Shown here one piece after another: positions 1 through 64,000 of a stretch of DNA of 64,000 nucleotides (position 1 is the first letter of the stretch; the number at the start of each line of letters is the position of its first letter). Source of the stretch: an uncultured delta proteobacterium (GTDB lineage: Bacteria; Desulfobacterota; Desulfobacteria; Desulfobacterales; B30-G6). The position numbers were made by a program, and so were the translations under genes. The notes below the pieces were generated by a model. It did not search any database. It worked only from the letters and a program-made list of their open reading frames with translations, and was not told the DNA's origin. Location of the stretch: the NCBI GenBank assembly GCA_963848165.1, contig CAWKCS010000020.1:41180-105179 (forward strand), given 5' to 3'.

Positions 1-1
1 T

Positions 2-1606
2 ATGTATCCCTGTTCCAGCATGGACTGCAGAGACAGAACCATGGCTGCTTCGCGGTCCATGACGTCTTCTTCGGAAGACCCGCTGATCGTCAACAGAACA
101 CGTGCCGGTGGACCCGCCGAGCCAGGAGGTAACCTGGTCCTGCAGCTGCAACACGCTGCTGTCACTCGGCCGGAAATTTTTGAGGTTGTCATCGAAGTGC
201 ACCTGAAAACCGGCGATCACCAGCCCACCTGTACACAGAGCGGTCAGTATCAGCGTCCGTTCAGGATGGCGCTTTATGGAAGTTAGCAATGGGGTCAGAA
301 AAAAGCCGGCCAGGGTTGCTTTCTTTTGGAACCGTCCGGTGGACGCGGTCCAGACAAGGCAGGCCGGCAGGAATACCAGCATGGCCAGGAGACAGAACAG
401 AATACCCGTCCCGGTTAAAATGCCGAGTTCCCTGAATCCTTTGAAATCAGAGAGTCCCACCGCATAAAAAGCCATGGCGGTGGTGAGACCGCCGATAAAT
501 ATTCCCATCCCCGCCTCCTTAAATGTGGTTTCCAGGCGTGACAGTTCGTCCAGACCAGCCATCTCCGGATCGAAAAATCGATTGACCACATGGATAGCGA
601 AATCGATGCCCAGTCCGATCAGGACACAGGCGAATAGGCAGGTCAGAATGTTGAGATGCTGAAACAGAATACCGGCAAACCCGATGGTCCAAAGAAGACT
701 CATGACCAGTGGTACAGTGACGAGGAGAAGAATCCCGGGGGTTCGAAATGATATGAAAAACAAAAGCATGACACAGACAAAGGAGGTGATCAGGGTGACC
801 TTGATATCCAGCCGGGTAATGGCTTCATCTTTGACGGCAATGGGGTAGCCGCCGGTGTGCCGAACATGGATGGCTGTTTCCGAAAAATCGAGATGCTCTG
901 AAACATCTTCCAACACCTGTTTTTCCATGGCAACGACTTCCCGCATCAATTTTTTGCTGAAAGCGATGTCCTGTGGGGGTTCTATGGGCGTCAGGAACAT
1001 GAAATAGGTGCGGTTGTTTTTTGTCCGGTACAGACCGGTTTCATTGAGTCCGCCTTTCTGGTGAAAAGGGATTTGAAGCGTTGAAAAAAACAGGTCTCCT
1101 ATACCCAGCGGGTCTTGGGTAAGCATCCGTTTGCCTGCCTGGCCCAGGGGCGTCATGAGGAGCTGCCGGTTTTCACGAATTTTTTGCTCGATATTCTCAC
1201 TTGCCAGATTTTCCGAGAGTTTTTCCATGTTTTCTGCTGTCAGGAGCAAGGGGATATAGGCAAAAAGAGTGTCGAACATGTTCAGGAGTTGCTCGGGGTC
1301 GCGTTGATAATCCACCTTGGAAATCATGGGGTTTTGAGCATATTGTTCAGCCAGGGTTTCCATGAATTCGGTGATGATATGCTCATCCAGCGTTTCATCC
1401 ACTGTAATGACCGATATCAAAAGCGATTGAAATCCGACCTCCTCGGTGATCTCAAAAAAGCGTTGAACTTCCGGGCGACCAGATGGTAGCAGGGAAAAAA
1501 GGCTCAGATTCAGCCTGAGCCGCAGGGCAGCCATGATCGATATGGCTGTGAGAACCAGCGCCATGATGATGATGGCCTTATGAAAGCGGTGGATGAATTG
1601 GGACAT
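2..1606 (-). CDS. MMPL/RND-superfamily membrane exporter; 3' end runs off the window; apparent frameshift around 113-118
   Basis: Absent from the supplied ORF track. Manual reverse-strand translation from the ATG at 1604-1606 is open to the window edge: MSQFIHRFHKAIIIMALVLTAISIMAALRL...HTGGYPIAVKDEAITRLDIKVTLITSFVCVMLLFF...CVLIGLGIDFAIHVVNRF...ILTGTGILFCLLAMLVFLPACLVW. It has TM bundles and an MMPL-type GxGxDFxIH motif. Only short ORFs exist on the plus strand here. Confidence 0.8.
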   Translation of the reverse strand, partial: MSQFIHRFHKAIIIMALVLTAISIMAALRLRLNLSLFSLLPSGRPEVQRFFEITEEVGFQSLLISVITVDETLDEHIITEFMETLAEQYAQNPMISKVDYQRDPEQLLNMFDTLFAYIPLLLTAENMEKLSENLASENIEQKIRENRQLLMTPLGQAGKRMLTQDPLGIGDLFFSTLQIPFHQKGGLNETGLYRTKNNRTYFMFLTPIEPPQDIAFSKKLMREVVAMEKQVLEDVSEHLDFSETAIHVRHTGGYPIAVKDEAITRLDIKVTLITSFVCVMLLFFISFRTPGILLLVTVPLVMSLLWTIGFAGILFQHLNILTCLFACVLIGLGIDFAIHVVNRFFDPEMAGLDELSRLETTFKEAGMGIFIGGLTTAMAFYAVGLSDFKGFRELGILTGTGILFCLLAMLVFLPACLVWTASTGRFQKKATLAGFFLTPLLTSIKRHPERTLILTALCTGGLVIAGFQVHFDDNLKNFRPSDSSVLQLQDQVTSWLGGSTGTCSVDDQRVFRRRRHGPRSSHGSVSAVHAGTGIH

Positions 1607-1684
1607 GGTCGTCGGGACTCGGCAAACATCATTTTTGAAAGACATCTGATATATACACTGATTTTGTGGGAAAGTAAAAAGAAA

Positions 1685-1720
1685 GGGTTGGAGGGTTGGA
1701 GGATTGAAGGGTTGGAGGGG
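1685..1720. repeat. G-rich GGGTTGGAGG-unit tract
   Basis: GGGTTGGAGGGTTGGAGGATTGAAGGGTTGGAGGGG. A C-rich inverse copy lies at 1854-1880 (CCCTCCACCCTCAAACCTCCAACCCTT), and an AGCT hairpin at 1726-1781 lies between them. Confidence 0.8.
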
Positions 1721-1831
1721 AAGCCCTTAAGCTTTTAGTTCTTTGTCAGAGAAGATCAGGAGCAAACAGCTAAAAGCTAACACCGTATGGGTTTATAGGA
1801 ATGTGTAGTCTGTAATACACGAAACTGTATT

Positions 1832-2416
1832 TCAAAAAACCTTTTTTTGGTTACCCTCCACCCTCAAACCTCCAACCCTTTCTGTCTTGTTCCCTCGGTT
1901 TTTAGACCTTCTAAAATGTTTGGTCAACAATTCCCAGCTCTTCAGAATAACCTCCCCCAACCCAAAGAGGATGCCGCATCCAATGACGCTTCCCAGGATC
2001 AGAAGCAGATAGACCCTTGTCTTTGGAATCTGCAGGAGTTTGGATAAGATAAAACCGCTCAGAATTCCGCAGCCTTTCAAGGGCAGGCTGGTAATCACGA
2101 TCACACCGGGTATCCCCAAAGCCTGAACCCATTGGAAGAGACGGGATTTCCGCCTTCTGGCTTCCTTTTGCTTTCTTCCTGTGGATAATTTCTGAATAAA
2201 TGTGCTGTTGGAGATACTCCCATACAGGTGATAAAAAATAGGTATTTGAAGCGTGTCGAGCAGGACGGCAACCGGTAGCAGAAACGAGATTTTGTGACCT
2301 ATCAACTGGGCGCTGAGCAATGCGATGGGGCGTCCTCCCAGGTAATAGAGGGGTATAAAGTAGATAACAAAATGTTCTGTAAGACTGTCTTTAAGGAATA
2401 AAATGAGTTCGCTCAT
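1832..2416 (-). CDS. small integral membrane protein (possibly small multidrug-export-like family)
   Basis: 194-aa ORF with 4-5 hydrophobic helices and a basic loop KQKEARRRKSR. It lies between the MMPL and ATP-grasp genes on the same strand. The family guess is weak. Confidence 0.45.
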   Translation of the reverse strand: MSELILFLKDSLTEHFVIYFIPLYYLGGRPIALLSAQLIGHKISFLLPVAVLLDTLQIPIFYHLYGSISNSTFIQKLSTGRKQKEARRRKSRLFQWVQALGIPGVIVITSLPLKGCGILSGFILSKLLQIPKTRVYLLLILGSVIGCGILFGLGEVILKSWELLTKHFRRSKNRGNKTERVGGLRVEGNQKKVF

Positions 2417-2438
2417 AACGTTTCTGTTTCATGGAAAA

Positions 2439-3635
2439 TTAGGGGTTCAAACTACTTCGAGTCTTCAGTCGTGCTTTCATGTCTGCATCGTATAAAAAGG
2501 TCAAAGGTGAAAGAATTTTGATGAAAGCAGGAACCGGATCCTTTGCCGACAGAATGTCGTAAAAGGTGTCCCGGGTATTGAAACGGAAAAAATCAGTCAT
2601 GATCCGGCTTCGATCCGGGTTGAATATGAAGTGAAACATATCACCCGGAATCAGCCATCTGCAGGTAATACCGAGACGATACTTTTCAACCGGATCGAAG
2701 CGTTCCCCCATGGCCATTTTGTGCAGGAGGAGTGGAAAATTGACACCCGCATGAACGGCCAGGGACAGCGAGCCCCAGAATCTCGGATTTATTTCCATCA
2801 GTTTGGGCAAACCATCCCGGGGATCGACCTTGAATTCAACCATGGCCACCCCGAACCATCCGATCTTTTCGAGGAGCGCTCGCGCCATGTCATAAATGTC
2901 GTCGTGTCGTATGCTGACACGCAGGGTGCTGGCGCCACCTGTGACCGGATATTCCCGTAGTCGTTTATGGACGAATCCGGCTTTTAAGCAGGATTGTTCA
3001 TCAAACAGAAAAGATGCGCCGTATCCGCTGCCCTCTCTTGGAATGAACTCCTGGATCATGGGAAATGGAAACTGCAGATGAATTTTCTGATATATTTCCT
3101 TGAGTTCCTGCCGGTTCTTTGGATAGGCCACACCCACAGCGCCTGAACTGATTTGGGGCTTGATGACCACAGGATACGGAAGTAGATCTGCGATGTCATC
3201 GAGTTGAGAGAGGTCCTGAATATGCCAGGTTTGTGGAACCGGTATACCCATTTGTTCAGCCAGGCGGATGACATTGGCTTTGTTACGTACCCGTTTGAAT
3301 GTGTTCCTGGGAGGTAGCGGAAGATAGGTCAACCGTGAAAACGTGTCCAGATGGCCGGACAAAAGGTAGGCAGTGTCTTCCTCCATGGGCAGCAGCATTC
3401 GAAAGGGATTTTTTGCCAGCAGATCATGTATGAATTCCAGAAAGTTATGTGGTGACGACCGCGGGGAGGGATAGACGATCCCTTTATGGCAGTACCTGGA
3501 AAAGGCGGCCATGGACAACCACGTGCTTTCGCCGACAGTTACCTGAATGCGGTTTTGTCCCAAAGCCCTTACGGCTGCAAGGGTTTTGCGCCAGTGCCCA
3601 TCCGTCACAAATACATCAGAATAGGTATTTACCAT
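2439..3635 (-). CDS. ATP-grasp domain enzyme (carboxylate-amine/thiol ligase type)
   Basis: 398 aa with ATP-grasp signature blocks: PVVIKPQISSGAVGVAY, MIQEFIPREGSGYG, VAMVEFKVDPRDGLPKLMEINPRFWGS. Confidence 0.7.
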   Translation of the reverse strand: MVNTYSDVFVTDGHWRKTLAAVRALGQNRIQVTVGESTWLSMAAFSRYCHKGIVYPSPRSSPHNFLEFIHDLLAKNPFRMLLPMEEDTAYLLSGHLDTFSRLTYLPLPPRNTFKRVRNKANVIRLAEQMGIPVPQTWHIQDLSQLDDIADLLPYPVVIKPQISSGAVGVAYPKNRQELKEIYQKIHLQFPFPMIQEFIPREGSGYGASFLFDEQSCLKAGFVHKRLREYPVTGGASTLRVSIRHDDIYDMARALLEKIGWFGVAMVEFKVDPRDGLPKLMEINPRFWGSLSLAVHAGVNFPLLLHKMAMGERFDPVEKYRLGITCRWLIPGDMFHFIFNPDRSRIMTDFFRFNTRDTFYDILSAKDPVPAFIKILSPLTFLYDADMKARLKTRSSLNP

Positions 3636-3715
3636 TCCAGAAGAATACTGTAGGTTGTCTCAAATGTAAACAGGATTGCTGCTGCAATCCTGTGTGACGC
3701 GGCTTTGCCGCTAAT

Positions 3716-3826
3716 TAACGTTCAATTTCCCGCAGCTTGCAGCGCGGGATGAACCGAAAAAGCGAGCGCATTTCCCGTAGGTTCTGCCGTTCGGCAGTGC
3801 ATCGCATGCTGCGGGGTTCTTCAAGA
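3716..3826. repeat. dispersed intergenic element, 'CTCGCAGCAAGC...CGGCAGAACCTACGGGAA' family (inverted orientation)
   Basis: The reverse complement reads TTGAAGAACCCCGCAGCATGCGATGCACTGCCGAACGGCAGAACCTACGGGAAATGCGCTCGCTTTTTCGGTTCA, which aligns with 8574-8660. Confidence 0.8.
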
Positions 3827-3833
3827 GGTTGCT

Positions 3834-4862
3834 TTGAAAGACAGAATTTGTGTAATCATACCTGCCTACAACGTTGCAGACACCATTGGCGATGTGGTTA
3901 AGGGGGCTTTTCAGCATGTGCGGATGGTCATGGTAGCAGACGATGGCTCCGGGGACGGCACAGGGGAACATGCGCTATCGGCAGGGGCAAACGTCATTTT
4001 CATCGACAGGAACCGGGGCAAGGGCAATGCGCTCAAAGTGTTGTTCAAGGAAGCTGCCAAGCAGGGTTATACGGCCGTGATCAGCATGGATGGCGATGGA
4101 CAGCACAACCCGGATGAAATACCCAGACTGATGCATGCCCACAAAGAGAACCCGGAAAACATCATTGTCGGGTCGCGTATGCACTCCAGAGAAAATATTC
4201 CCAGAGCACGTTACAATTCCATGCATGTGGCACGGTTTTTTATCTCCCTGGCAGCCAACCGGTTTATCGAGGATACCCAGTGTGGTTACCGGGTGTACCC
4301 GCTGGCGTTGATTCAGCGCATGGCCTTGACCCAGGAAAAATATGTTACCGAATCGGAGATCCTTATAAAGGCCGGAGATATGGGGGTAGCTATCGATTTT
4401 GTTCGGATCGGTGCTATTTATGGTGAGATTCACAGCCATTTCAGACCGGTGTTGGATGTCTCCGCCATTACCGCCTACATTATTTCCTATTTTCCGCTCA
4501 AGTTTTTTACCGAGGCGGTTATTCCAGGAAAATCCTACACCTATACCAAGGGAAACCTTCGGGATTGGATTGCCCGGCATAAGCTCCTTGATAACCAATT
4601 CAAAGTGATAACGGCTGTCATCGGCATACCCATGACGGTCATCTGTCTTATGGCGTACCATGGCCTGTCCATCCTGCTGGGCGATAATTTTTCATCCGTG
4701 CGAATGCTGGGACATGGTTATTATAAAATCACGCTGGCGGCCCTTCTTCTGCCGGTGATCCTAGTGACCATTATCTTTGAAAAACTGTTCAGTTATATCG
4801 GTATCAAGTTACGGCTTGTGGATGGAATTATCCAAAAATTTTATCCGCATTTGTGGGAATAA
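3834..4862 (+). CDS. family 2 glycosyltransferase with C-terminal TM helices
   Basis: TTG start. GT-A fold motifs VIIPAYNV, VADDGSGDGT and SMDGDGQHNP, followed by hydrophobic C-terminal segments. Confidence 0.8.
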   Translation: MKDRICVIIPAYNVADTIGDVVKGAFQHVRMVMVADDGSGDGTGEHALSAGANVIFIDRNRGKGNALKVLFKEAAKQGYTAVISMDGDGQHNPDEIPRLMHAHKENPENIIVGSRMHSRENIPRARYNSMHVARFFISLAANRFIEDTQCGYRVYPLALIQRMALTQEKYVTESEILIKAGDMGVAIDFVRIGAIYGEIHSHFRPVLDVSAITAYIISYFPLKFFTEAVIPGKSYTYTKGNLRDWIARHKLLDNQFKVITAVIGIPMTVICLMAYHGLSILLGDNFSSVRMLGHGYYKITLAALLLPVILVTIIFEKLFSYIGIKLRLVDGIIQKFYPHLWE

Positions 4863-5098
4863 ACAGCATAAAAGTCCCTCAGCCTGCCCAAACCGGGAAG
4901 ACATCCAGAGGGAAAGATACAATTATTCTTGAATAAAGACAATGTGTTTGCTAAGGTCCATGACTCATGTATACGATCTGTTTCGAAATATCGTGATGTT
5001 CAAGAGGCGGTATCAGGCAAAACGTTTGGGACGTATTCATCGAGATGTGGTGTGGAACCGGTATTGTTGTGTTGACATGAACCTGAGTGAGGTAGAAA

Positions 5099-5407
5099 TT
5101 GGAAGACATCATTAACGATTCGGCTAAATTAAGCGATTTTTTGAAAGAAATGATTATCGACACACTCAAGCTGGAAGATGTTTCAGCTGAGGAGATTGAT
5201 GATGATGCGCCTCTTTTTAAGGAGGGCCTGGGTCTTGATTCCATCGATGCCCTGGAACTCGTGGTGGCCATCGAAAAAGTTTTCAATGTGATTATAGAAG
5301 ATGAAGACGTGGGCAAAGAAGCTTTCGGCTCCATCAGGATCCTGGCCGGGTTCATCCAAAGAGAATTCACCGGGACGGGCAAGAACATCATACGTGCTGC
5401 CGGATAA
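5099..5407 (+). CDS. acyl carrier protein
   Basis: About 100 aa, acidic, with the phosphopantetheine attachment motif GLGLDSIDALELVVAIE. TTG start. Confidence 0.85.
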   Translation: MEDIINDSAKLSDFLKEMIIDTLKLEDVSAEEIDDDAPLFKEGLGLDSIDALELVVAIEKVFNVIIEDEDVGKEAFGSIRILAGFIQREFTGTGKNIIRAAG

Positions 5408-5408
5408 C

Positions 5409-5879
5409 ATGATGTGCTGGTTTGAAGTTGAAGAAAAGGTTCGTTTCAACGAAGTCGATGAGTGGGGCATGGTATGGTATGGGAATTACATGGCCTGGTT
5501 TGAAATCGGTCGCATGGCCCTGCTGAAAAAATTTGATCTTCTCCCCAGACAGATGGTTGAACTCGGATATGTTGCACCGGTGGTCAACTTGAACTGCGAT
5601 TACAAGCAATCCGCCAGGACCGGTGATACGGTCGTCATCAGAACAACCGTGCTGAAACCGGAAATTGCCGCGTTGATTTTCAAGTTTGAAATTTTGCATA
5701 AGGACAGTCGAGAACTGCTTGCCAAAGGAGAGACAACCCAGGTCTTGCTGACGACGGATCAGAAAATGATATACCGGCTCAGTGGCAAACTTGAACAACG
5801 GATTGCGGTTCTGTTGAACTATTGTGCGCAGGGCAGCAAGAAATTATTACAACGTAATCGACATACTGTGAGCTCTTAG
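5409..5879 (+). CDS. 4HBT/YbgC-type acyl-(ACP/CoA) thioesterase (hotdog fold)
   Basis: The ATG at 5409 lies 1 nt after the ACP stop. The N-terminus VRFNEVDEWGMVWYGNYMAWFEIGR is typical of 4-hydroxybenzoyl-CoA-thioesterase-like proteins. The part of the track ORF upstream of 5409 overlaps the ACP gene and is not used. Confidence 0.7.
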   Translation: MMCWFEVEEKVRFNEVDEWGMVWYGNYMAWFEIGRMALLKKFDLLPRQMVELGYVAPVVNLNCDYKQSARTGDTVVIRTTVLKPEIAALIFKFEILHKDSRELLAKGETTQVLLTTDQKMIYRLSGKLEQRIAVLLNYCAQGSKKLLQRNRHTVSS

Positions 5880-5965
5880 CTCTAAGCCTAAGCAGCCAAG
5901 CTGCCAAGAGCTAAAAGCTTATCGCTTATCCCCTTGAACCCTGATCTTATTTCTCTCAACGCCCA
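5870..5965. repeat. composite spacer (AGCT palindrome plus C-rich tail) between the thioesterase and KS genes
   Basis: AGCTCTTAGCTCTAAGCCTAAGCAGCCAAGCTGCCAAGAGCTAAAAGCTTATCGCTTATC followed by CCCTTGAACCCTGA...CAACGCCCAAACCC. Confidence 0.75.
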
Positions 5966-5971
5966 AACCCT

Positions 5972-7204
5972 ATGAAATCTGAAAATGAAAGACGCGTGGT
6001 CATTACCGGTGCCGGGATCATCGCTGCCATCGGACAGACCATGCCTGAGTTCCGCTCAAATCTTTTCCAGGGTGTGTGCGGCATCAAGGAGATTGGTCTT
6101 TTCGACACAAGCGGATACACCTGCAGGCTGGGGGGGCAGATCGACGGGGGCAACTTAAAGAAACGGCTGCCGCCGCGACAAACCAAGCGGATCTCTCGTT
6201 GTGACCTGTTGGGCCTGATTGCCGCAAAAGAGGCTGTCCTGAGCTCCCGAATCGATTTCGAGCAGACAGATACGGAACGAACGGGTGTTGTCATGGGCGG
6301 CGGGGCCGGTGGCATGCTTTCCTGGGAAACCTTTCGGCGTGACCTGTGGCAGGGTCGTCAAAACAACAATGCCTCGCGTGTCCTGGCGTCAGCCCCATGC
6401 ACACTGACCGATCTCATTGCCAATCACTATGGCATCAGTGGTATCCGATCCACCATTACAACCGCCTGCTCATCCAGTGCAAATGCCATCGGATACGGTT
6501 ATGACCTGATTCGATCCGGAGATGTCGACGTGGTCGTTACCGGTGGAAGCGAGGCGCTTTCAGAACTCACATTTGCCGGATTCAATTCCCTGAAAGTGAT
6601 GTCACCGGAGCCTTGTCGACCGTTTGACAAGCATCGCCGCGGTCTTTCCCTGGGAGAGGGCGCCGGGATCATCATTCTCGAGGAATACACACACGCAATC
6701 GAGAGGGGCGCAGCAATGTTGGCTGAGATGGCGGGGTATGCAGTGAATGCCGATGCCTATCATATGACGTCTCCCGACCCGGAAGGTCTGGGTATGTTCC
6801 GCGTCATGTCCAGTGCGCTTGAGCGCGCCGGTATTGAAACGGAAAGGGTGGATTATATCAATGCCCACGGTACGGCAACAAAGATCAACGATCACATGGA
6901 GACCCAGGCCATTCAACGGCTGTTTGGAAAAAAAGACCTGGCACGCATAACCGTCAGTTCCACCAAATCCATGGTGGGTCACTGCCTGGGGGCTTCCGGC
7001 GCGATTGAGGCTATTGCCACGATACTGGCACTGAACCGGCAGGCAGCACCCCCCACGATACACCTGGATGAACCGGATCCCCTTTGCAATCTAAACCACG
7101 TGGCGCATATATTTCGTAAGCAGAAAATCCATGTCGCCCTGAGCAATTCTTTTGCCTTTGGGGGTAACAATACGTCGTTGGTATTTAAACAGGCAGAAAC
7201 ATAG
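5972..7204 (+). CDS. beta-ketoacyl-ACP synthase (FabF/KS II-like)
   Basis: 410 aa with active-site Cys block ITTACSSSANAIGYG, His blocks INAHGTATKIND and KSMVGHCLGASG, and C-terminal SFAFGGNN. Confidence 0.9.
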   Translation: MKSENERRVVITGAGIIAAIGQTMPEFRSNLFQGVCGIKEIGLFDTSGYTCRLGGQIDGGNLKKRLPPRQTKRISRCDLLGLIAAKEAVLSSRIDFEQTDTERTGVVMGGGAGGMLSWETFRRDLWQGRQNNNASRVLASAPCTLTDLIANHYGISGIRSTITTACSSSANAIGYGYDLIRSGDVDVVVTGGSEALSELTFAGFNSLKVMSPEPCRPFDKHRRGLSLGEGAGIIILEEYTHAIERGAAMLAEMAGYAVNADAYHMTSPDPEGLGMFRVMSSALERAGIETERVDYINAHGTATKINDHMETQAIQRLFGKKDLARITVSSTKSMVGHCLGASGAIEAIATILALNRQAAPPTIHLDEPDPLCNLNHVAHIFRKQKIHVALSNSFAFGGNNTSLVFKQAET

Positions 7205-7288
7205 GGAGTTGAGCGGGGATAAGCTCGTATGAGCCAGTAAGCTGGTAAGCTAATTAGTCGGCTTACAGCTTATAGCTTAGAGCTAAAG
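7205..7288. repeat. composite spacer (G-rich head plus AGCT palindrome) between the KS and CLF-like genes
   Basis: GGGAGTTGAGCGGGGATAAGCTCGTATGAGCCAGTAAGCTGGTAAGCTAATTAGTCGGCTTACAGCTTATAGCTTAGAGCT. Confidence 0.7.
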
Positions 7289-7300
7289 GACTAATAATAG

Positions 7301-8519
7301 ATGACAGCCATCAGTATCACAGGCATCGGCGTGATCAGTTCTCTGGGTGTCGGCCGGGAGGCTTTCTGGGAGGGGTGCCTGGCGGCGCGGTCCGGCGTCA
7401 GGCAGATCACCACATTCAATACAGAGCCGTACAGCACGAACGTGGCGGCATGTGTCGTTGATTTCAAGCCGGCCAAATTCATGTCACCCATGACCTACCG
7501 TCGGATGAGCCGTATTTCGAGAATGGCTGTTGCCGCCAGCATCGAGGCTGTCCAGGACAGCGGACTTTGCCTGGACAGAATGAACAGGGAGCGGGTGGCC
7601 GTGGTCATGGGGACGTCCTATGGCAGCAGTTCCCATGTGGACGGATTTTATCGCAGCCTGCTGGCGGACGGACCGCGGGGTGCGCAACCCCTGCTCTTTC
7701 CTGAAACGGTTCCCAATGCGCCCGCCAGCCATATTTCGATTTACCATAATATCCAGGGACCAAACGCCACTTTTTGCCAGAATGAAATTTCAGCCGAAAC
7801 AGGCATGGCTTATGCCAGGTCCCTTTTGGATGGCAACATCGTGGATGTGGTCCTGGTAGGTGGCGCCGAGGAGCTGTCGGAAATTCTCTTTGGATGTTAC
7901 GATGCCGTTGGTGGGCTGAATAAGATATGGGTGAACGGGGGAGAGGACATCCAAGCAAAACCCGGTGGCGGGTTAATCCTGGGGGAAGGTGCGGCCGTGC
8001 TCGTCATGGAAAGAAAAGAATCCGCCAGGCAGAGAGGCGCAAAAATTTATGGCAATCTGGTGGCAGATGTCATTGCGGGAGGTGTTTCCGCCATGGGTCA
8101 CTATGCAACACAAGGGCAACCGATAGCCAGGGCTATTGTCCATTCCATGGAAAAAGCCGGAATTCAACCGGGCAGCATCGACCATGTCAGTGTATCGGCC
8201 AATTACGCCAAAGAACTGGACCTCATGGAGTTTGAGCAGGTTGCAAAATGTTTTCAGTCGTTCGGATAGGGAGTTGTGGGTATCACCGTTAAAATACCTG
8301 ATAGGCGATTTCGGTGCTGCAGGAACCACACGTGCTGCCGCCGTTCTGCTCAGCCTGCATCACCAGGTTTCCTTGCCGGAGATTTCCATCTCCGGCTTGA
8401 TAAAAAAACAAGAAAAACCGCTTGCATGGACGTCCCCCCAAAACAGGAAAATCGACAGGGCCTTGATGACCAGCACCACCTTCGGGGGGGGGACAGCCAG
8501 TATCATCTTTTCAAGGTAG
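7301..8519 (+). CDS. KS-like, chain-length-factor-type partner lacking the catalytic His residues; apparent frameshift at the A-run 8245-8248
   Basis: ORF 7301-8269 has a KS fold (GPNATFCQNEISAETG) but reads SANYAKE where a KS has AHGT. The C-terminus continues in ORF 8136-8519 (SDRELWVSPLKYLIGDFGAAG...TTFGGGTASIIFSR), with GD where a KS has GH. Removing one A from the run AAAA joins the two frames. Confidence 0.7.
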
Positions 8520-8573
8520 ACCGCCACCAGTGGGTAGAATATTTATTCTGTATCGAAAACCTGGTCTTCATTT

Positions 8574-8699
8574 TTCAATTGAAGAACCTCGCAGCAAGCT
8601 ACGAGGAATGTTCTGCCGTGCGGCAGAACCTACGGGAATGCCTCGCTTTTCGGTTCAAAATTCGATGTTGGACGTTCGATGTTCGATGTCATTCGTTCT
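8574..8699. repeat. dispersed intergenic element, same family as 3716-3826, with a TTCGATGTTGGACGTTCGATG tail
   Basis: CAATTGAAGAACCTCGCAGCAAGCTACGAGGAATGTTCTGCCGTGCGGCAGAACCTACGGGAATGCCTCGCTTTTCGGTTCAAAATTCGATGTTGGACGTTCGATGTTCGATG. It overlaps the 3' end of the OppF-like CDS. Confidence 0.85.
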
Positions 8700-9724
8700 C
8701 CAAACCGTTCGTTCACCAGCGTTTCAATGTCGGCCTGTCGATGGCAGGCTACCTTATGACCATATCCGATATCTTCCAGGACCGGGTCCTGATTTCGGCA
8801 CAGATCCATAACAAACGGGCAACGGGTATGAAAACGGCATCCTGCCGGCGGATTCAAGGGACTGGGCACATCACCGGATAGAACGATTCGTTTTTGCTTG
8901 TGTTCTACATCGGGAACGGGAATCCCCGAGAGCAGCGCATGGGTGTATGGGTGGCGTGGATGGCTGAAAATGTCGCCTGTTTTAGCAATTTCCACAACTT
9001 TCCCGAGATACATGACAGCCAGCCGATGGCTGATGTATTTAACCACCAGAAGATGGTGGGTCACAAACAGATAGGTTAAGTTGAGTTTCAGTTGCAGGCC
9101 ATGCAGGAGGTTGAGTATCTGGGCCTGGACCGACACATCCAGGGCGGAGGTCGGCTCATCGAGAACCAGAAAATCCGGATTTGTGGCGATGGCGCGCGCT
9201 ACGGCGATACGCTGTCGTTGTCCCCCTGAGAATTCATGGGGGTAACGGAGGTAATGATCTTTTGTCAGACCGACCAGGTTCAACAGGTCCATCACGCGAT
9301 CTTCCAGAGCACGACCGCGAAAAAGGCGCTGTGCTTTCAATGGCTCGGCAATGATGTTTTTTATCAGCATACGGGGATTCAATGACGTGGTGGGGTCCTG
9401 AAACACCATTTGCAGTTTGCTGCGGATCCCCAGCTGTTTCAATGATTTTAGCGGAATCTTGGCGATGTCGGTCCCGGAGGTGGTATCCCCCTCTGACGGA
9501 TAATAAACAATTTGACCCTCCGTGGGCTTGTGCAGCCGGACAATGGCTTTGCCGGTGGTGGTTTTGCCGCAACCCGATTCTCCCACGAGACCCAGGCATT
9601 CGCCCCTGTATATATCAAGGTCAACGCCGTCCAGAGCCTTGACGGCATCCACCTTTCTTCGAAGCACACCACCAAATACAGGATAATGTTTTTTCAGATT
9701 TTTCAGTTCAATAATTTTTTGCAT
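8630..9724 (-). CDS. peptide ABC transporter ATP-binding protein (OppF/DppF-like)
   Basis: Walker A GESGCGKTT, signature FSGGQRQR, Walker B LVLDEPTSALD and the oligopeptide C-terminal domain CRFHTRCP. The last ~23 codons are encoded by a dispersed repeat element. Confidence 0.85.
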   Translation of the reverse strand: MQKIIELKNLKKHYPVFGGVLRRKVDAVKALDGVDLDIYRGECLGLVGESGCGKTTTGKAIVRLHKPTEGQIVYYPSEGDTTSGTDIAKIPLKSLKQLGIRSKLQMVFQDPTTSLNPRMLIKNIIAEPLKAQRLFRGRALEDRVMDLLNLVGLTKDHYLRYPHEFSGGQRQRIAVARAIATNPDFLVLDEPTSALDVSVQAQILNLLHGLQLKLNLTYLFVTHHLLVVKYISHRLAVMYLGKVVEIAKTGDIFSHPRHPYTHALLSGIPVPDVEHKQKRIVLSGDVPSPLNPPAGCRFHTRCPFVMDLCRNQDPVLEDIGYGHKVACHRQADIETLVNERFGERMTSNIERPTSNFEPKSEAFP

Positions 9725-9728
9725 GGTA

Positions 9729-10898
9729 TCAATTTAGGTCGCGTGGCCTTTCCGTATATAAAAAGCATGCAACCTGGTGATTATTTCCGACCACTGTGGA
9801 TTCTGGAAATGCTTGTTTACAAATCTCTTTAGCATCCCTGCAACGCGGGTGAAACCGACATCCGGAAGGTGGGTTAACCAGGTTCGGAACATTTCCCTCG
9901 ATGCTTTCAAGCTTCCCCTCATGGGAAAACCGGGGAACGGCATTGAGCAGTGCGCGTGTATATGGATGCCGGGGTTCGTTGAACAGGTCTTTAACATCGG
10001 CGACTTCACACAGGTTGCCGGCATACATTACACCTACGCGGTCACAGGTTTCAGCGACAATTCCCAAATCATGTGTAATCAGAAGCACCGATGAAATGAC
10101 TTTCTGCTTGAGCTCTTTTAAAAGATCCAGAATCTGAGCCTGAATCGTAACATCCAGGTTGGAGGTGGCTTCATCGGCAATGAGCAGCAAAGGATTGCAG
10201 GCCAGTGCTATGGCGATAACGATACGCTGCTTCATACCACCGGAAAGATTGTGCGGATAACGTCGGGCGATATCTTCGGCATGGGGAATACTGAGCTTGG
10301 CCATCATTTCAACAGCACGCCTCATGGCCTCTTTTTTTAATCTGTTCTCCCAAGACTTGAGCAGGGGTGTCTTGCTGAACAGCTTCAGGATCAGCGCTTC
10401 CGGGTGGATCGCTGCGAGTCGGTAAAGTGCTTTCAGATAAATTCCCCATGGATTGGTCTTTGAGATGGAAGCATCCATATCCATCAATATCTGTTGGCAC
10501 ATCTCTTTCTTGCGATGAAAAAGAAAACTCTCTGCAACCTGTTCCCCGATGCTCATGATGGGGTTCAAGGCCGCATTGGGTTCTTGAAATATCATGGAGA
10601 TTTTATTTCCCCGCAAGCCCTTCATGGTGGTTTCGGACTGTTGCAGCAGATCGATTGCCGTATCACTTCCATTGTTTTCCGGATAGAACAGAACCTGACC
10701 GCCGTCGATTTTTCCCGGTTCCTGGATAATGCGCATCATGGAACGAACGGTGACGCTTTTTCCACAGCCGGATTCACCCACCAGACCAAAGGTGCAACCA
10801 TGATCCACAGAAATACTCACCTTGTCCAGGGCCTTTACCACACCCTCATGGGTATAAAAATTGGTTACCAGGTCAATGGTTTCGATGAGTTTGGGCAT
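9729..10898 (-). CDS. peptide ABC transporter ATP-binding protein (OppD/DppD-like)
   Basis: GESGCGKS, LSGGMKQR, LIADEATSNLD and CRFHPRC, with a ~50-aa insertion before the signature motif. Confidence 0.85.
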   Translation of the reverse strand: MPKLIETIDLVTNFYTHEGVVKALDKVSISVDHGCTFGLVGESGCGKSVTVRSMMRIIQEPGKIDGGQVLFYPENNGSDTAIDLLQQSETTMKGLRGNKISMIFQEPNAALNPIMSIGEQVAESFLFHRKKEMCQQILMDMDASISKTNPWGIYLKALYRLAAIHPEALILKLFSKTPLLKSWENRLKKEAMRRAVEMMAKLSIPHAEDIARRYPHNLSGGMKQRIVIAIALACNPLLLIADEATSNLDVTIQAQILDLLKELKQKVISSVLLITHDLGIVAETCDRVGVMYAGNLCEVADVKDLFNEPRHPYTRALLNAVPRFSHEGKLESIEGNVPNLVNPPSGCRFHPRCRDAKEICKQAFPESTVVGNNHQVACFLYTERPRDLN

Positions 10899-10915
10899 AA
10901 CTATTAGGTTCTTGT

Positions 10916-11008
10916 GTTTATTGGTTCATTATGTTTCTTAGTTGCCTATAGGAACCGTAAGGCTTTGAACCTTTATGCTGTTCAAGCAACTCAATGAACT
11001 CAATAAAC
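10916..11008. repeat. short-unit inverted repeat spacer (GTTTATTGGTTCATT / AATGAACTCAATAAAC) between ABC genes
   Basis: The arms were read directly. This is a different unit flavour from the AGCT spacers but the same architecture. Confidence 0.55.
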
Positions 11009-11032
11009 TCAAAAATCGCAATGAACAATATC

Positions 11033-11941
11033 TTATCGTCTTCTCTGCTTGGGATCGAAAGCATCTCGCAGTGCGTCGCCGATCAGGTTCCAGGCCAGAA
11101 CAAAAAGCACAATACAAGCCCCGGGTATGGCGATGGCATGCCAGTACTTAAGGGGATCATCGACCGGTCCGACGATATAATTACGGGCCAAAGCGACCAT
11201 CTGGCCCCAGTCGGCATATCCCTTGGGAGCGCCCAGACCTATAAAGCTCATGAATGCAGCAACGATCACCATGGATCCGATGTCCATGGAGGCCATGACC
11301 AGCACAGGGTATATCCCGTTGGGCAGGATATGTTTTCTCATGATGGTGAAATTGGAGACGCCCATGACACGCGCTGCCTGGACATAATCCAGTTCCCGCA
11401 ATGTTAAAATGCTGGATCGCATTACGCGCACATAATCTCTCCATTTTACAAGCGCCAGGGCAATCATGACCTTATCCAGCCCCCTGCCGAAGGCAACAAC
11501 GATGGCCATGGTGAGCACCAGCAGCGGCACAGCAAAAATGATATCCACCACACGCATGATGATTTCGTCGATGATCCCGCCATAATATCCAGATATAATC
11601 CCCAGTGAAACACCGATGATCAACGCAAAACCGATCACAAACATGCCGATCTTGAATGCCGTTCGTGTTCCCCATACCGCACCGTAAAAAATATCGTACT
11701 GGCCCGAGGTGGTGCCGAAAATATTCGTTGAGCTGGGCGGTTTCGGTGTTTGGGAATAGCCTTTATGGGGCATCATATAGGGGTTGTAGGCATATTTGGG
11801 GGGTGCGATATAGGGTGCCAACACCGCTACCGCCACAAAAACAAACAGCAACGAAAAACCGATGATGGCCGACGGATTTTTAAAAATCCGGTACAGGGTA
11901 AATTTCAGTTCTCTGATTCGGGGATGCTGTTTTTTGTTCAT
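11033..11941 (-). CDS. peptide ABC transporter permease (OppC/DppC-like)
   Basis: 302 aa with 6 predicted TM segments and a BPD-transporter EAA-like loop (ELDYVQAARVMGVSNFTIMRKHILPN). Confidence 0.8.
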   Translation of the reverse strand: MNKKQHPRIRELKFTLYRIFKNPSAIIGFSLLFVFVAVAVLAPYIAPPKYAYNPYMMPHKGYSQTPKPPSSTNIFGTTSGQYDIFYGAVWGTRTAFKIGMFVIGFALIIGVSLGIISGYYGGIIDEIIMRVVDIIFAVPLLVLTMAIVVAFGRGLDKVMIALALVKWRDYVRVMRSSILTLRELDYVQAARVMGVSNFTIMRKHILPNGIYPVLVMASMDIGSMVIVAAFMSFIGLGAPKGYADWGQMVALARNYIVGPVDDPLKYWHAIAIPGACIVLFVLAWNLIGDALRDAFDPKQRRR

Positions 11942-11951
11942 ACCATCCTCA

Positions 11952-12983
11952 TCAGTTGAGTCTTATCCTGGGATCGATATAGGCGTAGAGGATATCCAAA
12001 ACAAGATTTATAATCACATACACCAAGCCGAAAAACAGGCAGATACCCATTAATACGGGGAGATCTAATGAGATGGCGGCGTTTGCCAGCCACCATCCGA
12101 TACCCTGTCGGTTAAAGATGTATTCTACGGCGATGCTGCCCTCCATGGAGTATGCCGCCAGCCAGCCGGCCACCGTTATCACCGGAATCAATGCATTTTT
12201 ACGTGCATGTTTGAAATAAATGGTATGGTAATCCGCACCTTTGGCCAGAGCGGTGATGATATAGTCCTTGGAGATTTCTTCAATCATGCTGGAACGCATG
12301 ACCCGCAACAAAATGGCCACAATGACCACAACCTGGGTAAAGACCGGCATCACAAGCCGCGAAATTGCATCGCGTGTAATATCCAGTCTGCCGTTCAAAA
12401 GACCATCGAGTGTATATAAATAGGTATAGCGTTTAAACTGATCGGGATTTTCGCGAATCCAGACGTTGAACCCGTCATCGATAATACCCGGAGGGAATAT
12501 ATTTAAATAACCATAAAAAAACATCAGGATAATCAAAGCGAATAAAAAGGTAGGCAGAGACCAACCGACAATGGCGAATATGCGTGTGGAATGGTCTACC
12601 CAGGTATCCCGGTGGATTCCGGACACCGTTCCCAGCCAGATGCCGAAAATGATGATAATCGGTATGGTATACAGGTTGAGTTCCAGGGTGATGGGAAAGT
12701 AATACCAGAACGCATCCCAGACCGGCATGGCTGCCACAAAGGAATAGCCCCAGTTGCCTGAAGAAACCTGCCGTATCCATCGAACATATTGAATGTGAAA
12801 CGGATCGTCCAGCCCAAGCTGCTTGACGATGATGGGCAGGTCCTTTACCTGCTGGGGAGATTTGACATAGGCCATAGCCCTGCGCTCCGGGCTGAAGGTC
12901 ATGAGAATAGAAAAAATCAGAACCGAAACACCGAAAAGGACAAAGGCCAGAAACAGGAATCTTCGAATGATATAAGTTGTCAA
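11952..12983 (-). CDS. peptide ABC transporter permease (OppB/DppB-like)
   Basis: 343 aa. N-terminus MTTYIIRRFLFLAFVLFGVSVLIFS and the loop DYIITALAKGADYHTIYFKHARKNALIP are typical of this family. Confidence 0.8.
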   Translation of the reverse strand: MTTYIIRRFLFLAFVLFGVSVLIFSILMTFSPERRAMAYVKSPQQVKDLPIIVKQLGLDDPFHIQYVRWIRQVSSGNWGYSFVAAMPVWDAFWYYFPITLELNLYTIPIIIIFGIWLGTVSGIHRDTWVDHSTRIFAIVGWSLPTFLFALIILMFFYGYLNIFPPGIIDDGFNVWIRENPDQFKRYTYLYTLDGLLNGRLDITRDAISRLVMPVFTQVVVIVAILLRVMRSSMIEEISKDYIITALAKGADYHTIYFKHARKNALIPVITVAGWLAAYSMEGSIAVEYIFNRQGIGWWLANAAISLDLPVLMGICLFFGLVYVIINLVLDILYAYIDPRIRLN

Positions 12984-13008
12984 GGAAGCCCGATCATATG
13001 AAAATTGA

Positions 13009-13040
13009 TTTTTGCCTGCCTTTCAGATGGCAGGCAAAAA
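13009..13040 (-). other. intercistronic stem-loop between the SBP and the first permease gene
   Basis: TTTTTGCCTGCC-tttcagat-GGCAGGCAAAAA forms a perfect 12-bp stem. Placement after the binding-protein gene is typical of ABC-operon mRNA stabiliser or attenuator hairpins. Confidence 0.6.
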
Positions 13041-13045
13041 TCAAG

Positions 13046-13090
13046 AGCGACAAGGTCGCGTTTTATAAATTTGTGAAACAAATTTATTTG
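13046..13090. repeat. double-hairpin motif AGCGACAAsGTyGCG...ATAAAnnnG-N-CnnnTTTAT (copy 1 of 3)
   Basis: AGCGACAAGGTCGCGTTTTATAAATTTGTGAAACAAATTTATTTG. Related copies lie at 18639-18682 and 22472-22515. Confidence 0.7.
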
Positions 13091-14824
13091 GTAATGTTCC
13101 AGAAAAATTCAACAGTCTGCGAGAACATGGGATTGCGGTTGTATCCTTTTACATAGTCACGATAGACAAACAGTTCCAGGGGTTGGAACAGGGCGATGCC
13201 CAGGGCGTCTTCGTACCAGATGTTTTGCAGTTTGTCGTAAGCTGCTGCACGCTTGTCCGGTTCGACGTTTTCGATCCCGTCTTTAAGAAGTTTGTCCACG
13301 TCCGGATTGTTATACCCCATGTACTTGCCGTATGTCCCATTTGAGCTCATGTAGGGATACATGAAGTTGTGAGGATCTGGATAATCGGCACCCCATCCAA
13401 TGATGAAAATGGGATAACGGAATTGACGGATGGCCGGCATGTAATCCTTCCAATCCACATTGCGAACCTCGATCTGGAATTTGGGATTCAGGGATTCGAT
13501 ATTTTCTTTTAACATCAGGGCTGCAGCTTCCCGTTCTTCCCGGCCGGTATTGTGGGTGATGATCATCTTGAAACCCTTTTCCCAGACCTTACCCCCCCAG
13601 GCTTTTTTCATGTATGCTTCAGATTTTTTCAGATCGAATGCGTACATGGGCATATCTTTTTTATATGCCAGTCCACTGATCAGGGGTGTTCCCGGGAGTG
13701 AGCCCAGATCGTTGAGCACTTCTTTGAGAAAGGTATCCCCGTCGTAGGCGTGCATGAAAGCCTTACGTACGTTGATATCACTGAAAAAATCGGGTGGAAT
13801 GCCTTCACCATCCAGTTTTCCGCTTCCGATACTGGGATTGCCCGTGGGGTCGATTTTCTGGCAAAACAGCGCGCCGGTAACCGCCAACTGAGGAAGTTTT
13901 GTAATCTTGACCCCTTTCATACCTTCGACTTCATGCAGAAAGGTCTTGCCCACGTGGATACGGTCGGCATCGCCGGCCTTGAGCATCAACATACGGGTGG
14001 CGTGCTCGGGAACATATTTGACAATGGCGGTCTTGATGGTCGGTTTGGGACCCCAATATCCGTCGAATCTTTCAAACACAAACTGCTTGGAAGTTTCCCA
14101 GAGTCTCAGTTTATAAGGTCCGGTACCGTTCGCTATGGCCCGCAGGGGCTCTTTGCCTTCGGCCGGCTTGTTGTATTTGGCAGCGTTGGCGATGTTACCG
14201 TCCCAGCATCCATTGGCAATGGCCCATTCCTTGTCCAGTACCGCGGCCGAGGAATAGCAGAGGATGCCCAGCAAGGGGGGATACGCTTTGGGCAGGTGAA
14301 GAATCACCTTGTCTCCCTTGGCTTCCACGGCCATGTCGATTTTTTCGAAAATACCGGGGGCTATCTGGTCGTCTTTTCGGGTGGTATCGTCACCGGTCAG
14401 CGCTTCCAGCATCATCCACATGGGCCCACCTGCAGGGTCGCTGATCATGGCCCGTTTAAAAGAATACACCACATCCTCGGGTGTCAGGTCGCCGCCTTCA
14501 TGAAACTTCACACCCTTGCGTATGGTAAATGTGTAGGTTTTACCGTCAGCGGAAATACCGCCGTTTTCCACGCTGGGTACTTCTGTGGCCAGGATCGGGG
14601 AAAACTGGTCCGTATAGGGATCTTTGAAGAAAATCAGATTCTGGTAAATGGTATACAGTTTGGCTGCGCCTGCATTGTCATAGACTTTGGCCGGATCCAG
14701 GGTTTCCACAGATCCGATATCCGCCAGGACGAATGTGTCCGGGTTCTTTCACCTGTGCGTAAGTGGCTGTGACCCCCATGACAAAAACCAGACTAAGAAC
14801 CAGGATGAATAATAATTTTTTCAT
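13084..14824 (-). CDS. family 5 extracellular solute-binding protein (peptide/nickel type); apparent frameshift at 14739-14743
   Basis: The track ORF 13084-14709 is the mature SBP_bac_5-like domain. A signal peptide MKKLLFILVLSLVFVMGVTATYAQVKEPG starts at the ATG 14822-14824 in another frame. The mature frame reads ...DTFVLADIGSVETLDPAKVYDN directly after it. The frames switch within the CCGGG run. Confidence 0.8.
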
Positions 14825-15060
14825 AATATCTCCTTTTCTCTTTATGATTCAAAATCATATGGCCCCAGCGAATCAAGGCCGGTTCTTATTTCGAATCCCT
14901 GTCGGCAGAACTTTCAGGGAGCTTTTTATCTGGAGAGGGTTCTTCTGCTGATCGCCGAAATCTTGCTGCGAAGATCTTAAAATAGAATCTTTATTGGTGT
15001 TGGATGTTTGTGTCAACACTAAATCGCAATTAAGTTGTATGAAGGGGGATGAAGCGGATA

Positions 15061-15108
15061 AAAAATATTGCCGTCAAGGGGGCGGGCGCGTTGCTGGACG
15101 CCCCCTTG
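15061..15108 (-). terminator. stem-loop downstream of the hsp20 remnant
   Basis: CAAGGGGGCG (15075-15084) pairs with CGCCCCCTTG (15099-15108). A T-rich stretch follows on the minus strand. Confidence 0.5.
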
Positions 15109-15121
15109 ATTTCCTAAAAAT

Positions 15122-15235
15122 TTATTGAACCGTGATCTGTCTGGGTTTGCTATCCACCGGTTTCGGGATTTCGACCTTCAGCAGGCCGTCTTTGTAAGCC
15201 GCCTTGATGTCCTCGGCATTTACATTTACAGGACA
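15122..15235 (-). pseudogene. remnant of an Hsp20/alpha-crystallin small heat-shock gene (C-terminal ~36 codons only)
   Basis: The reverse strand reads ...PVNVNAEDIKAAYKDGLLKVEIPKPVDSKPRQITVQ*, which matches the conserved C-terminus of sHSPs (LPxxVdxdkIkAxykdGvLxvxxPK). There is no start codon and no alpha-crystallin core upstream, and a stop in the same frame lies at 15287. Confidence 0.45.
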
Positions 15236-15271
15236 ACTTGACAACCATACCGGAACCGGTATACCGATGCC

Positions 15272-16648
15272 ATGATGAAACTGCTTTTAATCTCCCCGAA
15301 TATTGAATTTCTGCCGGATCCGATTTTCCCGCTGGGGCTGGCGTATATTGCCGCGGCCCTCAAAAGGCGGGGAATCGATCATCGCATCCTGGATCTCTGT
15401 TTTGTCGCGGATGTGGAAGCTGAACTGGCTGCTGAAATTGCATCCTACCGGCCCGATCTCATCGGTCTTTCCCTCAGGAATCTGGACAATGTCAGCTATC
15501 CGAAATATACTTCCTACCTGCCGTTTTACCGGGAAGTGATCGACATCATACGACGCCATACCGACAGCCGCATCATCCTGGGTGGAAGCGCTTTTTCCCT
15601 GATGCCGAATGAGATACTTGCCTATCTGGGCGCGGATTTCGGTATTGTGGGAGAAGGGGAGCTGGCCATCATCAAGCTCCTGGAGCGGATCGAAACAGTG
15701 CAAAAGACAGGAAAACAACTGGAGAAGTGCATCCTGCGGGATCAGGATGTCGGTGTTATCCAGAAACTGGATGAACATCCGGCTCCTGACCGGTCAAGGC
15801 TTGACAATGCCGCCTATCTGGAATTCGGCGGCATGGGTAATCTTCAGACCAAGAGAGGATGTCCGTTCAGGTGTATTTACTGCACCTATCCCATCATCGA
15901 GGGGCGCAATGTCCGCTTGAGAAATCCTAAACAGATCTGTGACGAAATTGAATCTCTGACGGAACGCGGAATACGCAATATCTTTATCGTGGACAATGAA
16001 TTCAACTATCCTGTGGAACATGCTCAGTTTGTCTGCCATGAAATCATAAAAAGGAAATTGAAAATCAAGTGGAGTGGGTATGCCAATCCCAAGTTCATCC
16101 AGCCCAGGCTTGTGGCGTTGATGCGGGATTCGGGATGTAGCGGTATCGAGTTCGGAAGCGATGCTGCAAATCCTTTTATGCTGAAACAGATGGGCAAGGC
16201 ATTTACCCTGGAAGAAATGATTCGGGCCTCCGAGCTTTGCCACAGTTCAGGGCTGTCCTTCTGTCATTCTCTTCTGATTGGGGGGCCTGGTGAAACCATG
16301 CAGACGGTCCGGCGCACCTTCGATGCCATTCTGGCCATGTCGCCCACGGCCGTTGTCTGCATGGTGGGGATTCGTGTTTTTCCTGGAACACGGTTGTTTG
16401 AGATCGCCAAAAAAGAAGGCAGCATCCAGCCGGGTCAGAACCTCCTGGAACCCAGCTTTTATCTGTCACCGGAAATTAAGGATACGATTTTGTCTTTTGT
16501 GGAAACATTCTCAAAAGAACATCCCACCTGGATATTCCCGGGCATGGAGATCAACATCAACCGGACGCTGCAGAAGAAAATTCGTCGCCTGGGGGCCAGG
16601 GGGCCCTTGTGGGAATATATGAAAATGGGGCAGCGCTTTAAACCATAG
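15272..16648 (+). CDS. B12-binding-domain radical SAM protein (class B)
   Basis: 458 aa with an N-terminal cobalamin-binding-like Rossmann region (LLLISPN...PLGLAYIAAAL) and the radical SAM cluster motif RGCPFRCIYCTYP (CX3CX2C). Confidence 0.8.
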   Translation: MMKLLLISPNIEFLPDPIFPLGLAYIAAALKRRGIDHRILDLCFVADVEAELAAEIASYRPDLIGLSLRNLDNVSYPKYTSYLPFYREVIDIIRRHTDSRIILGGSAFSLMPNEILAYLGADFGIVGEGELAIIKLLERIETVQKTGKQLEKCILRDQDVGVIQKLDEHPAPDRSRLDNAAYLEFGGMGNLQTKRGCPFRCIYCTYPIIEGRNVRLRNPKQICDEIESLTERGIRNIFIVDNEFNYPVEHAQFVCHEIIKRKLKIKWSGYANPKFIQPRLVALMRDSGCSGIEFGSDAANPFMLKQMGKAFTLEEMIRASELCHSSGLSFCHSLLIGGPGETMQTVRRTFDAILAMSPTAVVCMVGIRVFPGTRLFEIAKKEGSIQPGQNLLEPSFYLSPEIKDTILSFVETFSKEHPTWIFPGMEININRTLQKKIRRLGARGPLWEYMKMGQRFKP

Positions 16649-16750
16649 ACTGTTAGCACATGAGGCTGTAGCATATCAGACTGTAGGCTGTTAGGCTGCT
16701 TACCGTCACTAACCTATAGCCTAATAGTCTACAGCCTAAGCAACCTAATT
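16647..16750. repeat. short-unit palindromic spacer (CTGTAGGC/GCCTA units) after the radical SAM gene
   Basis: GACTGTTAGCACATGAGGCTGTAGCATATCAGACTGTAGGCTGTTAGGCTGCTTACCGTCACTAACCTATAGCCTAATAGTCTACAGCCTAAGC. Confidence 0.7.
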
Positions 16751-16768
16751 TATACAAGGAGTACATTC

Positions 16769-18382
16769 ATGAGCGCGTTTAAATTTCAGGAAATGTTTCC
16801 GCTGAAGGAAGATACCACCGAATACCGTCTACTGAGCACTGACCATGTTACGGTCACCCGCTATGCGGAAAGGGATATTGTCAACATAGCGCCGCAGGCT
16901 TTATCCCTGCTTTCAGAGGAGGCCTTCAGAGACGTGTCCCATCTCTTGAGAACCTCACACCTCCAAAAGGTCTCCGCCATCCTGGATGATCCCCAGGCGT
17001 CTCAGAATGACAGATTTGTGGCGCTGGAATTGCTTCGCAATGCCGTGATTTCGTCTGAGGGCGAATTTCCCATGTGTCAGGATACCGGAACCGCCATCGT
17101 CATCGGTAAAAAGGGCCATCGTGTCATGACCGATGGCTCGGATGAGGAGGCTTTGTCTTACGGTGTGTTCAATGCCTACCAGAAGAACAATTTACGTTAC
17201 TCCCAGAACGCACCCCTTTCCATGTATGAAGAGCAAAACACGCTCTGCAATCTCCCGGCCCAGATCGAGTTGTACGCCACCAAAGGTGATTCATACGGGT
17301 TCCTGTTCGTGGCCAAGGGGGGCGGGTCTGCCAACAAAACCTATTTGTTCCAGGAGACCAAGGCACTCCTGAACCCGGAATCATTGGTGGCTTTTATGAA
17401 AGCAAAAATGAAGCTGCTCGGCACGGCCGCCTGTCCACCCTATCATCTGGCCTTTGTCGTGGGGGGTACCTCGGCCGAATTCAACCTTAAGACCGTCAAA
17501 CTGGCGAGTGCCGGGTATCTGGACGGACTCCCGGTGAAGGGAAGTTCTTCCGGGCATGCGTTCAGGGATAGGGAACTCGAGGATGAGGTCCAGGCCTTGT
17601 CCCGGGAGTCGGGGATAGGGGCACAATTCGGCGGCAAGTATTTCTGTCTGGATACCCGGGTGATCAGGCTGCCGCGGCACGGGGCCTCCTGTCCTGTGGG
17701 GATAGGTGTCAGCTGCAGTGCCGACCGTAATATCAAGGCCAAGATATCGCGTGAGGGTATTTTTCTCGAGAAACTGGAAACGAATCCCTCAAGATTTCTT
17801 CCGGAAGTGGTTTCCACAGGGGAGACAGCCGTACCCATCGATCTTGACCAGCCCATGATACATATTCGGGCTGAGTTGAGTCGTTACCCGGTCAGGACAC
17901 CCCTCCTTCTATCCGGCAAGATTATCGTCGCCAGGGATATTGCCCACGCGAAGCTTAAAGAGCGTATCGATCAAGGTGGTGAATTGCCACAGTATTTCAA
18001 AGATCATATTGTTTATTACGCCGGACCTGCCAAAACCCCGGCAGGACATGCTTCCGGCTCATTCGGCCCGACCACGGCGGCCAGAATGGACCCCTATGTG
18101 CCTGTTTTTCAGAAGCTGGGTGGCTCCCTCGTGATGCTGGCAAAAGGAAACCGTTCCAGGATCGTTACCGATGCATGCAGGGAAAATGGTGGTTTTTATC
18201 TCGGTTCCATCGGCGGACCGGCTGCCAGACTCGGCCGGGACTGTATCACCGCCATGAAGGTACTCGCTTACGAGGAACTCGGCATGGAGGCGATCTTTGA
18301 AATTACGGTAAAAGACTTTCCGGCATTTATCCTGATCGACGATAAGGGCAATGATTTTTTTGAGGCACTGCTGGGTTGTTAA
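16769..18382 (+). CDS. fumA: class I (Fe-S dependent) fumarate hydratase
   Basis: 537 aa. [30 protein letters not shown]...[16 protein letters not shown]...[15 protein letters not shown]...NLPAQIELY is closely similar to FumA/FumB-type enzymes. Confidence 0.9.
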
Positions 18383-18468
18383 TCCGGTTTTTATATGGTT
18401 TAGCGTTTGTCAGAATATCGTTCTGAAGCAGCTTCGGCAAATCACGGCAAACAGCCGCTCGAACTTGC

Positions 18469-18575
18469 AAATATACCGCTTGTCATAATAAGTTCCGAAA
18501 ATAGGATGGCGGCATAAGGGGTTGTAGCAGAAAAATGGTCCTCAATCGGAACGTTTTTCTGACAACCCCTATAAG
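18469..18575 (+). repeat. ~106-bp element with an internal 17-bp hairpin (copy 1)
   Basis: AAATATACCGCTTGTCATAATAAGTTCCGAAAATAGGATGGCGGCATAAGGGGTTGTAGCAGAAAAATGGTCCTCAATCGGAACGTTTTTCTGACAACCCCTATAAG. About 94% identical to the reverse complement of 24113-24220. Confidence 0.9.
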
Positions 18576-18638
18576 CGCTCGTAAGGAACACCAGCTGCCA
18601 AGCAGGTAAAATCAAATTAATTTGGACTATTAAAAAAA

Positions 18639-18682
18639 AGCGACAACGTCGCGTCAAATAAAATCGCGAAGCGATTTTATTG
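18639..18682. repeat. double-hairpin motif (copy 2 of 3)
   Basis: AGCGACAACGTCGCGTCAAATAAAATCGCGAAGCGATTTTATTG. Confidence 0.7.
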
Positions 18683-18684
18683 GT

Positions 18685-18713
18685 TGTTTACAAACCCTTC
18701 CAGTTGGTATAAT
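18685..18713 (+). promoter_or_regulatory. candidate sigma70 promoter of the PFOR gene (extended -10)
   Basis: Perfect TATAAT at 18708-18713, preceded by TGg (extended -10). The -35 (TTGTTT/TGTTTA) is weak. It lies ~90 nt upstream of the ATG at 18802. Confidence 0.5.
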
Positions 18714-18783
18714 CTAAAAAATTCTTTTGGCATAGCTAAAAAATAAAATTGCAGAGACCATGGATACCACGCGGGTCTAATAA

Positions 18784-22353
<3,570 letters not shown>

Positions 22354-22376
22354 ACGGCAAGCGATGACGGAAAAAC

Positions 22377-22407
22377 ATAAAATCCCCCTGTATCGGGGGA
22401 TTTTATG
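22377..22407. terminator. bidirectional rho-independent terminator between convergent por and thioesterase genes
   Basis: ATAAAATCCCCC-tgtatc-GGGGGATTTTAT: a 12-bp stem with A/T runs on both sides. Confidence 0.75.
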
Positions 22408-22471
22408 TTTAAATCCAATCCGATCCAGTGATTTCGTGACGAGCTATTGCCTGAGAATTTGCTTCTATTAA

Positions 22472-22515
22472 AGCGACAAGGTTGCGTTAGATAAAATCGT
22501 TATACGATTTTATTG
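22472..22515. repeat. double-hairpin motif (copy 3 of 3)
   Basis: AGCGACAAGGTTGCGTTAGATAAAATCGTTATACGATTTTATTG. It overlaps the stop codon of the PaaI-like gene. Confidence 0.7.
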
Positions 22516-23000
22516 ATCAAACAGGTGCTGGTGGCGTGGGCATGCAGTTTTTCATTTGCATCGAAAAGGCGTCCTTCGGCCGTTGCAACCCGCTTTCCGG
22601 CATGAATGACATTTGCTTTGGCCGTTACCAGGCCTGTCCTGCTGCTTACCGGACGAATAAAATTAATCTTCAATTCCAGTGTGGAGCAGGCCTTGCCTGG
22701 GGGCAGGAGGGTCATAACGGCGGCTGTCATGGCTGTGTCCAGCAGGGTGGAGAGCATACCACCGTGAACGGTTGAGAACGGGTTGTAGTGATATTCGGAC
22801 GGGTTGAGTTCAAACACGGCCTGCCCGGTATCGACGTTCACGATGTGATATCCCACCAGACGGGCTGCCGGTGGTGGCGCAATGCGACCATCCCTGAGGG
22901 CGCAAAGATAGTCCAAACCACTGATATTTTGCGTGTCCCTCGAACTGATCTGTGGATCTTCCCATTGAATGGTTCGGGTGCGTTTTGGCATTATGGACAC
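22500..23000 (-). CDS. PaaI-family hotdog thioesterase
   Basis: 166 aa. NPFSTVHGGMLSTLLDTAMTAAV and the GRLFDANEKLHAHATSTCLI pattern are typical of PaaI / 'uncharacterized domain 1' thioesterases. Confidence 0.7.
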   Translation of the reverse strand: MSIMPKRTRTIQWEDPQISSRDTQNISGLDYLCALRDGRIAPPPAARLVGYHIVNVDTGQAVFELNPSEYHYNPFSTVHGGMLSTLLDTAMTAAVMTLLPPGKACSTLELKINFIRPVSSRTGLVTAKANVIHAGKRVATAEGRLFDANEKLHAHATSTCLINKIV

Positions 23001-23091
23001 CTCCTATGGTACTGCTGTTTAGTTGTAGAGGGGTATAATCGGAGTGTTTTCATTTGTGTATAGCATACATATGGAGAATTTCTAAAGATAA

Positions 23092-23283
23092 ACGTCCAAC
23101 ATCGAACGCTGAACGTCCAACGTCGAATGAAAAGAATGTTGAAGAATATCGCGGCAAGACTTTCCTGCAAGCTCAGTTGAGGCGCGATGGAGAATGCGCT
23201 TGCTGTTACTGTTCAATACGGGCGTCTGTTTCTTCATATCTCAAATTCAACATTCGATGTTGGGCGTTCGATGTTCGATGTTC
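23092..23283. repeat. 192-bp MITE-like copy of the 8574-family element with ~35-bp imperfect terminal inverted repeats
   Basis: Left end ACGTCCAACATCGAACGCTGAACGTCCAACGTCGAATG. Right end CATTCGATGTTGGGCGTTCGATGTTCGATGTTC. The interior (GAAGAATATCGCGGCAAGAC...) is a diverged version of the GAAGAACCTCGCAGCAAGC core. Confidence 0.75.
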
Positions 23284-23338
23284 AAATTCATTTTTGGAGA
23301 CCGGGTTGTGTGTCGACACCATAGGATTGGATACGGAC

Positions 23339-23992
23339 ATGATTCGTCATAAGAATGGACCTTCCGAGAAGAAGACGCAGTGTACGCGTTGTGGTATCTG
23401 CTGTGAAAAAGGAGGCCCCTCCTTTCACATCCAGGATCGGCGTCTCATCGAGGACGGGACCATTCACACACGCTATCTTTATACCATCCGCAAGGGAGAA
23501 CTCGTGCATGACAATGTTCAGGGACATCTCAAACCGGCCGATTCCGACATTATCAAGATCAAGGGCAAAAGCCCTTCATGGGAATGTGTGTTCTTTCAAA
23601 AAAGAGATACATCCTGCCGCATATATGCCCATCGGCCCCTGGAGTGCCGCTTGTTGAAATGTTGGGACACACGGGATATCGAGATCGTCTATGAAAAAGA
23701 CAGGTTGACGCGCCGGGATATTCTGGCCGGGATAGAGGGGCTGTGGGAACTCGTGGCGGGACATGAGAAGCAATGTGGTCATGATGTGATCAACCGTGCA
23801 CTTCAGGATTCTGATGGGGTGTTCAAAAAACAGGCCCGGGAGTTGATAGCCAATGCCATTCAATATGACAGGGCCATTCGTCAGCTGGTTCTGGAAAACG
23901 GCAATGTCACACCCGATATGATCGATTTCCTGTTTGGGCGGCCCCTCACGGTGACGCTCAGATCCGCGGGCATCGACACGGATAAGCTATAA
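23339..23992 (+). CDS. YkgJ-family Cys-cluster protein (putative Zn/Fe-chelating domain)
   Basis: Motifs CTRCGICCEKGGP and CRIYAHRPLECRLLKCW. Start is placed at the ATG 23339, because the upstream 95 codons of the track ORF are encoded by a repeat element. Confidence 0.65.
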   Translation: MIRHKNGPSEKKTQCTRCGICCEKGGPSFHIQDRRLIEDGTIHTRYLYTIRKGELVHDNVQGHLKPADSDIIKIKGKSPSWECVFFQKRDTSCRIYAHRPLECRLLKCWDTRDIEIVYEKDRLTRRDILAGIEGLWELVAGHEKQCGHDVINRALQDSDGVFKKQARELIANAIQYDRAIRQLVLENGNVTPDMIDFLFGRPLTVTLRSAGIDTDKL

Positions 23993-24108
23993 GCTATATG
24001 CTTTAAGCTAGTCTAAGCAAGCTAAAGGCTTATCGCTTAAAGCTTACTGCTTATCGCTTTTTTGCCACCCTCGGACCCTCGAATCCTGGATCCCTCGAAC
24101 CCTTCATC
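23990..24108. repeat. composite spacer (AGCT palindrome plus C-rich tail)
   Basis: TAAGCTATATGCTTTAAGCTAGTCTAAGCAAGCTAAAGGCTTATCGCTTAAAGCTTACTGCTTATCGC followed by CACCCTCGGACCCTCGAATCCTGGATCCCTCGAACCCTTC. Confidence 0.75.
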
Positions 24109-24112
24109 GTCA

Positions 24113-24220
24113 TATATAGGGGTTGTCAGAAAAACGTTTCGATTGAGGACCTTTTTTCTGCTCCAACCCCTTATGCCGCCATCCTATTTTCGGAACATTA
24201 TTATTACAAGCGGTATATTT
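24113..24220 (-). repeat. ~106-bp element (copy 2, inverted relative to 18469-18575)
   Basis: See 18469-18575. Its end supplies the last five codons and the stop (EIYRL*) of the nitrilase-family gene. Confidence 0.9.
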
Positions 24221-25013
24221 CCGGTCTTCTGTTGGGAAGGAAAAAATGCATGCGGTTGCTGCGGATCGTGTCAAAGGTCTCGGCCTTGAGATCCACGAGT
24301 ATCATTGTCTCCCTGCTGCTGAGACTTTGTCCGATAATGTTTCCGGCCGGATCTAAAACCACGGCATTTCCAGGGAACGTGAGGCCTTTTCCGTTGTAAC
24401 CCGTTTGGTTGCATGCAACCACAAAGACACTGTTGTCAAAAGCCCTGGCGGTCAGGTGGCGCATCCAGGACCGGTGTTTATCTATGGCCAATCCCCTGGG
24501 GGAGGCGTGTGGCAGAAAGAGGATTTCAGCGCCCTTGATGGCCATTTTCGTGCTGAGCTCAGGAAAGTGCGTATCATAGCATAGCTGAACGCCAAAAGTA
24601 GATTCCTTGAAAGTAAAGATCGGGATGGTATTTCCCGGGCTGTAGATCTCTTTTTCGGGTGGTGCGATGTGACTCTTCCGGTAAGTCCCCAATTCACCAT
24701 CCGGCATGGCGATCATGTGGGTGGCATAGATCCGGCCGTCATTTCCTTTTTCCGCCATGCCGGCCAAAATGAGAAGATCATTTGAAGCGGCCATAGTGGA
24801 AAGTGCTTCACTGACAGGGCCTGGAATCGGTTCTGCAATACCTGGAAGATCCGCATGATTGCTGTATCCGGTAATGTTCAACTCCGGGAAGCAGATAATG
24901 TCTGCTGCAGCGTTCCGGGCTTTTTTGACAAAGGCGATCACTTTGTCCAGATTCTGTCGGGTCTTTCCGACCCTGGCATTGCAGACCACAACCGCGATAC
25001 GAAGATCTTTCAC
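24204..25013 (-). CDS. carbon-nitrogen hydrolase (nitrilase-superfamily amidohydrolase)
   Basis: 269 aa. The Glu-Lys-Cys triad context is present: ICFPELNITGY, TYRKSHIAPPE, GVQLCYDTHFPE. Confidence 0.8.
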   Translation of the reverse strand: MKDLRIAVVVCNARVGKTRQNLDKVIAFVKKARNAAADIICFPELNITGYSNHADLPGIAEPIPGPVSEALSTMAASNDLLILAGMAEKGNDGRIYATHMIAMPDGELGTYRKSHIAPPEKEIYSPGNTIPIFTFKESTFGVQLCYDTHFPELSTKMAIKGAEILFLPHASPRGLAIDKHRSWMRHLTARAFDNSVFVVACNQTGYNGKGLTFPGNAVVLDPAGNIIGQSLSSRETMILVDLKAETFDTIRSNRMHFFLPNRRPEIYRL

Positions 25014-27877
25014 GCCATTACTTCCTTGATTTTGATGGAGAGATCTTTCATGCCGTATGGTTTTTGCAGGAATCCACGAAAGCCCATGTCCATAATTTTT
25101 TTCCCTTGTTCGTCCAGGCTGTAGCCACTTGACAATATGGCTTTTATATTCGGATTGATTTTTTTCAAACGGACAAAGACGTCACTGCCGGTCATACCGG
25201 GCATAATCATATCCAGAATAGCCAGGTCGATGTCATTCCTGTGCGCCGTGTACGTGTCTAAGGCGTCTTGACCGTTATCAACCGGCAGGACCTTATATCC
25301 CAGGGCTGTAAGCATTTCTGAACCGACCTTGAGCAGGCTGGTCTCGTCGTCCACCAGCAGTATGGTCCCCCTGCCGTGGTTGATAGACACGTTGGCCTCT
25401 TTGGTCCGGCCTGAAATTTTGTCTGATGCCGGCAGATAGGCTCTGATGCGGGTTCCCTTTCTCTCTTCCGATGCGACGGTAATATACCCCTTGCAGGACT
25501 GGATGATGCCATAAACGGATGCCAATCCCAGCCCCGTACCCTTGCCCATTTTTTTTGTTGTGAACAAGGGGTCGAACATGCGTTTCTGAATTTCAGGGCT
25601 CATGCCGATGCCTGTGTCCGAAACCTCGATGAGGATATAGGTTCCGGATTTCGGTCTGAAATTTTCTTCGAAAATCTCTTTGGCGGGTTTTCGGTCCGCC
25701 TTGATGGTCAGAGTGCCGCCGTTGGGCATGGCATCTGCCGAATTCACGAACAGGTTGAAGAGAACCTGTTCCAGCTGGGTACGATCCGCTTCAATGATCA
25801 GCTCGCTCTCCGGAAGGTGTACATCCAGAGTGATTTCCTTGCGGGTTCTTCCAAAAGCCTGTACACTTTCATTCATTACGCGCACAATATCGAGGGGCTT
25901 GACTTCATAACTGCCTTTTCTGGCATAACCGAGGAATTGACTTGTTAATTTGGCACCACTGTCCACCTGCTGATCGATATTCTGGATCCTGGCCATGATG
26001 GGGTGGTCGGCATCGAAATCGAGTCTCATCAGGGATAGATTGCCCTTAATGACGGCAAGAAGGTTGTTGAAGTCGTGTGCGATGCCCCCTGCAAGGGTGC
26101 CGATGGCTTCCATTTTCTGCGCTTGAAGTAGCTGGGCTTCAAGGCGTTTGTTCTCGGAGATATCCCTTATGATGAGAAGCAGGCCCAGGGGGTCGCCATT
26201 GTGGTCGTCATAGCGGGACGCGCTGATGAGAACATCCAGAAGGCGCCCCTCCTTGGTGGTGCATTTTGATGTAAGTCCACGATGGGGCTTCCCGTTTTCG
26301 GCGACCTCCCTGATCATTGAATGGCAGGTCTCGTACTCGGGCTTGGATATAAATGTGAATGGCGAACCCTGCAGTTCTGTGATGGACCACCCGAATACAT
26401 TTTCGAATTCGGGGCTGATATATTTGATGTGTCCGGCCAGGTCGCAGGTGGCAATGGCGTCCGCTGATGAATGGATCAAGGAACGGTACAGTTGTTCGTC
26501 CTGTTTCGATTCCTTATAGAGTTTTCTGAACTCCTTTTCGCTTTCCTGGAGTTTTTTAAAGGAATCGGCATTGGCGATTCCTGCTGAGATCTGCGATGCA
26601 ATTCCATTTAGAATGCCGATGTCACTCTTGGTCAGCGGCTTTTGAGAATTCCAGTTGTCCACAGCCAGAATACCGAAATCCTTCTGGTTGTACACGAGGG
26701 GAACACAGATAAAGGAGGGGGATGCAATGGTTTCGGCAAAGACCTTGCTGCCCGTGGAGAGGGAGGAAATGATTTTGTCGACATCGTCCACAAGAAACGG
26801 TTTCCGCTCCTTTACGGCCTTTACAAACGGCCCCTTGGATTTGGGGTTGTTCAAGTTGAACCGGGCCTGCTTCAACATCTTTAACTGTTCTTGGGTATGC
26901 CCGTAGCTTGCCACATATTCCAGGGTGCTGGAATCATCTCGTATCAACATGATTATCGCCCTGTCAAAATTCAAGCGTTTTTGCATGATGGGGATGACCC
27001 TGTGGATCAAGCGATTCACATCCAGGATTGCCGACGATTCAGAAGAAATCTCCTGGATTACGGACATGTCATTGTAGCGCGCATTGGCGGCGTTGAGGAG
27101 GTCTTTGGCCGAATTTCCCTGGGAGGTGATGGTTCGGGCTAACTCCCTGTTCTTCAAATGGATAGCCTTGCAGTAGGCCGCGAGTGTCACCAGGCCGGAC
27201 ACCAGGAACAGTATCAATGTAGGTGTCATCGAAAACGCCAGACCAGCGACAGCGGTCAAAAACAGGGTCGCCAGAAGTGCATATTTGCTGATACGGGTCC
27301 AGAGAGTCGACTGGGTTGTTTTCCACGATATCATGTAAAGACAGGCATCGTCCCCCCGGTGATAGCATTCCGGATGCTCGATTGTGGCAAAATCGTCGGT
27401 AAAGAGTTTCGGCAAGGACTCGAGCGTTCCCATACGGTTGGCACACTGATAGGGTTTTTCCTCCACACCGTTGTTGGGTGTGGCTTTGAGTTGTACCTGG
27501 TTGGAACTGATGCTCTTTGTCTCGATGCGGGCGCCGCGGCTCATGATGCGGTAGAGCTTGCCGGTGGCAAGGTACACCATGGCAGGGCTCATGAGCCCCA
27601 TGGTGTATTCTTTTACCGCGCCGATTTTTTTGGAGAGAATGGTATACCTGCCGGCCTCCCTGGCAAGATTCGGGTTACCGGTTTTTTCAACCATAATTTC
27701 ATGAAGCCGGTCAACCTGGACCTGGGTCAACCAGTGAGCAGGGTCTTCCACTTCATAGTTTTTTATCCCGGCATACTCAAGAAGGGGGGGGATTTCCAGT
27801 TCAGGGTAATTACTGGAGATATATTCCAGATAGGTATTTGAGATACGGCTGTTGTAGAGGGGTGTGTTGTTGTCCAT
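25010..27877 (-). CDS. hybrid sensor histidine kinase (N-terminal sensor, 2 TM, GAF, PAS, HisKA, HATPase, REC)
   Basis: H-box GGIAHDFNNLLAVIKG, G-boxes DTGIGM and GTGLGL, C-terminal receiver ILLVDDE...LAILDMIMPGMTG. Start is placed at MDNNTPLY (27877), because the longer track ORF overlaps the upstream gene. Confidence 0.85.
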   Translation of the reverse strand: MDNNTPLYNSRISNTYLEYISSNYPELEIPPLLEYAGIKNYEVEDPAHWLTQVQVDRLHEIMVEKTGNPNLAREAGRYTILSKKIGAVKEYTMGLMSPAMVYLATGKLYRIMSRGARIETKSISSNQVQLKATPNNGVEEKPYQCANRMGTLESLPKLFTDDFATIEHPECYHRGDDACLYMISWKTTQSTLWTRISKYALLATLFLTAVAGLAFSMTPTLILFLVSGLVTLAAYCKAIHLKNRELARTITSQGNSAKDLLNAANARYNDMSVIQEISSESSAILDVNRLIHRVIPIMQKRLNFDRAIIMLIRDDSSTLEYVASYGHTQEQLKMLKQARFNLNNPKSKGPFVKAVKERKPFLVDDVDKIISSLSTGSKVFAETIASPSFICVPLVYNQKDFGILAVDNWNSQKPLTKSDIGILNGIASQISAGIANADSFKKLQESEKEFRKLYKESKQDEQLYRSLIHSSADAIATCDLAGHIKYISPEFENVFGWSITELQGSPFTFISKPEYETCHSMIREVAENGKPHRGLTSKCTTKEGRLLDVLISASRYDDHNGDPLGLLLIIRDISENKRLEAQLLQAQKMEAIGTLAGGIAHDFNNLLAVIKGNLSLMRLDFDADHPIMARIQNIDQQVDSGAKLTSQFLGYARKGSYEVKPLDIVRVMNESVQAFGRTRKEITLDVHLPESELIIEADRTQLEQVLFNLFVNSADAMPNGGTLTIKADRKPAKEIFEENFRPKSGTYILIEVSDTGIGMSPEIQKRMFDPLFTTKKMGKGTGLGLASVYGIIQSCKGYITVASEERKGTRIRAYLPASDKISGRTKEANVSINHGRGTILLVDDETSLLKVGSEMLTALGYKVLPVDNGQDALDTYTAHRNDIDLAILDMIMPGMTGSDVFVRLKKINPNIKAILSSGYSLDEQGKKIMDMGFRGFLQKPYGMKDLSIKIKEVMA

Positions 27878-27881
27878 TTTC

Positions 27882-28337
27882 CTATAGATTGAAATGCGCT
27901 TTGATCTTAAAGACGCGCGTTGCCGGTAGGTTGAGTATCTCTTCAATACCTGTTTCCTCGGCAATCCGTTGAAGATTGAGTTTGATCTCTTCACGGGAGG
28001 GAGCAATAAAGGTGAACCAGATATTGAAGTGGTTGTTACGCTGGTAGTTATGGGTCACGCCCGGGTATTGATTGACGATTGCGGTAAAGTGCTGGATTTT
28101 ATCCTGTGGGACGGATGCGGCACAGAGGGTACTGACATAGCCTAGTTTTTCCGGGACAAAATTTCCACCAATCCGCCGTATGAGACCTTGTTTTCGCATT
28201 CTGGATACCCGTTTCAGGACATCTGTTTCCTGCAGATTGAGACGATCGGCCACTGCGCGGTACGGGCTATGGGTAATGGGGAAGTCGGATTGTATCCGGT
28301 TCAGAATTTTTTTGTCGATATCGTCAAGTGGTGGCAT
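27882..28337 (-). CDS. Lrp/AsnC-fold siroheme decarboxylase subunit (AhbA/AhbB, NirDLGH-like)
   Basis: 151 aa. DKKILNRIQSDFPITHSPYRAVADRLNLQETDVLKRVSRMRKQGLIRRIG...GVTHNYQRNNHFNIWFT matches the alternative heme biosynthesis proteins of sulfate reducers. Confidence 0.7.
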   Translation of the reverse strand: MPPLDDIDKKILNRIQSDFPITHSPYRAVADRLNLQETDVLKRVSRMRKQGLIRRIGGNFVPEKLGYVSTLCAASVPQDKIQHFTAIVNQYPGVTHNYQRNNHFNIWFTFIAPSREEIKLNLQRIAEETGIEEILNLPATRVFKIKAHFNL

Positions 28338-28405
28338 GTTAGCTGTTCAATCCTTAATTTCAACGCTGCACTATTCTATAGCAAGATGCTGTATCACTAT
28401 CGTTT

Positions 28406-28470
28406 GAGCCGTAAGCTGTAAGCCATAAGCTATAAGCTGCTTACGGCTTATAGCTTATAGCTTAGAGCTG
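28406..28470. repeat. AGCT-type palindromic spacer
   Basis: GAGCCGTAAGCTGTAAGCCATAAGCTATAAGCTGCTTACGGCTTATAGCTTATAGCTTAGAGC. Confidence 0.75.
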
Positions 28471-28853
28471 ATCCGCATATGCAGCTTCCGGGTTCGTGGT
28501 CCATCGAATTCACAGAAAAATATTCCCTGCCACGTTCCCAGCACCAGCTGTCCGTTCTCAATGGCAATCATCTCCGAAGCGCCCACCAGTGTTGATTTGA
28601 TATGTGCCGGTGAATTCCCCTCCAGATGACGATAGCCTGCTTTCCAGGGAATGACCTGGTTGAGCACCATCAATATGTCTGATGGGACACTTGGGTCGGC
28701 ACTTTCGTTGATTGTTACCGCGGCAGTGGTGTGAGGGACGTAAAGAAAACAGAATCCATCCTGGATATCATGGGATTGTAGCGCTGTCCTTATCTTGGTG
28801 GTAATATCGATGAGTTCTGTCTGCTGTTTTGTTTTGATAGTCAGGATCATCAC
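28455..28853 (-). CDS. YjbQ/UPF0047 family protein
   Basis: 132 aa with VPHTTAAVTINESADPSV...HLEGNSPAHIKSTLVG...LGTWQGIFFCEFDGPRTR. Confidence 0.75.
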   Translation of the reverse strand: MMILTIKTKQQTELIDITTKIRTALQSHDIQDGFCFLYVPHTTAAVTINESADPSVPSDILMVLNQVIPWKAGYRHLEGNSPAHIKSTLVGASEMIAIENGQLVLGTWQGIFFCEFDGPRTRKLHMRISSKL

Positions 28854-28872
28854 ATCTCCAACGGGCTATCAC

Positions 28873-28909
28873 AACAAAAAAAAGGCTCTGCAGGAGCTGC
28901 AGAGCCTTT
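28873..28909 (-). terminator. rho-independent terminator of dsrC and end of redox operon A
   Basis: On the minus strand: AAGGCTCTGCAG-ctc-CTGCAGAGCCTT followed by T8. Confidence 0.85.
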
Positions 28910-28952
28910 GTCATGAACAAATACAGTCAATCGATCGTTACCGATCAGGTGC

Positions 28953-29270
28953 TTATACACACCCGGTTGGCTTCGGAAGACCGGCCATCTTACATGCTCC
29001 CTTGCCTGGTCCTGACGGGAAGAGCTCATAGATGTGTTTCAGTTTGAATCCGGTCACTTTTGAAAGAACACGAACCATCGGGGCAATCCCGTTTTTCTCA
29101 TAGTACTCCCTGAGAACCGTGATGACCTTCTGGTGTTCATCATTCAATTCTTCGATACCTTCTTCTTTCTTTACCAACTGAACCCATTCTTGACTCCAGT
29201 TTTCATAGGAATCAATGAATCCATCTTCGTCAACACCAAATGTTTTACCCATAAATTCTACGTCCGGCAT
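28953..29270 (-). CDS. dsrC: DsrC (dissimilatory sulfite reductase gamma/TusE-family sulfur carrier) with both conserved C-terminal cysteines
   Basis: 105 aa ending ...GKGACKMAGLPKPTGCV, the canonical DsrC C-terminal arm. Confidence 0.9.
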   Translation of the reverse strand: MPDVEFMGKTFGVDEDGFIDSYENWSQEWVQLVKKEEGIEELNDEHQKVITVLREYYEKNGIAPMVRVLSKVTGFKLKHIYELFPSGPGKGACKMAGLPKPTGCV

Positions 29271-29348
29271 TTAACAACCCTCCTTTATTTGATAATAGAT
29301 TTTCTTCTGCAGGTCTTTTTTAGACCTTAATATTTTTAGGAAGAATAT

Positions 29349-29377
29349 TTAATAAATGATAAGCGAATCATTGTCAA
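29349..29377 (-). promoter_or_regulatory. candidate strong sigma70 promoter in front of dsrC
   Basis: The minus strand reads TTGACA-17 nt-TATTAA, about 80 nt upstream of the dsrC ATG, inside the 137-nt AT-rich spacer after the preceding gene. Confidence 0.6.
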
Positions 29378-29407
29378 CACGAAAAATAGGGATACCGTAT
29401 CCTTAAG

Positions 29408-30262
29408 TTAATATTCTTTGGGGGTTTGGTTGATCTGATCCAGTGTAAACACGGGTCCATCCTTGCACACCAGCTCTTTGCCGATACCGCAGCGGCCACA
29501 CATGCCGAAACCACATTTCATTCGATTCTCCAGGGACATGATGATGTGGTCATGGGCATAGCCTAATTTTTCGAGCACCGGCAGCGTAAATTTAATCATA
29601 ACCGGCGGACCACAGACAATTGCGTAGGTATCATCATCGCCCTGGGGCGCTTTCTGTTCCGTTACCGGGGGGGTAAAACCCACATTGTATTGCCACCCTT
29701 CGGCAGGGGCATCGATGGTGAGATGCATGTTGATATCGTCCCGTTTTTCCCATTCGATCAGTTCGTCTTTGTACAGCAGCATTCCAGGTGTCCTGGCACC
29801 GTAAACGACATCGATATTTCCGAATTTCGACCGGTTATCAGGATTCAGCATGGTGACGATGGAAGAGCGAAGGGTTGTGAATGCAAAACCGCCACCGACG
29901 ATCAGAATATTTTTTCCTTCTAAAAGATCCCAGGGATACCAGTTTCCCAGGGGACCGCGCAGGCCCATGATGTCGCCGACCTTCATGTTGTGAAGATGCG
30001 ATGTCACCACACCGGCTTTAAATACGGTGAATTTTACAAAACCCTTTTCAACCGGCGAAGAAGCGATGCCAATGGGGATTTCCCCGATACCCGCCACGGA
30101 AAGTTCCGCAAACTGACCGGCCTGGTAGGAAAATTTTTCCTCATCACCGTCATTCAAAAATACAAACTTGAATGTTTTCAAACTTTTATCTTCGGTCGCA
30201 ACTGCTATGTCATCGATACGAACCGGATAAGGTACATATGGATTTTGCACGTGTTCCTCCAT
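29408..30262 (-). CDS. FAD/NAD(P)-binding 2Fe-2S oxidoreductase subunit (PyrK/HydG/AsrB/FlxA-like)
   Basis: 284 aa. FNR-like fold (FKFVFLN...GQFAELSV...LRGPLGN...ILIVGGGFAFT) and C-terminal cluster motif KCGFGMCGRCGIGKELVCKDGP. Confidence 0.75.
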   Translation of the reverse strand: MEEHVQNPYVPYPVRIDDIAVATEDKSLKTFKFVFLNDGDEEKFSYQAGQFAELSVAGIGEIPIGIASSPVEKGFVKFTVFKAGVVTSHLHNMKVGDIMGLRGPLGNWYPWDLLEGKNILIVGGGFAFTTLRSSIVTMLNPDNRSKFGNIDVVYGARTPGMLLYKDELIEWEKRDDINMHLTIDAPAEGWQYNVGFTPPVTEQKAPQGDDDTYAIVCGPPVMIKFTLPVLEKLGYAHDHIIMSLENRMKCGFGMCGRCGIGKELVCKDGPVFTLDQINQTPKEY

Positions 30263-30317
30263 CTATTCAAATTATTTAAAACGCATCTTACGAAATTGCA
30301 ACATATCGAGATAATAA

Positions 30318-31382
30318 TTACTTCTGTACCGCGCAGGCCGGTTCATCCGCTTTATAAGCATTCATCAAAGCACAAACGCTTCGGATGTCGATGTTGACCG
30401 GGCACTGGTTGACACACCGGCCGCAACCGACACACATGATGCCCTGGTCGTATTTGTCTGCAAAATACTTCAATTTATGCATAAACCGCTGCCGGACCCG
30501 CTGAAGCTTTGTGCCCCGGGGGTTATGCCCGGTGGTATGCAGGGTAAAGAGCGGGAACATACAGCTGTCCCAGTTCTTGAAGCGTTTCCCGGACTTGCCG
30601 CGAACTTCGTCCTGAAGATCGAAACACCAGCAGGTGGGACAGGTGTAGGTACAGGTGCCGCAGTTGAGACAGGCAAATGAGACCTCTTCCCAGAAAGAAG
30701 CTCCATGCAGATCCAGGATGTCCTGACCTTTTAAATTGTCCGTTGCGATGGTGGATGTGATTTTGGCTTCCGCTGCTTTCTTTTTTGCGTCGAAAAGCGT
30801 TGTGTCTTCATCGGCTGTGTCCAGACCTGCGGCGTCGAGGAATTTCTGGCCTTTCTCGGTCAAAATCTTGATCAGATATGTTTTTCCTTCATCCACAAGG
30901 AGCAGGTCGAGACCTTCCTCATGATAGGGGCCGCAACCTACGGAGGTACAGAAGCAGGTGCTTTTTGGCGTATCACAGGCCAGACCGATGAATGTGGTAG
31001 CTGCCAATGTTTTGACCCAATAGGGATCCTTGTACTCGGGTGTATCGAAATTGAGATTCACCAGGGTCACGGCTTTGGCGTCACAGGGTCGAATACCCAG
31101 AACCGCCCGGGGAGACGCATCCGTCTCAATGGCTTTCATGATATGGTGATCCTCATCACGCGGATCAAGGGAATATTCAACAATGGCTTCGGATTGCGGG
31201 AAAAGAAGTGATTTGGGTGACAAGCGCGTATTCAGAAACGAAAAATCGGCTTCTTCACCTTTTTTGAGCTCCTTGAAACTATAATAGGTATCTTCCTTGA
31301 CCGGTCCCAACAATCGGAAGGATTTTCTCAGGATATTCAATCCTTCTGCCCACTGTTTTTTATCGATTTTTACTAATTTCAT
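30318..31382 (-). CDS. 4Fe-4S dicluster subunit (AsrA/sulfhydrogenase-beta/FlxB-like)
   Basis: 354 aa with CLNCGTCTYTCPTCWCF and CVGCGRCVNQCPVNID. Paired with the PyrK-like gene, as in AsrAB/HydBG/FlxAB. Confidence 0.65.
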   Translation of the reverse strand: MKLVKIDKKQWAEGLNILRKSFRLLGPVKEDTYYSFKELKKGEEADFSFLNTRLSPKSLLFPQSEAIVEYSLDPRDEDHHIMKAIETDASPRAVLGIRPCDAKAVTLVNLNFDTPEYKDPYWVKTLAATTFIGLACDTPKSTCFCTSVGCGPYHEEGLDLLLVDEGKTYLIKILTEKGQKFLDAAGLDTADEDTTLFDAKKKAAEAKITSTIATDNLKGQDILDLHGASFWEEVSFACLNCGTCTYTCPTCWCFDLQDEVRGKSGKRFKNWDSCMFPLFTLHTTGHNPRGTKLQRVRQRFMHKLKYFADKYDQGIMCVGCGRCVNQCPVNIDIRSVCALMNAYKADEPACAVQK

Positions 31383-31450
31383 AATCAGTTGCCTTTAAAT
31401 AGGTTTTTGACTCGTATTCCAGCTGTTTTGTATTGATGTTTAATCCGTGT

Positions 31451-31505
31451 TTGAAGATTCCTCGCAGCAAGCTACGAGGAATGCACTCGCTTTTTCAGTT
31501 CAAAT
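31451..31505. repeat. short copy of the 8574-family element (core only)
   Basis: TTGAAGATTCCTCGCAGCAAGCTACGAGGAATGCACTCGCTTTTTCAGTTCAAA. Confidence 0.75.
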
Positions 31506-31549
31506 CATAAGAGCTGCAAAGCGGCGTTCCATATATCGTGAAACGATAA

Positions 31550-32498
31550 TCACTTAACAAAATCATTGGGATCATCCGGCCGGTATGTATCAAGGGGGGG
31601 CCTTTCATCGAGGCTCATCCCGGCTTCCCAGCCGAACTGTTCGAAACAGTCTTTTTCCAACTTTTTGGTAAACACCCGCATGTTGATTCCCACCGGGCAG
31701 GCACGTTCGCATGCCCCGCAATCGGTACATCGTCCGGCACAGTGAAAGGCCCTTAAGAAATGAAACGTTCGCACGTCCGCGGGATCCTGTCCTTTGCCCA
31801 CCCACTGGGGTTTGGCTTCATCCACGAAGCATGTGGGGCAATAGCAGAGAGGACAGGCATTTCTGCAGGCATAGCAGCGGATGCAGGGTGACAGGAGCGA
31901 TTCAAAATAATCCCATTTCTCCTGGGTCGCCATGGCTTCAATCTCTCGCACATCCGCATACCGGTCCACACCTTGTTGTTCCTCGACCTTTTCCGCCACG
32001 AGCTCGTCATAAAAGACGGGATTGCGGTGGGTACAGACCGCACAGTTTTTCTGCAGGACGTCCGATTTGTTCAGGGTTTTTTCCTTGCCGCCTGCCTTCA
32101 CCTGGACTTTTATCCCCATTTTCAGTCACATCCTGAATTTCATCCGCAAACAGGGAGGCAATTTTGTGCTTGTCGATCATGCCCTTGCAGGGGACACCGA
32201 TCACCACGAGCTGCTCCCGGCTGATTTTGTTTTCGATAATATGGGTTGCGATATTTCTCGTGTCGCAGCCCTTGGCGACAATACCGATTCTTTCTTTGCG
32301 GTTGGTCAGGTAGTTGGCCAGGTTGATACCGCAGTTGCTGTCCCAGACAAACCGGCCGACATCCTCGGGCGTTCTGGCAAAACAGGGCTCATTCATCATG
32401 GGCAGGGTTCCCTTGCGGAATCCGATCACCATCTCCACCGAACAGTCTTTTAACAGGCGTTCGGAGATTTCTTTAATTTTATCTATATAATCTAACAT
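31550..32498 (-). CDS. Fe-S subunit (FrhB-like N-domain plus CX2CX2CX3CPxCYC dicluster; FlxC-like); apparent frameshift at the T-run 32108-32111
   Basis: ORF 32007-32498 (...KHKIASLFADEIQDVTENGDK) and ORF 31550-32119 (...IKVQVKAGGKEKTL...CIRCYACRNACPLCYCPTCF...CTDCGACERACPVG) join if the coding-strand run AAAA is AAAAA. Paralogous to 53695-54840. Confidence 0.6.
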
Positions 32499-32499
32499 G

Positions 32500-32931
32500 T
32501 TATGCTACCTTGGCGTCATTTTTTTTAAAGTGCTGTTGCGGTCCCAGGGCTTTAACTTTTTCGGTCACCTCTTTGACCACCTTTACAAACTTGGTGGATT
32601 CAGCCGAGGAGATCCAGGAGAAATGGATACGATCAGACTCGATGCCCATGTGTTCCATCAGGTTCATGAAAAGCGAAAATTTTCGACGAGCATAGTAATT
32701 ACCTTCCAGGTAATGGCATTCGCCGGGATGTCACCCGGACACCCAGACGCCGTCCGCACCTTCTCGAAGCGCGGCCAAGGCAAACTTGGGACTCATTCTA
32801 CCGGTACAGGGTATCCGGATGACCCGAATATTGGGGGGATACTCCATTCTGCTGACGCCGGCAAGGTCTGCGGCGCCGTAACTGCACCAGGTACAAAGGA
32901 AACTGACAATCTTCGGTTCCCATTCAGACAT
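32500..32931 (-). CDS. MvhD/FlxD-type subunit with in-frame UGA (selenocysteine) at 32731-32733
   Basis: [45 protein letters not shown]...[28 protein letters not shown]...[16 protein letters not shown]. The same frame continues for 76 codons after the TGA. The paralog at 54972-55397 has Cys at that position (VLVSGCNPGDCHY). Confidence 0.85.
32731..32733 (-). other. UGA recoded as selenocysteine (MvhD)
   Basis: In-frame TGA at a conserved Cys position, with conserved MvhD sequence on both sides. Confidence 0.8.
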
Positions 32932-33020
32932 TTCTTATCTCCTCTCTCAATTATCAACTTACTAATAACGATTGTATAACTTTAAAGATAGTATATCTTT
33001 TAAACTCTTAACAAACGCCA

Positions 33021-33096
33021 GGATGCTGGGAGGCTATAATGCTTGAAAGCTGTCATCCGCATTTAGCTATCAGCCACCCTCAAACCCTTCCTTTAC
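33021..33096. repeat. composite spacer (AGCT-containing segment plus CCACCCTCAAACCCTTCC tail) between the fusion HdrA and Sec-MvhD genes
   Basis: Read directly: GGATGCTGGGAGGCTATAATGCTTGAAAGCTGTCATCCGCATTTAGCTATCAGCCACCCTCAAACCCTTCC. Confidence 0.6.
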
Positions 33097-36000
33097 ACTG
33101 CCTCATTCATCGCAAATATCTGTGCGAAAATCTGATCGTTGTCAAACCCTTTCAGCTTGATGGCACCGGACCGGCAGGAAGCGACACAAAGACCGCAGCC
33201 TTTACACAGAACCGGATTGATCTTGGCTTTGCCTGCAAAGGGTCCTTCCTCGATAAGCGAGGGCGCCGAATAGGGGCAGATGGAAATGCAGACCTTACAG
33301 GAACTGCAATGCATGGGGACGGTTTCAGCTACGGCACCACTGGTATGAATGGTTTTGCGTGCCAGCAGCGTAACCGCTCTCGATGCTGCCGCTCTCCCCT
33401 GCACGATGGATTCGTCGATGGGTTTGGGATAATGGGCCAGACCACAGAGAAACACACCATCGGTTGAAAACTCCGAGGGACCCAGTTTGGCATGTCTTTC
33501 CACAAAAAAGCCGTCGTCGTTCAGCGGCACCTTGAAAAACTGCGCCAGGGCATCGCCCTTGTTTGGCACTACGGCAGACGCCAGTGTCAGCATGTCGGTG
33601 ACGATTTCCAGTTTTCGTTCCAGCACATGATCCATAACCGTGACGATCAGATCATCACCCTTTATCTCGACCTCGGGTTTGTTTTCCAGGGCGTAGCGGA
33701 TAAAAATAATACCTTTTTCGCGGGCTTCTCTGTAGATATACTCCCGCTCGCCATAGGTCCTGATATCCCGGTAGAGGACATAAACAGTCATTTCCGGGTT
33801 GACTTTTTTCAGTTCCAGCGCATTGTCGATGGCATGGGTACAGCAGACCCTGGAACAGTAAGGTCTTTCCGGCTCTCTTGAACCGACACACTGGATAAAA
33901 ACGGCCGAGGACATTTCCTTGAGCGATGGATCTTGATCCATAAATTTTCGATCGAGATCCAGACTTGTCAAAATTCTTGGGTCATCCCCATAATGATACT
34001 CAGCCGGTTTCAGGGCGGCAGCACCGGTGGCCACCACAGCCACGCCGTATTCCAGGTCCGTTGTGGTGTCTCCGGAAGTGAGGGTGGATTTGAAATTTCC
34101 CACGAACCCGTCTACATTGCTAAGCTCTGTATTCAGGTGCACGTGGACCTTGTCATCCCCCTGGATATCGGAAATGAGTTCCGACAGTTTTTTCTGCACA
34201 TCCTCGCCCGATATGGTTTTAAACAGATTCAGCGCCTGTCCGCCTAGAACATCGCTTTTTTCAATGATATGGGTCTCATAACCCTGCAAACCCAGTGTCT
34301 TGGCAGCACTCATGCCGGCGATGCCGCCGCCGATGACAACAGCTGTCTGGTTTACTTCCAGTTCGGCTTCCTCGAGTGGCTGCATCAGGGCGACTTTGGA
34401 GACCGCCATTCGCACAAGATCTTTGGCTTTTTCCGTGGCCAGATCAGGGTTGTTCTTATGAACCCAGGAGTCCTGATTGCGGATGTTGCACATTTCAAAA
34501 AGGTATTTATTCAGCCCGGCATTGATCAGGGTTTCCTGGAAAAGCGGTTCGTGGGTTTTTGGCGTACAGGCTGCCACCACAATCCTGTTCAAATTTTTCT
34601 GTTTGATGATCTGGGTTATGGTTTCCTGTGTGTCCTGGGCACAGGAGTAGAGGTTGTCCGTGAAATATTCCACATATGGGAGTGTCGCAGCATATTCGCT
34701 TACGGCCGGGACGTCCACAACGCCGGCGATATTGATGCCGCACCGGCAGACAAACACGCCGATTCGCGGTCGTTCCCCGAAGATGTTTGTTTCGGGAATG
34801 ATCTCCGGTATCTGTGTCCGGGTATTCCTGGCCGGGCTCAAGGCCGCACCGGCACTGGCCGCCGCGGCACTGGCATCGATAACCGACTGGGGAATGTCCT
34901 TGGGGCCCTGGAAGGCACCGCACACATAGATGCCTTTGCGCGATGTTTCCACCGGTTCAAACGTCTCGGTTTTACAAAAATTGCCCTCGGTCAGTTCGAT
35001 ACCCAGGTTCTGGGCCAGGGCAATGGTTTTGGGGTCTATCTGCAGCCCGATGGACAGTACGATCTGGTCGAAGGTTTCGGTTTCAAGACCACCGGACTCC
35101 GTAACATAACGGACGGAAAGATCATCGGATCCGTGTACCGGGTCAATGGAGTGGACCCGGCTGCGGACAAATCGCACACCGCTTTCTTTGGCCCTGTTGT
35201 AAAAGCGTTCAAAGTCCTTCCCATGGGTGCGCATGTCCATATAGAAAATGGTGCACTCGAGATCGTCTCCACTGTGCTCCTTGGCAATCACGGCTTCCTT
35301 GATGGCATACATACAGCAGACCGAGGAGCAGTAAGCATTGTCACAGCGGTTGAGATCTCTTGATCCGACGCACTGGAACCAGGCAATTTTTTTGGGCTCC
35401 TTATGGTCGGACATACGGACGAGGTGTCCACCGGTGGGGCCTGAGGCGGACAAAATGCGCTCCATTTCCATGGAGGTGATGACATTGGGGTGCTTGGCGT
35501 AGTTGTAGGAATCAAACTTGGAAGGGTCGAAGGGTTCAAATCCCGGTGCCAGGATAATCGATCCCACATTGAGCTCGACAATTTCATCTTCCATGGTGTA
35601 ATCGATGGCATCCACGCCACAGAATTCAGCACAGACTTTACAACCCCCGGTCTTGAAATGAACGCAGACATCCCGGTCGATTGCCGGTGTGTTAGGAACT
35701 GCCTGTGCATAGGGGACGTAGACCGGTTTGCGGCCCATTAACCCCATGTCATATTCCGATGGAATAGCCTTAACATTTTCCTTGGTTGTAATCAGATTTC
35801 TGACTCTGTCCAGCGTAATATGGCCGGTGGGGCAGACGGATGCACAGGCACCGCATGCCATGCAGATCTCTGTCTGGGTATGGAAGGGCGTGTCGACAGC
35901 GAACTCCAGGCCTCGTCCGGTCAGAGCGATGGCGCTGTTTCCCATCTTTTCGCAGATCCGGGTACAGAGCCCGCAGAGGATGCAGTCGTCATCCTCGGTT

Positions 36001-36350
36001 TTGAAGCGGGGCGCTTCGATACCGTATTTTTTTGCCAGATTCTTCAACAACGGTACTTCCGGGCATCTGGCATACAGCATTTCGACGATCAGTTTGCGTC
36101 CTTCGTGAACGGCCGGTGTATCCGTTTTGACTTCCATTCCTTCCCATATGGGATAGTTGCAGGCGGTCACGAACCGGGTTCTGCGTCCATCAAAGAGTTC
36201 CACCGTGCAGATTCGGCACATGCCGGCCGGTTCCAGGGCCTTGTGATGACAAAGCGTTGGGATGTCGACACCGAATTTTTCGGCTACCTGAAGGATATAT
36301 TGCCCTTCTTCTCCCTGTACTTTTTTCCCATTTAATTTGAAAGTGATCAT
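33093..36350 (-). CDS. fusion protein: NuoG/HydA-type N-terminus (2Fe-2S + 2x4Fe-4S) :: HdrA lacking its first ~120 residues :: complete second HdrA-like unit
   Basis: 1085 aa. Motifs in order: CHHKALEPAGMCRICTVEL; CILCGLCTRICE; CMACGACASVCPTG. Then AIPSEYDMGLMGRKPVYVPYAQAVP...VGSIILAPGFEPFDP...WFQCVGSRD...CCMYAIKEA. Then IGVFVCRCGINIAG...AVVIGGGIAGMSAAK...FIQCVGSRE...CCTHAI...CSSCKVCISICP...CKGCGLCVASC. Confidence 0.85.
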   Translation of the reverse strand: MITFKLNGKKVQGEEGQYILQVAEKFGVDIPTLCHHKALEPAGMCRICTVELFDGRRTRFVTACNYPIWEGMEVKTDTPAVHEGRKLIVEMLYARCPEVPLLKNLAKKYGIEAPRFKTEDDDCILCGLCTRICEKMGNSAIALTGRGLEFAVDTPFHTQTEICMACGACASVCPTGHITLDRVRNLITTKENVKAIPSEYDMGLMGRKPVYVPYAQAVPNTPAIDRDVCVHFKTGGCKVCAEFCGVDAIDYTMEDEIVELNVGSIILAPGFEPFDPSKFDSYNYAKHPNVITSMEMERILSASGPTGGHLVRMSDHKEPKKIAWFQCVGSRDLNRCDNAYCSSVCCMYAIKEAVIAKEHSGDDLECTIFYMDMRTHGKDFERFYNRAKESGVRFVRSRVHSIDPVHGSDDLSVRYVTESGGLETETFDQIVLSIGLQIDPKTIALAQNLGIELTEGNFCKTETFEPVETSRKGIYVCGAFQGPKDIPQSVIDASAAAASAGAALSPARNTRTQIPEIIPETNIFGERPRIGVFVCRCGINIAGVVDVPAVSEYAATLPYVEYFTDNLYSCAQDTQETITQIIKQKNLNRIVVAACTPKTHEPLFQETLINAGLNKYLFEMCNIRNQDSWVHKNNPDLATEKAKDLVRMAVSKVALMQPLEEAELEVNQTAVVIGGGIAGMSAAKTLGLQGYETHIIEKSDVLGGQALNLFKTISGEDVQKKLSELISDIQGDDKVHVHLNTELSNVDGFVGNFKSTLTSGDTTTDLEYGVAVVATGAAALKPAEYHYGDDPRILTSLDLDRKFMDQDPSLKEMSSAVFIQCVGSREPERPYCSRVCCTHAIDNALELKKVNPEMTVYVLYRDIRTYGEREYIYREAREKGIIFIRYALENKPEVEIKGDDLIVTVMDHVLERKLEIVTDMLTLASAVVPNKGDALAQFFKVPLNDDGFFVERHAKLGPSEFSTDGVFLCGLAHYPKPIDESIVQGRAAASRAVTLLARKTIHTSGAVAETVPMHCSSCKVCISICPYSAPSLIEEGPFAGKAKINPVLCKGCGLCVASCRSGAIKLKGFDNDQIFAQIFAMNEAV

Positions 36351-36373
36351 AACAAATAGGTTCCTTGTAAAAT

Positions 36374-38224
36374 CTATCGAATGGCTATTGCATTAAATTT
36401 GCACCCATCATAGCAGATACCGCACTTGATACATTTCTCCTGATCGATAAGATGTGTTTCTTTCTTTTTGCCGGACACAGCATCCTGGGGGCATTTTTTT
36501 GCGCACAGGGTGCAACCCGTACAGGCTTCCTCATCGATCTCATAGTGAAACAATGGTTTACAGACACCTGCAGGGCACTTTTTGTCTCTGATGTGGGCTT
36601 CGTATTCATCCCGGAAGAAGAGAATGTTGGTCAGCACGGGGTTAGGTGCGGACGTGCCGAGCCCGCAAAGGGAAAATTTCTGGAGCATGCTGCCCAGTTC
36701 TTCCAGAAGTTCGATGTCCCCCTCGCGGCCCTCCCCTTTGCAGATCCGCGTCAATACGGCAAGCATCTGCTTGAGCCCTTCCCTGCAGGGATTGCATTGG
36801 CCGCAGGATTCATCTTTCAGAAAATCGACAAAATATCGCGCCACATCGACCATGCAGGTGTCCTGGTCCATGACGATCATACCACCGGAGCCCATTATGG
36901 AGCCCACTTTAGACAGCTCGTCAAAGTCAACCGGGAGGTCCAGGAACTTTTCCGGAATACACCCGCCGGACGGCCCACCCGTCTGAACCGCCTTGAATTT
37001 TTTCTTCTTGGGAATGCCGCCGCCGATGTCGAATATGATCTGACGCAATGTCGTTCCCATGGGCACTTCCACCAGGCCGGTATTGGTGACCTTACCCACC
37101 AGGGAAAATATTTTGGTTCCTTTGCTTCTTTGGGTCCCGATGGCGGCGTACCAGTCTGCCCCCTTGCTGATAATAACAGGAACGTTGGCCCATGTTTCGA
37201 CATTGTTCAGGTTGGTAGGCCCTTGTCGAAAGCCTTTTTCTACCGTGTGCACGTACTTTGCCTTGGGCCGACCCGGTTTTCCTTCGAGGGAGGCCATCAA
37301 TGCTGTGGACTCGCCACAGACAAACGCACCGCCACCCCGGCTGATATGGATGTCGAAATCAAAGCCGGACCCAAGAATGTCGGTACCCAGAAATCCTTTT
37401 TCACGCGCCTTCTCGAGGGCGATGGTCAGGTTGGTAACGGCCAGCGGATATTCATGGCGGACATAAACATATCCTTCGTTGGATCCAATGGCAAAGGCGC
37501 CGATGATCATTCCTTCGATGACACTGTGGGGGTTTCCTTCGAGGATGCTGCGGTCCATGTAGGCTCCGGGATCGCCTTCGTCTGCATTGCAGATGACGTA
37601 CCGTGTACCTTTGTGTTTACGGCAGGTGGCCCATTTGATACCGGTCGGAAAACCACCGCCGCCACGGCCTCTGAGTCCGGAGGCTTTGATCTGGTCGATG
37701 ATGCTTTCCGGGGAAAGGTCAAACAGGGCTTTGGCAAGGGAGGCATAACCGCCAACAGCCAGATAGTGATCCAGGTTTGTGGGATCGATCAATCCATTGT
37801 TGCCGAAAATGATTCTTTCTTGCAGTTTATAGAATGGGATGTCGTGCTCATGGATGATTTTTTTCTTCGTGACTGGATCTTTGAATATCAGGCTGTTAAC
37901 CAGTTCACCCTTTTTCAGGGTTTTTTCGACGATCTCCTTTACATGGTCCACCCTCACCTGGGGGTAAAAGATCCTTTCAGGATGAATCACCATGATGGGA
38001 CCCTTTTCACAGAAACCGTGACAACCGGTAAGTCTGACTTCGACTTCATCCTGCATGCCCTGATCGGTCAGCTCCGCCACCAGCGCCTTATACACGTCGG
38101 CCGTTCCATAGGCGCCGCAGCCCGATCCTGCACAAAGGGAAACAAGCTTTCCGGGCTGCCGATCCTGTTCTTGCAGTTTTTTTCGATAGGTATCTAGCGC
38201 CTCTTTGTTTTTAAATCTTGCCAT
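36374..38224 (-). CDS. NuoF/HydB-like NADH-binding FMN/Fe-S subunit (with N-terminal 2Fe-2S thioredoxin-like and C-terminal 2x4Fe-4S domains)
   Basis: 616 aa with GLRGRGGGGFPTGIKW, CNADEGDPGAYMDR, ESCGQCNPCREG, CTGCTLCAKKCP and CIKCGICYDGC. Confidence 0.9.
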   Translation of the reverse strand: MARFKNKEALDTYRKKLQEQDRQPGKLVSLCAGSGCGAYGTADVYKALVAELTDQGMQDEVEVRLTGCHGFCEKGPIMVIHPERIFYPQVRVDHVKEIVEKTLKKGELVNSLIFKDPVTKKKIIHEHDIPFYKLQERIIFGNNGLIDPTNLDHYLAVGGYASLAKALFDLSPESIIDQIKASGLRGRGGGGFPTGIKWATCRKHKGTRYVICNADEGDPGAYMDRSILEGNPHSVIEGMIIGAFAIGSNEGYVYVRHEYPLAVTNLTIALEKAREKGFLGTDILGSGFDFDIHISRGGGAFVCGESTALMASLEGKPGRPKAKYVHTVEKGFRQGPTNLNNVETWANVPVIISKGADWYAAIGTQRSKGTKIFSLVGKVTNTGLVEVPMGTTLRQIIFDIGGGIPKKKKFKAVQTGGPSGGCIPEKFLDLPVDFDELSKVGSIMGSGGMIVMDQDTCMVDVARYFVDFLKDESCGQCNPCREGLKQMLAVLTRICKGEGREGDIELLEELGSMLQKFSLCGLGTSAPNPVLTNILFFRDEYEAHIRDKKCPAGVCKPLFHYEIDEEACTGCTLCAKKCPQDAVSGKKKETHLIDQEKCIKCGICYDGCKFNAIAIR

Positions 38225-38255
38225 GGTAAAGTATAACCTCCGTTATCCCATGCGG

Positions 38256-38744
38256 TTAAGCTTCCTGCTGCTCGTATTTGTCTAAGATTTCCAATGCACG
38301 CGAACGATCAAGTCCGCCATGGGTATCCTTGTTTACCGTAATTACCGGGCCTGAGGCACAGCACCCGATGCAGCGGACGCCTTCCAGGGTGAAGAGTCCA
38401 TCGCTGCTGGTCTGCCCTTCGGCGATTTTCAGCCGTTCCTCCAGCGCCTCAGTAATTTTTTCAGCACCCCGGACATGGCATGCCGTTCCGGTACAGACAC
38501 TGACAATGTATTTTCCGCGCGGTTCAAGGCTGATGGTTTTGTAAAAAGTGGCGACACTGTAAACCAGACTTTCTTGTATCCCGAGACGTTCGACGAGCAG
38601 GGGAACCACTTCCGGCGGCACGTAATTGTAGATGTCGCTGATGTCCTGCATGATCATCAGGAGTGATTCTTTCTCTTTGCCGTAGTGGTCAATGATGGTG
38701 TTGATTTTATCCCAGTCTATCTCTGCTGAAGTCCTCATAATCAT
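38256..38744 (-). CDS. NuoE/HydC-like 2Fe-2S subunit
   Basis: 162 aa with VSVCTGTACHVRGAEKI...VRCIGCCASGPVITVN. Confidence 0.85.
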   Translation of the reverse strand: MIMRTSAEIDWDKINTIIDHYGKEKESLLMIMQDISDIYNYVPPEVVPLLVERLGIQESLVYSVATFYKTISLEPRGKYIVSVCTGTACHVRGAEKITEALEERLKIAEGQTSSDGLFTLEGVRCIGCCASGPVITVNKDTHGGLDRSRALEILDKYEQQEA

Positions 38745-38831
38745 TCAGATCCTTATGTGTTCTTGATGTCCTTGATAACAGATATCCTTCTTTTCTTTGT
38801 CGTTTATGCAGCAGGTCCGCCCCAATGGAGA

Positions 38832-39215
38832 TCAGGAGGCCACCGTCTGTACGACTGGGCAGTTTTCAACACACGCACCACAGCCTGTACAAAGATCCAT
38901 GTTGATGGTTCTTGCACGTTTTCTGACTTTGACCTTGAAATTACCGGGTTCGCCATCTACGGATTCAAGATCTGCATAGGTGATAAGCTCGATGTTTAGA
39001 TGCCGGCCGACCTCGACCAGTACGGGAGAGATAATTCACATCGCGCAGTCGTTGGTTGGGAACGTCTTGTCAAGCTGGGACATTACCCCGCCAATGGAAG
39101 GTGACTTTTCAAGAAGGTAGACGTAGTATCCGGAATTTGCCAAATCAAGGGCAGACTGCATGCCTGCAATGCCCCCGCCGACAACCAGAACCGATCCAAT
39201 GATATCCTTTTCCAT
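38832..39215 (-). CDS. HdrA N-terminal fragment (127 codons) with in-frame UGA (selenocysteine) at 39036-39038
   Basis: AGGAGA RBS then [127 protein letters not shown]. The 67 codons after the TGA, in the same frame, are canonical HdrA sequence. Confidence 0.8.
39036..39038 (-). other. UGA recoded as selenocysteine (HdrA fragment)
   Basis: The TGA replaces the second Cys of the FPTxDCxxC motif. The paralogs at 59192 (TLDCAACI) and 53597 (SNHCGMCK) have Cys. Confidence 0.8.
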
Positions 39216-39380
39216 ATTTTTTCTCCTGGAAATGAATTGTGGTGATAGATTACCTGCCACCCGGTGGACGAAGCAGCCGGGCGGTCAAACAAAGAATTTA
39301 CCTATATGCTGGGTGTGGGCTTGTCAATAGGAATCGAAAAGAAAAAGATGGAAAAATGGGGAGGCGGGATCCTGAGTGTT

Positions 39381-39429
39381 AGATATAAAAACCCCGATGC
39401 GACCGCAGATACATCCAGGTCGCATCGGG
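39381..39429 (-). terminator. rho-independent terminator after the dual-receiver gene
   Basis: On the minus strand: CCCGATGCGACC-13 nt-GGTCGCATCGGG followed by GTTTTTATAT. Confidence 0.75.
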
Positions 39430-39458
39430 ATTGTTCATTGTGGCACCTGTTCCCGGAA

Positions 39459-41123
39459 TCAGGCAGCCAGGAGAAACGCCTTGTCCGTGGCTTCGCGTAT
39501 TTCATCCGGTGTAAAGGGTTTGGGGAGATAATCCACGGCACCCATGCGCGCCGCTGCCACGGCGGTCTCGATGCTGGCATAGCCGGTGATCATGATGACC
39601 TTTGCCTGCGGGTTTTTATCCCGGATGGTCTGCAGCAGCTCGAGTCCTTTGACACCCGGAATCTTGAGGTCGAGGAGTATCAGTTTATACGGATGGGAAG
39701 AGATGCTTTCCAGGGCTTCCTCTTTGGTAACGGCCTGATCGACCTGGTAACCTTTTTTGAGGAGAATTTTACGGATGTTGTTGTTGACCGCCACTTCGTC
39801 GTCAATGACCAGAATGCTTTTTGTACGGGATTCTTTTGGAAATTCATATAGTTTGGCTTTTTTGGATGCCATCTCTTTCATCATCCCGGCAACATTTTGT
39901 TTTAATTCCTCGTAGGGTACCTGCACTTGGCCGTCGTAGCCCATATGTGCAACGAAATCAGGACCGGTAACAGCGGCAACCTCATCGTAGTCAAAGGGTT
40001 GGTCAACGGCAATGAGTGTTTTCACGTCCACAACCGTTTTCATCTTTGCGGCTCTTTTCTTTTTCGCGAGCTGCGGGCATTTCGCCGTTTTCGTGCCTGC
40101 CTTGCATGTGGCGCCCAGTTTCTTAAAGATGTCACACACCATATTGCCGGTTTCACAGAAGCCTTCCAGGGATTCGGAGGCCGTGATTTCAATGATGGGC
40201 ATGTCCGAACGGGAGAACTGATCCGTATAGGCCTCACCAACCTGGGCGGCGACTTCATCCCGGTCAAAGGGGGCGTCCACATCAATTTTGCCTTTTCCCA
40301 GCATCCTGGACACGTTCTTCTTGAGTTCTTCATAGGGGATAAAAGCCACACCTTCGTTATGCAGAGATTGTACATATTCGGGACCGGTCACTGCGGCCAC
40401 TTCCTCGTAATCAAAGGGCTGGTCGATACCGATCAATTGTTTGACATCGGTTCTGCTTTTCTTTTTGGCGGCTCTTTCTTTCTTTGCCAGCTGGGGGCAT
40501 GTTTGGGTTTTTGTGCCGGCTTTGCAGGTTGCGCCCAGTTTTTTGAAAATGTCGCACACCATGTTGCCCATCTCACAAAACCCCACCAGAGGCTCAGGCA
40601 TTTTGACTTCGATGATGGGCATGTCCGAGGGCCCCAGTGATTTGGCATAGGCTTCTCCGGTTACTGCCGCTACTTCATCAATGTCAAAAGGGATGTCGAG
40701 GTCGATGGCATCGATGAATTCTCTTTCCTCAGAGGTGGTAGGGGCTTCCGCGAGTTCTCCGGCCAGGGCTTTTTCAACGGTGGATCGCAGTTCGTCAGGT
40801 GTGAAAGGCTTGGGAATATAATCCAACGCCCCCATTCGAATGGCCTTTACGGCCGTATCGGTGGATGCGTAGGCAGTCATCATCACGGCTTTGGTGAGCG
40901 GCCACTGTTTTTTGACAAGCTTTAAAAGTTCGAGCCCGTTTTTTCCGGGCATGACAATGTCGGATATGAGCAGGGAAAAGGATTCGACAGCCATTTTTTC
41001 CAAGGCCTCATCGGCGGTTGTGGCATGCACGATTTCATAGTGGTTTTTCTTTAAAATTTTTTCCACATTGTTGCAGATGCTTTTTTCATCATCCACGACG
41101 ATGATTTTGGGTGCTGTTTCCAT
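39459..41123 (-). CDS. dual receiver-domain protein with a tandemly duplicated 140-aa Cys4 central module and no recognisable output domain
   Basis: 554 aa. REC1 (IIVVDDE...LLISDIVMPGKNG...MMTAYAS...KPF) and REC2 (ILVIDDE...LILLDLKIPGVKG...MITGYAS...KPF). Between them, residues ~139-278 and ~279-418 are repeats, each carrying PFDxDEVAA...GFCExGNMVCDIFKKLGATCKAGTKTxxCPQLAKK...PFDYxEVAAVTGP. Confidence 0.8.
   Translation of the reverse strand: METAPKIIVVDDEKSICNNVEKILKKNHYEIVHATTADEALEKMAVESFSLLISDIVMPGKNGLELLKLVKKQWPLTKAVMMTAYASTDTAVKAIRMGALDYIPKPFTPDELRSTVEKALAGELAEAPTTSEEREFIDAIDLDIPFDIDEVAAVTGEAYAKSLGPSDMPIIEVKMPEPLVGFCEMGNMVCDIFKKLGATCKAGTKTQTCPQLAKKERAAKKKSRTDVKQLIGIDQPFDYEEVAAVTGPEYVQSLHNEGVAFIPYEELKKNVSRMLGKGKIDVDAPFDRDEVAAQVGEAYTDQFSRSDMPIIEITASESLEGFCETGNMVCDIFKKLGATCKAGTKTAKCPQLAKKKRAAKMKTVVDVKTLIAVDQPFDYDEVAAVTGPDFVAHMGYDGQVQVPYEELKQNVAGMMKEMASKKAKLYEFPKESRTKSILVIDDEVAVNNNIRKILLKKGYQVDQAVTKEEALESISSHPYKLILLDLKIPGVKGLELLQTIRDKNPQAKVIMITGYASIETAVAAARMGAVDYLPKPFTPDEIREATDKAFLLAA
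39870..40709 (-). repeat. intragenic tandem duplication (2 x 420 bp) encoding the Cys4 module
   Basis: The protein repeat period is exactly 140 aa. Antisense track ORFs 40012-40221 and 40441-40650 are also near-duplicates, so the repeat is visible at DNA level. Confidence 0.85.
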
Positions 41124-41183
41124 GTGACCCTCCTGGTGGTTTCAGTTTGATGGGGGCGATATCGTTATTTGGAGATTAGGAAT

Positions 41184-41199
41184 TGCACAAGGCGTGCCA
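41184..41199 (-). promoter_or_regulatory. sigma54 (-24/-12) promoter of the dual-receiver gene
   Basis: The minus strand reads TTGGCACGCCTTGTGCAAT. That is TGGCACG-N4-gTGC, with the GG and GC dinucleotide start positions 12 nt apart as in TGGCACG-N4-TTGC. It lies ~60 nt upstream of the ATG at 41123. Confidence 0.75.
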
Positions 41200-41533
41200 A
41201 AGAAACTAATTATATTAACCTTATTGAATTTATAGCAAATTATTTATTTCAAGCTGCTATGGCCCTTGAAAAACGTATAAATAAAATATACAGTATGTGA
41301 AGAAAAAATCCTGCAAAACAGAATGCTGTGAGGGTTGAATCCAAATATTTTATCCAACATGATTTCCATATGATATTCTGATATTATATAGAAAAGCGAC
41401 AATTTGGAATACGATTGCAAACCAGAAGAAGTACAAAACGTATAAAATAAATATACATGTATAAAAAATCATTGTAGTTCTACAGTTATGTGTTGTCATA
41501 GATATGTTCAGAGTAACCCATGCATGCAGTGAA

Positions 41534-41720
41534 GGGGTATCCATATTTTTTTTAAAAGACATATCAAACCAAGCCTTGCCTTGTGCCCACCGGATTGATG
41601 ATGAAATACGACTGGTTGTTAGTAACATTAGGCAGTCGAAACATCATCAATCCGGCAGGGCACTACGCTAGTGATGCAGATTGATCATGATATGTCTTTT
41701 AAAAAAAATATGGATACCCC
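41534..41720. repeat. 187-bp nested palindrome (perfect 33-bp outer arms, 21-bp inner arms)
   Basis: GGGGTATCCATATTTTTTTTAAAAGACATATCA (41534-41566) is the exact reverse complement of 41688-41720. The inner arms GTGCCCaCCGGATTGATGATG (41583-41603) and CATCATCAATCCGGcaGGGCAC (41642-41663) also pair. Confidence 0.9.
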
Positions 41721-41820
41721 CTTTTAGCACAGCCCAACGCTTTTTTAGTAAATTCAGTTAGCCGTTGAACCAGTTTAGAAAAGTAGGGGAGCAGGGCATA
41801 AGGGTGGGGGTACACGTAAA

Positions 41821-43251
41821 TCAGGATTCTTCGCCTTGGGAGCGACCAGGCAGGGTAATTCCGTGTTTTTTCATCAAACTCTGAAAGTTGGTACGTTGAA
41901 GGCCGGTTTTTTCACTGGCATGGGTGACATTCCAGTCGTTGTTTATCAGGGCGTTGAGGATGAAATTTTTTTCAACCGTTTGCACGGCTTTCCGGCGAAT
42001 CTCTTTTTTTATGGACTTGAGTTCTTCGTTGGTGGAGGGGGTGTATTCCACCAGATTTTCCAGATCGCCGAATTCGCCCAGGATCGGTAGCTCCTTGACA
42101 CCAATCATATCCCTGTCGCAGAGAATGATCGCCCGTTCGATCACATTCCGTAGCTGTCTAACATTTCCGGGCCAATCAAATGCAAGCAGGCGGCTGGTGG
42201 CGGCCTCATCGAGACCGCTGATCTCTTTTTTCATGGATTGCCCGAACTGCTTGATGAAATGATAGGCAATGGGGAGGATATCCATTTTTCTTTCCCTTAA
42301 GGGTGGAATGATGATCGGATAGACATAGATGCGATAATAGAAATCTTCCCTGAACGATCCTTCGGACACCATTTCCTCGAGGTGGGTGTTGGTGGCAAAT
42401 ATAAGGCGAACATCCACTTTCTTGGGTGATGTCCCGCCCAGAGGCAGAAATTCACGTGTTTCCAGGAACCGGAGGAGTTTTCCCTGGACCTCCATGCTGA
42501 TGTTGCTGATTTCATCCAGGAAAACAGTTCCCTTGTCCGCCAGTGAGAAAATACCGTCCTTTTGCCGATGGGCACCGGTAAAGGCGCCCTTGGTATGACC
42601 GAAGAGCTCATTCTCGAGAAGATTTCCGGACAGGGTGCCGCAATCCACCGCAAAGAATACATTTGATTTCCGTTTGCTGTTTGCATGGACTGCTCTGGAA
42701 ATCAGCTCTTTTCCGGTACCGCTTTCGCCTGTTACCAGAACCGTGGCATCTGTAGGTGCTACCTTTTCGACCATGGAGATGACTTTCCTTATCTTAGGGC
42801 TGCTGCCGATGAGCTGGTGGGAGGTGATTTTTTTTTGACCAATCTGGTTTTGCAGATTCCGGTTTTGCTGCTGTTGTTCCATATCTGTCAAGGCCTGGTG
42901 TACAACTGCCCTGAGTTCGTGGGGTGTAAAGGGTTTGGGGAGATAATCATAGGCCCCCATCTTCATGACTTCCACGGCCGAGGCTACGCTGGCATACCCG
43001 GTGATAACGATGACATGGGTATCGGGATAGGTTTCCTTGACCCTGTAAAGAAGCTCCATGCCACCCAGGCGGCTCATCTTGAGGTCGGTGACGATGATAC
43101 AAAACGGCTCATCCGCCATCATTTTCAATGCATCATATCCATTGAGTGCGTACTGGACATGATGGCCCTGTTTGGAGAGGATTTTGACACAGCTTTGGCA
43201 GATGTTGGGTTCATCGTCAACAATGAGGATCCGCCGCTGTTCAGTGTTCAT
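41821..43251 (-). CDS. sigma54-dependent response regulator (NtrC family: REC, AAA+, Fis-type HTH)
   Basis: MNTEQRRILIVDDE...IIVTDLKMSRLGG; Walker A GESGTGKE; sigma54-contact GAFTGA; C-terminal HTH WNVTHASEKTGLQRTNFQSLMKKHGI. The start at 43251 overlaps the kinase stop (ATGAACACTGA). Confidence 0.9.
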   Translation of the reverse strand: MNTEQRRILIVDDEPNICQSCVKILSKQGHHVQYALNGYDALKMMADEPFCIIVTDLKMSRLGGMELLYRVKETYPDTHVIVITGYASVASAVEVMKMGAYDYLPKPFTPHELRAVVHQALTDMEQQQQNRNLQNQIGQKKITSHQLIGSSPKIRKVISMVEKVAPTDATVLVTGESGTGKELISRAVHANSKRKSNVFFAVDCGTLSGNLLENELFGHTKGAFTGAHRQKDGIFSLADKGTVFLDEISNISMEVQGKLLRFLETREFLPLGGTSPKKVDVRLIFATNTHLEEMVSEGSFREDFYYRIYVYPIIIPPLRERKMDILPIAYHFIKQFGQSMKKEISGLDEAATSRLLAFDWPGNVRQLRNVIERAIILCDRDMIGVKELPILGEFGDLENLVEYTPSTNEELKSIKKEIRRKAVQTVEKNFILNALINNDWNVTHASEKTGLQRTNFQSLMKKHGITLPGRSQGEES

Positions 43252-44682
43252 AAACCTTGTCCTTTGCCAGGGGGAGCTTGATGGTAAAGGTCGTTCCATG
43301 CCCAAGCCTGCTTTCGGCCCCGATGGATCCGTTGTGTTGTTCGACGATGCCGTGGGTAATGGCCAGTCCGAGACCGCTGCCGTCACTCTTGGTTGTAAAG
43401 AACGGGTCAAAAATTTTTACCAGATTTTCTTCGGCAATACCTTCTCCGCTGTCGGCCACGGACACATGAATTTCACGGTTTTCAGGAACATACCGGGTAA
43501 GGACCCGCACATAACCACCGGCGGCGGTGGCCTCGATGGCGTTGAGTACGAGATTGATGAGGGATTGCTGAATCTGGCCCTTGTCCACGAGAACACGCGG
43601 CAAATTGGGACGCCAGGTCCTGTTCCACGGACACGTCCTTGAAGGCCGCCTGTTTTTTTGTCAGCAGGAGACTTTCCTTGACGATGTCGTTGAGATTGTG
43701 TTCTTTTTTGTCCGGTCTGGTCTGCCGGGCAAAATCGAGCAGGCTGGTGACAATCTTTCTGCATCTCAGGGTTTCTTTGGCAATGGTCTCCAATTCCAGG
43801 TACATGGGGTCTTCGGGTCGGGTCTCTTCCTGGAGCAGCATGGCTGTTGTCAAGATGGTGGTGAGGGGGTTGTTGATTTCGTGGGCGACACCCGCCGAAA
43901 GTCGCCCGATGGATGCCAGCTTTTCCTGCTGCATCATGCTCTTCTGAACGTTGATATCACCGGTGATGTCTCTGGATATCTCCACCACGCCCAGGATATC
44001 GCCGTCTTCGATAAGCGGATAGGTGGAGATGGAGTAGTAGATTTCCTTGTCGTCTTTGTCCAGATGAATGTGGGTGGTCTGGGATGGTTCGATGGTTTCC
44101 ATGGTTTTTAACAAGGGGCAGGGGTGCTTCTCCCCGGAGCATGGAAAGGACTGGCGATGGGTAATTTCGTAGCAGTATTTGCCCACCACTTCTTCTCTTT
44201 TGAGTCCCAGCCGGTTCAGGACGGTATTGTTGACGTCGATGATACGGTAGTCATGCCCGATGACCAGAACATCTTCCTGGATCAGTTCGTTGATCATTGT
44301 TTTGTACAGGGCGTTGGCTTCGTAGAGTTCCTGGCTGGTCTTTTTCTGCATGTTCGACACACGCGCGATTTCCCAGAAAAGCTGTGCGGTTCGAGTTGAT
44401 ATGGCGCGGACGTCCGGTCCCTTTTTTATTCAGGATGTCATAGATAATGTCTGTGTTGCCGGTGAGTTCGATGATAAGCTCGATATCGTCCCGGGAAAAC
44501 AGATCATTGTAGTCGGTGGTGGTGAAGAGACCCTTTTCTTTTGCAAGAAGCATACCCGGGGCATCGGTTTTCAGGTCTGCCACCGCAACGACCCTGGGGT
44601 GTATTTTTTCGAATTGGTGCTGATCGATGAGATTCAATAACTGGGCGCATTTTGTACCACCCCCGACGACGGCTATGTTCAT
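43241..44682 (-). CDS. sensor histidine kinase with N-terminal Rossmann-like domain, PAS, HisKA, HATPase; two apparent frameshifts (about 43607-43609 and 44419-44427)
   Basis: Three overlapping track ORFs tile one protein. First MNIAVVGGGTKCAQLL...ILNKKG | PDVRAISTRTAQLFWEIARVSNMQKK...PAS. Then H-box LSAGVAHEINNPL...VSVEQDLAS | NLPRVLVDKGQIQQSLINLVLNAIEA...DSGEGI...GSGLGL. Confidence 0.8.
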
Positions 44683-44737
44683 GGGATTTTCCGGTTCAAT
44701 TGTTAATGGTTACGATTGGCTTTGTTTTCGTTTCCGA

Positions 44738-44862
44738 CTGTCACTTACGCCTTTATCTGTCATTTGCACTACGCGTGTAATTTATTGCTGCTCATAGCTG
44801 ATCGCTTGTAGCTGCGATAAATGACACGAAGTAAATGACCACCAATGACGCGAAGCAAATAA
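44738..44862. repeat. short copy of the GTCATTTGCGCTTCGCG-unit palindromic array
   Basis: GTCACTTACGCC..GTCATTTGCACTACGCG..., then a spacer, then ATGACACGAAGTAAATGAC..AATGACGCGAAGCAAATAAC. Same unit family as 55410-55757. Confidence 0.7.
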
Positions 44863-44959
44863 CATTAGCTTAACTTGACCCTGACTGCTCGCTTTGTATA
44901 CTATTATTTTGAATAAATTTCAAACAGGTGTGGCCCGAAAAGGAAACAAGATGATTTAG

Positions 44960-45862
44960 ATGGAATCTTTTCAACCAAAACCAAAGGGGATCATCATCTG
45001 CGGGCCGACCGGAGTCGGCAAGACATCGTTTGCCATCCAACTGGCAAGATTGTTCCAGGGAGAAATCATCGGTGCGGACTCCATGCAGATATACCGGCAT
45101 ATGGATATCGGCACGGCCAAACCGACCCCGGCGGAACGATCCCTGGTTCCCCATCACATGGTGGATATCGTCGATCCGGACGAACCATTCGATGCGGAGA
45201 CCTATGCCACCCTGTCGCTTTCCATTGTAATGGCGTTGCAGGCGCGGCAAGTGTTGCCCTTTGTTGTGGGGGGCACGGGTCTCTATATCAAGTCCCTGGT
45301 TTATGGCCTGTTTGATGCGCGGCCCCGGGACGAAGCGCTTCGGATACGGTTGAAGCAGGAGGCTGAAAAGGAGGGGGCAGAGGCCCTTTTTGAGCGCTTG
45401 AAACAGGTCGATCCTGTAACTGCGCGTAAATTGCACGTCAATGATACCTACCGCATCATACGTGCTCTGGAGGTGTATGAAACATCGGGAGTACCGATTT
45501 CCGATTATCAGCGGCGACACCGGTTTCAGGAAAGCAGGGTGACGACACTGAAATTCGGTCTGCATATGGGCCGGGACCAACTTTATGACCGGATCGACGA
45601 GCGAGTTGACATGATGATCCAGGCGGGTCTTCTGGATGAAGTCAGGCGCCTGCAGGAATCGGGGTATTCAGGCGAGTTGAAATCCATGCAGTCCATTGGT
45701 TATCGTCACATGTGCGATTTTTTGGACGGGCGTCTGGATTGGCCGGAAACCATCCGGACCTTGAAGCGGGATACCCGGCGATACGCCAAGCGTCAGATGA
45801 CATGGTTCAAGGCCGACAGGGAGGTTGTCTGGGTGGATCCGGTTGTTTCCAGACGAGATTGA
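44960..45862 (+). CDS. miaA: tRNA dimethylallyltransferase
   Basis: 300 aa with IIICGPTGVGKTSFAIQLA...GEIIGADSMQIYRHMDIGTAKPT...HHMVDIVDP...GGTGLYI. Confidence 0.9.
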   Translation: MESFQPKPKGIIICGPTGVGKTSFAIQLARLFQGEIIGADSMQIYRHMDIGTAKPTPAERSLVPHHMVDIVDPDEPFDAETYATLSLSIVMALQARQVLPFVVGGTGLYIKSLVYGLFDARPRDEALRIRLKQEAEKEGAEALFERLKQVDPVTARKLHVNDTYRIIRALEVYETSGVPISDYQRRHRFQESRVTTLKFGLHMGRDQLYDRIDERVDMMIQAGLLDEVRRLQESGYSGELKSMQSIGYRHMCDFLDGRLDWPETIRTLKRDTRRYAKRQMTWFKADREVVWVDPVVSRRD

Positions 45863-45999
45863 AAATACGATTAAAAGATTTTTAGCCGCAAGAAATTGCC
45901 TTTGACAACCTCCTTTGGCATGTTCATATTATATCTATTAAGAAAAAATAGAAAGAAAGGAAAAACCAATGACAGGTAAAAATTGTCGTATGTCAATGG

Positions 46000-46474
46000 A
46001 TGTATAGATGGATATTGTCCGTACTTTTGATGATTGCCATGGGCGCCGGCGTCGGTTTTGCAGAAGAGCCTAAAGACATGGGCGGATGGGAATTGGGCAG
46101 CACTTACAACCAATACTACAATCCATCGGAGATGGACCGTCTCAAATGCACTGTTACGAAGGTAACCACGGTGGTACCGCTCAAGGGTATGGCGCCGGGT
46201 GTGGCACTCCTTGTCGAGGAATCCAAAGGGGATACGACCTTGGTGCACGTATGCCCGGAGTGGTATCTGGGATCCAAAGATATTGGACTCAAGAAAGGTG
46301 ACAATCTGAAAATCAGGGGTTCGTGGGCGGAAATCAACGGCGAATTCATTTTTATGGCATCCAAGATCAAAAAAGGCGACTACTTTGAATTAAAAGTCAG
46401 ATTGACTTCAAGATGGAAAGCCTTTCTGGACCATGAGTCCCGAGGAGATTGCCAAAGAGACGGCAAGCCAATAA
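46000..46474 (+). CDS. small exported protein of unknown function; apparent frameshift at 46410-46411
   Basis: Signal peptide MYRWILSVLLMIAMGAGVGFA. The track ORF runs on into the convergent kinase gene. A 1-nt shift after ...KVRLTS gives DGKPFWTMSPEEIAKETASQ* and a sensible stop at 46472-46474. Confidence 0.5.
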
Positions 46475-46500
46475 CACGAATGTTGCACAATGTTATTCCT

Positions 46501-47661
46501 TCATTGATGACCTGGTCCTTTGGATCCGGGTATCTGCATAGGGATTTTGATGGTAAACCGAGAACCCTGACCCTGGACGGAATCCACGCTGATGGATCCG
46601 CCATGCTGAGCGATGATCTTGTTGGAAAGAAAGAGCCCCAGTCCGGTTCCCTCACGGCCTTTTGAAGAGTAAAAAAGTGAAAAGAGGTTGTCCCGGGTCT
46701 CGAAATCCATTCCGATGCCATTGTCACTGACGATAAAGAAAAGATGTTTTTTGTCATTCTTGACCGAAAACACTATTTTGTGCTTTTTATTCTGGTCGTT
46801 CCTGATACAGGCATCAATGGCATTTTCGAGAATGTTGATGAGGGCGGAGTGGACAAATCCTGCATCGATTTCGATTTTTTCGGCAGAGAAATCGAAATCT
46901 TTTACCAGCGCGATGTTCAGTGTTTTGCTCTTGGGTTCAACGACCCGGATGACATCATTGGCAAAGGTGAGAATGTCGACCTCGTCACGTCTCAGGTTTC
47001 TTTCTTTTGCGTAGAACAGGATGTCGCTCACCATCCGTCGAATCCGCTCCACCATCATTTTGAGAATATCGCTGCCTTCCTCGATCTTCACGAGGTCGTT
47101 GGCCTTCAATCCTGATCCGAGAAGATAGAGACCCCCATCCAGACCGGTCAACAGCCCCTTGATCCCGTGTGAAATAGATCCTACCATAAGACCCAGGTTT
47201 GAGAGATTGTCCTGGAGTTCGGTTTTTTCGCGGATGAGTCGTTCAAGGTTCTCGGTGTATTGCTGGAGTTGTTTGCGGGTGGTAATCTTTTCTTCGACCC
47301 TTTTCAGGGAGATTTCCAGCGCGTCCACATTGATGGGTTTGGTAATAAAATCGGTGGCGCGGTGTTTCAGACTTTTGATGGCCAGGTCCATATCACCATG
47401 ACCGGTGATCATGATGACTTCCGCTTCGGGATTTTCACGCTTGATTCGTTGCAGGAGCTCGATGCCATCCATGACGGGCATTTTGATATCGGTCAGGACA
47501 ATGGGGGGCATCTCCGACAGGAAGGTTTTCCATGCTGTTTCACCATTACCGGCTGTCAATACCTGATATCCCATGTCCGACAAGGTCATGCCGAGGACAT
47601 CACGGATGTCTTCTTCGTCGTCCACCAGGAGAATTTTTTTCTTGTCTTGGGATGGATTCAT
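46501..47661 (-). CDS. receiver-histidine kinase fusion (REC, HisKA-like, HATPase)
   Basis: 386 aa with ILLVDDEEDIRD...IVLTDIKMPVMDG...MITGHGD; H-box region VGSISHGIKGLLTGL; ATPase boxes NILENAIDA, DNGIGMD, GTGLGL. Confidence 0.85.
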   Translation of the reverse strand: MNPSQDKKKILLVDDEEDIRDVLGMTLSDMGYQVLTAGNGETAWKTFLSEMPPIVLTDIKMPVMDGIELLQRIKRENPEAEVIMITGHGDMDLAIKSLKHRATDFITKPINVDALEISLKRVEEKITTRKQLQQYTENLERLIREKTELQDNLSNLGLMVGSISHGIKGLLTGLDGGLYLLGSGLKANDLVKIEEGSDILKMMVERIRRMVSDILFYAKERNLRRDEVDILTFANDVIRVVEPKSKTLNIALVKDFDFSAEKIEIDAGFVHSALINILENAIDACIRNDQNKKHKIVFSVKNDKKHLFFIVSDNGIGMDFETRDNLFSLFYSSKGREGTGLGLFLSNKIIAQHGGSISVDSVQGQGSRFTIKIPMQIPGSKGPGHQ

Positions 47662-47676
47662 TTTCTTCTCTTAACT

Positions 47677-47838
47677 TTAAGCGGTAAGCTGTAAGCGATA
47701 AGCTCTAACGGCTTATAGCTTATCGTCTAGTTAGCTTTTCCCTTTGACTTCCAAATATCTGTTTGTATCCCCGCTGCTTGTCGAAAACCTCCAACATAAT
47801 AGCTTCAACGTCCGTCCGACCCTCAAACCCTTCACATT
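47677..47838. repeat. composite spacer (AGCT palindrome plus C-rich tail) between the sensor kinase and REC-kinase genes
   Basis: TTAAGCGGTAAGCTGTAAGCGATAAGCTCTAACGGCTTATAGCTTATCGTCTAGTTAGC ... AACCTCCAAC...GACCCTCAAACCCTTC. Confidence 0.7.
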
Positions 47839-47839
47839 C

Positions 47840-50107
47840 TTATTTTGGTACCGGAAACGACACAATAAAGCAGGTGCCCTGGTCCTTGTTGGGCAGGACC
47901 TCGATCATTCCCCCACAATCTTTGACAATGCCGTAGCTAATGGAAAGGCCTAAACCGGTACCCTTACCGACTTCCTTGGTGGTGAAAAATGGTTCGAAAA
48001 TCTTGTCTGCAACATGTTTTGGCATGCCGATGCCCGTGTCGCAGACCTCGGCGATGACCCGTCCGCCTTCCGTGTAGGTTCGGAGCGTAATGCGTTCTTC
48101 ATGACTGGTACGGCCGGCAGCCATTTTCTCCTCGATGGCATCCCTGGCATTGAGCAGGAGATTGATGATTACCTGTTCAAGGCGATCCGGGTCGGCATGG
48201 ATCTTGGGTAAGGTCTGGCTCATATCCCTGACCACCGCAATCCCTCTGACTTTCAGCTGCTGGCTGAAAATCTCGAATGCATTCACGAGGACGTCGTTGA
48301 TGGATATTTTCTCCATTGCCATGTCTGTTTTCCTGGCAAACTGCCGCATGTGGTTGATAATCCGGGCAGCCCGGTCGACATTGCTGTCCACTTTCGTCAG
48401 CATGGTATCCAGGATCTCTTTTTTAATGGTTTCGCCGCGGTTGATCTTCTTGATAAAAAAGCTACTGGCCGTCTTGATGACGGACAGGGGTTGATTCAGT
48501 TCGTGGGCAACGCCTGTGGCCATCTCGCCCAGTGTGGCCATTTTGCTGGCCTGGATTAGCTGTTGTTCCGCCTCAAGGCGTTTGGTGATGTCACTTGTGG
48601 TGACCAGGAGAACTTCTTGTCCGGAATATTCGGAGAGGGATACGCGAATATTGACATAAAGTTCCTTGCCGGTTTTTGTCAGATGTCTGGCCTGGTTAAT
48701 GATGGTATCTGTCTTTAGCCTAACGGCGTAGGTGTCCTTTTCTTCTTTACGGAACAGGTTCAGAAAGGAACTATTGATAAGGTCGCCGGTTGTAAATCCA
48801 TATACCGATTCTGCACTCATGTTACAGTCCAGGATCGTGAGGGTCTGGATGTCGAGTACAAATACTGGATTGGGTATGTTGCTGAAGATAGCATGATATT
48901 TCTTTTCCGACTTTTCCAGATCGACTTCGAGTTGCCGCCGTTCTGAAATATCGTGAGAGATTTCCATGGCGGCAACAACCTCGCCTTTATCGTTGACAAT
49001 GGGCGAGGTCCAGACGATCCAGTGTTTGATGCTGCCGTCCTTGTCGACACCGGTCTCTTCGGTTGAGTAAGATTTACCATCGGCAAATGTCCATTCGACC
49101 GGACAGCGCTCACACTTTTCCGAGCGGCCTTTGTAGGCGTGGTAGCAGAAATCCCCGGGAACGGGGTCGAAACGATTCGAAAACTCTTTATTATAACGCA
49201 GCAGCTTGAAATTTCGATTCTGGACGGTAATGATACAGGGTACCTGTTCAAACAGCTGCATATATTCATCCCGCTGCTTGTTGAGAGCTGTTTCATGCTC
49301 GGCGATTTCGGATCCCATTTTATCGATGGCATCCCCTAACTGCCCCATTTCGTCCTTCTGTGAAAGATGGGCTTTCCTGCCATAGTCACCCTTTGCAATA
49401 TCCCGGGTTCGGGTGATAAGTTTTTTGACGGGACGGTTGACAAACCGGAACACAAAGAAACAGATAATCGTAGACGTGAGAAGAAAAACGGAGATGGACA
49501 TGCCGATGATACCCCGTTGGAGTTGATACAGGCCTTTGTCTGTTTCTTTCAGAGAGACTACCAGGTCCAGGGCACCGAGAATTTTCTTTCCCTGGGGGTG
49601 AACATGACAGTCGTCGGTTGAACAACCCGGTTCGTTGCGGATAGGACTGATGATGCCGAGGAGTCGATATCCCCCGGCATGGTTGAAGATACGCGTTCTT
49701 TCATTCAGGGCGAGTTCGGAAAGGGGTGGTTCCGACCGGTGGCAGATGTCGCAGGCTTCGGCCTTGATGTTCGTGGACAGATCGACCTCGGATGGTCGGT
49801 TGGAAAATTTGATTTCCCCTGCTTTATTGTATATTCGGATATTCTCTATTTCAGGAAGCTGTCCGATGTTCATGATGATCTGGTTGATGTCGTCCCTGGA
49901 ATTGAGCATCATGGCGTAATGGGTTCCTAGCCGGATAGTGGTGGTAAGCCTGTCGGTGGTTCCCACAATATTTTGCATTTCTTTTTCCTTCTGATAGCGT
50001 ACATTAATGTAGGTCCAGATTGAAAAAGAAACGAGGAAGACAAGCCCCACGGTTAGCACAATTTTGGAGACAAGCCGGCTACGTATTTTGTTGAATAACG
50101 TCATCAT
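47840..50107 (-). CDS. sensor histidine kinase (periplasmic domain with CXXCH motif, HAMP, 2 PAS, HisKA, HATPase)
   Basis: TM1 at residues 15-35. The periplasmic region contains EACDICHRS and [10 protein letters not shown], followed by TM2/HAMP. H-box [13 protein letters not shown]; DTGIGMP; GTGLGL. Start is placed at MMTLFNK (50107), 7 nt after the upstream stop. Confidence 0.85.
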
Positions 50108-50114
50108 GAGCGGT

Positions 50115-53100
50115 TCACTGCTTTGGTTCAACGGGATAGACAGAGGAACCTGGTTGCCATGTGCTCTCAATGGCTGCATCGATCATGTCCAGCACCTGAT
50201 GATCGGCAAAGCCCTGGATCACGGAAGCACTGTTGGGGCATGCCGTGGCACAGTCGCCACATCCCTGGCACATGGCCGGGTTGACCACGATTTTCCCCAT
50301 GTCCGGATCCAGACGTCTTGCATGGTAAGGGCACGTATCGATACACCGTTCGCAAAGACTGCAGAGGCTGTGTCGAACCGAGGCGACGATTTTCCCGGCA
50401 GACAACTTTTCATGGGCGAGAATTCGTAATGCTCTTTGCGCGGCAGCGCCGGCGGTGGCGATGGTGTCCGGTATTGATCTGGGGGACAAGGCAATTCCGC
50501 AGCCAAAGACCCCTTCTTTGAGCGCGTCTACAGGGCGCCATTTGGATTCCGCTTCCAGAAAAAAACCGTCTTGATCCGCTTCCACGGCAAAGGCCTCCGC
50601 CAGGGTTGCCGGCAACTGCGGAACGATACCGGTGGCCAGAACCAGCAGATCGGCCTCTATCTCCAGAGGTCTATTCAGAATGGGATCTGTGACGGTAATT
50701 AAAAGGGGGGTATTCGCTTCCGTTGGAACGGTTACCCGGGGCGTGTTATCCAGGTCGTACTGGATAAAGATGACACCCGCCTTACGGGCTGCTGTGAAGT
50801 AGCTCTCGGTGAATCCAATGGTCATCATGTCACGGTAAAGAATGTAAACAGCTAACTGCGGGTTCGCTTTTTTCAGCTTTAAGGCGTGTTTCAACGATGT
50901 GGGGCAGCAGACCCGGCTGCAGTAATTCCTCGGTTCCTGCCTGGAATCCACACACTGAATCATCACCACGGAATCGAGTTTCTGCGGGTCGACATCACCC
51001 TGTACCAGACCCGATTCCAGTTCTTTCTGGGTCATGACGGCCTGACTGGTACCATAGCCATATGCACGGGTTGTGGCTTCGTTGCCGCCGGTTGCCAGAA
51101 TGGCGGTACCGTGTTGAATCGTTTCAATGGTTCCATCACCGCTTTCAATGGTTGTATAAAAATCACCCACTTCACCGAAAGCGGCCGTAATTTTTGTTTG
51201 CAGGTGGATATGCAGAAGCGGGTGCTTTTCTGCCGCCTGAGCGATTTGATGAAGATACGGCTCCAGAGAAAGCCCCTCAATGGTTTGCTGCAACCAGAGC
51301 AGGTTCCCTCCAAGTCTGTCACTTTGCTCCACAAGGTCCACAGGATACCCGTGATCCGCGATTGCCAGGGCGGCATGTATCCCGGCGATGCCGCCGCCGA
51401 CGACCAAGGCCCTTCTGGTGACAGGCAGCGAGGTTGTCGGTAGCGGATCCATGTTCTTTAACCGGGAAATGCCCATTTTTAAAGCTGATAGCTGATGGCT
51501 GATAGCAGATAACTGGTTTGTTTGGTTTTTGTTGTAAGCGAAGATCGGGGACATGATATCCACCACATCCATCATTTCGGCATCCAGATGAACCCGGCGG
51601 CTCAGCTCTCTCAATTTTCGGATGTAAAGATACGGATGGCATGCTCCTAGGAGGATTCGGTTGGGCTTGGAGGCTTCGATGATCCCGGTGAGTTCTTCCC
51701 ATCCTGTCGCCGTGCAGCATTGTCGGAGAAAAACGACCTTGTCCACACACGGATCCTGTTGGAGCTGGTGTGTCAATGCGTCGACGTCCAGGTGCTCCGA
51801 ATACTTGTTTCCACAATTGCAGACGGCTACAAGCATCTTCGGCGCTTCTCTTGAGACGTCCTGATTTGCCGGCTCAGAAAAAGATTCGTCTGAAAGACCG
51901 CCTCCCGCAGCATGAATGATCCGGGAGGCCTCCAGAGAAGCCGCAGATGCATACATCACGGATTCACTGATATCTTTGAGGCCTGAAAACGATCCGCCGG
52001 CCAGCACGCCCAATCGGTCGGTAGTCACCGGGGAAAGGGGTTCTGTCTGGATAAACCCCCAGGGATTCAGGGGTGCCTCGATCAGTTTTGATAATTCCTC
52101 GATACCACGGGCCGGGCGTTGTCCTACGGCCAGCACCACCAGATCGAAGGTTTCATTGTGGAGACGCCCATCGGTCTGGGCATATCGGATGAGCGGTTCT
52201 CCGGTCACGGCATCCGCTGTGATGGAATGGATGCGGGCCCTTTCAAATCGCACGCCGTGCTCCTGCTCTGCGCTGTCACGATAGCGCTGGAATGTTTTTC
52301 CGAAGGTGCGCATATCCATGTAAAAAATGGTGGTTTCAACGGGCGAGGGGTTCTTTTTTTTCACCAGCATGGCTTCCTTTATGGCGACCATGCAACAGAC
52401 GGAAGAGCAGTAATCTGCGTTGAACTGGACATCTCGAGAGCCGACACACTGTATCCAGGCGATCTTCTCAATTTTTTTACCATCATGGGGGCTCACCAGT
52501 CGGCCTTGTGTCGGCCCGGTGCCGCTCAGCATCCGTTCCAGTTCGAGACTGGTTATCACCCCGGGGGTTGTCCCGTAGCCGTATACATTTTTTGATTCGG
52601 CAGGGTCGAAATATGCCGTGCCACCAGAAAAAACGATGGCACCCACCTCAAGGTGTTGAATGTCACCGACTTCGATCTCCTCGTAAATCTGAACGATTTT
52701 CGCGATCATCCGTTCCGGATCAAATGGTTTCATCAGATAATCCTGGGCACCTATTTTCATGGCTTCCACGGCGGTTTCCACCGTGGCAAAAGCGGTCATC
52801 ATCAATACACACAGGTCCGGAAAATTTTCTTTTGCTTTCTTGAGGAGATCGACGCCATCCATTCCCGGCATCTTGATATCCGTCAACATGAGGTTAAACG
52901 ACGCCTTTGACAGCTTTTCCAGGGCCACGGATCCGGATTCAGCCACATCCACGAAGAAACCTTCTTCGTCCAGCCATTCCTTCAGGGAGTCGCGTACGAT
53001 CAGTTCGTCATCCACCACGAGGACACGAAACTCTTTCCGTTTCTCAAGTGACAGCTCGATGGCCTGGGTGGGACAAATCTTTTCGCATTCTCCACAGTGG

Positions 53101-53597
53101 TTGCAGGATGCAAGATCAATGATATAAGGGTTAGGGATCGTGTGGGGAACGGGCAGGTAGATTGCCTTGCGTGTTGTCAAGCCTTCATTGAACGTGTCGG
53201 GGATTTCCACCGGGCAAACCGCTTCACAGACGCCGCAGCCAACACATCGTTCGGGATCGACCCAGGTGGGCTTTTTACGCACGGATACCGAAAATTTGCC
53301 TGGTTCGCCGTCTATGGCCATGACTTCTGTGTTGAGAAGAATATCGATATTTTCGTGAAAAAGGCCCTTGCGTAGGCAGAACTGAGATGATTGGTCGCGT
53401 TTGACGAGGGGCAGCATCTTGCACATGCCGCAATGATTTGAGGGAAACTGATCGTCTAACTGGCTGAGAATTCCGCCCATATGCGGCTCACGATCGATGA
53501 GGGTAACACCGTAACCGGTTTCGGCCAGATCGAGTGCCGAGCGGATACCGCTGATGCCGGCGCCTACTACCAGCGCTTTACCCATTTTTTTACCCAT
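50115..53597 (-). CDS. tandem HdrA-like flavo-Fe-S protein with a complete receiver (REC) domain inserted in the first HdrA unit
   Basis: 1160 aa. ALVVGAGISGIRSALDL...FPSNHCGMCK...CVGCGVCEAVCPV...RKAIYLPVP...CNHCGECEKICPTQAIE. Then the REC segment: FRVLVVDDELIVRD...LMLTDIKMPGMDG...MMTAFATVETAVEAMKIGAQDYLMKPF. Then LEVGAIVFSGG...WIQCVGSRD...CCMVAIKEA. Then a second unit: LVAVCNCG...[15 protein letters not shown]...IQCVDSRQ...CSLCERCIDTCP...CQGCGDCATACP. Confidence 0.85.
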   Translation of the reverse strand: MGKKMGKALVVGAGISGIRSALDLAETGYGVTLIDREPHMGGILSQLDDQFPSNHCGMCKMLPLVKRDQSSQFCLRKGLFHENIDILLNTEVMAIDGEPGKFSVSVRKKPTWVDPERCVGCGVCEAVCPVEIPDTFNEGLTTRKAIYLPVPHTIPNPYIIDLASCNHCGECEKICPTQAIELSLEKRKEFRVLVVDDELIVRDSLKEWLDEEGFFVDVAESGSVALEKLSKASFNLMLTDIKMPGMDGVDLLKKAKENFPDLCVLMMTAFATVETAVEAMKIGAQDYLMKPFDPERMIAKIVQIYEEIEVGDIQHLEVGAIVFSGGTAYFDPAESKNVYGYGTTPGVITSLELERMLSGTGPTQGRLVSPHDGKKIEKIAWIQCVGSRDVQFNADYCSSVCCMVAIKEAMLVKKKNPSPVETTIFYMDMRTFGKTFQRYRDSAEQEHGVRFERARIHSITADAVTGEPLIRYAQTDGRLHNETFDLVVLAVGQRPARGIEELSKLIEAPLNPWGFIQTEPLSPVTTDRLGVLAGGSFSGLKDISESVMYASAASLEASRIIHAAGGGLSDESFSEPANQDVSREAPKMLVAVCNCGNKYSEHLDVDALTHQLQQDPCVDKVVFLRQCCTATGWEELTGIIEASKPNRILLGACHPYLYIRKLRELSRRVHLDAEMMDVVDIMSPIFAYNKNQTNQLSAISHQLSALKMGISRLKNMDPLPTTSLPVTRRALVVGGGIAGIHAALAIADHGYPVDLVEQSDRLGGNLLWLQQTIEGLSLEPYLHQIAQAAEKHPLLHIHLQTKITAAFGEVGDFYTTIESGDGTIETIQHGTAILATGGNEATTRAYGYGTSQAVMTQKELESGLVQGDVDPQKLDSVVMIQCVDSRQEPRNYCSRVCCPTSLKHALKLKKANPQLAVYILYRDMMTIGFTESYFTAARKAGVIFIQYDLDNTPRVTVPTEANTPLLITVTDPILNRPLEIEADLLVLATGIVPQLPATLAEAFAVEADQDGFFLEAESKWRPVDALKEGVFGCGIALSPRSIPDTIATAGAAAQRALRILAHEKLSAGKIVASVRHSLCSLCERCIDTCPYHARRLDPDMGKIVVNPAMCQGCGDCATACPNSASVIQGFADHQVLDMIDAAIESTWQPGSSVYPVEPKQ
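51481..51513. repeat. AGCT-type short-unit repeat inside the HdrA-REC coding region
   Basis: AAAGCTGATAGCTGATGGCTGATAGCAGATAAC encodes the linker ...QLSAISHQLSALK... between the two HdrA units. It has the same flavour as the intergenic AGCT palindromes. Confidence 0.6.
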
Positions 53598-53633
53598 GAT
53601 AGACCTCCTGGGAATTTGACGTTCGTCAAATTC

Positions 53634-53699
53634 GGCTCTTAGCTCTTGGCTGTTAGCATTTAGCGGCTACGAGCTACGAGCAAAGAGCTAACAGCTAAT
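53634..53699. repeat. AGCT-type palindromic spacer between the Fe-S subunit gene and the HdrA-REC gene
   Basis: GGCTCTTAGCTCTTGGCTGTTAGC...GCTACGAGCTACGAGCAAAGAGCTAACAGC. It is preceded by the tight palindrome GAATTTGACG-tt-CGTCAAATTC (53611-53632). Confidence 0.75.
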
Positions 53700-54840
53700 T
53701 GTTCAGTCCAACAATTTCAGTAAATTCATCTTCCTTGAATTCAGACAGGGGCGGTTTTTCTTCCAGACTTCTGCCGGCCTCGTAGTCGAATGCCTGCTGG
53801 GTTTTGTGTGCGATCGTGCGAAACAACGGCATGATCGCTATGTCGTTGGGGCAGGCATTGGTGCATTGTCCACATCCGACGCAGGCAGTGCTCATGTGTG
53901 CCAGGCGGGTGATGTGGTACAGCAACGTGTCCGTCGGCATTTTTACAGCCCCTTTTTTTCTGGCCCATTGCAGGTACTGAATGGGTTCGTGGTCGAAAAC
54001 ATCGGTCACGAAAACACACTCTCTGCAATAACAGACAGGGCATGCAACCCGACAATTGTAGCAGTTCACACAACCGGCCAGATAATCATTCAGTTTCTCA
54101 AGGCTGCCGATCTTGTCTCCGACGTCAGCGAACATATTGTCTCGAAATGTGGTCCTTTCCGAAATCAAGCGGTCGATTTCTTTCCTGCGCGATGCAGGTT
54201 CTTCTGCCGTTGCGAGATCGAGGTCTTCCAGGAGACGGCCTCCCTTGTCCGTGAGTGACTGGACCAGGATTTGCCGACCGATATCCACACCGAAAAAACC
54301 GATGCTGATGTCGGCACCTTCGGCTACGGGGAGTTCACAGGACCGACATGCCTGTGTCAGTTCAATGCCATCCATGTCGGCGCTCTTTCCGGAAAGCACC
54401 TGGGCGGCAAATGTATTCGTGGCCTCGTCCCCGTTTTCTCCTGACCAGTTCAGATAATCCCTGTTTCCTAATGCTCCCGGGCAGTCAATGCCGATGAGTA
54501 TCAACTCGTCCGTGCGCGCTTGCTTGAGTTTGACCAGTTCCACAAAGGCTCTGATTTCGCATGGTCGCATCACGGCTGCTATGTTTCCCCCCGAGGGTTT
54601 GCGTGTGAGCCTCGATACGATTTTGGCACTGTTCATTGGAAATGCCGGGGACAGGGGGTCCACACCGTTCAATTGGTCCGGATCCGTCAACAGGGTCGGC
54701 ATGACCATCTTTTTCGTTGGAACCCTCCAGGGAGCCAGGATGGCGCTGATGTCCTCCTTTTCCAGGATATTTTCGAACAGCACCCTGAGCGCACCAAGCA
54801 AATCCTGATCTTTAACGTCTATTTTGGCCGTTTTTATCAT
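53695..54840 (-). CDS. Fe-S subunit (FrhB-like N-domain plus CX2CX2CX3CPxCYC dicluster), paralog of 31550-32498
   Basis: 381 aa with MRPCEIRAFVELVKL...LIGIDCPG, CVNCYNCRVACPVCYCRECVF and CVGCGQCTNACPNDI. Confidence 0.6.
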   Translation of the reverse strand: MIKTAKIDVKDQDLLGALRVLFENILEKEDISAILAPWRVPTKKMVMPTLLTDPDQLNGVDPLSPAFPMNSAKIVSRLTRKPSGGNIAAVMRPCEIRAFVELVKLKQARTDELILIGIDCPGALGNRDYLNWSGENGDEATNTFAAQVLSGKSADMDGIELTQACRSCELPVAEGADISIGFFGVDIGRQILVQSLTDKGGRLLEDLDLATAEEPASRRKEIDRLISERTTFRDNMFADVGDKIGSLEKLNDYLAGCVNCYNCRVACPVCYCRECVFVTDVFDHEPIQYLQWARKKGAVKMPTDTLLYHITRLAHMSTACVGCGQCTNACPNDIAIMPLFRTIAHKTQQAFDYEAGRSLEEKPPLSEFKEDEFTEIVGLNN

Positions 54841-54865
54841 TCATACCTCCTGGGACAACCTGGCG

Positions 54866-54975
54866 GTTGTCGGTTCTTAGCCTTGGCTTAGCTCTTGGCT
54901 CTTAGCCGGCTAACAGCTAAGAGCCAAGAGCTAAGACTTACCCTCGACCCTTCAACCCCTCCAACCCTTCCTCAC
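54866..54975. repeat. composite spacer: AGCT palindrome with a perfect 20-bp stem plus a C-rich CCCTCRAACCC tail
   Basis: CTTAGCTCTTGGCTCTTAGC (54887-54906) is the exact reverse complement of GCTAAGAGCCAAGAGCTAAG (54916-54935). It is followed by CCCTCGACCCTTCAACCCCTCCAACCCTTCC. Confidence 0.9.
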
Positions 54976-55397
54976 CCCACCCTCTGCAACCTGGCCTGGC
55001 TGGGTCCCAGGGCCTTGATCTGGGCCACAAGCTCCTGAAGGGTTTCGGCCAGCAGAACACCATCGCTGGCCGCTATCCATGTGAGCCTCAGTCGTTCAGG
55101 CTCAAATCCGAAACTGGGCAGGATCTCTTTCAGCAGCTTGATGCGCCGGCGGGCTTTGAAATTTCCATTGATGTAATGGCAGTCGCCGGGATTGCAGCCG
55201 CTCACAAGAACCCCATCAGCACCTTCCAGCAGTGCTTTGATGACATACTTGGGGTCCACCATTCCACTGCACATCACCCGGATGATTTTTATGTTCGGCG
55301 GATACGAGAGGCGCGATGTGCCGGCCAGGTCTGCCGCCGTATAGGTGCACCAGTTGCAGAAGAAGGCCAGGATGGTGGGTTCAAAATTGTCGTTCAT
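54972..55397 (-). CDS. MvhD-type subunit (Cys version)
   Basis: 141 aa with ILAFFCNWCTYTAADLAG...IRVMCSGMV...VLVSGCNPGDCHYINGN. Confidence 0.85.
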   Translation of the reverse strand: MNDNFEPTILAFFCNWCTYTAADLAGTSRLSYPPNIKIIRVMCSGMVDPKYVIKALLEGADGVLVSGCNPGDCHYINGNFKARRRIKLLKEILPSFGFEPERLRLTWIAASDGVLLAETLQELVAQIKALGPSQARLQRVG

Positions 55398-55409
55398 AAC
55401 GGATCTCCT

Positions 55410-55757
55410 CTATTTGCGCTGCGCGCGTCATTTGGCCTTGCGGGCCGATATTACGCCTGCGGCTGTCATTTGCGCTTGCGCGATATTAGTGCTTTGCACG
55501 TCATTTGGCCTTCGGCCGACATTTGCGCTTCGCGCGTCATTAGCCCTGCGGGCGATATTACGCCTGCGGCTGTCATTTGCGCTTCGCGCGTTATTTGGCC
55601 TTCGGCCGACATTTACGCTTCGCGCGTCATTAATTGTTGTTTACGGCCGATAGCTTTCAGTTACAATAAATGACGCGAAGCAAATGACAATCAATGACAG
55701 CCGCAGGCGTAATGACGGCCGAAGGCCAAATGACAGCGAAGCGTAATGACCTTATGT
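55410..55757. repeat. array of ~13 contiguous 17-20-nt units (consensus GTCATTTGCGCTTCGCGC), then a 21-nt spacer, then ~5 units in inverted orientation
   Basis: The units read directly, e.g. GTCATTTGGCCTTCGGCC / GACATTTGCGCTTCGCGC / GTCATTAGCCCTGCGGGC / GATATTACGCCTGCGGCT. The unit at 55447 recurs identically at 55554 (~108-nt super-period). The right side reads ATGACGCGAAGCAAATGAC...GGCCGAAGGCCAAATGAC. Confidence 0.9.
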
Positions 55758-55810
55758 TTAAAGATGTTGACGCGTAATAATTCATGACCAATTCTCATGC
55801 AGAGCATTGT

Positions 55811-58800
55811 CTACCCCGCCAATAGTCCTTCAATTTCAGAAAAAATCTGCTTGTCCGTAAAATGTCGCACCTTGGCTGCGCCGCTGGGACAGTATCCGGC
55901 ACAACTGCCGCACCCTTTACAGATGGCTTCGTTGACCTCGCTGATGCCTTTGCGTTCGTTGAATTCGATAGCCGTATAGGGGCAGAGGCTGATACACACC
56001 TGGCATCCGATACAGATATCCGGGTCGATGGTGGAGATCATCGGTGACACCGCCACCTGGCCGGAAGCGCTGAGTGAAAGTGCTTCGGCGGCGGCCCCTT
56101 TGGCCTGGGCAACGGTATCCGGAATATCTTTGGGCCCCTGGCAGGTGCCGGCCAGGAAGACGCCGCTCGTGGCGGTGGAGACGGGTTCGAGCTTGGGGTG
56201 TTCTTCCTGGTAGAAACCATCACTTCCTGTGGAAATACCGAAGATTCTGGCCACATCGTTGACATCGGGACGTGGCTCCATGGCCGTACACAGAATCACC
56301 ATTTCCACGGGAATTTTCATTAAACTGTCGGAGAGGGTGTCTTCTGCGGTCACCCACAGCATGTCGTCGACTTCTTCTACACGGGAGGCTTTGCCGCGGA
56401 TCATGCGAACACCTTCGCTCTGGACACGCTTATAGAATTCTTCATACCCTTTGCCGAAGCAGCGCATGTCGATATAGAAATTGTAGATCTGAGTTTCGTG
56501 GCCACATTTGTCCTTGAGAAGATGGGCGTACTTCAAGGCATACATGCAGCATGTGCGGGAACAGTACTCATGATGGTTGATATCACGACTGCCGATACAA
56601 TGCAGGATAGCCACGCTTTTGGGTGGTTCGGTGAATTTGAGACGATCGTCAGGGTCGCGTTTCAGAAGCCGGCCGCTTGTGGGTCCGGTGGCATTCGACA
56701 GGCGTTCGAATTCCAGATTGGTGAAGACGTTGGCATACCGGCCGTAGCCGTATTGTGTCATGGGGGTCGGATCAAGGGGATCGAAGCCCGTGGCAACAAT
56801 GATGGAACCCACATCGATTTCCTGTATTGTTTCCGTCATGTCATGATTGATGGCCTTTGCCTCACAGGCATCCACGCACAGTTTACATTCACAGCACCCG
56901 CCGCAATCCAGGCATCTGAGAGGCTTCCGCTCTTGCCGCTTCCTCTGAAAAATTATGATCGACCTCATGGAAGCTCTTCACGCGCTGTTGTGGGTCCAGT
57001 TGGGTGGATACGACGCGGGGGGTTGCCTCGACATCTTCGGGGACGGGCTTCCAGTTGTTTCCCGGTATTGAGTCAACATCCGCTTGCTCAAGGATTTGAC
57101 GGCGGTCTTTTTCCCTGAGATAGCGATGGATGGCCGCCACAGCCTTGTGGCCGGCGGCAACAGCCTCGATGACCGTTGCCGGTCCGGTGACGGCATCACC
57201 GGCGCCGAATACATGCGGGAGACTGGTCTGCATTGTTGCGGGATTGACCTTGATGGTATTTCGCGTGGTCAATTCCAGACCGGGTTCTTTTGTGGCCCAG
57301 GACACATCGATTTTTTGTCCGATGGCAGGAATGACGGCATCGCATGGTACGACATATTCGGAGCCCTTTACCGGCACGGGACGTCGGCGCCCGCTGGCAT
57401 CCGGAGGTCCGAGTTCCGTCTGGATGCAGGTACATCCGGTTACATGCCCATCCTTGCTCTGTATGCCCACAGGTGCCGTGAGAAAGGAGAGTTCAATGCC
57501 TTCCTCCCGGGCCCCGTTGATTTCTTCCTTGTAGGCAGGCATTTCCCGTTCGGAACGTCTGTAGACCACCGTGACATGTTCGGCCCCGAGACGTTTGGCT
57601 ACCCGGGCTGCGTCTATGGCTACATTTCCGCCGCCGATGACGATGACCTGCTTTCCCGGTGCTTTTCGACTTCCCAGGTTGATTTCCCTCAAAAACCCGA
57701 CGGCATCGATGACCTCTGCAGCCTGGTCTTCCCCCTGGATCTGCATCTGGAGGGAGCCGTGTGCCCCGATTCCCAGAAAAACAGCTGAAAATCCTTTTGA
57801 CTCAAGATCCGACAGGGACAGGTCCCGGCCGAAGCGTACATTCGTTTCAACGTCGATCCCGTGCTGAAGGAGATGTTGGATCTCATTGTCCAACAGCTTT
57901 GCCGGCAATCGATAATCGGGGATGCCCACACGGAGCATCCCTCCCAGTTGGTCGAGTGCTTCGAACAAAGTGATGCGGTAGCCTTTGAGTCTCAGGTAAT
58001 AGGCCACGGTGAGGCCGGCGGGTCCGGAACCGATGACGGCGATTTTTTCCGGCCGATCTTCGATCTCCGGAAGGGGCAGGTCGGTGAAATCCACCTGGTC
58101 GGCGGCAAAGCGTTTCAACTCACGGATGGCGACCGGGGTGTCCACATCGACCCGACGACAGGCTTTTTCACATGGTGCCGGACAGACCCGGCCAAGGGTC
58201 CCGGGGAGGGGTATCTTCTCCATGATCAGTTTCACGGCCTCCCGGTATTGCCCGGTTTTGATGAGGGCGATATAGCCCTGGACGTTCGTTCCCGCAGGAC
58301 ATGTCTGAACACAGGGAGCCCGATCATATTTATCGATGCAGTAGGTGATGGGAACGGCCTGGGGAAATGGCCGGTAAATTGCTCTTCTCATCTTGGTGCC
58401 CACATCCCATTCATTGGGGAAAGCAACGGGACACACTTTTTCACACTCGCCGCACCCGGTGCATTTCGGTTCGATATAACGTGCTTTACGGTGGACCTTT
58501 ACTTTGAAGTTGCCGATGAAGCCACTGACATCCACGATCTCACTGTAAGACAAAAGCTCGATGTTGGGCTCCTGCCCCACAGAGACCATTTTTGGTGTTC
58601 CGATGCAGGCCGCACAGTCCAGGGTTGGAAAGGTTTTGTCATACTGGAGCATGTGACCACCGATGGTGGGTGCCCTTTCAACCAGGTATACCTTGAAACC
58701 GGCCTTGGCGATATCGAGAGATGCCTGCATACCGGCGATGCCGCCGCCTACCACGAGCGTGTTTGTGCAGACAGGGAATTTTGCCGGTGTTAAATCCTGC

Positions 58801-59192
58801 TGGTGAACAACCCGCATAATGCCTGCACCGACCAGGATTTTGGCTTTTTGCGTTGCTGCTTCCTCCTCCAGGGTGACCCAGGAAACATGCTCCCGAACAC
58901 TGACCATGTGGAAGGCCTTGTAGGGGTTGAGGCCGGCGCGCTGGCAGGCAGCCCGAAAGGTTTTTTCATGCATCCGGGGAGAGCAGGATGCCACGACCAC
59001 GCGCGTGAGATGGTGGGACCGAATATCATTTTCAATCAATTCCTGACCCGGGTCGGAACACATGAACAGATAATCTCGTGATACAGCTACATTCGGGAGG
59101 GTCGCAACATAAGCGGCAACCTCTTCCACCCGGACACGGTAAGCGATATTGATGCCGCAGTGGCAGATATAGAATCCGATGCGTTCAGGCAT
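55811..59192 (-). CDS. HdrA-like protein with a GltD/NfnB-like NAD(P)H-FAD module inserted (HdrL-type); apparent frameshift around 56915-56930
   Basis: ORF 56889-59210: MPERIGFYICHCGINIA...[14 protein letters not shown]...FPTLDCAACI...CTGCGECEKVCPV...RRAIYRPFPQAVP. Then CPAGTNVQGYI...IAVIGSGPAGL...VIVIGGGNVAIDAAR...GAGDAVTG. ORF 55811-56968 carries the rest of HdrA: RCLDCGGCCECKLCVDAC...VGSIIVATGFDPLDP...LHCIGSRD...CCMYALKYA...CIGCQVCISLCP...CKGCGSCAGYCP. The two frames abut at ...EEAARAEA|. Confidence 0.8.
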
Positions 59193-61485
59193 GCAGGACC
59201 TCCTGGTCAAGTTTTAAATTGATATGAACAGGCATGGAGTGTTCGTATCTCGTTTCGATGGATTGGATCAGCAACTCGGCAATATCTTGAACGACGATTC
59301 GGTCTTGGAAACCAAGGGTCATGATGGCTTCCTGGAGCATCCGTGTGCAATAGGGACAGGCCGTGGCGATCACGCCGGCTCCGGTATCCAGGGCCTGTTC
59401 TATTCGCAGTTCAGCCAGTCGGCCATTGGAAGAAGGTTCACCGAATGCACCCCCACCTCCGCCCCCGCAGCAGAGGCTGTGATGACGGTTATCAGGCATC
59501 TCGACAAGGCTGAGGCCCGGGATGCTCCTCAAGATACGGCGCGGTGCGTCATAGACGCCGTTGTGGCGTCCCAGGTAACAGGGATCGTGAAAGGTGACAC
59601 GGTTTTTTACCTCGAATCTGGGGGTCAGATCTCCTTTCGAGACCAGTCGATCCAGGAGCACGGTGTAGTGTTCGATTTCCATGTTCGTCGGTGCGTCTGC
59701 ATAGGCTTTTCGAAATGTGTCAAAGCAATGGGGGGAGGTCGTGAGGACTCTTTCAACGCCCCGACGTTCAAAAAGCGACATATTTTCATTTGAGAGGGTC
59801 GAAAAAAGGTCCCCAGCCCCTAACCTGAAGGCGGGGTCTCCACAGCAGCGCTCTTTTGTACCGAGGGTGCCGAAGGAGACGCCTGCCTGGATCAGCAGTC
59901 TGAGCAGGGCCCGGCCGGCATGGCTGCATTTCTGGGATGGCGTGTCGTCATATGCCGTGGTGCAGCACGTGAACAGGCAGTAGGCGTGTTCCGGATTGAA
60001 ATCGGGTATATCGATATCCTCTGCCCAGCCGGATCGTTGTCCGGGGTTCCCTCCCCAGGGATTTCCTCTCTCTGCCAGGTACTCCAGCGGCATTTCGAGG
60101 CGTGCGGGGGCTGTTCCCTGTTTGTTCTGGATTTCCCGGATGGATCTTATCACGTCGATAATATCGATACCCCGGAGGCAGGCGTCCCCGCAGGCATTAC
60201 AGGTGACGCAGTCCCATGCGGCGTTATCAACGGTTTTTTCGGTACCGGTATTCAGACCGATGTGACGAAGAATCTGTCTGGGGCTGTAATCCGATACCCG
60301 GTTCCAGGGGCAGGCAGCGGTGCAGGTGCCGCACTGCACACAGATCATGAACATCTCTCCAATGAGCGCTTTGACGTCTTCGACGTTGACGGAAGAGTGT
60401 TTTACGGCTTTTTCCCGAACCGTTGTCAAAAACAGGGCCAGCGGACGGTAGAAGAGGTGCGACCACTTTCCAAAAGGGACCTCGATGACCAGCATGGGTA
60501 CGGCGATGGCCAGGTGGATGACGTACATGACATAGGTGCCCATGGGCCACCCGGCCAGGCGGACCAGGTGCATGATAATACCGGTCAAGGTCGTTAAAAA
60601 TAGCAGGATCAGAAAAAGCCAGTCGGAAAGTTCTGAAAAGCGGTGAATGGCTTCTTGTTTCCTGCGCCGGCTCTGGAACATTTCGATGGTAATGAACAGG
60701 ATGACGCCGGTGGCATAGTATCCGAAGAGACTCGAGAAATGCCAGCTGCTGTCATCCACCTGAAACCAGCGGATGAATACGATAATCAGCGTCATCATGG
60801 TCATGTAGCCGGATACCAGCAGAAAATGTTTCAACCAGCGGCTCTTGTCCTCACCGCATTCCCGCCAGCGCTTCTGGGTTGCAAAGTGGAGCACAAAGGC
60901 TTTTGCTTCGGTGAGATAAAGACGGAAGGGTACGGACGTGTCGTTCATGATGAATCGGAACATTCTGAATGCATTTGACAAGAGAAAGAGTGTCAACACA
61001 GCCGCCATGCTCAGATCGCCGATTTCGATCCACAGGACCGGCACAAAGGTGTTGACGGCAACGCGGTCGGTAATGATGGGGCCGTGAAAAAACCAGAAGA
61101 GGGCGATGATGCCGAATGCCACCACGCCCAGGGCACCCAGTTCCCATGCTTCGGAGATATAGAATTTTTTGGCGAGACCGGTCCAGTCGTACTGGGTGGT
61201 CAACCACCGGCGGGTTGCCATCATGGTTTCTGCGGGTTCGGCCCCCCGGGGACAATCTAAATTGCATTCACCACAATAGTAACAGAGCCATGGGACCGGT
61301 GATTTGAGCAGCTTGTCCCTTAAACCCAGCTGAAGATAGCGGTATATCTTTCGGGGAAACGTATCTGTACCGGTGGAGAGTGGGCACGATGCGCTGCAGG
61401 TGCCGCACTGCATGCAGATTTCCATGTCCCTGGCTCCGAATTTCGCTACTTCCTGGTAGAGTTCCGGGTCGACGCTGTTGTACAT
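59185..61485 (-). CDS. fusion of a QmoC/HdrC+E-like module (2x4Fe-4S plus membrane b-type domain) with an HdrD-like module (2x4Fe-4S plus two CCG domains)
   Basis: CMQCGTCSASCP...CYYCGECNLDCP, then ~6 TM helices. Then CVQCGTCTAACP...CVTCNACGDAC. Then CCTTAYD/CCGDPAF and PCYLGRH/CCGGGGG/CPYC. Start is placed at MYNSVDP (61485), which has the RBS AGAGAGG. Confidence 0.8.
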   Translation of the reverse strand: MYNSVDPELYQEVAKFGARDMEICMQCGTCSASCPLSTGTDTFPRKIYRYLQLGLRDKLLKSPVPWLCYYCGECNLDCPRGAEPAETMMATRRWLTTQYDWTGLAKKFYISEAWELGALGVVAFGIIALFWFFHGPIITDRVAVNTFVPVLWIEIGDLSMAAVLTLFLLSNAFRMFRFIMNDTSVPFRLYLTEAKAFVLHFATQKRWRECGEDKSRWLKHFLLVSGYMTMMTLIIVFIRWFQVDDSSWHFSSLFGYYATGVILFITIEMFQSRRRKQEAIHRFSELSDWLFLILLFLTTLTGIIMHLVRLAGWPMGTYVMYVIHLAIAVPMLVIEVPFGKWSHLFYRPLALFLTTVREKAVKHSSVNVEDVKALIGEMFMICVQCGTCTAACPWNRVSDYSPRQILRHIGLNTGTEKTVDNAAWDCVTCNACGDACLRGIDIIDVIRSIREIQNKQGTAPARLEMPLEYLAERGNPWGGNPGQRSGWAEDIDIPDFNPEHAYCLFTCCTTAYDDTPSQKCSHAGRALLRLLIQAGVSFGTLGTKERCCGDPAFRLGAGDLFSTLSNENMSLFERRGVERVLTTSPHCFDTFRKAYADAPTNMEIEHYTVLLDRLVSKGDLTPRFEVKNRVTFHDPCYLGRHNGVYDAPRRILRSIPGLSLVEMPDNRHHSLCCGGGGGGAFGEPSSNGRLAELRIEQALDTGAGVIATACPYCTRMLQEAIMTLGFQDRIVVQDIAELLIQSIETRYEHSMPVHINLKLDQEVLHA

Positions 61486-61574
61486 GATACGGCCTCTCTT
61501 ACGTTGTAACAACTCTGTGTGATTCTTCTCCTGGGAATGTTCCCGGGCCCTGTGCTATGGCCATGTATATAAAG

Positions 61575-61686
61575 ATAGCTGGGAAGCTAGGACGCCGGGA
61601 GGCTGGAATGCTGCTCTCCGCCTAAAGCTGTCAGCTACCCTTGTATCACCCTCCGCCCCTCCAAACCCTCCAACCCTCCAACCCTC
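61575..61686. repeat. composite spacer (AGCT-containing segment plus a C-rich CCCTCCAACCCTCCAACCCTC tail)
   Basis: Read directly. The 15-mer CCCTTGTATCACCCT (61638-61652) recurs as its reverse complement at 63889-63903. Confidence 0.75.
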
Positions 61687-61690
61687 ATAT

Positions 61691-62110
61691 TTATACATGC
61701 CCCAGAGCGGACAGCTCTTGGACCGTCGTCAGCAGAATCTCGGCTTCGACCGGTTTTTCCATGAACGTATCGATCAATTCATGGGGCTTCACATTGCCTG
61801 TAAGCCATACAGGTTATGGCATTTCAGAAATGTGTCTTTATCTAAGGTAGAGAGCATGATGACCGGTATCCGACTGAGGGTTTCGTCCTGCTTGAGGCTG
61901 TTGATACAGGCGGATGCCGCTTTCTCCCGGCATCATCATGTTGAGGATGATAACGGAAGGGTGTTCTGCGGCAGCCTTTTTGAGCCCATCTGCTTTATTG
62001 CTCGCCGTAAGCGGATGAAACCCGCTGGCGTTCAAAAGATTGAAAAGGAAAATTCTGGTGTCCGGTTCATCGTCCACCACAAGTATTTTTTTTACTGTTT
62101 CTGCAGACAC
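61691..62110 (-). CDS. single-domain CheY-like receiver; two apparent frameshifts (about 61896-61897 and 61797-61798)
   Basis: MSAETVKKILVVDDEPDTRIFL...VIILNMMMPGESGIRLYQQ | LKQDETLSRIPVIMLSTLDKDTFLKCHNLYGLQ | GNVKPHELIDTFMEKPVEAEILLTTVQELSALGHV*. The three frames tile a normal REC fold. Confidence 0.7.
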
Positions 62111-62332
62111 CCCATAAGCCTCCTACCTAAGATGAGCGTTTTAAATGATTTGATTTGTTTGAATTCTTAAAATTTGAAACGCTCAACTTAGGTTCCAGAA
62201 AAAATGCTTGTAACCCGGAAACTCACGATCCTGAAATACTCGGGTTAGACGGTTTCGGTCTGTCAGAGAGGAATGCAGACAGGTCAATATCAGACCACTG
62301 TTGCTAAAATGGGTTTTCTGTTCCGATGAATT

Positions 62333-62348
62333 AGCATAGAGCGTGCCA
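62333..62348 (-). promoter_or_regulatory. sigma54 (-24/-12) promoter of redox/signalling operon B
   Basis: The minus strand reads CTTGGCACGCTCTATGCTAA. That is TGGCACG-N4-aTGCT with correct GG/GC spacing. It lies ~210 nt upstream of the CheY-like start. Confidence 0.75.
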
Positions 62349-62422
62349 AGCTTTTTATAGTTTGTAACATGTTGAAATTATTGCAATGTGGCGGAGGTCT
62401 TCACGCAGGTTCCCAACTGTTC

Positions 62423-62530
62423 ACACAACATATGTTGCAATAAATGCAACATATGTTGTGTAACAAGCTGATAGATTTAATTAAAACGCAATTGAAACAA
62501 AATGCAACATATGCGCAACATTGCTGCAAC
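62423..62530. promoter_or_regulatory. cluster of TGCAAC/GTTGCA palindromes (candidate enhancer/UAS or operator)
   Basis: ACACAACATATGTTGCA-ataaa-TGCAACATATGTTGTGT (62423-62461) has perfect 17-bp arms. A further TGCAACATATG lies at 62503-62513 and TGCAAC at 62524. The centre is ~95-110 bp upstream of the sigma54 promoter. Confidence 0.65.
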
Positions 62531-62926
62531 TTTCCCCTGTTATCATGGCTGCACCTAAGACATCATCGGTTTTTCTGAAAAATTATCATGACATATTCGG
62601 GGTTCATGGCATTTGCGAAAAAGGGCTACACTGAGTGTAGCAATAAGCAACAACCAAGCAACTGCTTGTTTTTTATTCATAAATACTCTTTATCAGGATG
62701 CTTTTCCCGGACAGGTGTAAAAAAATGCATCACAAATTGAATCTATCGGATCAGGCAGCCGGTGGTTTAACCCAAGGTTGTTGAAAGATAAAATATAATT
62801 AAATCAATAGATAAGAAATATTACTGGTTGTGTAACGCCGAGTGGTATTGTTTTTGCTCTATTCTGATAGTGATGAAACGCAGTTTGACCGATGATTGTC
62901 AAAAGGAAACAAGGGAGGGCCAAGCA

Positions 62927-63875
62927 ATGAAAATAAAAAAATTGATAAGTAGAAAAAAAGATCGTGAAAAAAAATACGTACAGGGATTTAATGTGCTGGA
63001 GGATGAATGTATCTGGATGAAAGCAGGCGTGGTCAATTTTCGTAAATGTGACAACAGTTTCGACTGCAACAGCTGTCCATTTGACAAAGGTATGCGTAAA
63101 GCAATGGGTATCGACGAAAACCTGAAAACAGAGCAGGCAGCGCCCAACTGGGTCGAATTTCTACAGAAAAATTACTATGGTGCCTCAAGACCTTGCCGTC
63201 ATGCACTTACCGGTCGTATTGATGCCCCCAAGATATGTGCTCATGAACTATGAGTGCTATCATTGCTCTTTTGATCAGATTCTGGATGAAATGGATATCG
63301 CCAGGGATCTTGAATCTCCACAATATATCTCTGCATCAGGGTATCAAATGGCCGATGGATACTACTACCACATGGGGCATAGCTGGTCACGGTTCGAGCA
63401 TGGCGGTCGAATACGGGTCGGCGTGGATGATTTTCTGGTGAAAGTTTTTGGTTCGGCAAGGTCCCTGAACCTGCCGCCTTTGGGTGAGAAAATGCAGCAA
63501 AATAAGGTGGGATGGGCCTTTGCGAGAAATGGCCATGAGGCGGCGGTCCTGTCTCCTATAACGGGCACGGTCCTGGCTGTGAACCATAAGGCCAGAGAAC
63601 ATCCTGAGATGATCCACGAGGATCCCTATAACACGGGATGGTTGTTCATTATGGAACCCGTGATGCCGAAACGCAACTTAAAGGGGCTCTATTTCGGCCG
63701 GGAAAGCGTCCAGTGGATGGAAGAGGAAAGCCAGAGGCTGTTGTCATTGATGGGACCGGAGTACAAAGATCTGGCCGCCACCGGTGCCGAACCCATCAGT
63801 GATGTATATGGATCTTTTCCGGAGATCGGATGGGATGTTCTGGTGGAGATATTTTTGCGAACGGGGAAAAAATAA
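62927..63875 (+). CDS. GcvH-fold protein lacking the lipoyl-lysine, with a Cys-rich N-terminal domain; apparent frameshift at the C-run 63225-63229
   Basis: RBS AAGGGAGGG then MKIKKLISRK...CIWMKAGVVNFRKCDNSFDCNSCPFD...RPCRHALTGRIDAP | RYVLMNYECYHCSF...YYYHMGHSWSRFEHGGRIRVGVDDFLVKVFG...LPPLGEKMQQNKVGWAFARNGHEAAVLSPITGTVLAVN...DPYNTGWLFIMEP. Confidence 0.6.
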
Positions 63876-63881
63876 AAAATG

Positions 63882-63925
63882 AGGGTCAAGGGTGATACAA
63901 GGGTTCGAGGGGAAATAGGGTTTGT
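63882..63925. repeat. G-rich tract, inverted relative to 61638-61686
   Basis: GAGGGTCAAGGGTGATACAAGGGTTCGAGGGGAAATAGGGTTTG. It contains AGGGTGATACAAGGG, the reverse complement of 61638-61652. Confidence 0.75.
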
Positions 63926-64000
63926 GAGTTTCATGGGTTCATTGGGTTGCTGAAATGGAAACGAGTTGAAAGCTCTCGCCGGCGGCCATAAGCAACACAA

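Follow-up and report, generated by a model that had tools for sequence, protein, structure and literature searches.

Organisation of the locus

Examination of the window (the whole 64,000-nucleotide stretch of DNA that was analysed) placed a 127-codon gene, NuoE- and NuoF-like genes, a gene for a 1085-aa fused protein and a set of downstream redox genes one after the other on the same strand (Table 1). The genes from the small gene through dsrC (39215-28953) look like a single operon, since the only strong terminator lies just past dsrC. Two other minus-strand hairpins were listed in this interval, a 6-bp stem at 39167-39151 (inside the small gene) and one at 35475-35460, neither of which is comparable to the 13-bp stem after dsrC. 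The Sec-MvhD, three Flx-like and DsrC genes anticipated downstream by the original prediction were all present, and no HdrB or HdrC is encoded in the operon. The FlxA-like protein, of the AsrB / sulfhydrogenase-gamma / NfnA type, is predicted to bind FAD, NAD(P)H and a [2Fe-2S] cluster, the FlxB-like protein matched 9NEZ_B (E 5e-40), and DsrC retains both C-terminal cysteines (CKMAGLPKPTGCV). Position 67 of MvhD is a stop codon in 32 loci (TGA in the window) and Cys in 16. The FlxC-like gene was recovered as two tblastn pieces (q1-130 and q128-315) in overlapping frames and has one additional base relative to loci L025 and L005; its +1 frameshift is either a sequence error or the mark of an impaired copy. 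The regulator trio upstream is also found before the split cassette in five further loci (L005, L007, L011, L013 and L016). It was thus inherited along with the cassette in several Desulfobacterales, and is missing from the unsplit L025 allele described below.

Table 1 Features of the split-HdrA locus and its surroundings
Feature	Position	Strand	Description and basis
Regulators: PAS histidine kinase, sigma-54 response regulator, double-receiver protein	39459-44360	-	Pfam
Small HdrA subunit gene	38832-39215	-	127 aa; translation, Pfam FAD_oxidored + Fer4
In-frame TGA read as selenocysteine, small gene	39036-39038	-	Inside DCAM-U; TGA/Cys alternation among homologues
NuoE/HydC/BamG-like subunit	38256-38744	-	162 aa; thioredoxin-like [2Fe-2S]; PF01257 E 5e-47; NCBIfam NuoE/HoxE
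NuoF/HydB/BamH-like subunit	36374-38224	-	616 aa; Pfam; full-length solved matches
1085-aa protein gene	33093-36350	-	NuoG N-terminus fused in frame to rest of HdrA
Residues 1-185, NuoG/BfuA N-terminal domain, WorA/BamI type	35796-36350	-	Fer2_4 + Fer4_7
Residues 186-510, linker + remainder of first HdrA TrxR unit	34821-35795	-	Match to 5ODC_A 260-495
Residues 511-1085, second HdrA unit + C-terminal ferredoxin domain	33093-34820	-	5ODC_A matches, Pfam, invariant Cys
MvhD/FlxD/BamF-like adaptor	32503-32931	-	143 aa, canonical short; PF02662 E 4e-53; NCBIfam VhuD
MvhD Sec67 TGA	32731-32733	-	In-frame stop
FlxC-like iron-sulfur protein	31550-32498	-	315 aa in relatives; +1 frameshift near 32109-32116
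FlxB-like protein	30318-31382	-	354 aa; AsrA / sulfhydrogenase-beta type, 4Fe-4S dicluster; Fer4_22; NCBIfam ShyB/HydB/AsrA
FlxA-like protein	29408-30262	-	284 aa; FAD_binding_6, NAD_binding_1, DHODB_Fe-S_bind; NCBIfam
DsrC	28953-29270	-	105 aa; PF04358 E 3e-35
Intrinsic-terminator-like hairpin after dsrC	28881-28909	-	13-bp stem + T run
HdrD/BamD-like gene	59185-61512		Neighbouring operon, not the split-HdrA operon

One HdrA fold encoded by two genes

The small gene starts with an ATG at 39215, preceded by an AGGAG ribosome-binding site. Its translation, together with matches to solved HdrA structures, bore out the earlier description of its content: the N-terminal Rossmann/FAD-binding segment, the DCAM-U motif with Cys57 and Sec60, and the first cluster motif (CxxCxxCxxxCP) of the inserted ferredoxin domain, followed by a stop codon 6 codons past the CP motif (6-19 codons in Desulfobacterota loci). 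Specifically, residues 8-121 matched 8RVV_A (E 1e-47) and residues 145-258 of 5ODC_A (E 7e-42), while the best non-HdrA match reached only E 2e-5; the small ORF does not align better to an unrelated FAD protein. Nearly all of its best 120 matches were free-standing homologues of 122-145 aa. Across homologous small genes the Sec60 position is TGA in 14 and Cys in 15, the motif then reading DCAMC or DCSMC. A SECIS-like hairpin at this TGA was not statistically distinctive. Gene callers interrupt the small gene at the same TGA.

The 1085-aa protein begins with the NuoG/HydA-type N-terminus that had been proposed, residues 1-180 consisting of Fer2_4 and 2x[4Fe-4S]. Its cysteine pattern indicates one [2Fe-2S] and two [4Fe-4S] clusters without the His-ligated cluster, and the closest solved structure was WorA (9MQX_A, E 1e-38, residues 18-179). 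The HdrA sequence resumes, as suggested, at about residue 196, with residues 196-436 matching 5ODC_A 260-495. A short conserved linker leads into IPSEYDxGL, the second ferredoxin motif (C229/C237/C240/C244) and CVGSRD..YCSSVCCMYAIK with K351, the unit closing at GPKDIP. K351, C327, C341, C345, C346 and the second ferredoxin motif were invariant in alignments down to 37-49% overall identity.

A second unit follows in the same polypeptide, residues 526-757 matching 5ODC_A 2-234 and residues 900-1081 matching 5ODC_A 468-649. It carries an HdrA N-terminal-type domain (C535, C537, C570 and C595), a TrxR core with a CxGSRE..CSxxCC cluster motif and a 2x[4Fe-4S] C-terminal ferredoxin domain. The original prediction took this for a second full HdrA unit, which did not hold: it lacks both the DCxxC motif and the inserted ferredoxin domain, and Asp842 replaces the flavin-N5 lysine (K351 in the first unit, K409 in 5ODC). 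These absences make it of the non-bifurcating TrxR2 type described for BamE. The sole GxGxxG Rossmann segment of the 1085-aa protein (residues 670-705) is part of this second unit, so that no Rossmann/DCxxC segment of the protein's own was found for the first.

Since the small gene corresponds to 5ODC_A 145-258 and the large gene to 260-495, the two pieces abut at HdrA residue 258/260 with zero overlap. The break falls in the loop separating the two cluster motifs of the inserted ferredoxin domain. The first, bifurcation-competent TrxR unit of a tandem BamE-like HdrA is therefore built from two polypeptides, and that HdrA is split with its two genes tiling one fold is virtually certain. The 127-aa subunit contributes the FAD Rossmann segment, the Cys-Sec pair and four Cys of the inserted ferredoxin domain, and the 1085-aa subunit the rest of HdrA. 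By analogy with the classic 2x[4Fe-4S] ferredoxin fold, each of the two clusters in this domain would draw its ligands from both subunits, and the small and large chains would together form the FAD site.

An unsplit counterpart was found in a syntenic relative, L025, which encodes a 1014-aa tandem HdrA at the same locus. Small-gene residues 1-122 and large-gene residues 196-1085 add up to 1012 aa that are collinear with this protein, the alignment (displayed for the stretch around the junction) having two single-residue gaps. The adjoining genes are closely related, with amino-acid identities of 98% (MvhD), 95% (FlxA) and 98% (DsrC) and a DNA identity of 88-92% over the MvhD/Flx/DsrC stretch. 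The split and unsplit alleles differ most in the second half of the inserted ferredoxin domain (49% identity) and least in the N-type domain (85%) and the C-terminal ferredoxin domain (81%). In L025, NAD(P)H input is already given by Flx, without any Bfu module.

The inserted cassette and its distribution

As anticipated, NuoE- and NuoF-like genes lie between the HdrA halves, along with the WorA/BamI-type NuoG N-terminus. The NuoF-like protein is of the HydB type: its FMN/NADH core is flanked by an N-terminal [2Fe-2S] Trx-like domain and a C-terminal 2x[4Fe-4S] domain, as in bifurcating BfuB. Over its full length it matched WorB (9MQX_B, E 8e-235, residues 4-614), HydB (8A6T_B/7Q4V_B) and NiFe-Bfu (7T2R_B), the WorB and HydB matches taking in both extra Fe-S domains. 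A HydBC/Bfu-type gene set has been spliced in at the HdrA break, its last gene fused in frame to the remaining hdrA.

A search for the same synteny in other genomes recovered the order small gene, NuoE, NuoF, fused gene in 31 of 33 NuoG-fused loci; the remaining two are cut by contig ends, and all 31 with enough upstream DNA show the order. More than 30 independent assemblies, spread over many phyla, carry the split layout with the same break, stop position and fusion junction, and more than 120 protein clusters share the 1085-aa architecture, at 76-97% identity. In seven loci (L051, L055, L066, L075, L078, L080 and L085) the small piece and NuoE form one reading frame, with the small piece joined to the NuoE N-terminus; this fusion takes the place of the free-standing small gene in several phyla other than Desulfobacterota. 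In such loci the NuoE-NuoF-NuoG-N module is consequently tethered at both ends to the HdrA break point. Across 17 Desulfobacterota loci the small piece co-varies with the TrxR1-C part (Mantel r 0.64, p 1e-4) and not significantly with the adjoining NuoE gene (r 0.14), a co-evolution signal that is confounded by recombination, the unsupported NJ tree mixing architectures.

Comparison with known systems

Of the systems known, the BamEFGHI part of class II benzoyl-CoA reductase (BCRII), combined with Flx-Hdr, comes closest. BCRII of Geobacter metallireducens and Desulfosarcina cetonica has been solved by cryo-EM (bioRxiv 10.64898/2026.04.10.717634). Both assemblies contain two different bifurcation modules and, with BamE compared through its published description, share a fused HdrA dimer made of a first TrxR unit with Cys-x-x-Cys, N5 lysine and inserted ferredoxin, a second non-bifurcating unit and a C-terminal ferredoxin domain. 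The small-gene Sec is the counterpart of the second Cys in the BamE Cys59-Cys62 pair. Also shared are a Sec-containing MvhD-type protein (BamF, with Sec at position 19 rather than 67) and a HydC-like NuoE, HydB-type NuoF and short NuoG-N protein with one [2Fe-2S] and two [4Fe-4S] clusters (BamGHI). However, BamE is one polypeptide and BamI is separate, whereas here HdrA is split and its C-terminal part carries NuoG-N as a fusion. The genes run E-N, G, H, I::E-C, F here, as against E, F, G, H, I in BCRII. FlxCBA and DsrC come next (HdrCB in other lineages), and no BamB/BamC tungsten module was found within the window.

The downstream half resembles FlxABCD-HdrABC (Flox-Hdr of Desulfovibrio vulgaris; Hdr/Flox of Syntrophobacter fumaroxidans), in which FlxA-, FlxB-, FlxC-like and FlxD/MvhD genes likewise adjoin hdrA and DsrC is the proposed thiol/disulfide partner; here dsrC closes the operon. 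It differs in that HdrA is tandem, BamE-like and split, with a HydBC-type module foreign to Flx-Hdr, and in the missing HdrB/HdrC. The claim that no described complex matches the arrangement therefore stood only in part: the module sets are those of BamE/BamF/BamGHI and FlxABCD-Hdr/DsrC, but no description of the gene split, the NuoG-N/HdrA fusion or the attachment point was found in the literature.

HdrL (Desulfobacterium autotrophicum, S. fumaroxidans), a large HdrA-like protein that contains an NAD(P)H domain resembling NfnB/GltD, offers a parallel. In HdrL-type paralogues the GltD/NfnB-like insert occupies the same loop of the inserted ferredoxin domain, so that in both cases an additional nucleotide-linked redox module is accommodated between its two cluster motifs; the same MvhD-FlxC-FlxB-FlxA-DsrC genes then follow in fetched loci of this type such as L032. 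The HdrL insert is one domain in one polypeptide, whereas here it amounts to three proteins' worth of genes, and hence the host HdrA is cut in two. Within the BfuABC (HydABC) family, which includes WorABCSL of Acetomicrobium mobile (9MQX) and HydABC hydrogenases (8A6T, 7Q4V), the NuoF-like protein corresponds to WorB/HydB over its full length, the NuoE-like protein to HydC/NuoE and NuoG-N best to WorA, with clusters A1, A2 and A4 but no A3. The third-substrate module is, however, a covalently fused HdrA bifurcating flavoprotein and not a hydrogenase, formate dehydrogenase, WOR or GltD domain. Lastly, MvhADG-HdrABC of methanogens (5ODC, 8RVV) shares the HdrA fold and cofactor motifs, Sec/Cys in DCxxC and the MvhD adaptor. 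It has a hydrogenase, absent here, and an HdrA homodimer; the protein studied here is instead a tandem fusion whose first unit lacks its own N- and C-terminal domains, both being supplied by the second unit.

Proposed electron transfer

The operon very probably encodes one physical complex that includes the Bfu module. On balance we slightly favour, as the best overall explanation, a two-piece HdrA with a HydBC-type module grafted on its low-potential arm and FlxABCD feeding the flavin. Electrons would enter at the NAD(P)H site of FlxA and reach the HdrA flavin by way of FlxB, FlxC and Sec-MvhD, the route proposed for FlxABCD-HdrABC. The flavin would bifurcate them, the high-potential electron leaving via the CVGSRD/CC cluster toward a thiol/disulfide acceptor, for which DsrC is a candidate (HdrBC takes that place in other lineages). 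The low-potential electron may travel through the Cys-Sec pair and the split ferredoxin domain to the NuoG-N clusters and HydBC-type core rather than to free ferredoxin, the core sharing it between NAD+ and ferredoxin, or the reverse. This net reaction as a whole is doubtful; attachment of the HydBC-type module to the low-potential arm, taken by itself, is a tentative assignment that we hold at somewhat less than even confidence.

In BCRII, electrons come in through the Bfu module, and the NuoG-like BamI delivers to the C-terminal ferredoxin domain of BamE (bioRxiv 10.64898/2026.04.10.717634); the attachment point suggests that here the module sits on the output arm instead. Counted in favour of this placement were the HdrL-type insert in the same loop, the NAD(P)H input that Flx already gives in unsplit L025, the divergence between the two alleles in the second half of the inserted ferredoxin domain, the short MvhD, and WorA, where the third-substrate module connects at the cluster closest to the C-terminus (A4). 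In the solved Bam complex, the BamG N-terminal helical bundle touches BamI (bioRxiv 10.64898/2026.04.10.717634), which fits the geometry of the small piece-NuoE tether. The 15-30-residue linker would allow BCRII-like docking here too, and was counted against wiring to the low-potential arm.

A wiring like that of Bam is rather unlikely, though it is the most serious alternative. NuoEF would confurcate NADH and reduced ferredoxin, and electrons would reach the HdrA flavin through NuoG-N, the C-terminal ferredoxin domain and MvhD, leaving at high potential to FlxCBA/NAD(P)+ or DsrC and through the split ferredoxin domain to an acceptor more negative than ferredoxin. This is the sole experimentally solved arrangement of these modules, both the C-terminal ferredoxin domain and MvhD are kept, and four loci with HdrCB but without Flx (L014, L055, L061 and L064) have no other input module nearby. 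However, the window offers no candidate low-potential acceptor module (BamBC-like AOR), the short canonical MvhD lacks the >100-aa extension that BamF uses to dock BamI, the unsplit allele has the same Flx/MvhD/DsrC genes and works in the absence of a Bfu module, and both tether points are in the inserted ferredoxin domain.

Split flavoprotein folds are unusual, and the second HdrA unit owns a Rossmann segment and Fe-S sites; the TrxR1-C part could on these grounds be an inactive relic, NuoEFG with the second unit the working enzyme, and the 127-aa product an unrelated or dispensable small FAD/Fe-S protein. We consider this very improbable given the invariant TrxR1-C catalytic and ligand residues, the small gene present in every checkable locus and co-varying with TrxR1-C, and the structural, non-bifurcating character of unit 2 by BamE analogy. 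A sequencing or assembly error, pseudogene or recent disruptive insertion in one genome, to which the nearby real FlxC frameshift and the broken gene call might point, is effectively refuted by the recurrence of the layout across assemblies, the identical 1085-aa length throughout the protein clusters and the small gene's own ribosome-binding site and start codon.

With the HydBC-type module on the low-potential arm of a two-piece HdrA, two bifurcation modules would act in series, in the order opposite to that of BCRII, the likely effect being to lower the mean potential demanded of the low-potential branch. The joining of two electron-bifurcating machines has so far been described only in one benzene-ring-reducing enzyme; recurring as it does in so many genomes and phyla, the layout found here looks like a second, widespread way of achieving it.

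Organisation of the split hdrA operon

The original prediction had placed a selenocysteine-containing MvhD, three Flx-like genes and DsrC downstream of the split HdrA. All of these were located on the (-) strand, the FlxC-like gene being frameshifted in the window. The small HdrA-N gene is preceded by AGGAG, a good ribosome-binding site, and stops 6 codons past the first ferredoxin motif. A terminator was found 3' of dsrC and none comparable within the cluster.

Coordinates of the split-HdrA operon and of further features in the window
Feature	Description	Position	Strand
Small HdrA-N gene	127 codons, in-frame TGA at 39038-39036	39215-38832	(-)
NuoE-like	162 aa	38744-38256	(-)
NuoF-like	616 aa	38224-36374	(-)
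Fused NuoG-N::HdrA protein	1085 aa	36350-33093	(-)
MvhD	in-frame TGA	32931-32503	(-)
FlxC-like	frameshifted	32498-31550	(-)
FlxB-like		31382-30318	(-)
FlxA-like		30262-29408	(-)
DsrC		29270-28953	(-)
Terminator 3' of dsrC	13-bp stem	28909-28881	
YjbQ/UPF0047 protein and AsnC-type siroheme-decarboxylase (NirD/AhbA-like) protein	beyond the dsrC terminator	27882-28853	(-)
Sigma-54-type site	one mismatch	41184-41199	(-)
Receiver-domain tandem HdrA	1160 aa, unsplit	50115-53597	(-)
Further Hdr-like gene set	upstream of the receiver-domain HdrA	53695-61512	(-)
HdrD/BamD-like protein	775 aa, two dicluster and two CCG domains; operon other than the split-HdrA one	59185-61512	(-)
HdrA-N + GltD-like protein	773 aa	within 53695-61512	(-)
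Fe-S protein	385 aa, matches the HdrA TrxR C-part	within 53695-61512	(-)
MvhD-like ORF	within the Hdr-like set 53695-61512	~54996-55385	(-)
FrhB/FlxC-like protein	381 aa	within 53695-61512	(-)

Immediately 5' of the small gene no convincing sigma-70 or sigma-54 site was found, consensus scans giving chance-level results. A sigma-54-type site, TGGCACGCCTTGTGCA, is present ~60 nt 5' of the double-receiver gene in front of the operon; equally good matches arise at chance frequency across the window. At the other end, YjbQ lies 3' of dsrC in the homologous locus L005 as well. The frameshift in the FlxC-like gene is a one-base insertion within 32100-32125 (-) (GGGGATAAAAGT in the window vs GGAGA-AAAAAT in L025, a syntenic relative with an unsplit tandem HdrA). 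It yields overlapping ORFs of 163 and 189 aa where relatives encode a single intact 315-aa protein, and reflects either a real inactivation or an error in the sequence.

The two gene products tile one HdrA fold

In a search of all PDB chains, residues 8-121 of the small protein matched the solved methanogen HdrA proteins 8RVV_A (E 1e-47) and 5ODC_A (residues 145-258, E 7e-42). Closer kinship to an unrelated FAD protein is countered by the top non-HdrA match, at E 2e-5 vs 1e-47 for HdrA. The fused protein aligned to 5ODC_A in three stretches, namely 196-436 with 260-495, 526-757 with 2-234 and 900-1081 with 468-649. Since the small protein covers 145-258 and the first of these stretches 260-495, the two gene products abut at HdrA residue 258/260, and the pieces tile without overlap as had been predicted. 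The fused protein has no Rossmann segment of its own for the first HdrA unit, its sole GxGxxG being found at 670-705. HdrA unit 1 is not a single polypeptide here, as the next stretch of its sequence begins at residue 196 of the protein encoded 2.5 kb further downstream. Residues 1-122 of the small and 196-1085 of the large protein amount to 1012 aa and are collinear with the unsplit 1014-aa protein of L025, with single-residue gaps only in the window around the junction. This unsplit natural homologue therefore indicates that the two pieces equal one fold.

The small subunit carries the GxGxxG FAD Rossmann segment (residues 9-47, Pfam), aligned from 5ODC residue 145 on, and the DCxxC/U redox pair of HdrA as DCAM-U at residues 56-60, where homologues carry Cys or TGA. 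The break falls between the two CxxCxxCxxxC motifs of the inserted 2x[4Fe-4S] ferredoxin domain, the first motif being on the small and the second on the large subunit; four of the eight Cys are thus contributed by each, those of the fused protein (C229, C237, C240 and C244) being invariant in the alignments. In clostridial-type dicluster ferredoxins each cluster is ligated by three Cys of one motif and one of the other. If the domain folds as usual, both of its clusters would be ligated by both chains.

On the fused protein, unit 1 keeps the CVGSRD..YCSSVCCMYAIK motif including K351, the equivalent of the flavin-N5 lysine K409 of 5ODC. Residues C327, C341, C345, C346 and K351 align to 5ODC C386, C399, C403, C404 and K409 and are invariant. 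The second HdrA unit anticipated in the same polypeptide is present with its cluster Cys, but it is not a full one: it has D842 in place of the Lys and lacks both the DCxxC pair and the inserted ferredoxin domain. It fits the account of the non-bifurcating TrxR2 of BamE, from class II benzoyl-CoA reductase (BCRII), in a recent preprint, in which a Cys59-Cys62 disulfide of BamE lies 3.4 A from cluster E3 and is the proposed conduit of the low-potential electron toward the inserted ferredoxin clusters E5/E6 (bioRxiv 10.64898/2026.04.10.717634). Because the Rossmann segment and the Cys57/Sec60 pair are found on it, and by analogy with this role of BamE Cys59-Cys62, the 14-kDa small protein would bear most of the low-potential gate.

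The selenocysteine assignments were examined by alignment and by RNA folding. The TGA position of the small gene is occupied by Cys in 15 homologous loci and by TGA in 14, and residue 67 of MvhD by a stop codon in 32 (TGA in the window) and by Cys in 16. As SECIS candidates, the hairpins in the 67-69 nt 3' of each TGA were not distinctive, their folding energies failing to beat those of shuffled sequences (z +0.48 and -0.60); the assignment is therefore based on the Cys/TGA alignment and not on structure.

The inserted module and its Flx partners

The NuoF-like protein matched WorB of WorABCSL (9MQX_B, E 8e-235, residues 4-614) and HydB of bifurcating hydrogenases (8A6T_B/7Q4V_B, residues 1-613), as well as NiFe-Bfu B (7T2R_B) and Bfu-type NfnB (9N5U_B). 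Pfam gives it the BfuB layout, in which an FMN/NADH core is flanked by a [2Fe-2S] domain on the N-terminal side and a 2x[4Fe-4S] domain on the C-terminal side; these two flanking domains, which the matches cover, set bifurcating BfuB apart from plain NuoF (Schut et al. 2022). The NuoE-like protein is of the BfuC type (PF01257). Residues 1-180 of the fused protein (NuoG-N) combine Fer2_4 and dicluster domains ([2Fe-2S] + 2x[4Fe-4S]), with WorA (9MQX_A) as the nearest solved relative, and show the A1, A2 and A4 cluster pattern of WorA and BamI without the His-ligated A3. Overall, the predicted composition of BfuB, BfuC and the BfuA N-terminal cluster domain is that of the BfuABC/HydABC family. 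Among the Flx partners, the FlxA-like protein is an AsrB/sulfhydrogenase-gamma/NfnA-type FAD-NAD(P)H-[2Fe-2S] protein and the FlxB-like protein matches sulfhydrogenase beta (9NEZ_B).

In two loci from Phycisphaerae and Pirellulales (L061 4114-7182 and L055 7182-10004), a 1022-aa fusion joins the NuoF-like protein to a GltD/NfnB-like domain, and NuoF is separated from the fused HdrA gene by five accessory genes (DRTGG, CBS-HATPase, PHP, HATPase). Similar sets are known from HydABC hydrogenase operons.

Conservation, spread and in-frame fusions

With the small piece as query, 4755 protein clusters were found at E <= 1e-10, and nearly all of the best 120 of these were free-standing proteins of 122-145 aa with 68-90% identity. 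The fused protein, for which more than 120 cluster representatives of 1082-1092 aa and 76-97% identity were found (Desulfosarcina and Desulfatitalea among them), is evidently strongly conserved across Desulfobacterales. The same gene order was found on three contigs reached via small-piece homologues. Scanning genomes, one per species, gave 80 loci, which were classed by tblastn. The synteny recurs in other genomes: the small gene, NuoE, NuoF and the fused gene were present in that order in 31 of the 33 NuoG-N-fused tandem-HdrA loci, the two exceptions (L010 and L067) being truncated by contig ends. By record titles the fused type is found in Desulfobacterales, Desulfatiglandales, Ca. Desulfacyla and Eth-SRB2, and also in Spirochaetes, Pirellulales, Phycisphaerae, Planctomycetota, Thermoanaerobaculia, Acidobacteriaceae, Cloacimonadota, Armatimonadota and bins labelled Bacteroides and Ca. 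Altiarchaeales; the more unusual of these labels may reflect binning errors. Judging by sequence, the HdrA split is no artefact.

In Desulfobacterota the small gene ends 6-19 codons past the CP motif. In L051, L066, L075, L078, L080 and L085 the small-piece frame runs on into NuoE, and L055 holds a 286-aa ORF that combines the FAD Rossmann segment and Fer4 motif with the NuoE [2Fe-2S] domain. Such genuine in-frame fusions are confined to phyla other than Desulfobacterota and have the layout [HdrA-N::NuoE] - NuoF - [NuoG-N::HdrA-C], in which both ends of the inserted Bfu-type module are tethered to HdrA. This layout is the one that insertion of a nuoE-nuoF-nuoG' operon into the hdrA frame would yield: the 3' end of the operon would have to fuse for translation, and its 5' end may fuse or terminate. 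In the BCRII structure, the N-terminal helical bundle of BamG (NuoE) touches BamI (NuoG-N) (bioRxiv 10.64898/2026.04.10.717634), which agrees with a double tethering of NuoE and NuoG-N to the HdrA break. The linker past the last NuoG-N cluster motif is short, with I187 and T188 invariant.

The small gene and nuoE also share one frame in the window, where 28 sense codons with a TGA at either end lie between them (38745-38834 (-)). Read-through from one into the other in Desulfobacterota, at Sec or stop, was rejected, as the frames differ in L001 and L005 and the shared frame looks coincidental.

Alternative HdrA forms and mosaicism

Across all loci, tandem HdrA was found unsplit (n = 43), split and NuoG-fused (n = 33), with an in-frame GltD/NfnB-like insert of ~470 aa between the ferredoxin motifs (HdrL type, n = 12) and with a receiver-domain insert (n = 2, in the window and L025). 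Where the DNA suffices, MvhD-FlxC-FlxB-FlxA, with or without DsrC, follows the unsplit (14), GltD-inserted (9) and split (11) forms alike. HdrC-HdrB take the place of Flx in the split loci L003 and L014 and lie upstream in L055, L061 and L064.

The relative L025 (MAG Ww484) is collinear with the window on both sides at 83-92% DNA identity (window 54583-44977 and 32952-23358 align). Between these flanks it holds only the unsplit, Sec-containing tandem HdrA, the HdrA-homologous DNA being ~70% identical; histidine kinase, sigma-54 regulator, double-receiver protein, NuoE, NuoF and NuoG-N segment are all missing from it. The split cassette, together with the PAS kinase, sigma-54 regulator and double-receiver genes, occupies the place of the single unsplit hdrA of L025; this 12-kb vs 3.5-kb replacement (window 32952-44977 vs L025 9765-13300) has its downstream breakpoint at the hdrA 3' end.

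Co-evolution of the parts was examined with distance matrices (Mantel) over 17 Desulfobacterota split loci. Small-piece distances correlated with those of TrxR1-C, the part of unit 1 on the fused protein (r 0.64, p 1e-4), and more loosely with NuoG-N distances (r 0.48), but not with those of NuoE (r 0.14, not significant). Evolution of the small subunit thus follows its structural partner rather than the gene next door. NuoE and NuoF distances correlated at r 0.91, and two NuoEF lineages cross-cut HdrA similarity: between L006 and the window, the small, TrxR1-C and unit-2 parts are 94-95% identical vs 47% for NuoE and 61% for NuoF. The NuoEF pair has been swapped as one unit. In an NJ tree of the HdrA body, calculated without support values, the split, unsplit and inserted forms are interleaved, consistent with recombination at the 5' end.

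Further HdrA genes were observed within and outside the window. The receiver-domain HdrA of the window carries its receiver domain (192-301) directly after the inserted ferredoxin domain and is kept in L025 (1003-4425); to our knowledge, phospho-regulation of an HdrA has not been described. Another Hdr-like gene set lies upstream of it (table). In 'Desulfobacterium sp. TRIP AH-1' (L043 7126-19845), a split NuoG-fused set directly precedes an unsplit tandem HdrA, itself followed by MvhD-FlxC-FlxB-FlxA, and in Ca. Desulfacyla euxinica (L024 2049-13884) a split set with MvhD is followed by another tandem HdrA with MvhD. Split and unsplit forms can share one gene cluster.

Comparison with known systems

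Set beside the locus by its preprint description only, the nearest known system is the BamEFGHI part of BCRII, which likewise has a fused HdrA dimer of the BamE type, an MvhD-type BamF and HydBC-type BamGH with BamI. A Pfam scan of the window ORFs revealed no AOR-family protein such as the tungsten subunit BamB of BCRII, Flx-like proteins and DsrC being encoded in place of BamB and BamC, and no CCG-domain protein (the HdrBC/HdrD-like BamD) in the operon (39215-28953). Lacking BamB, BamC and BamD, the locus falls outside BCRII. The FlxABCD-HdrABC system resembles it in that FlxA, FlxB, FlxC and FlxD (MvhD) adjoin hdrA, but includes HdrB and HdrC; the absence of both from the operon places the locus outside the canonical form of that system too. 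In HdrL, the insertion site parallels that of the split HdrA module.

The BCRII preprint (April 2026) states that no complex with two distinct bifurcation modules had been reported earlier, and presents the coupling of HydBC-type and HdrA-type modules as without precedent and linked to the reduction of aromatic rings (bioRxiv 10.64898/2026.04.10.717634). The Desulfotignum phosphitoxidans genome paper lists nuoEFG-mvhD-hdrA gene units and leaves the split unremarked, and S. fumaroxidans papers describe Hdr/Flox and HdrL. Full-text literature searches, with incomplete coverage of key reviews, returned gene-order mentions only, and no prior description was found of the split, the NuoG-N::HdrA fusion, the HdrA-N::NuoE fusion or the allelic series.

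Proposed wiring

From the composition, tiling, fusions and conservation of the locus observed here, we infer one complex that couples two bifurcation modules. The wiring we prefer, with not quite even confidence, has the HydBC-type module (NuoE, NuoF and NuoG-N) on the low-potential arm of HdrA. It is favoured because both tethers sit at the inserted ferredoxin domain, because HdrL-type paralogues carry another nucleotide-linked module in the same loop, because MvhD lacks the extension by which BamF docks BamI, and because the partner module of WorA is reached through its last cluster, A4. Divergence between the alleles points the same way: the latter half of the inserted ferredoxin domain is the most diverged segment (49% identity), and the C-terminal ferredoxin domain (81%) and the N-type domain (85%) are the most conserved. 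In addition, amino-acid identity between L025 and the window is 98% for MvhD, 95% for FlxA and 98% for DsrC; with such near-identical partners, and FlxA as the sole nucleotide site beside the unsplit allele, Flx would be the natural input, which supports the low-potential-arm wiring.

The main rival is a Bam-like wiring, in which NuoEF would be a confurcating input via the C-terminal ferredoxin domain. BCRII provides a structural precedent for it (bioRxiv 10.64898/2026.04.10.717634), but the split-HdrA operon offers no sensible low-potential acceptor, and we consider this arrangement unlikely. The rest of the probability falls to wirings other than these two.

In the preferred low-potential-arm wiring, electrons from NAD(P)H would pass through FlxA, FlxB, FlxC and MvhD and reach the FAD of HdrA. 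From there the high-potential electron would leave via the CC cluster towards DsrC, or towards HdrBC in other lineages. The low-potential electron would travel via the Cys/Sec pair, the N-type domain cluster, the split ferredoxin domain and NuoG-N to NuoEF, to end there on NAD+ and ferredoxin. The mean potential demanded of the low branch would thereby drop from ~-500 mV (ferredoxin alone) to ~-400 mV (NAD+ and ferredoxin), a shift comparable to changing gear. It is possible, if somewhat short of probable, that the locus represents a widespread class of two-stage bifurcating supercomplexes, with Bfu on the inserted-ferredoxin arm in an order the reverse of BCRII, and with clusters and an FAD site formed across the break. 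The inserted ferredoxin loop would then be a general plug-in port of HdrA, left empty in some forms and occupied in others by a GltD domain, a receiver domain or an entire NuoEFG operon.

Significance

The locus hard-wires the module pair of BCRII by gene fusion, in organisms and operons unconnected with benzoyl-CoA, and the fusions show the attachment points of the modules. Beyond Desulfobacterales, the fused protein is encoded in MAGs assigned to Spirochaetes, Planctomycetota, Acidobacteriota and Cloacimonadota and in one Altiarchaeales bin. It is also a clear case in which insertion of an operon into a gene divides a flavoprotein and a dicluster ferredoxin domain between two polypeptides. 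Unsplit, GltD-inserted and split forms with NuoEFG make up a natural allelic series at one locus, all with the same Flx/MvhD/DsrC partners, and the role of the HdrA low-potential arm is therefore directly testable. For sulfate reducers, the locus adds a candidate cytoplasmic link among NADH, ferredoxin, NAD(P)H and DsrC.

Follow-up and report, generated by a model that had tools for sequence, protein, structure and literature searches.

Three HdrA homologs in a Desulfobacterales locus carry different modules on the inserted ferredoxin domain

Introduction

HdrA-type flavoproteins have been described in several architectures. The inserted ferredoxin domain (insFd) belongs to the low-potential output branch of both canonical HdrA and BamE, and in canonical HdrA the insert leads to ferredoxin. 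HdrL of Desulfobacterium autotrophicum and Syntrophobacter fumaroxidans, as well as HdrA9-11 of ANME-1, are HdrA proteins with an NfnB/GltD-like insertion. BamE, part of the class II benzoyl-CoA reductase of Geobacter metallireducens, is a fused HdrA dimer with its bifurcating FAD in TrxR1 (Lys280) and a Cys59-Cys62 pair; its low-potential branch consists of the insert and the N-terminal clusters, and in the Bam complex the NuoG-like BamI docks at the C-terminal ferredoxin of BamE and feeds this domain rather than the insert. In the HdrA and BamE literature a lysine marks the bifurcating flavin.

Here we describe three HdrA homologs from a sulfate-reducer-like Desulfobacterales genome. They lie in one stretch of 64,000 nucleotides, referred to below as the window. 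Two of the three designs are already known, while the version with a built-in receiver (REC) domain beside its own sensor kinase seems to be undescribed.

Results

Three HdrA homologs with modules on one domain

The three homologs are all encoded on the minus strand, within 26 kb:

33093..36350, minus strand: paralog A, NuoG-like N-terminus and fused HdrA dimer, 1085 aa (phmmer and BLASTP against 5ODC_A)
50115..53597, minus strand: paralog B, fused HdrA dimer with embedded receiver domain, 1160 aa (alignment to HdrA structures)
55811..59192, minus strand: paralog C, HdrL-type, a single HdrA interrupted by a GltD-like cassette, repaired model of 1126 aa (DNA reading and three-frame translation)

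Homology and Pfam matches bear out an earlier sequence-only reading of this DNA, according to which the window holds three HdrA paralogs, each with a different extra module. A and B each comprise two HdrA units fused in one chain, and the extra module is always on unit 1; this fused-dimer nature had been missed by that reading. Motif searches found the cluster motif CVGSRD-x(n)-C-x3-CC in all five HdrA units. A GxGxxG-type FAD site is seen in C (VVGGGIAG), in both units of B (invariant G12/G14/G17 in unit 1, G734-736 in unit 2) and in unit 2 of A (invariant G674/G675). A lysine at the position of 5ODC K409, the residue beside flavin N5, occurs in C (K887), in both units of B (K407 and K903) and in A unit 1 (K351). 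The NCBIfam HdrA models were matched with scores under their equivalog cut-offs.

In the numbering of Methanothermococcus thermolithotrophicus HdrA (5ODC_A), used throughout, insFd covers residues 237-314 (77 residues) between the TrxR segments 145-236 and 315-567. A is joined at the N-edge of insFd, at Cys246 or before (A163-505 corresponds to 246-566, and phmmer aligns from A196, at 260), C is interrupted in the middle, between residues 290 and 293, and the REC domain of B lies at the C-edge, from about 313/314 to 319, right where the chain re-enters the TrxR domain. The claim that all three modules share one hotspot therefore holds for the domain and fails for a single site: mapped on the HdrA structure, the attachment points are three distinct positions (246, 291 and 314), all within insFd. 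The insertion nature of the domain and knowledge of the ferredoxin fold, rather than coordinates, suggest that the three residues are close in space, and pseudo-symmetry probably puts the C site on the opposite side of insFd from the A and B sites.

The insFd domain would represent a peripheral excursion of the thioredoxin-reductase fold that terminates the low-potential electron branch on the outside, and it may be for this reason that extra modules attach there. Placed at insFd, they could exchange electrons with the low-potential branch or act on it while the flavin core stays undisturbed. The suggestion that the modules alter the electron or signal “input” to HdrA needs qualifying, given that insFd is part of the output branch in both canonical HdrA and BamE.

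Paralog A: a NuoG-like N-terminus on a fused HdrA dimer

Against 5ODC_A, A gives a phmmer match of E=7e-155 in three blocks, placed by BLASTP as A163-505 on 246-566, A528-754 on 4-231 and A765-1081 on 318-649. Its best 120 homologs are 1082-1092 aa long. The features of A and its neighbors are:

35952..36350, minus strand: A aa 1-133, [2Fe-2S] Fer2_4 (Pfam E=3.6e-17), degenerate His-cluster linker with invariant Cys96, first NuoG-type motif CILCGLCTRIC
35829..35864, minus strand: seam motif, aa 163-174, CMACGACASVCP, aligning to 9MQX_A/HydA and to HdrA from Cys246 on
35619..35765, minus strand: insert loop, aa 196-244, IPSEYDMG...RKPVYVPYAQAVP...ID, and motif 2 C-x7-C-x2-C-x3-C (phmmer, A196 at 5ODC 260)
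34836..35576, minus strand: unit 1 TrxR remainder, aa 259-505, keeping CVGSRD...CC and K351 (domain mapping, motif searches)
33108..34775, minus strand: unit 2, aa 526-1081, N-terminal Cys domain, TrxR with GGG, D842, C-terminal 2x[4Fe-4S] (HdrA alignment, family conservation)
36374-38224, minus strand: NuoF-like gene directly upstream of A (Pfam Complex1_51K, NADH_4Fe-4S, 2Fe-2S_thioredx)
38256-38744, minus strand: NuoE-like gene upstream of A (Pfam 2Fe-2S_thioredx)

Fer2_4 and a match to 9MQX_A (E=1e-38) confirm that A is joined to a NuoG-type module, although by N-terminal replacement and not, as had been proposed, by insertion. Residues 1-133 align with 9MQX_A 21-184, and their cysteines are invariant (121/121 sequences). 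The seam motif CxxCxxCxxxCP does double duty as the last NuoG-type motif and as motif 1 of the HdrA insert; the cysteines of motif 2 are likewise invariant in the family. A has no equivalent of Cys197, which bears on the ligation of its N-terminal cluster. Motif searches and alignment found no GxGxxG FAD-binding segment in unit 1, and K351 is invariant there although an FAD site is not evident. The TrxR domain of unit 2 has no inserted ferredoxin, and D/E842 replaces the flavin lysine in 121 of 121 sequences.

The NuoF-like protein (616 aa; 2Fe-2S_thioredx at aa 26-101 and Fer4 at aa 561-613 in Pfam) matches 9MQX_B at E=8e-235 and HydB at about 1e-228, with HydB/NfnB/StnB chains ranging from E=1e-200 to 1e-235. 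At one further locus (L003) the A operon holds only NuoE-NuoF-A, in the order seen in the window. A may thus be described as a fused-dimer scaffold in which the unit-1 FAD-binding segment appears to have been replaced by a NuoG/BamI-type module ([2Fe-2S] and 2x[4Fe-4S]), joined at a shared ferredoxin motif. Together with NuoE and NuoF it would form a HydBC/Bfu-type NADH (+ ferredoxin) module hard-wired into the insFd port. Since the sole remaining flavin site of A (unit 2, D842) is without the lysine that marks bifurcation, any bifurcation would sit in the NuoEF part.

Paralog C: a permuted GltD-like cassette inside the ferredoxin domain

C starts at ATG 59192 and is broken by a +1 frameshift near 56917-56925, giving ORFs 56889-59210 and 55811-56968; its orthologs are unsplit and, among the best 120, nearly all exactly 1126 aa long. 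In the repaired model C3-288 corresponds to 5ODC 4-290 and C766-1124 to 293-650, and C is 45-55% identical to canonical methanogen HdrA (5ODC, 8RVU, 7BKB). The cassette and the neighboring genes are:

56897..58328, minus strand: GltD/NfnB-like NAD(P)H-FAD cassette, aa 289-765 of the fused model, ~477 aa (Pfam, NCBIfam)
54972-55397, minus strand: MvhD-like gene between C and B (Pfam FlpD E=3e-53)
53695-54840, minus strand: gene for an FdhB-like FeS protein between C and B (Pfam FrhB_FdhB_C)
59185..61512, minus strand: membrane HdrF-like protein upstream of C, QmoC-like N-half and HdrC/HdrB-like CCG half (Pfam CCG, Fer4_8, Nitrate_red_gam; NCBIfam qmoC 1e-63)

The earlier reading had correctly recognized a GltD/NfnB-like module, with a start at 58325 against 58328 found here; its length is, however, ~477 aa instead of ~400, and it lies inside the ferredoxin domain rather than before it. 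The cassette matches Pfam Fer4_20 and Pyr_redox_2, NCBIfam PRK12771/PRK12814 (E ~1e-150) and the structures 9BOV_A (E=1e-126), NfnA 9N5U_A (8e-125) and NfnB 4YLF_B (2e-86). Its motifs AVIGSGPAGL and IGGGNVAIDAAR mark the FAD and NAD(P)H domains of GltD, in permuted order. Fer4_20 is matched only from profile position 29, and the first ~40 residues of canonical GltD map to the end of the cassette, whose tail resembles GltD 7MFM_I 18-55 (E=2.5e-4). The cassette is therefore circularly permuted, with the N-terminal segment of canonical GltD closing it. The canonical GltD/NfnB order, in which a two-cluster domain precedes the FAD and NAD(P)H Rossmann domains, was considered and ruled out.

By these matches, the module of C is predicted to act like GltD, and its form is that of Bfu-type NfnA/StnC. 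C can accordingly be pictured as a canonical single HdrA with a permuted cassette (two [4Fe-4S], FAD, NAD(P)H) apparently inserted after the RRAIYRPFPQAVP loop and ahead of the second cluster motif. The Cys motifs of one GltD cluster site are divided between the two cassette ends, which should therefore lie side by side, an adjacency that would allow the cassette to fit into a loop. C would connect NAD(P)H with the ferredoxin branch, its partners being MvhD, the FdhB-like protein and the HdrF-like membrane protein. The order of the MvhD-like and FdhB-like genes is kept at three other loci (L002, L005, L006), and the HdrF-like gene has the same position at two of them (L002, L005).

Paralog B: a receiver domain inside a fused HdrA dimer

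B and the two-component genes following it are arranged as follows:

53040..53579, minus strand: unit 1 FAD-binding segment, aa 7-105, and complete insFd, aa 106-186 (B7-185 aligns with 5ODC 145-313)
52683..53027, minus strand: REC domain, aa 191-305 (Pfam Response_reg E=2e-30)
50163..52655, minus strand: unit 1 TrxR remainder, aa 315-562 (K407), and unit 2, aa 582-1145 (alignment, domain mapping, motif searches)
47840-50179, minus strand: ORF of a HAMP-PAS-PAS-HisKA-HATPase histidine kinase, likely start ~50107 (Pfam)
46501-47661, minus strand: REC-HATPase protein (Pfam)

The Pfam match confirms a REC domain directly after the ferredoxin of B, within a few nucleotides of the bounds first proposed (52683-53027 against 52680-53033). 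PF00072 is present in all of the best 120 B homologs; in the family alignment all 119 of 119 sequences have D196, D197, D240, T268 and K290, and mean identity is 74% for REC against 50-68% for unit 2. An AF2 model of B (pLDDT 82.4, pTM 0.81), whose best Foldseek match is HdrA 8rvy_A, gives REC a (beta-alpha)5 fold (b1a1...b5a5, aa 191-308) flanked by short linkers. A complete receiver thus appears to be set into the 5-residue stretch by which insFd returns to the flavin domain, its own linkers being only ~4 residues long.

Around it, insFd contains two CxxCxxCxxxCP motifs, the Cys56/Cys59 pair of unit 1 is invariant in the family alignment, and unit 2 comprises an N-terminal domain, an insert-free TrxR domain, K903 and a C-terminal ferredoxin. 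Unit 1 would accordingly supply the FAD site (K407), the Cys56/Cys59 pair and the sole insFd, with the N-terminal cluster domain and C-terminal ferredoxin coming from unit 2.

The likely kinase start lies 8 nt past the B stop. The genes for the histidine kinase and the REC-HATPase protein follow the B ortholog at four of five other loci (L002, L004, L005, L006); the ortholog of Desulfonema magnum has no adjacent kinase. The gene order HdrF-HdrL-MvhD-FdhB-like-B-[HdrCB]-HK-REC/HATPase was found again at four distant loci. In the window neither A nor B has separate genes for HdrB/HdrC (CCG-domain) subunits beside it, and an HdrF-like CCG protein is encoded upstream of C; hdrC/hdrB adjoin the B orthologs, before or after them, at three loci (L001, L002, L006).

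Such an arrangement suggests phosphorylation control of an electron-bifurcating enzyme through the REC domain of B and the neighboring kinase. The adjacent PAS kinase would phosphorylate D240, and this may shift the position or accessibility of insFd, resulting in regulated low-potential electron flow. A search of the literature found no paper linking HdrA with a receiver domain.

Ancestry of the three architectures

A and B are collinear, with 34% identity over 1032 columns. In a neighbor-joining tree of the HdrA core the units pair across the two paralogs, Au1 with Bu1 and Au2 with Bu2, each with 100% bootstrap (trees were built from 226-476 columns; a 124-taxon tree was computed without bootstrap). 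On this sequence evidence, the common ancestor of A and B was already a fused dimer. The core of C is 49% identical to methanogen HdrA versus 31-39% to A or B. The best 120 matches of each protein are all full length and share 59-92% identity with B, 76-97% with A and 75-96% with C; each architecture is, by these comparisons, a conserved orthologous family.

The wider family was surveyed through the 150 nearest 50%-identity cluster representatives, seeded with B, of which 126-132 fused-dimer representatives were used. Across these ~130 proteins, 36 insertions exceed 60 aa; 31 of them are in the unit-1 insFd interval and only 5 in the remaining five inter-domain intervals combined. By cluster, the unit-1 interval carries REC in 10, the full GltD cassette in 16, a reduced GltD cassette in 8 and an extra poly-ferredoxin in 2; the insert is wholly lost in 10 clusters and the preceding FAD-binding segment in 5. 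About 85 plain relatives of ~1000 aa are among the nearest clusters. The expectation that the site tolerates domain insertion is thus borne out, and the distribution supports insFd as a real insertion hotspot at the level of sequence.

Discussion

Alternative explanations

It is likely, in our assessment, that A, B and C are three old, separately conserved members of the HdrA superfamily whose extra modules sit on insFd, a peripheral excursion ending the low-potential branch. The sequence-only reading had instead proposed that the lineage diversifies by duplication followed by module swapping. A recent in-lineage duplication of one HdrA gene, with subsequent insertion or swapping at one permissive site, would fit the proximity of three paralogs within 26 kb, the confinement of all modifications to one 77-residue domain and the common ancestor of A and B, but we regard it as very improbable: common-core identity between the paralogs is 29-46%, against 59-97% for orthologs of the same length and architecture across Desulfobacterales genera, C is nearer to archaeal HdrA than to A or B, and the neighbor-joining tree already separates A/B, C and archaeal HdrA. 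The conserved families, the cross-paralog pairing of units and the placement of C thus leave recent swapping unsupported; moreover, the attachment positions differ, and the C-type insertion had already been described in Desulfobacterium (2009) and in ANME-1 archaea. That the architectures merely reflect mis-assembly or frameshift errors might be suspected from the frameshifts splitting at least four genes of the window, yet this is next to impossible, as A, B and repaired C turn up again, unchanged in length, in hundreds of independent contigs, and the same architectures are present in the isolates Desulfonema magnum, Desulfospira joergensenii and Desulfatitalea alkaliphila. This recurrence refutes an artefactual origin of the fusions and leaves only the split of C as anomalous. 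The distinct attachment points, the terminal rather than inserted position of the A fusion, and variation elsewhere in the family (C-terminal extensions, loss of the unit-2 N-terminal domain) would also suit three unrelated fusions without any hotspot, with a mid-protein insert and Cys motifs drawing the alignments into apparent clustering. Such an explanation is improbable against the concentration of 31 of 36 large insertions and 10 deletions in a single unit-1 interval, the four kinds of module found there, and a GltD seam that is residue-identical in single-HdrA and fused-dimer backgrounds (C and the proteins P0398 and P0396).

For B, it is possible, and here put forward tentatively, that the family represents a response regulator with an electron-bifurcating HdrA-type output, in which the PAS kinase phosphorylates Asp240 and thereby opens or closes the low-potential ferredoxin port. 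REC might instead be a structural or dimerization module (a pseudo-receiver), or a phosphate sink through which the redox enzyme senses and tunes the kinase and a sigma54 regulator cascade. Other phospho-partners are indeed abundant, the cluster encoding a stand-alone REC, an NtrC-type regulator and a double-REC protein besides REC-HATPase, and one B ortholog is without an adjacent kinase. Nevertheless, these alternatives together seem rather unlikely: the invariance of the acidic pair, acceptor Asp, Thr and Lys speaks against a pseudo-receiver, and the very short linkers into the flavin domain in the AF2 model would suit mechanical coupling. Neither point tells against the phosphate sink. If the response-regulator reading is true, a two-component system would control electron partitioning post-translationally, beyond transcription alone.

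Comparison with known systems

Judged by its domains and gene order, C is an HdrL of the known type: a GltD/NfnB-like NAD(P)H module likewise interrupts insFd, and mvhD, a gene for an FdhB-like FeS protein and a further hdrA follow, as in Sfum_0819-0824. It differs in that the copy in the window is frameshifted and that a selenocysteine codon was not seen in C, unlike in HdrL1/L3. New beyond the HdrL literature are the nature of the cassette, a circularly permuted form of Bfu-type NfnA/StnC, and the occurrence of the same seam in fused-dimer HdrAs.

A and B, compared through the published description of BamE, share with it two HdrA units per chain, unit 1 with the insert and the Cys pair and unit 2 with the N- and C-terminal cluster domains; the equivalents in B (K407, C56/C59) are invariant, whereas A is without the unit-1 segment that would hold the Cys pair. 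B differs from BamE by its REC domain, and A by the lost unit-1 FAD segment and the covalent NuoG-like fusion at the insert. Among solved structures, the NuoE/F/G-like partners of A come nearest to 9MQX, whose chains A and B are the closest NuoG-like and NuoF-like chains. Because BamI feeds the C-terminal ferredoxin of BamE and not the insert, the wiring of A cannot be transferred from Bam. The genes bamB, bamC and bamD (tungsten AOR-type BamB, BamC, HdrD-like BamD) were absent among the window ORFs scanned.

With canonical methanogen HdrA (5ODC, 8RVU, 7BKB) the homologs share the TrxR fold, the CVGSRD...CC motif, the flavin lysine (replaced in A unit 2) and the N-terminal, inserted and C-terminal cluster domains. 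Canonical HdrA is, however, a homodimer of complete subunits, whereas A and B split the parts asymmetrically over two fused units; the “heterodimeric” and fused ANME HdrAs of the literature show a similar asymmetric split in the opposite order. Domain matches further indicate that Bfu/HydABC, NfnABC and StnABC have the same NuoF-like subunit (N-terminal thioredoxin-like [2Fe-2S], C-terminal 2x[4Fe-4S]) together with a NuoE-like subunit. A has the BfuA-type N-terminus of [2Fe-2S] and 2x[4Fe-4S], but its body is a fused HdrA dimer and not hydrogenase, formate dehydrogenase or GltD, and the His-ligated cluster site is degenerate; the cassette of C, in turn, is permuted as in NfnA/StnC.

Response regulators with enzymatic output domains exist, CheB and PleD being examples. 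Like these, B possesses a complete receiver, phospho-acceptor quintet included, and a histidine kinase is encoded beside it, but the receiver lies inside the output enzyme and not at its N-terminus, and the output would be an iron-sulfur flavoenzyme.

Genomic setting of the three HdrA paralogues

The HdrA paralogues A, B and C lie within a minus-strand run of redox and signalling genes that spans 29.4-62.1 kb of the window, and their top database matches come from MAGs and isolates of the Desulfobacterales and Thermodesulfobacteriota.

Gene run of the window, in transcription order
61838-62110, minus: stand-alone REC (receiver) protein, frameshifted, first in transcription order
59185-61512, minus: membrane HdrF-like protein, QmoC-like with a CCG domain
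55811-59192, minus: paralogue C
54972-55397, minus: MvhD
53695-54840, minus: FdhB-like FeS protein
50115-53597, minus: paralogue B
47840 to ~50107, minus: HAMP-PAS-PAS histidine kinase
46501-47661, minus: REC-HATPase protein
after the REC-HATPase gene, minus: further regulators, including an NtrC-type and a double-REC protein
38256-38744, minus: NuoE-like gene
36374-38224, minus: NuoF-like gene
33093-36350, minus: paralogue A
after A, minus: frameshifted FdhB-like gene and AsrA/AsrB-like pair

No hdrC or hdrB gene stands beside B in the window (53597-53695), whereas three orthologous loci in other genomes (L001, L002 and L006) carry hdrC/hdrB before or after the B gene. The AsrA/AsrB-like pair downstream of A (sulfhydrogenase beta/gamma-like, FlxAB-like; 29408-31382) is absent from the A operon of a further locus, L003, and a large single-chain pyruvate:ferredoxin oxidoreductase is encoded in the same neighbourhood (18802-22353). 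The double-REC protein (554 aa, 39459-41123) has a REC domain at either end and between them two ~190-aa repeats, each with a Cys-rich GFCE(M/T)GNMVCDIFKKLGATCKAGTKTxxCPQLAKK segment; Pfam matches nothing in it beyond the REC domains, and it could be a metal- or redox-sensing element.

Attachment points of the modules on HdrA

All three proteins are strong HdrA homologues, as a sequence-only reading had proposed, with phmmer values against solved HdrA structures of 7e-155 for A, ~3e-117 for B and ~1e-205 for repaired C. They were mapped by BLASTP onto the HdrA of M. thermolithotrophicus (5ODC_A), whose 647-residue sequence was rebuilt from printed alignments and has Cys197, 246, 293, 296, 299 and 303 at the expected places. 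Since its thioredoxin-reductase (TrxR) domain comprises residues 145-236 and 315-567, the inserted ferredoxin domain (insFd) occupies ~237-314.

Residues 4-288 of C align to 5ODC 5-290 and residues 766-1124 to 293-650, which leaves a block of ~477 residues between Lys290 and Cys293, within insFd, after the RRAIYRPFPQAVP loop and directly before the second cluster motif of that domain. In B, residues 7-185 align to 5ODC 145-313, a REC domain follows (aa 191-305, window 52683-53027), and LEVGAIVF then aligns to AEVGTIIC (from 319), so that at the C-edge of insFd REC takes the place of a return linker of 5 residues. Residues 163-505 of A align to 246-566, and upstream lies a NuoG-like module (Fer2_4 and two Cys motifs). 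The REC coordinates and the start of the GltD-like block in C had been placed correctly to within a few bases; the block had been taken for a ~400-aa module ahead of the ferredoxin, but it is longer and sits inside it. The idea of a tolerant site holds for the protein family, but the attachments do not fall at a single site.

The earlier reading had overlooked that both A and B join two HdrA units in one chain, as fused dimers. Their unit 1 consists of insFd and the TrxR remainder, preceded in B by the FAD-binding N-segment, and unit 2 in both has an N-terminal Cys domain, an insert-free TrxR domain and a C-terminal ferredoxin; A and B share 34% identity and are collinear across 1032 columns.

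Paralogue C carries a permuted GltD cassette

C, an HdrL-type protein, is interrupted in the window: a 773-aa ORF ends in ...EEAARAEASQMPGLRRVL before a stop, and the +1 frame continues with ...KPLRCLDCGGCCECKLCVDAC..., the two joining between EAS and RCLDCGG into a protein of 1126 aa. The +1 frameshift falls at 56897-56968 in the context gcctctcagatgcc, where there is no homopolymer. Selenocysteine read-through is rejected, as ATG TAA comes directly after the TGA and the protein resumes in the +1 frame, and a natural two-gene split is rejected because the 120 best homologues are all unsplit single proteins, nearly all of exactly 1126 aa. At least three further genes in the window are frameshifted besides C, and the simplest reading is an indel-prone assembly. 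One is the FdhB-like FeS gene downstream of A (31550-32498), split into ORFs 32007-32498 and 31550-32119 with the junction in a/g homopolymer runs at ~32100-32120, whose product resembles the 381-aa FdhB-like protein at 53695-54840. A PAS histidine kinase (43482-44682) also appears frameshifted, as ORFs 44251-44682 and 43482-44360 with the C-terminus out of frame, and the NtrC-type regulator ORF (41821-43410) has a spurious N-terminal extension overlapping its end. In the stand-alone REC upstream of the HdrF-like gene the C-terminal half is out of frame and Asn occupies the phospho-acceptor position (IILNMMMPG); in contrast, loci L002 and L005 encode an intact REC of ~140 aa there.

The closest solved relatives of the cassette in C are the GltD modules within Bfu-type subunits (9BOV_A, 1e-126; NfnA 9N5U_A, 8e-125; StnC 8OH5_C, 5e-112), whereas NfnB (4YLF_B, 2e-86) is farther. 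The Pfam profile Fer4_20 matches the cassette from profile position 29 only. The N-terminus of canonical GltD (7MFM_I 18-55, E=2.5e-4) has its counterpart in the closing 35-40 residues of the cassette (LDPQQRVKSFHEVDHNFSEEAARAEASRCLDCG), which align more weakly to NfnI (5JCA_L 18-57) and NfnB (4YLF_B 12-51); the same tail also matches the C-terminus of the module in NfnA, 9BOV and StnC. The cassette is therefore circularly permuted. We infer that the two ends meet around one cluster site, which would explain why loops in two host proteins that are unrelated can accommodate it. The seam is alike residue for residue in C and in the fused-dimer cluster representatives P0398 and P0396 (...PFPQAxP..I.K..PC..CPAG... 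/ ...EA.RCL.C.GC.(D/E)C..CV..C...HDM). The permuted cassette is common to the Bfu and HdrA enzyme families.

Paralogue A joins a NuoG-like module to a fused dimer

A had been read as split and joined to a NuoG-type module at a junction near position 35765 (aa 195). That point is where the phmmer alignment to HdrA starts, but the seam spans aa 163-195 and nothing was inserted: the NuoG-like module is joined through a shared motif, and the unit-1 FAD segment (5ODC 145-236, including Cys197) is lost. The match to the 247-aa NuoG-like chain 9MQX_A covers residues 18-179 and takes in both CxxCxxCxxxC(P) motifs, and the two proteins have the same degenerate His-cluster region. As the second of these motifs (aa 163-174) also matches motif 1 of HdrA, the seam is a shared ferredoxin motif; a clean break at aa 195 is ruled out by these overlapping matches (18-179 to 9MQX_A, 163 onward to HdrA Cys246 onward).

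A is always preceded by NuoE and NuoF. That it belongs to a benzoyl-CoA reductase (Bam) cluster is rejected, as the scanned ORFs include no bamBCD genes. The NuoG-type cluster chain would stand in for the unit-1 flavin segment. The sole dinucleotide-binding site lies in unit 2, where throughout the A family Asp or Glu (D/E842) stands in place of the flavin lysine; the HdrA part may therefore be a scaffold that does not bifurcate, and bifurcation, if any, may reside in the HydBC-like NuoEF part. Across the A family the Cys197 equivalent is absent, although the N-terminal Cys domain is kept. Two residues without an obvious role are invariant in that family: Cys96, within the degenerate His-cluster region, and Lys351, in a unit 1 that lacks the FAD-binding segment. 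The 1218-aa cluster representative P0442 is a fused-dimer HdrA that keeps the unit-1 FAD segment and has additional ferredoxin motifs within its insert; among them are a NuoG-like pair (CIRCGLC...GRDICQVCGACASVCP) and a motif 2 of the A-like form C-x7-C-x2-C-x3-C. This protein may mark an intermediate stage on the way to the A architecture.

Old families and a quantified insertion hotspot

Module swapping within this lineage, as the sequence-only reading had suggested, finds no support as a recent event, since A, B and C each fill their top 120 matches with the same architecture. B-type proteins (1129-1172 aa, 59-92% identity, all with PF00072) include those of Desulfonema magnum and an Olavius symbiont; A-type proteins (1082-1092 aa, 76-97%) occur in Desulfosarcina and Desulfatitalea, and C-type proteins (75-96%) in Desulfospira and others. 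Homologues of all three show one and the same value for longest contig, 337,663 bp (JGI), and therefore probably sit together on a single contig of a related genome. When the shared TrxR region (226 columns) of 46 sequences was put into a neighbour-joining tree with 200 bootstraps, every unit family came out monophyletic; unit 1 of A pairs with unit 1 of B, and unit 2 with unit 2, each at 100%, while the two units of A, like those of B, pair at 0%, so that the fusion is older than the A/B split. C has 49% identity to methanogen HdrA and 31-39% to the units of A and B.

B was also scored against 1.84 billion cluster representatives, and the best 150 were classified by local BLAST of module queries and Pfam; seeded in this way, the survey covers the fused-dimer branch rather than HdrAs as a whole.

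Architectures among the best 150 matches to B (fragments excluded)
Plain fused dimers, ~1000 aa: 85
REC after insFd: 10
Full GltD cassette inside unit-1 insFd, ~1500 aa: 16
Reduced GltD cassette: 8
Extra poly-ferredoxin: 2
No insFd: 10
Start at insFd, FAD segment lost as in A: 5

The claim that the region tolerates domain insertion is borne out: the unit-1 interval between TrxR-N and the TrxR remainder (median 84 aa, sd 170) holds 31 insertions of >60 aa, as well as 10 deletions, against five such insertions elsewhere (N-extension 1, unit junction 0, equivalent unit-2 site 1, before the C-terminal ferredoxin 1, C-extension 2). A 124-taxon neighbour-joining tree, computed without bootstrap, groups the REC proteins in a single clade (13, with three REC-less members inside) and leaves GltD-bearing and insert-less forms scattered. 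In the fused-dimer branch, most domain-scale innovation is thus absorbed by one small peripheral domain.

The receiver domain of paralogue B

In the REC of B, D196, D197, D240, T268 and K290 are invariant in 119 of 119 family members, and the domain is among the best-conserved segments of the protein (mean identity 74%; unit 2, 50-68%). A model computed by AlphaFold2 from 46 sequences (mean pLDDT 82.4, pTM 0.81) predicts the canonical b1a1...b5a5 pattern at aa 191-308, with ~4 residues between insFd and b1 and ~3 between helix 5 and the first TrxR strand. HdrA chains rank first in Foldseek (8rvy_A, TMt 0.74; ordered core 8rvu_a, TMt 0.89); model and matches support fold and confidence only. 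The lowest-confidence segment (aa 49-57, pLDDT <50) adjoins the invariant Cys56/Cys59, with Cys56 at its edge.

The complete insFd-REC-TrxR junction occurs in at least 16 species genomes among the matches listed in a genome scan, all Desulfobacterales. At four of five distant loci the same pair of genes, for the HAMP-PAS-PAS kinase and the REC-HATPase protein, lies downstream of the B orthologue, either immediately or with hdrCB in between, and HdrL-MvhD-FdhB-like genes precede the orthologue in three of those four, where upstream DNA was recovered; Desulfonema magnum has B-hdrC-hdrB without the kinase.

Comparison with known systems

Many anaerobic complexes that conserve energy have HdrA modules as their bifurcating core, and how these modules are wired to their various donors and acceptors is under active study. 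The three modified HdrAs are real, and two of the three designs, HdrL and the BamE-type fused dimer, are already known and would not merit attention alone. Not found in the literature searched were the quantified hotspot, the permuted-cassette link to Bfu enzymes, the NuoG::HdrA seam and the REC-bearing family with its conserved kinase, widespread in Desulfobacterales; nor did that literature yield any link between HdrA and a receiver domain.

In C, the NAD(P)H/FAD cassette would be wired into the low-potential branch, in agreement with earlier literature proposals for HdrL. In methanogen HdrA electrons pass from FAD to the cluster of the N-terminal domain (completed by the partner's Cys197), then to the inserted ferredoxin and on to free ferredoxin, and in published structures the insert is the end of the low-potential branch. 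BamE is a fused dimer with the bifurcating FAD in TrxR1 (Lys280), a mobile Cys59-Cys62 pair, clusters E3, E5 and E6 leading to the low-potential acceptor, and large conformational changes. B has the same pattern on unit 1, with K407, C56/C59 (the equivalent of that mobile pair) and one insFd, so its REC may be read as an element that sits at the neck of the low-potential port and is operated by phosphorylation. Should the receiver regulate electron flow, it would offer a case of electron bifurcation under signal control that is open to direct test, as well as a design principle by which inputs could be engineered into HdrA-type enzymes.

Follow-up and report, generated by a model that had tools for sequence, protein, structure and literature searches.

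The question raised by this locus is what a response regulator with a receiver domain (REC) at each end and no recognised output domain does directly before an operon for NADH/ferredoxin oxidoreductases. In marine sediments, a large part of carbon mineralisation is due to Desulfobacterales; to our knowledge, next to nothing has been described of how they control the NADH/ferredoxin balance via Rnf, Nfn, and HdrA-NuoEF-type bifurcating complexes. The window, i.e., the whole stretch of 64,000 nucleotides that was analysed, holds the gene on the minus strand, and its product is an orphan dual-receiver response regulator, probably redox-linked and of an undescribed kind. The gene and its receivers are located as follows.

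39459..41123, minus strand: gene of the 554-aa protein with the order REC, module 1, module 2, REC (ORF list, self-comparison).
40764..41108, minus strand: receiver domain 1, residues ~6-120 (Pfam PF00072, conserved residues, AlphaFold pLDDT).
39468..39818, minus strand: receiver domain 2, residues ~436-552 (Pfam, AlphaFold, conserved residues).

The ORF starts with ATG, 7 nt downstream of AGGAGG, and its exact 554-aa sequence is present without a name in a public protein collection. According to Pfam, the protein matches PF00072 (Response_reg) with an E-value of 4.8e-59 and 197.8 bits against a cut-off of 30.2, in two stretches, of which the best covers residues 437-545 and the other ~6-120. 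The acidic pocket, phospho-acceptor Asp, and Thr/Lys switch residues are D11, D12, D55, T83, and K105 in REC1 and D441, D442, D485, T513, and K535 in REC2, each kept in at least 95% of the aligned homologs. AlphaFold models both RECs at pLDDT ~85-94 in the (beta-alpha)5 order. The sequence-only reading had placed two intact receivers at the protein ends, which is borne out by the Pfam matches and by the D, D, D, T, and K kept across the family. Its claim that there is no known output domain also stands: Pfam reports nothing significant between the two RECs, and Pfam, NCBIfam, PDB sequence/profile searches, and Foldseek match the RECs only.

Several annotations of the protein were rejected. An NtrC-type enhancer-binding protein is not supported, with no match to PF00158 (the AAA+ sigma54-interaction domain) in the 554-aa sequence, and instead of a C-terminal Fis-type HTH the C-terminus is the second REC. 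NCBIfam NtrC-type matches cover model positions 1-134 only and remain far below cut-offs (e.g., 172 vs 559 bits). As for the JGI label "flavodoxin" carried by some homologs, Pfam and NCBIfam searches do not support it, and it may reflect the flavodoxin-like fold of REC domains. Sub-threshold Pfam matches (TrkA_N, TusA, KH_9, Mss4, RELT, and PDE8A_N) are REC look-alikes or insignificant.

Between the receivers lie two repeat copies, each with its own cysteine motif.

40290..40709, minus strand: repeat copy 1, residues 139-278, with acidic box A, Cys4 hairpin, Lys-rich tract, and acidic box B.
39870..40289, minus strand: repeat copy 2, residues 279-418, in the same internal order.
40494..40577, minus strand: Cys4 motif 1, C183, C190, C200, and C209-P210 (C, C, C, and C-P invariant in alignment A2).
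40074..40157, minus strand: Cys4 motif 2, C323, C330, C340, and C349-P350.

In a self-comparison of the protein a single offset stands out, at exactly 140 aa (420 nt in the DNA), with 107 identical positions against at most 47 at any other offset. The two copies share 65% protein identity and 64% DNA identity, with third codon positions at 39%; judging from these values, the repeat is an old duplication under purifying selection. For this reason Tandem Repeats Finder is blind to it: no array is reported on the DNA, and the repeat is visible at the protein level only. Each copy holds two PFDxxEV boxes and one Lys/Arg tract of +6, and both Cys4 motifs read C-x6-C-x9-C-x8-C followed by Pro. Self-comparison thus agrees with the 140-aa tandem duplication (2 x 420 bp) of Cys4, two PFD boxes, and a Lys/Arg stretch described at the outset. 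The exact period, also claimed there, holds for the 554-aa protein and its close relatives, whereas in other homologs the distance between Cys motifs ranges from ~136 to 151 aa.

Regarding the cysteines, whose conservation among homologs the first description had named as a check, all four are kept with identical spacing in 185 of the 188 module instances, and in alignment A2 they and the following Pro are invariant. Distant relatives keep the four Cys and vary only in the last loop (x3, x4, x6, or x8), their motif always ending in C-P or in C-hydrophobic plus basic residues; the spacing reported for relatives is 6/8-9/3-6. A varying last loop with fixed Cys is typical of ligand loops. A ferredoxin-type 4Fe-4S motif (CxxCxxCxxxCP) was rejected on the spacing of 6/9/8 and the lack of a Fer4-clan match at E <= 1, the terminal C-P being the only Cys4 feature that resembles it. 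A zinc ribbon or CxxC zinc finger was rejected as well, since the centre has no CxxC at all and no Pfam zf match.

The view of the 140-aa module as one domain had to be given up: the centre is modelled by AlphaFold with low confidence (pLDDT 40-60) and its parts occur separately elsewhere. The centre is a string of separable parts, namely ~30-aa acidic helical boxes (net charge -5 to -7 each), the Cys4 hairpin, and a basic tract, the latter two together having a net charge of about +8 per repeat; the protein is acidic overall (pI 5.3). Within the centre, only the short helical boxes, with pLDDT about 85, are modelled with confidence, and the Cys region has about 50-60. It remains low-confidence even with 69-82 aligned sequences, and convergence of the four Cys is not evident. 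In this low-confidence model C183 and C190 are placed on one helix (i, i+7, same face) and C209 begins the next, so that Cys4 is predicted as a helix-loop-helix with paired Cys, which could bind metal or form disulfides.

According to hhalign, box A and box B are homologous (probability 98%), and the best local match of the boxes is the REC beta5-alpha5 segment (probability 50%, pairwise E 1.6e-4). The profile and structure searches with residues 139-278 that had been proposed as a check matched no characterised domain. In the PDB, phmmer and two profile searches gave no match below E 0.2, and the matches at E 0.24-1.9 (chlorophyll-binding protein, small terminase) are attributed to chance. 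Foldseek against the PDB gave 0 matches at E <= 10 for a module model of low confidence (pLDDT 68, pTM 0.29), which makes this negative result a weak one.

The family, conserved among marine sulfate reducers, is narrow, comprising 581 protein clusters and 159 genome loci that are Desulfobacterales-type wherever named; a profile search of 1.84 billion proteins yields 68 clusters. Orthologs are 554-558 aa long, and the two-copy architecture is common to hundreds of homologs. A single protein may have anywhere from 1 to 4 boxes (P0125, P0129), two boxes without Cys occur in ~110-aa stand-alone proteins, Cys4 plus one box is found in ~110-aa proteins, and box B forms an N-terminal extension on GcvH-like proteins. 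Because boxes A and B are homologous, occur in 1 to 4 copies and in stand-alone and GcvH-like contexts, and are confidently modelled, they appear to be portable units. The Cys are presumably not essential to box function, since the stand-alone two-box proteins lack them, as do a few distant dual-REC relatives, which have none of the Cys (P0181). The neighbourhoods of distant and stand-alone relatives lie on short contigs or have no recurrent neighbour that names a partner. Literature searches returned no description of this dual-REC Cys4 protein family, and a paper on the D. vulgaris sigma54 regulome makes no mention of the protein.

Transcription of the gene is delimited by the following elements.

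41184..41199, minus strand: sigma54-type promoter TGGCAC-N5-GTGCA (TGGCACGCCTTGTGCA), a -24/-12 element 61 nt upstream of the ATG.
41275..41292, minus strand: proximal enhancer-like palindrome TGTATA-N7-TATAC (direct repeat D1).
41440..41457, minus strand: distal enhancer-like palindrome TGTATA-N7-TATAC (direct repeat D1).
39387..39429, minus strand: intrinsic terminator immediately following the stop codon, with 12-bp GC-rich arms and T5.

The promoter TGGCACGCCTTGTGCA has the -24 GG and -12 GC with 10-nt spacing. Of 80 orthologous loci, 75 carry the sigma54 element upstream of the gene, with 60-112 nt between it and the start codon; among spacers downstream of the gene the count is 0 of 63, a contrast that upholds the earlier assignment of a sigma54 promoter of its own. 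The palindrome TGTATA-N7-TATAC has 2 matches in the window, 165 nt apart, vs 0 expected, and TGTATA-N7-TATACA occurs in 32 of 80 orthologous loci, often twice. Together with the adjacent NtrC-type gene, the palindromes are predicted to be upstream activator sites of the sigma54 promoter. The terminator hairpin (39393-39429) has a folding energy of -33.7 kcal/mol (z = -3.75) and is followed by the T-run; a hairpin of -10 kcal/mol or stronger with a T-run follows the gene in 43 of 63 loci, differing in sequence among them, in support of the claim that the gene has its own terminator. A simple terminator scanner missed the one at 39387-39429, probably due to the hairpin not fitting the scanner's short-loop model. 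From these elements the dual-REC gene is predicted to be a monocistronic sigma54 unit.

Its neighbours on both sides are listed below.

43241..44360, minus strand: PAS-HisKA-HATPase sensor kinase, in two overlapping ORFs in different frames.
41821..43248, minus strand: NtrC-type enhancer-binding response regulator, REC / Sigma54_activat / AAA_lid (domains, synteny).
39318..39329, minus strand: TATTGACAAGCC, the conserved -35-like TTGACA box of the downstream operon's separate promoter.
38832..39215, minus strand: N-terminal fragment of HdrA, 127 aa, first gene of the downstream operon.
33093..38744, minus strand: NuoE-like protein, NuoF-like protein, and a 1085-aa Fer2/Fer4/Pyr_redox_2 fusion, in the operon that follows the cassette.

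The NtrC-type regulator is the probable activator of the sigma54 promoter, and its REC shares 43-44% identity with each of the two RECs of the 554-aa protein, in comparison with 26-41% for the other RECs in the window. The PAS domain of the kinase carries C-x10-C-x6-C-P, with the three Cys conserved in 58 of 58 orthologs. The order PAS-kinase, NtrC-type activator, dual-REC gene, just upstream of an hdrA-nuoEF or rnf operon and on the same strand, is found at every locus with enough sequence, in accordance with the position between a kinase/NtrC pair and an HdrA-NuoEF operon noted initially. A search for HdrA/NuoEF genes near homologs, suggested at that stage, finds hdrA-nuoEF at ~57 loci; the association is, however, not Hdr-specific, as the cassette also precedes rnf at 7 loci. 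The HdrA described there as split is indeed a fragment, but the split is in part an in-frame TGA at codon 60, probably selenocysteine, which is present in 64 of 64 loci. The window also has a GcvH-like gene split into two overlapping frames; its apparent frameshift lies at about 63228-63241, and that of the kinase at about 43482-43603. In addition, an HdrA-like enzyme in the window has a REC domain fused within it, which suggests that such enzymes can be direct targets of phospho-signalling in this organism.

According to the spacers between the dual-REC gene and the downstream operon, 57 of 64 contain TTGACAA, and hdrA-type spacers conserve only a -35-like TTGACAAG box, a TATA-like box, and the TTTGGTTTA start region. 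The downstream operon thus appears to have its own conserved, non-sigma54 promoter.

As for function, we tentatively propose, as a reading with a fair share of doubt, that the protein is an adaptor between the two-component system and NADH/ferredoxin oxidoreductase operons, with phosphorylation and the thiol/metal state as its gates, its predicted output being protein-protein binding and not catalysis or a classical DNA-binding fold. The kinase would phosphorylate the NtrC-type activator and the dual-REC gene would be switched on, the newly made protein taking phosphoryl groups on one or both RECs. Each Cys4 would hold a metal centre (Fe-S or Zn) or cycle between thiol and disulfide, and its conformation would report the cytoplasmic redox state. 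In the permissive state the acidic boxes would be exposed and dock onto a conserved partner, for which NuoF/RnfC-type flavoprotein complexes, the kinase/activator pair, or RNA polymerase are candidates, and docking would tune the expression or activity of the adjacent NADH/ferredoxin module. The metal, Fe-S, or thiol chemistry and the hub or scaffold role put forward by the sequence-only reading are likewise putative. By analogy, the Cys3 PAS of the kinase resembles the Fe-S redox-sensing PAS of OrpR, a sigma54-system component that senses redox potential by means of a [4Fe-4S] cluster bound to three Cys of its PAS domain (PMC8359166). The Sec-containing HdrA1 of Desulfococcus multivorans was detected on some substrates only (PMC5109826), which suggests that such an operon is regulated in that species; a link to the dual-REC regulator would be drawn by analogy.

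The same arrangement could belong to a nucleic-acid-binding regulator, which we consider rather unlikely. Here a structural Cys4 Zn/Fe-S knuckle and the Lys tract would bind downstream promoter DNA or terminator/leader RNA as set by REC phosphorylation, and the protein would be the factor that controls transcription of the hdrA-nuoEF or rnf operon or, in the RNA version, an antiterminator at its own terminator or at the long 5' leader. The Lys-rich tract would indeed suit nucleic-acid binding as well, with its charge of about +8 per repeat including the Cys4 segment, and at every locus with enough sequence the gene directly precedes the target operon in the same orientation. The downstream promoter is conserved and not sigma54-dependent, and therefore the operon needs another regulator; the two units are separated by a strong terminator and by a leader of 110-240 nt that contains hairpins. 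However, domain and fold searches find the centre unlike any DNA- or RNA-binding family, CxxC knuckles are absent from it, and in a protein with a pI of 5.3 the basic blocks are each flanked by blocks of about -6 charge. A shared operator was sought in the gene-to-operon spacers, and no motif common to hdrA-type and rnf-type loci was found, although the Cys4 segment is nearly invariant (at least 95% conserved), a combination that, on sequence grounds, argues against a sequence-specific DNA reader. Nor does the 5' leader fold better than shuffled sequence (z = +0.42), and Rfam gives no match on the whole window.

Somewhat improbable, in our estimate, is a phosphate sink or negative feedback, in which the induced RECs compete for the kinase's phosphoryl groups or bind the activator and so damp the response, in the manner of ZraP in ZraSR and of PspA on PspF. 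The centre would then serve chiefly as a spacer or for metal-bridged dimerisation, and terminator read-through would induce the downstream operon. A sink or feedback module would account for the neighbourhood's only sigma54 promoter driving the dual-REC gene, for two intact RECs that are the window's closest relatives of the activator's REC (43-44% vs 26-41%), and for a kinase-activator-regulator trio that is more constant than the downstream operon, which is hdrA-type or rnf-type; the likeness of the boxes to REC beta5-alpha5 is compatible with REC-REC-type contacts. Yet strong purifying selection on a 300-aa centre, with all four Cys invariant in each repeat, is more than a plain sink would need, and this reading leaves unexplained the stand-alone box proteins, the box-GcvH fusions, and the strict adjacency to NADH/ferredoxin operons. 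Read-through is opposed by the strength of the terminator (-33.7 kcal/mol, T5) and by the operon's own conserved promoter. Finally, an assembly duplication behind the repeat, or a pseudogene behind the ORF, has a negligible chance: the kinase and GcvH-like genes in the window are each split into two overlapping frames and another assembly has a split version of the 554-aa protein (140-aa and 407-aa cluster members), but the ORF is intact and as long as its orthologs (554-558 aa), the copies have diverged at 36% of their nucleotides, for the most part in third codon positions, and hundreds of homologs share the two-copy architecture, by which the artefact is effectively refuted.

A further extension of the gated adaptor, in our judgement quite improbable, is that two undescribed elements, a redox/metal Cys4 and an acidic docking box, make up a new class of response-regulator output that switches bifurcation/Rnf post-translationally. 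The former would be the helix-loop-helix C-x6-C-x8/9-C-x3-8-C-P followed by the Lys tract, the latter a "DVDxPF" docking box, acidic, portable, and ~30 aa long, which may have arisen from the REC beta5-alpha5 segment. Induced via sigma54 and open to phosphorylation at both RECs, the scaffold would then sense the cytoplasmic redox state through its Cys4 sites and dock directly on NuoF/RnfC-type NADH-ferredoxin complexes or GcvH-like carriers in marine sulfate reducers.

The family marks a conserved, dedicated regulatory cassette directly before NADH/ferredoxin operons and provides a testable entry to their regulation. Two-component signalling gains an output region without a known fold, together with a short, portable box, seen again in stand-alone proteins and on GcvH-like ones. 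Experiments are feasible because a homolog is present in at least one isolate in culture, Desulfatitalea alkaliphila M08but (locus L050).

In comparison with known systems, the protein shares with the NtrC family its receivers, for both of which the top-scoring NCBIfam models are receivers of the NtrC, AtoC, and ZraR type; unlike that family, it has neither the Sigma54_activat AAA+ domain nor HTH_8 and is a sigma54 target, not an activator. As in OrpR, NreB, and FNR, a signalling protein of an anaerobe carries a few conserved Cys, but the Cys4 lies outside a PAS fold and its spacing, 6/9/8 here and 6/8-9/3-6 in relatives, matches no described cluster motif. CHCH Cx9C proteins are twin-Cys helical hairpins, which the helix-loop-helix with paired Cys predicted for Cys4 by the low-confidence AlphaFold model resembles, whereas spacing, cellular location, and sequence context differ and homology is not indicated. 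Sigma54-induced feedback modulators are represented by ZraP for ZraSR and PspA for PspF: here, too, it is the gene beside the kinase/activator pair that sigma54 controls locally, and its product may feed back on the system, although ZraP and PspA are not response regulators and have no sequence features in common with the 554-aa protein. FrzZ of the Myxococcus xanthus Frz pathway, a chemosensory pathway, has two CheY-like receivers joined by a short linker. Unlike FrzZ, the 554-aa protein has the Cys4 motif, the Lys tract, and repeated boxes, and is sigma54-induced beside redox operons. Like FrzZ, it combines two RECs in one polypeptide with a non-enzymatic linker and no DNA-binding or catalytic output, and in both cases the output is presumably made by protein-protein contact.

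The dual-REC Cys4 gene (39459-41123, minus strand) is an intact ORF of 554 aa with AGGAGG in front. According to Pfam, its product carries two PF00072 receiver domains (~6-120 and 437-545, E 4.8e-59), with no credible Pfam domain between them, and NCBIfam matches are partial and REC-level (NtrC, AtoC, and ZraR-type models), with scores far under the cut-offs. The catalytic DD, D, T, K set is kept by both RECs in at least 95% of homologs. Judging from its sequence, this is a bona fide receiver-domain protein; identity as an NtrC-type activator is ruled out, as it has no AAA+ and no HTH. Self-comparison gives a single standout offset of exactly 140 aa (107 identities vs at most 47 at all other offsets), and identity between the two copies (139-278 and 279-418) is 65% in protein, 64% in DNA, and 39% at third codon positions. 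The repeat is an old duplication maintained by selection, which is why TRF did not detect it in the DNA. Each copy consists of:

Acidic box A: xIDxDxPFDxxEVAxxxGxxY...SDMP, net charge ~-6
Short spacer between box A and Cys4
Cys4: GFCExGNMVCDIFKKLGATCKAGTKTxxCP, that is C-x6-C-x9-C-x8-C-P
Lys/Arg tract after Cys4, charge +6
Acidic box B: LIxxDQPFDYxEVAAVTGPxxV...PYEELK, net charge ~-6

The sequence-only reading had described the two RECs, the 140-aa offset, the Cys spacing, and the boxes accurately.

When used as a query, the central 297 aa match 581 protein clusters, the best names being 'response regulator' or 'CheY-like', and only 68 clusters come out of an exhaustive profile search covering 1.84 billion representative proteins. 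Among 120 retrieved homologs, which exist in one-module (~414 aa) and two-module (~554 aa) forms, 185 of 188 Cys motifs are spaced exactly 6/9/8; the 69-sequence module alignment shows no variation at the four Cys, the next Pro, or several Gly and Lys. Identity of the two modules inside one protein is 63% vs 56% for module 1 vs module 2 across proteins, which suggests co-evolution or repeated duplication. A one-genome-per-species scan (185,579 species) gives 159 loci, and those with taxon names are all Desulfobacterales-type (Desulfosarcina, Desulfatitalea, Desulfococcus, Desulfonema, and Desulfatibacillum), the isolate Desulfatitalea alkaliphila M08but being among the carriers. The family is narrow and uncharacterised, and no description of it was found in the literature searched.

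As for the structure of the centre, AlphaFold2 was run on the full protein (82 aligned sequences) and on the module alone (69 sequences). For the full protein, pLDDT is ~85-94 in the RECs and 40-60 in the centre. The module alone has pLDDT 68 and pTM 0.29, and its only confident parts are the boxes (~80-86, two short helices) and the C-terminal helix, with ~50-60 in the Cys region. Foldseek against the PDB found no match for this model of low pTM, nor did PDB sequence and profile searches with the centre. The centre thus matches no ferredoxin-type, zinc-ribbon, or other domain represented in Pfam, NCBIfam, or the PDB. In relatives the parts are separable. Proteins of ~390 aa have the order REC, box A, Cys4, basic tract, box A, REC, with all four Cys kept and a last Cys4 loop of 3, 4, or 6 residues (e.g., YCxxGxRxCKRFxxxGxCxxxCP), and dual-REC proteins of the P0181 type have boxes without Cys. 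Stand-alone proteins of ~110 aa comprise either two boxes A without the Cys motif (P0187-P0207) or Cys4, a basic tract, and one box (P0176, P0182, and P0185). One relative, P0125, has one Cys4 with three boxes B, and Cys-rich GcvH-like proteins (Pfam GCV_H; P0159, P0162-P0164, and P0174) carry a Lys-rich tract and box B at the N-terminus. Since only short parts are modelled confidently and these parts separate in relatives, the 140-aa module is composite and no single domain.

The window has its own GcvH-like gene (62828-63875, plus strand), which a frameshift near 63228-63241 splits; its product contains the Cys-rich motif C-x12-C-x5-C-x2-C twice. This copy has a Lys-rich start without a box; its homologs in other genomes (P0159, P0163, P0164, and P0174) have both the N-terminal Lys-rich tract and box B.

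Boxes A and B are homologous (hhalign probability 98%). All 4 box-vs-REC hhalign comparisons place their best local match on the REC beta5-alpha5 segment DY[IL]PKPFTPDE[IL]R, the strongest having probability 50% and pairwise E 1.6e-4. This hints weakly that the boxes may descend from that element, possibly as relics of partial REC duplications. The likeness can be seen in residues 139-170 vs 97-120 and 529-552 (xDxDxPFDxDEV vs xDYxPKPFTPDEL).

The features preceding the gene include the following:

41821-43248, minus strand: NtrC-type activator (REC / Sigma54_activat / AAA_lid)
44115-44174, minus strand: Cys motif of the kinase PAS, CYEITHRQSFPCSGEKHPCP (C-x10-C-x6-C-P with His residues)
41275-41292 and 41440-41457: TGTATA-N7-TATAC, 165 nt apart, 0 expected by chance

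All 58 checked orthologs of the PAS-HisKA-HATPase kinase contain this C-x10-C-x6-C-P, flanked by His, in the PAS. It recalls the PAS of OrpR, a sigma54 activator, which has a three-Cys [4Fe-4S] (PMC8359166). The motif is a candidate Fe-S or metal redox-sensing site, and a redox or metal input would be plausible. In the window the kinase reads as overlapping ORFs in different frames (PAS-HisKA 43482-44360 and HATPase 43241-43603, minus strand), which form a single frame in orthologs such as that of locus L002. This is due either to an indel error or to the gene being a pseudogene; that further genes of the window are split points to assembly indels.

The element TGGCACGCCTTGTGCA at 41184-41199 (minus strand) fits the sigma54 -24/-12 consensus. 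Of 80 orthologous loci, 75 have an equivalent 60-112 nt before the start codon, and the 63 spacers 3' of the gene have none. The perfect palindrome TGTATA-N7-TATACA, often present twice, is found in 32 of the 80 loci and a related ATACACTGTAT in 34; these palindromes are typical candidate enhancer sites for the adjacent activator. Right after the stop codon comes a strong hairpin with a T-run (-33.7 kcal/mol, z = -3.75); 43 of 63 loci have a comparable hairpin, of unrelated sequence, behind the gene. These signals make the gene a monocistronic sigma54 unit, and the proposal that it has its own sigma54 promoter and terminator is borne out. The DNA that separates the enhancer sites from the activator's stop codon contains a 187-nt element (41534-41720). 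Its inverted arms of 33 nt (41534-41566 / 41688-41720) match perfectly, as does a nested 14-nt pair (41590-41603 / 41642-41655); the element may be either a large terminator or an insertion of MITE-like type. A further good sigma54-type element, TGGCACGCTCTATGCT (62333-62348, minus strand), stands ~220 nt 5' of an apparently truncated short ORF (61838-62110) that encodes only a REC.

In nearly all sufficiently long loci the order is kinase, activator, dual-REC gene, HdrA N-terminal fragment, NuoE, NuoF, and a 1085-aa Fer2/Fer4/Pyr_redox_2 fusion; in the window the operon runs on to MvhD-like, Fer4, FAD/NAD-binding, DsrC-like, and UPF0047 genes. The last two (28953-29270 and 28455-28853, minus strand) form the distal end of the same-strand gene string starting with hdrA-nuoEF. 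The HdrA fragment (127 aa, 38832-39215, minus strand), first in the operon, has an in-frame TGA after FPTNDCAM (codon 60). This TGA occurs in 64 of 64 orthologous loci, followed by a conserved in-frame continuation, and it probably encodes selenocysteine, the 'split' being partly recoding. A SECIS-like structure is not evident, the 67-nt stretch over the TGA and just 3' folding no better than shuffled sequence. In Desulfococcus multivorans, the Sec-containing HdrA1 is reported from growth on only some substrates (PMC5109826), which suggests regulation of such an operon in that species. In seven loci the cassette precedes rnfCDGEAB instead, with two-module proteins in L025, L029, L039, L043, and L063 and one-module proteins in L089 and L090. 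In both arrangements the operon behind the cassette encodes an NADH/ferredoxin-converting complex that includes a NuoF/RnfC-type flavoprotein. No recognisable common operator is found between hdrA-type and rnf-type spacers; the rnf spacers have a different conserved motif in common, TTGTTGCA...TATATTTTTACATA. In L089 (8650-16100) a divergent NfnAB-like pair lies upstream of the cassette.

Direct evidence covers architecture, conservation, promoter/terminator, and synteny, and from these we infer the function. The kinase would act on the NtrC-type activator, which would induce the dual-REC Cys4 gene. The RECs would then be phosphorylated, most simply by the adjacent kinase, because they are the closest in-window relatives of the activator's REC. 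At the Cys4 sites a metal centre may be bound or a thiol-disulfide switch may operate, and the acidic boxes may serve as docking elements. The sequence-only interpretation is partly supported: the lack of a known output domain and the sigma54 control hold, and the 140-aa module needs correcting to a string of separable parts.

A phospho- and redox-gated adaptor acting by protein-protein contact is tentatively favoured, because the boxes resemble docking units that can be transferred between proteins, most of the centre is non-globular and made of charge blocks of alternating sign, the protein as a whole is acidic (pI 5.3), and the nearly invariant Cys4 segment has no accompanying common DNA motif. 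The last two points weigh on a nucleic-acid-binding regulator or antiterminator working via Cys4 and the Lys tract, which is rather unlikely. Similarly doubtful is a phosphate sink or feedback modulator of the kinase-activator pair, with the operon driven by terminator read-through; the operon also has a conserved promoter of its own, TTGACAAG (-35-like) plus a TATA-like element. An artefact is hardly conceivable and is rejected by the 185 of 188 Cys motifs at identical spacing, the 159 loci, the conserved gene order, and the 39% third-position identity of the copies. The remaining probability belongs to mechanisms not yet imagined. As for the adaptor, a 1160-aa ORF (50115-53597, minus strand) combines Fer4, a REC (residues 192-301), and HdrA-like Pyr_redox_2/FAD, which suggests that in this organism phospho-control may target enzymes of this kind directly. 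It is unusual for an Hdr-like oxidoreductase to contain a fused REC; this ORF is adjoined by a HAMP-PAS kinase (47840-50179) and a REC-HATPase (46501-47661).

The protein is new as a response regulator with an undescribed output region, and its family, conserved and specific to one lineage, has a strategic position in front of operons that are key to energy conservation in marine sulfate reducers. Among known systems, the FrzZ-type dual receiver is the nearest architectural analogue, and the nearest functional analogies are the Fe-S redox sensors OrpR, NreB, and FNR, together with the sigma54-induced feedback modulators ZraP and PspA.
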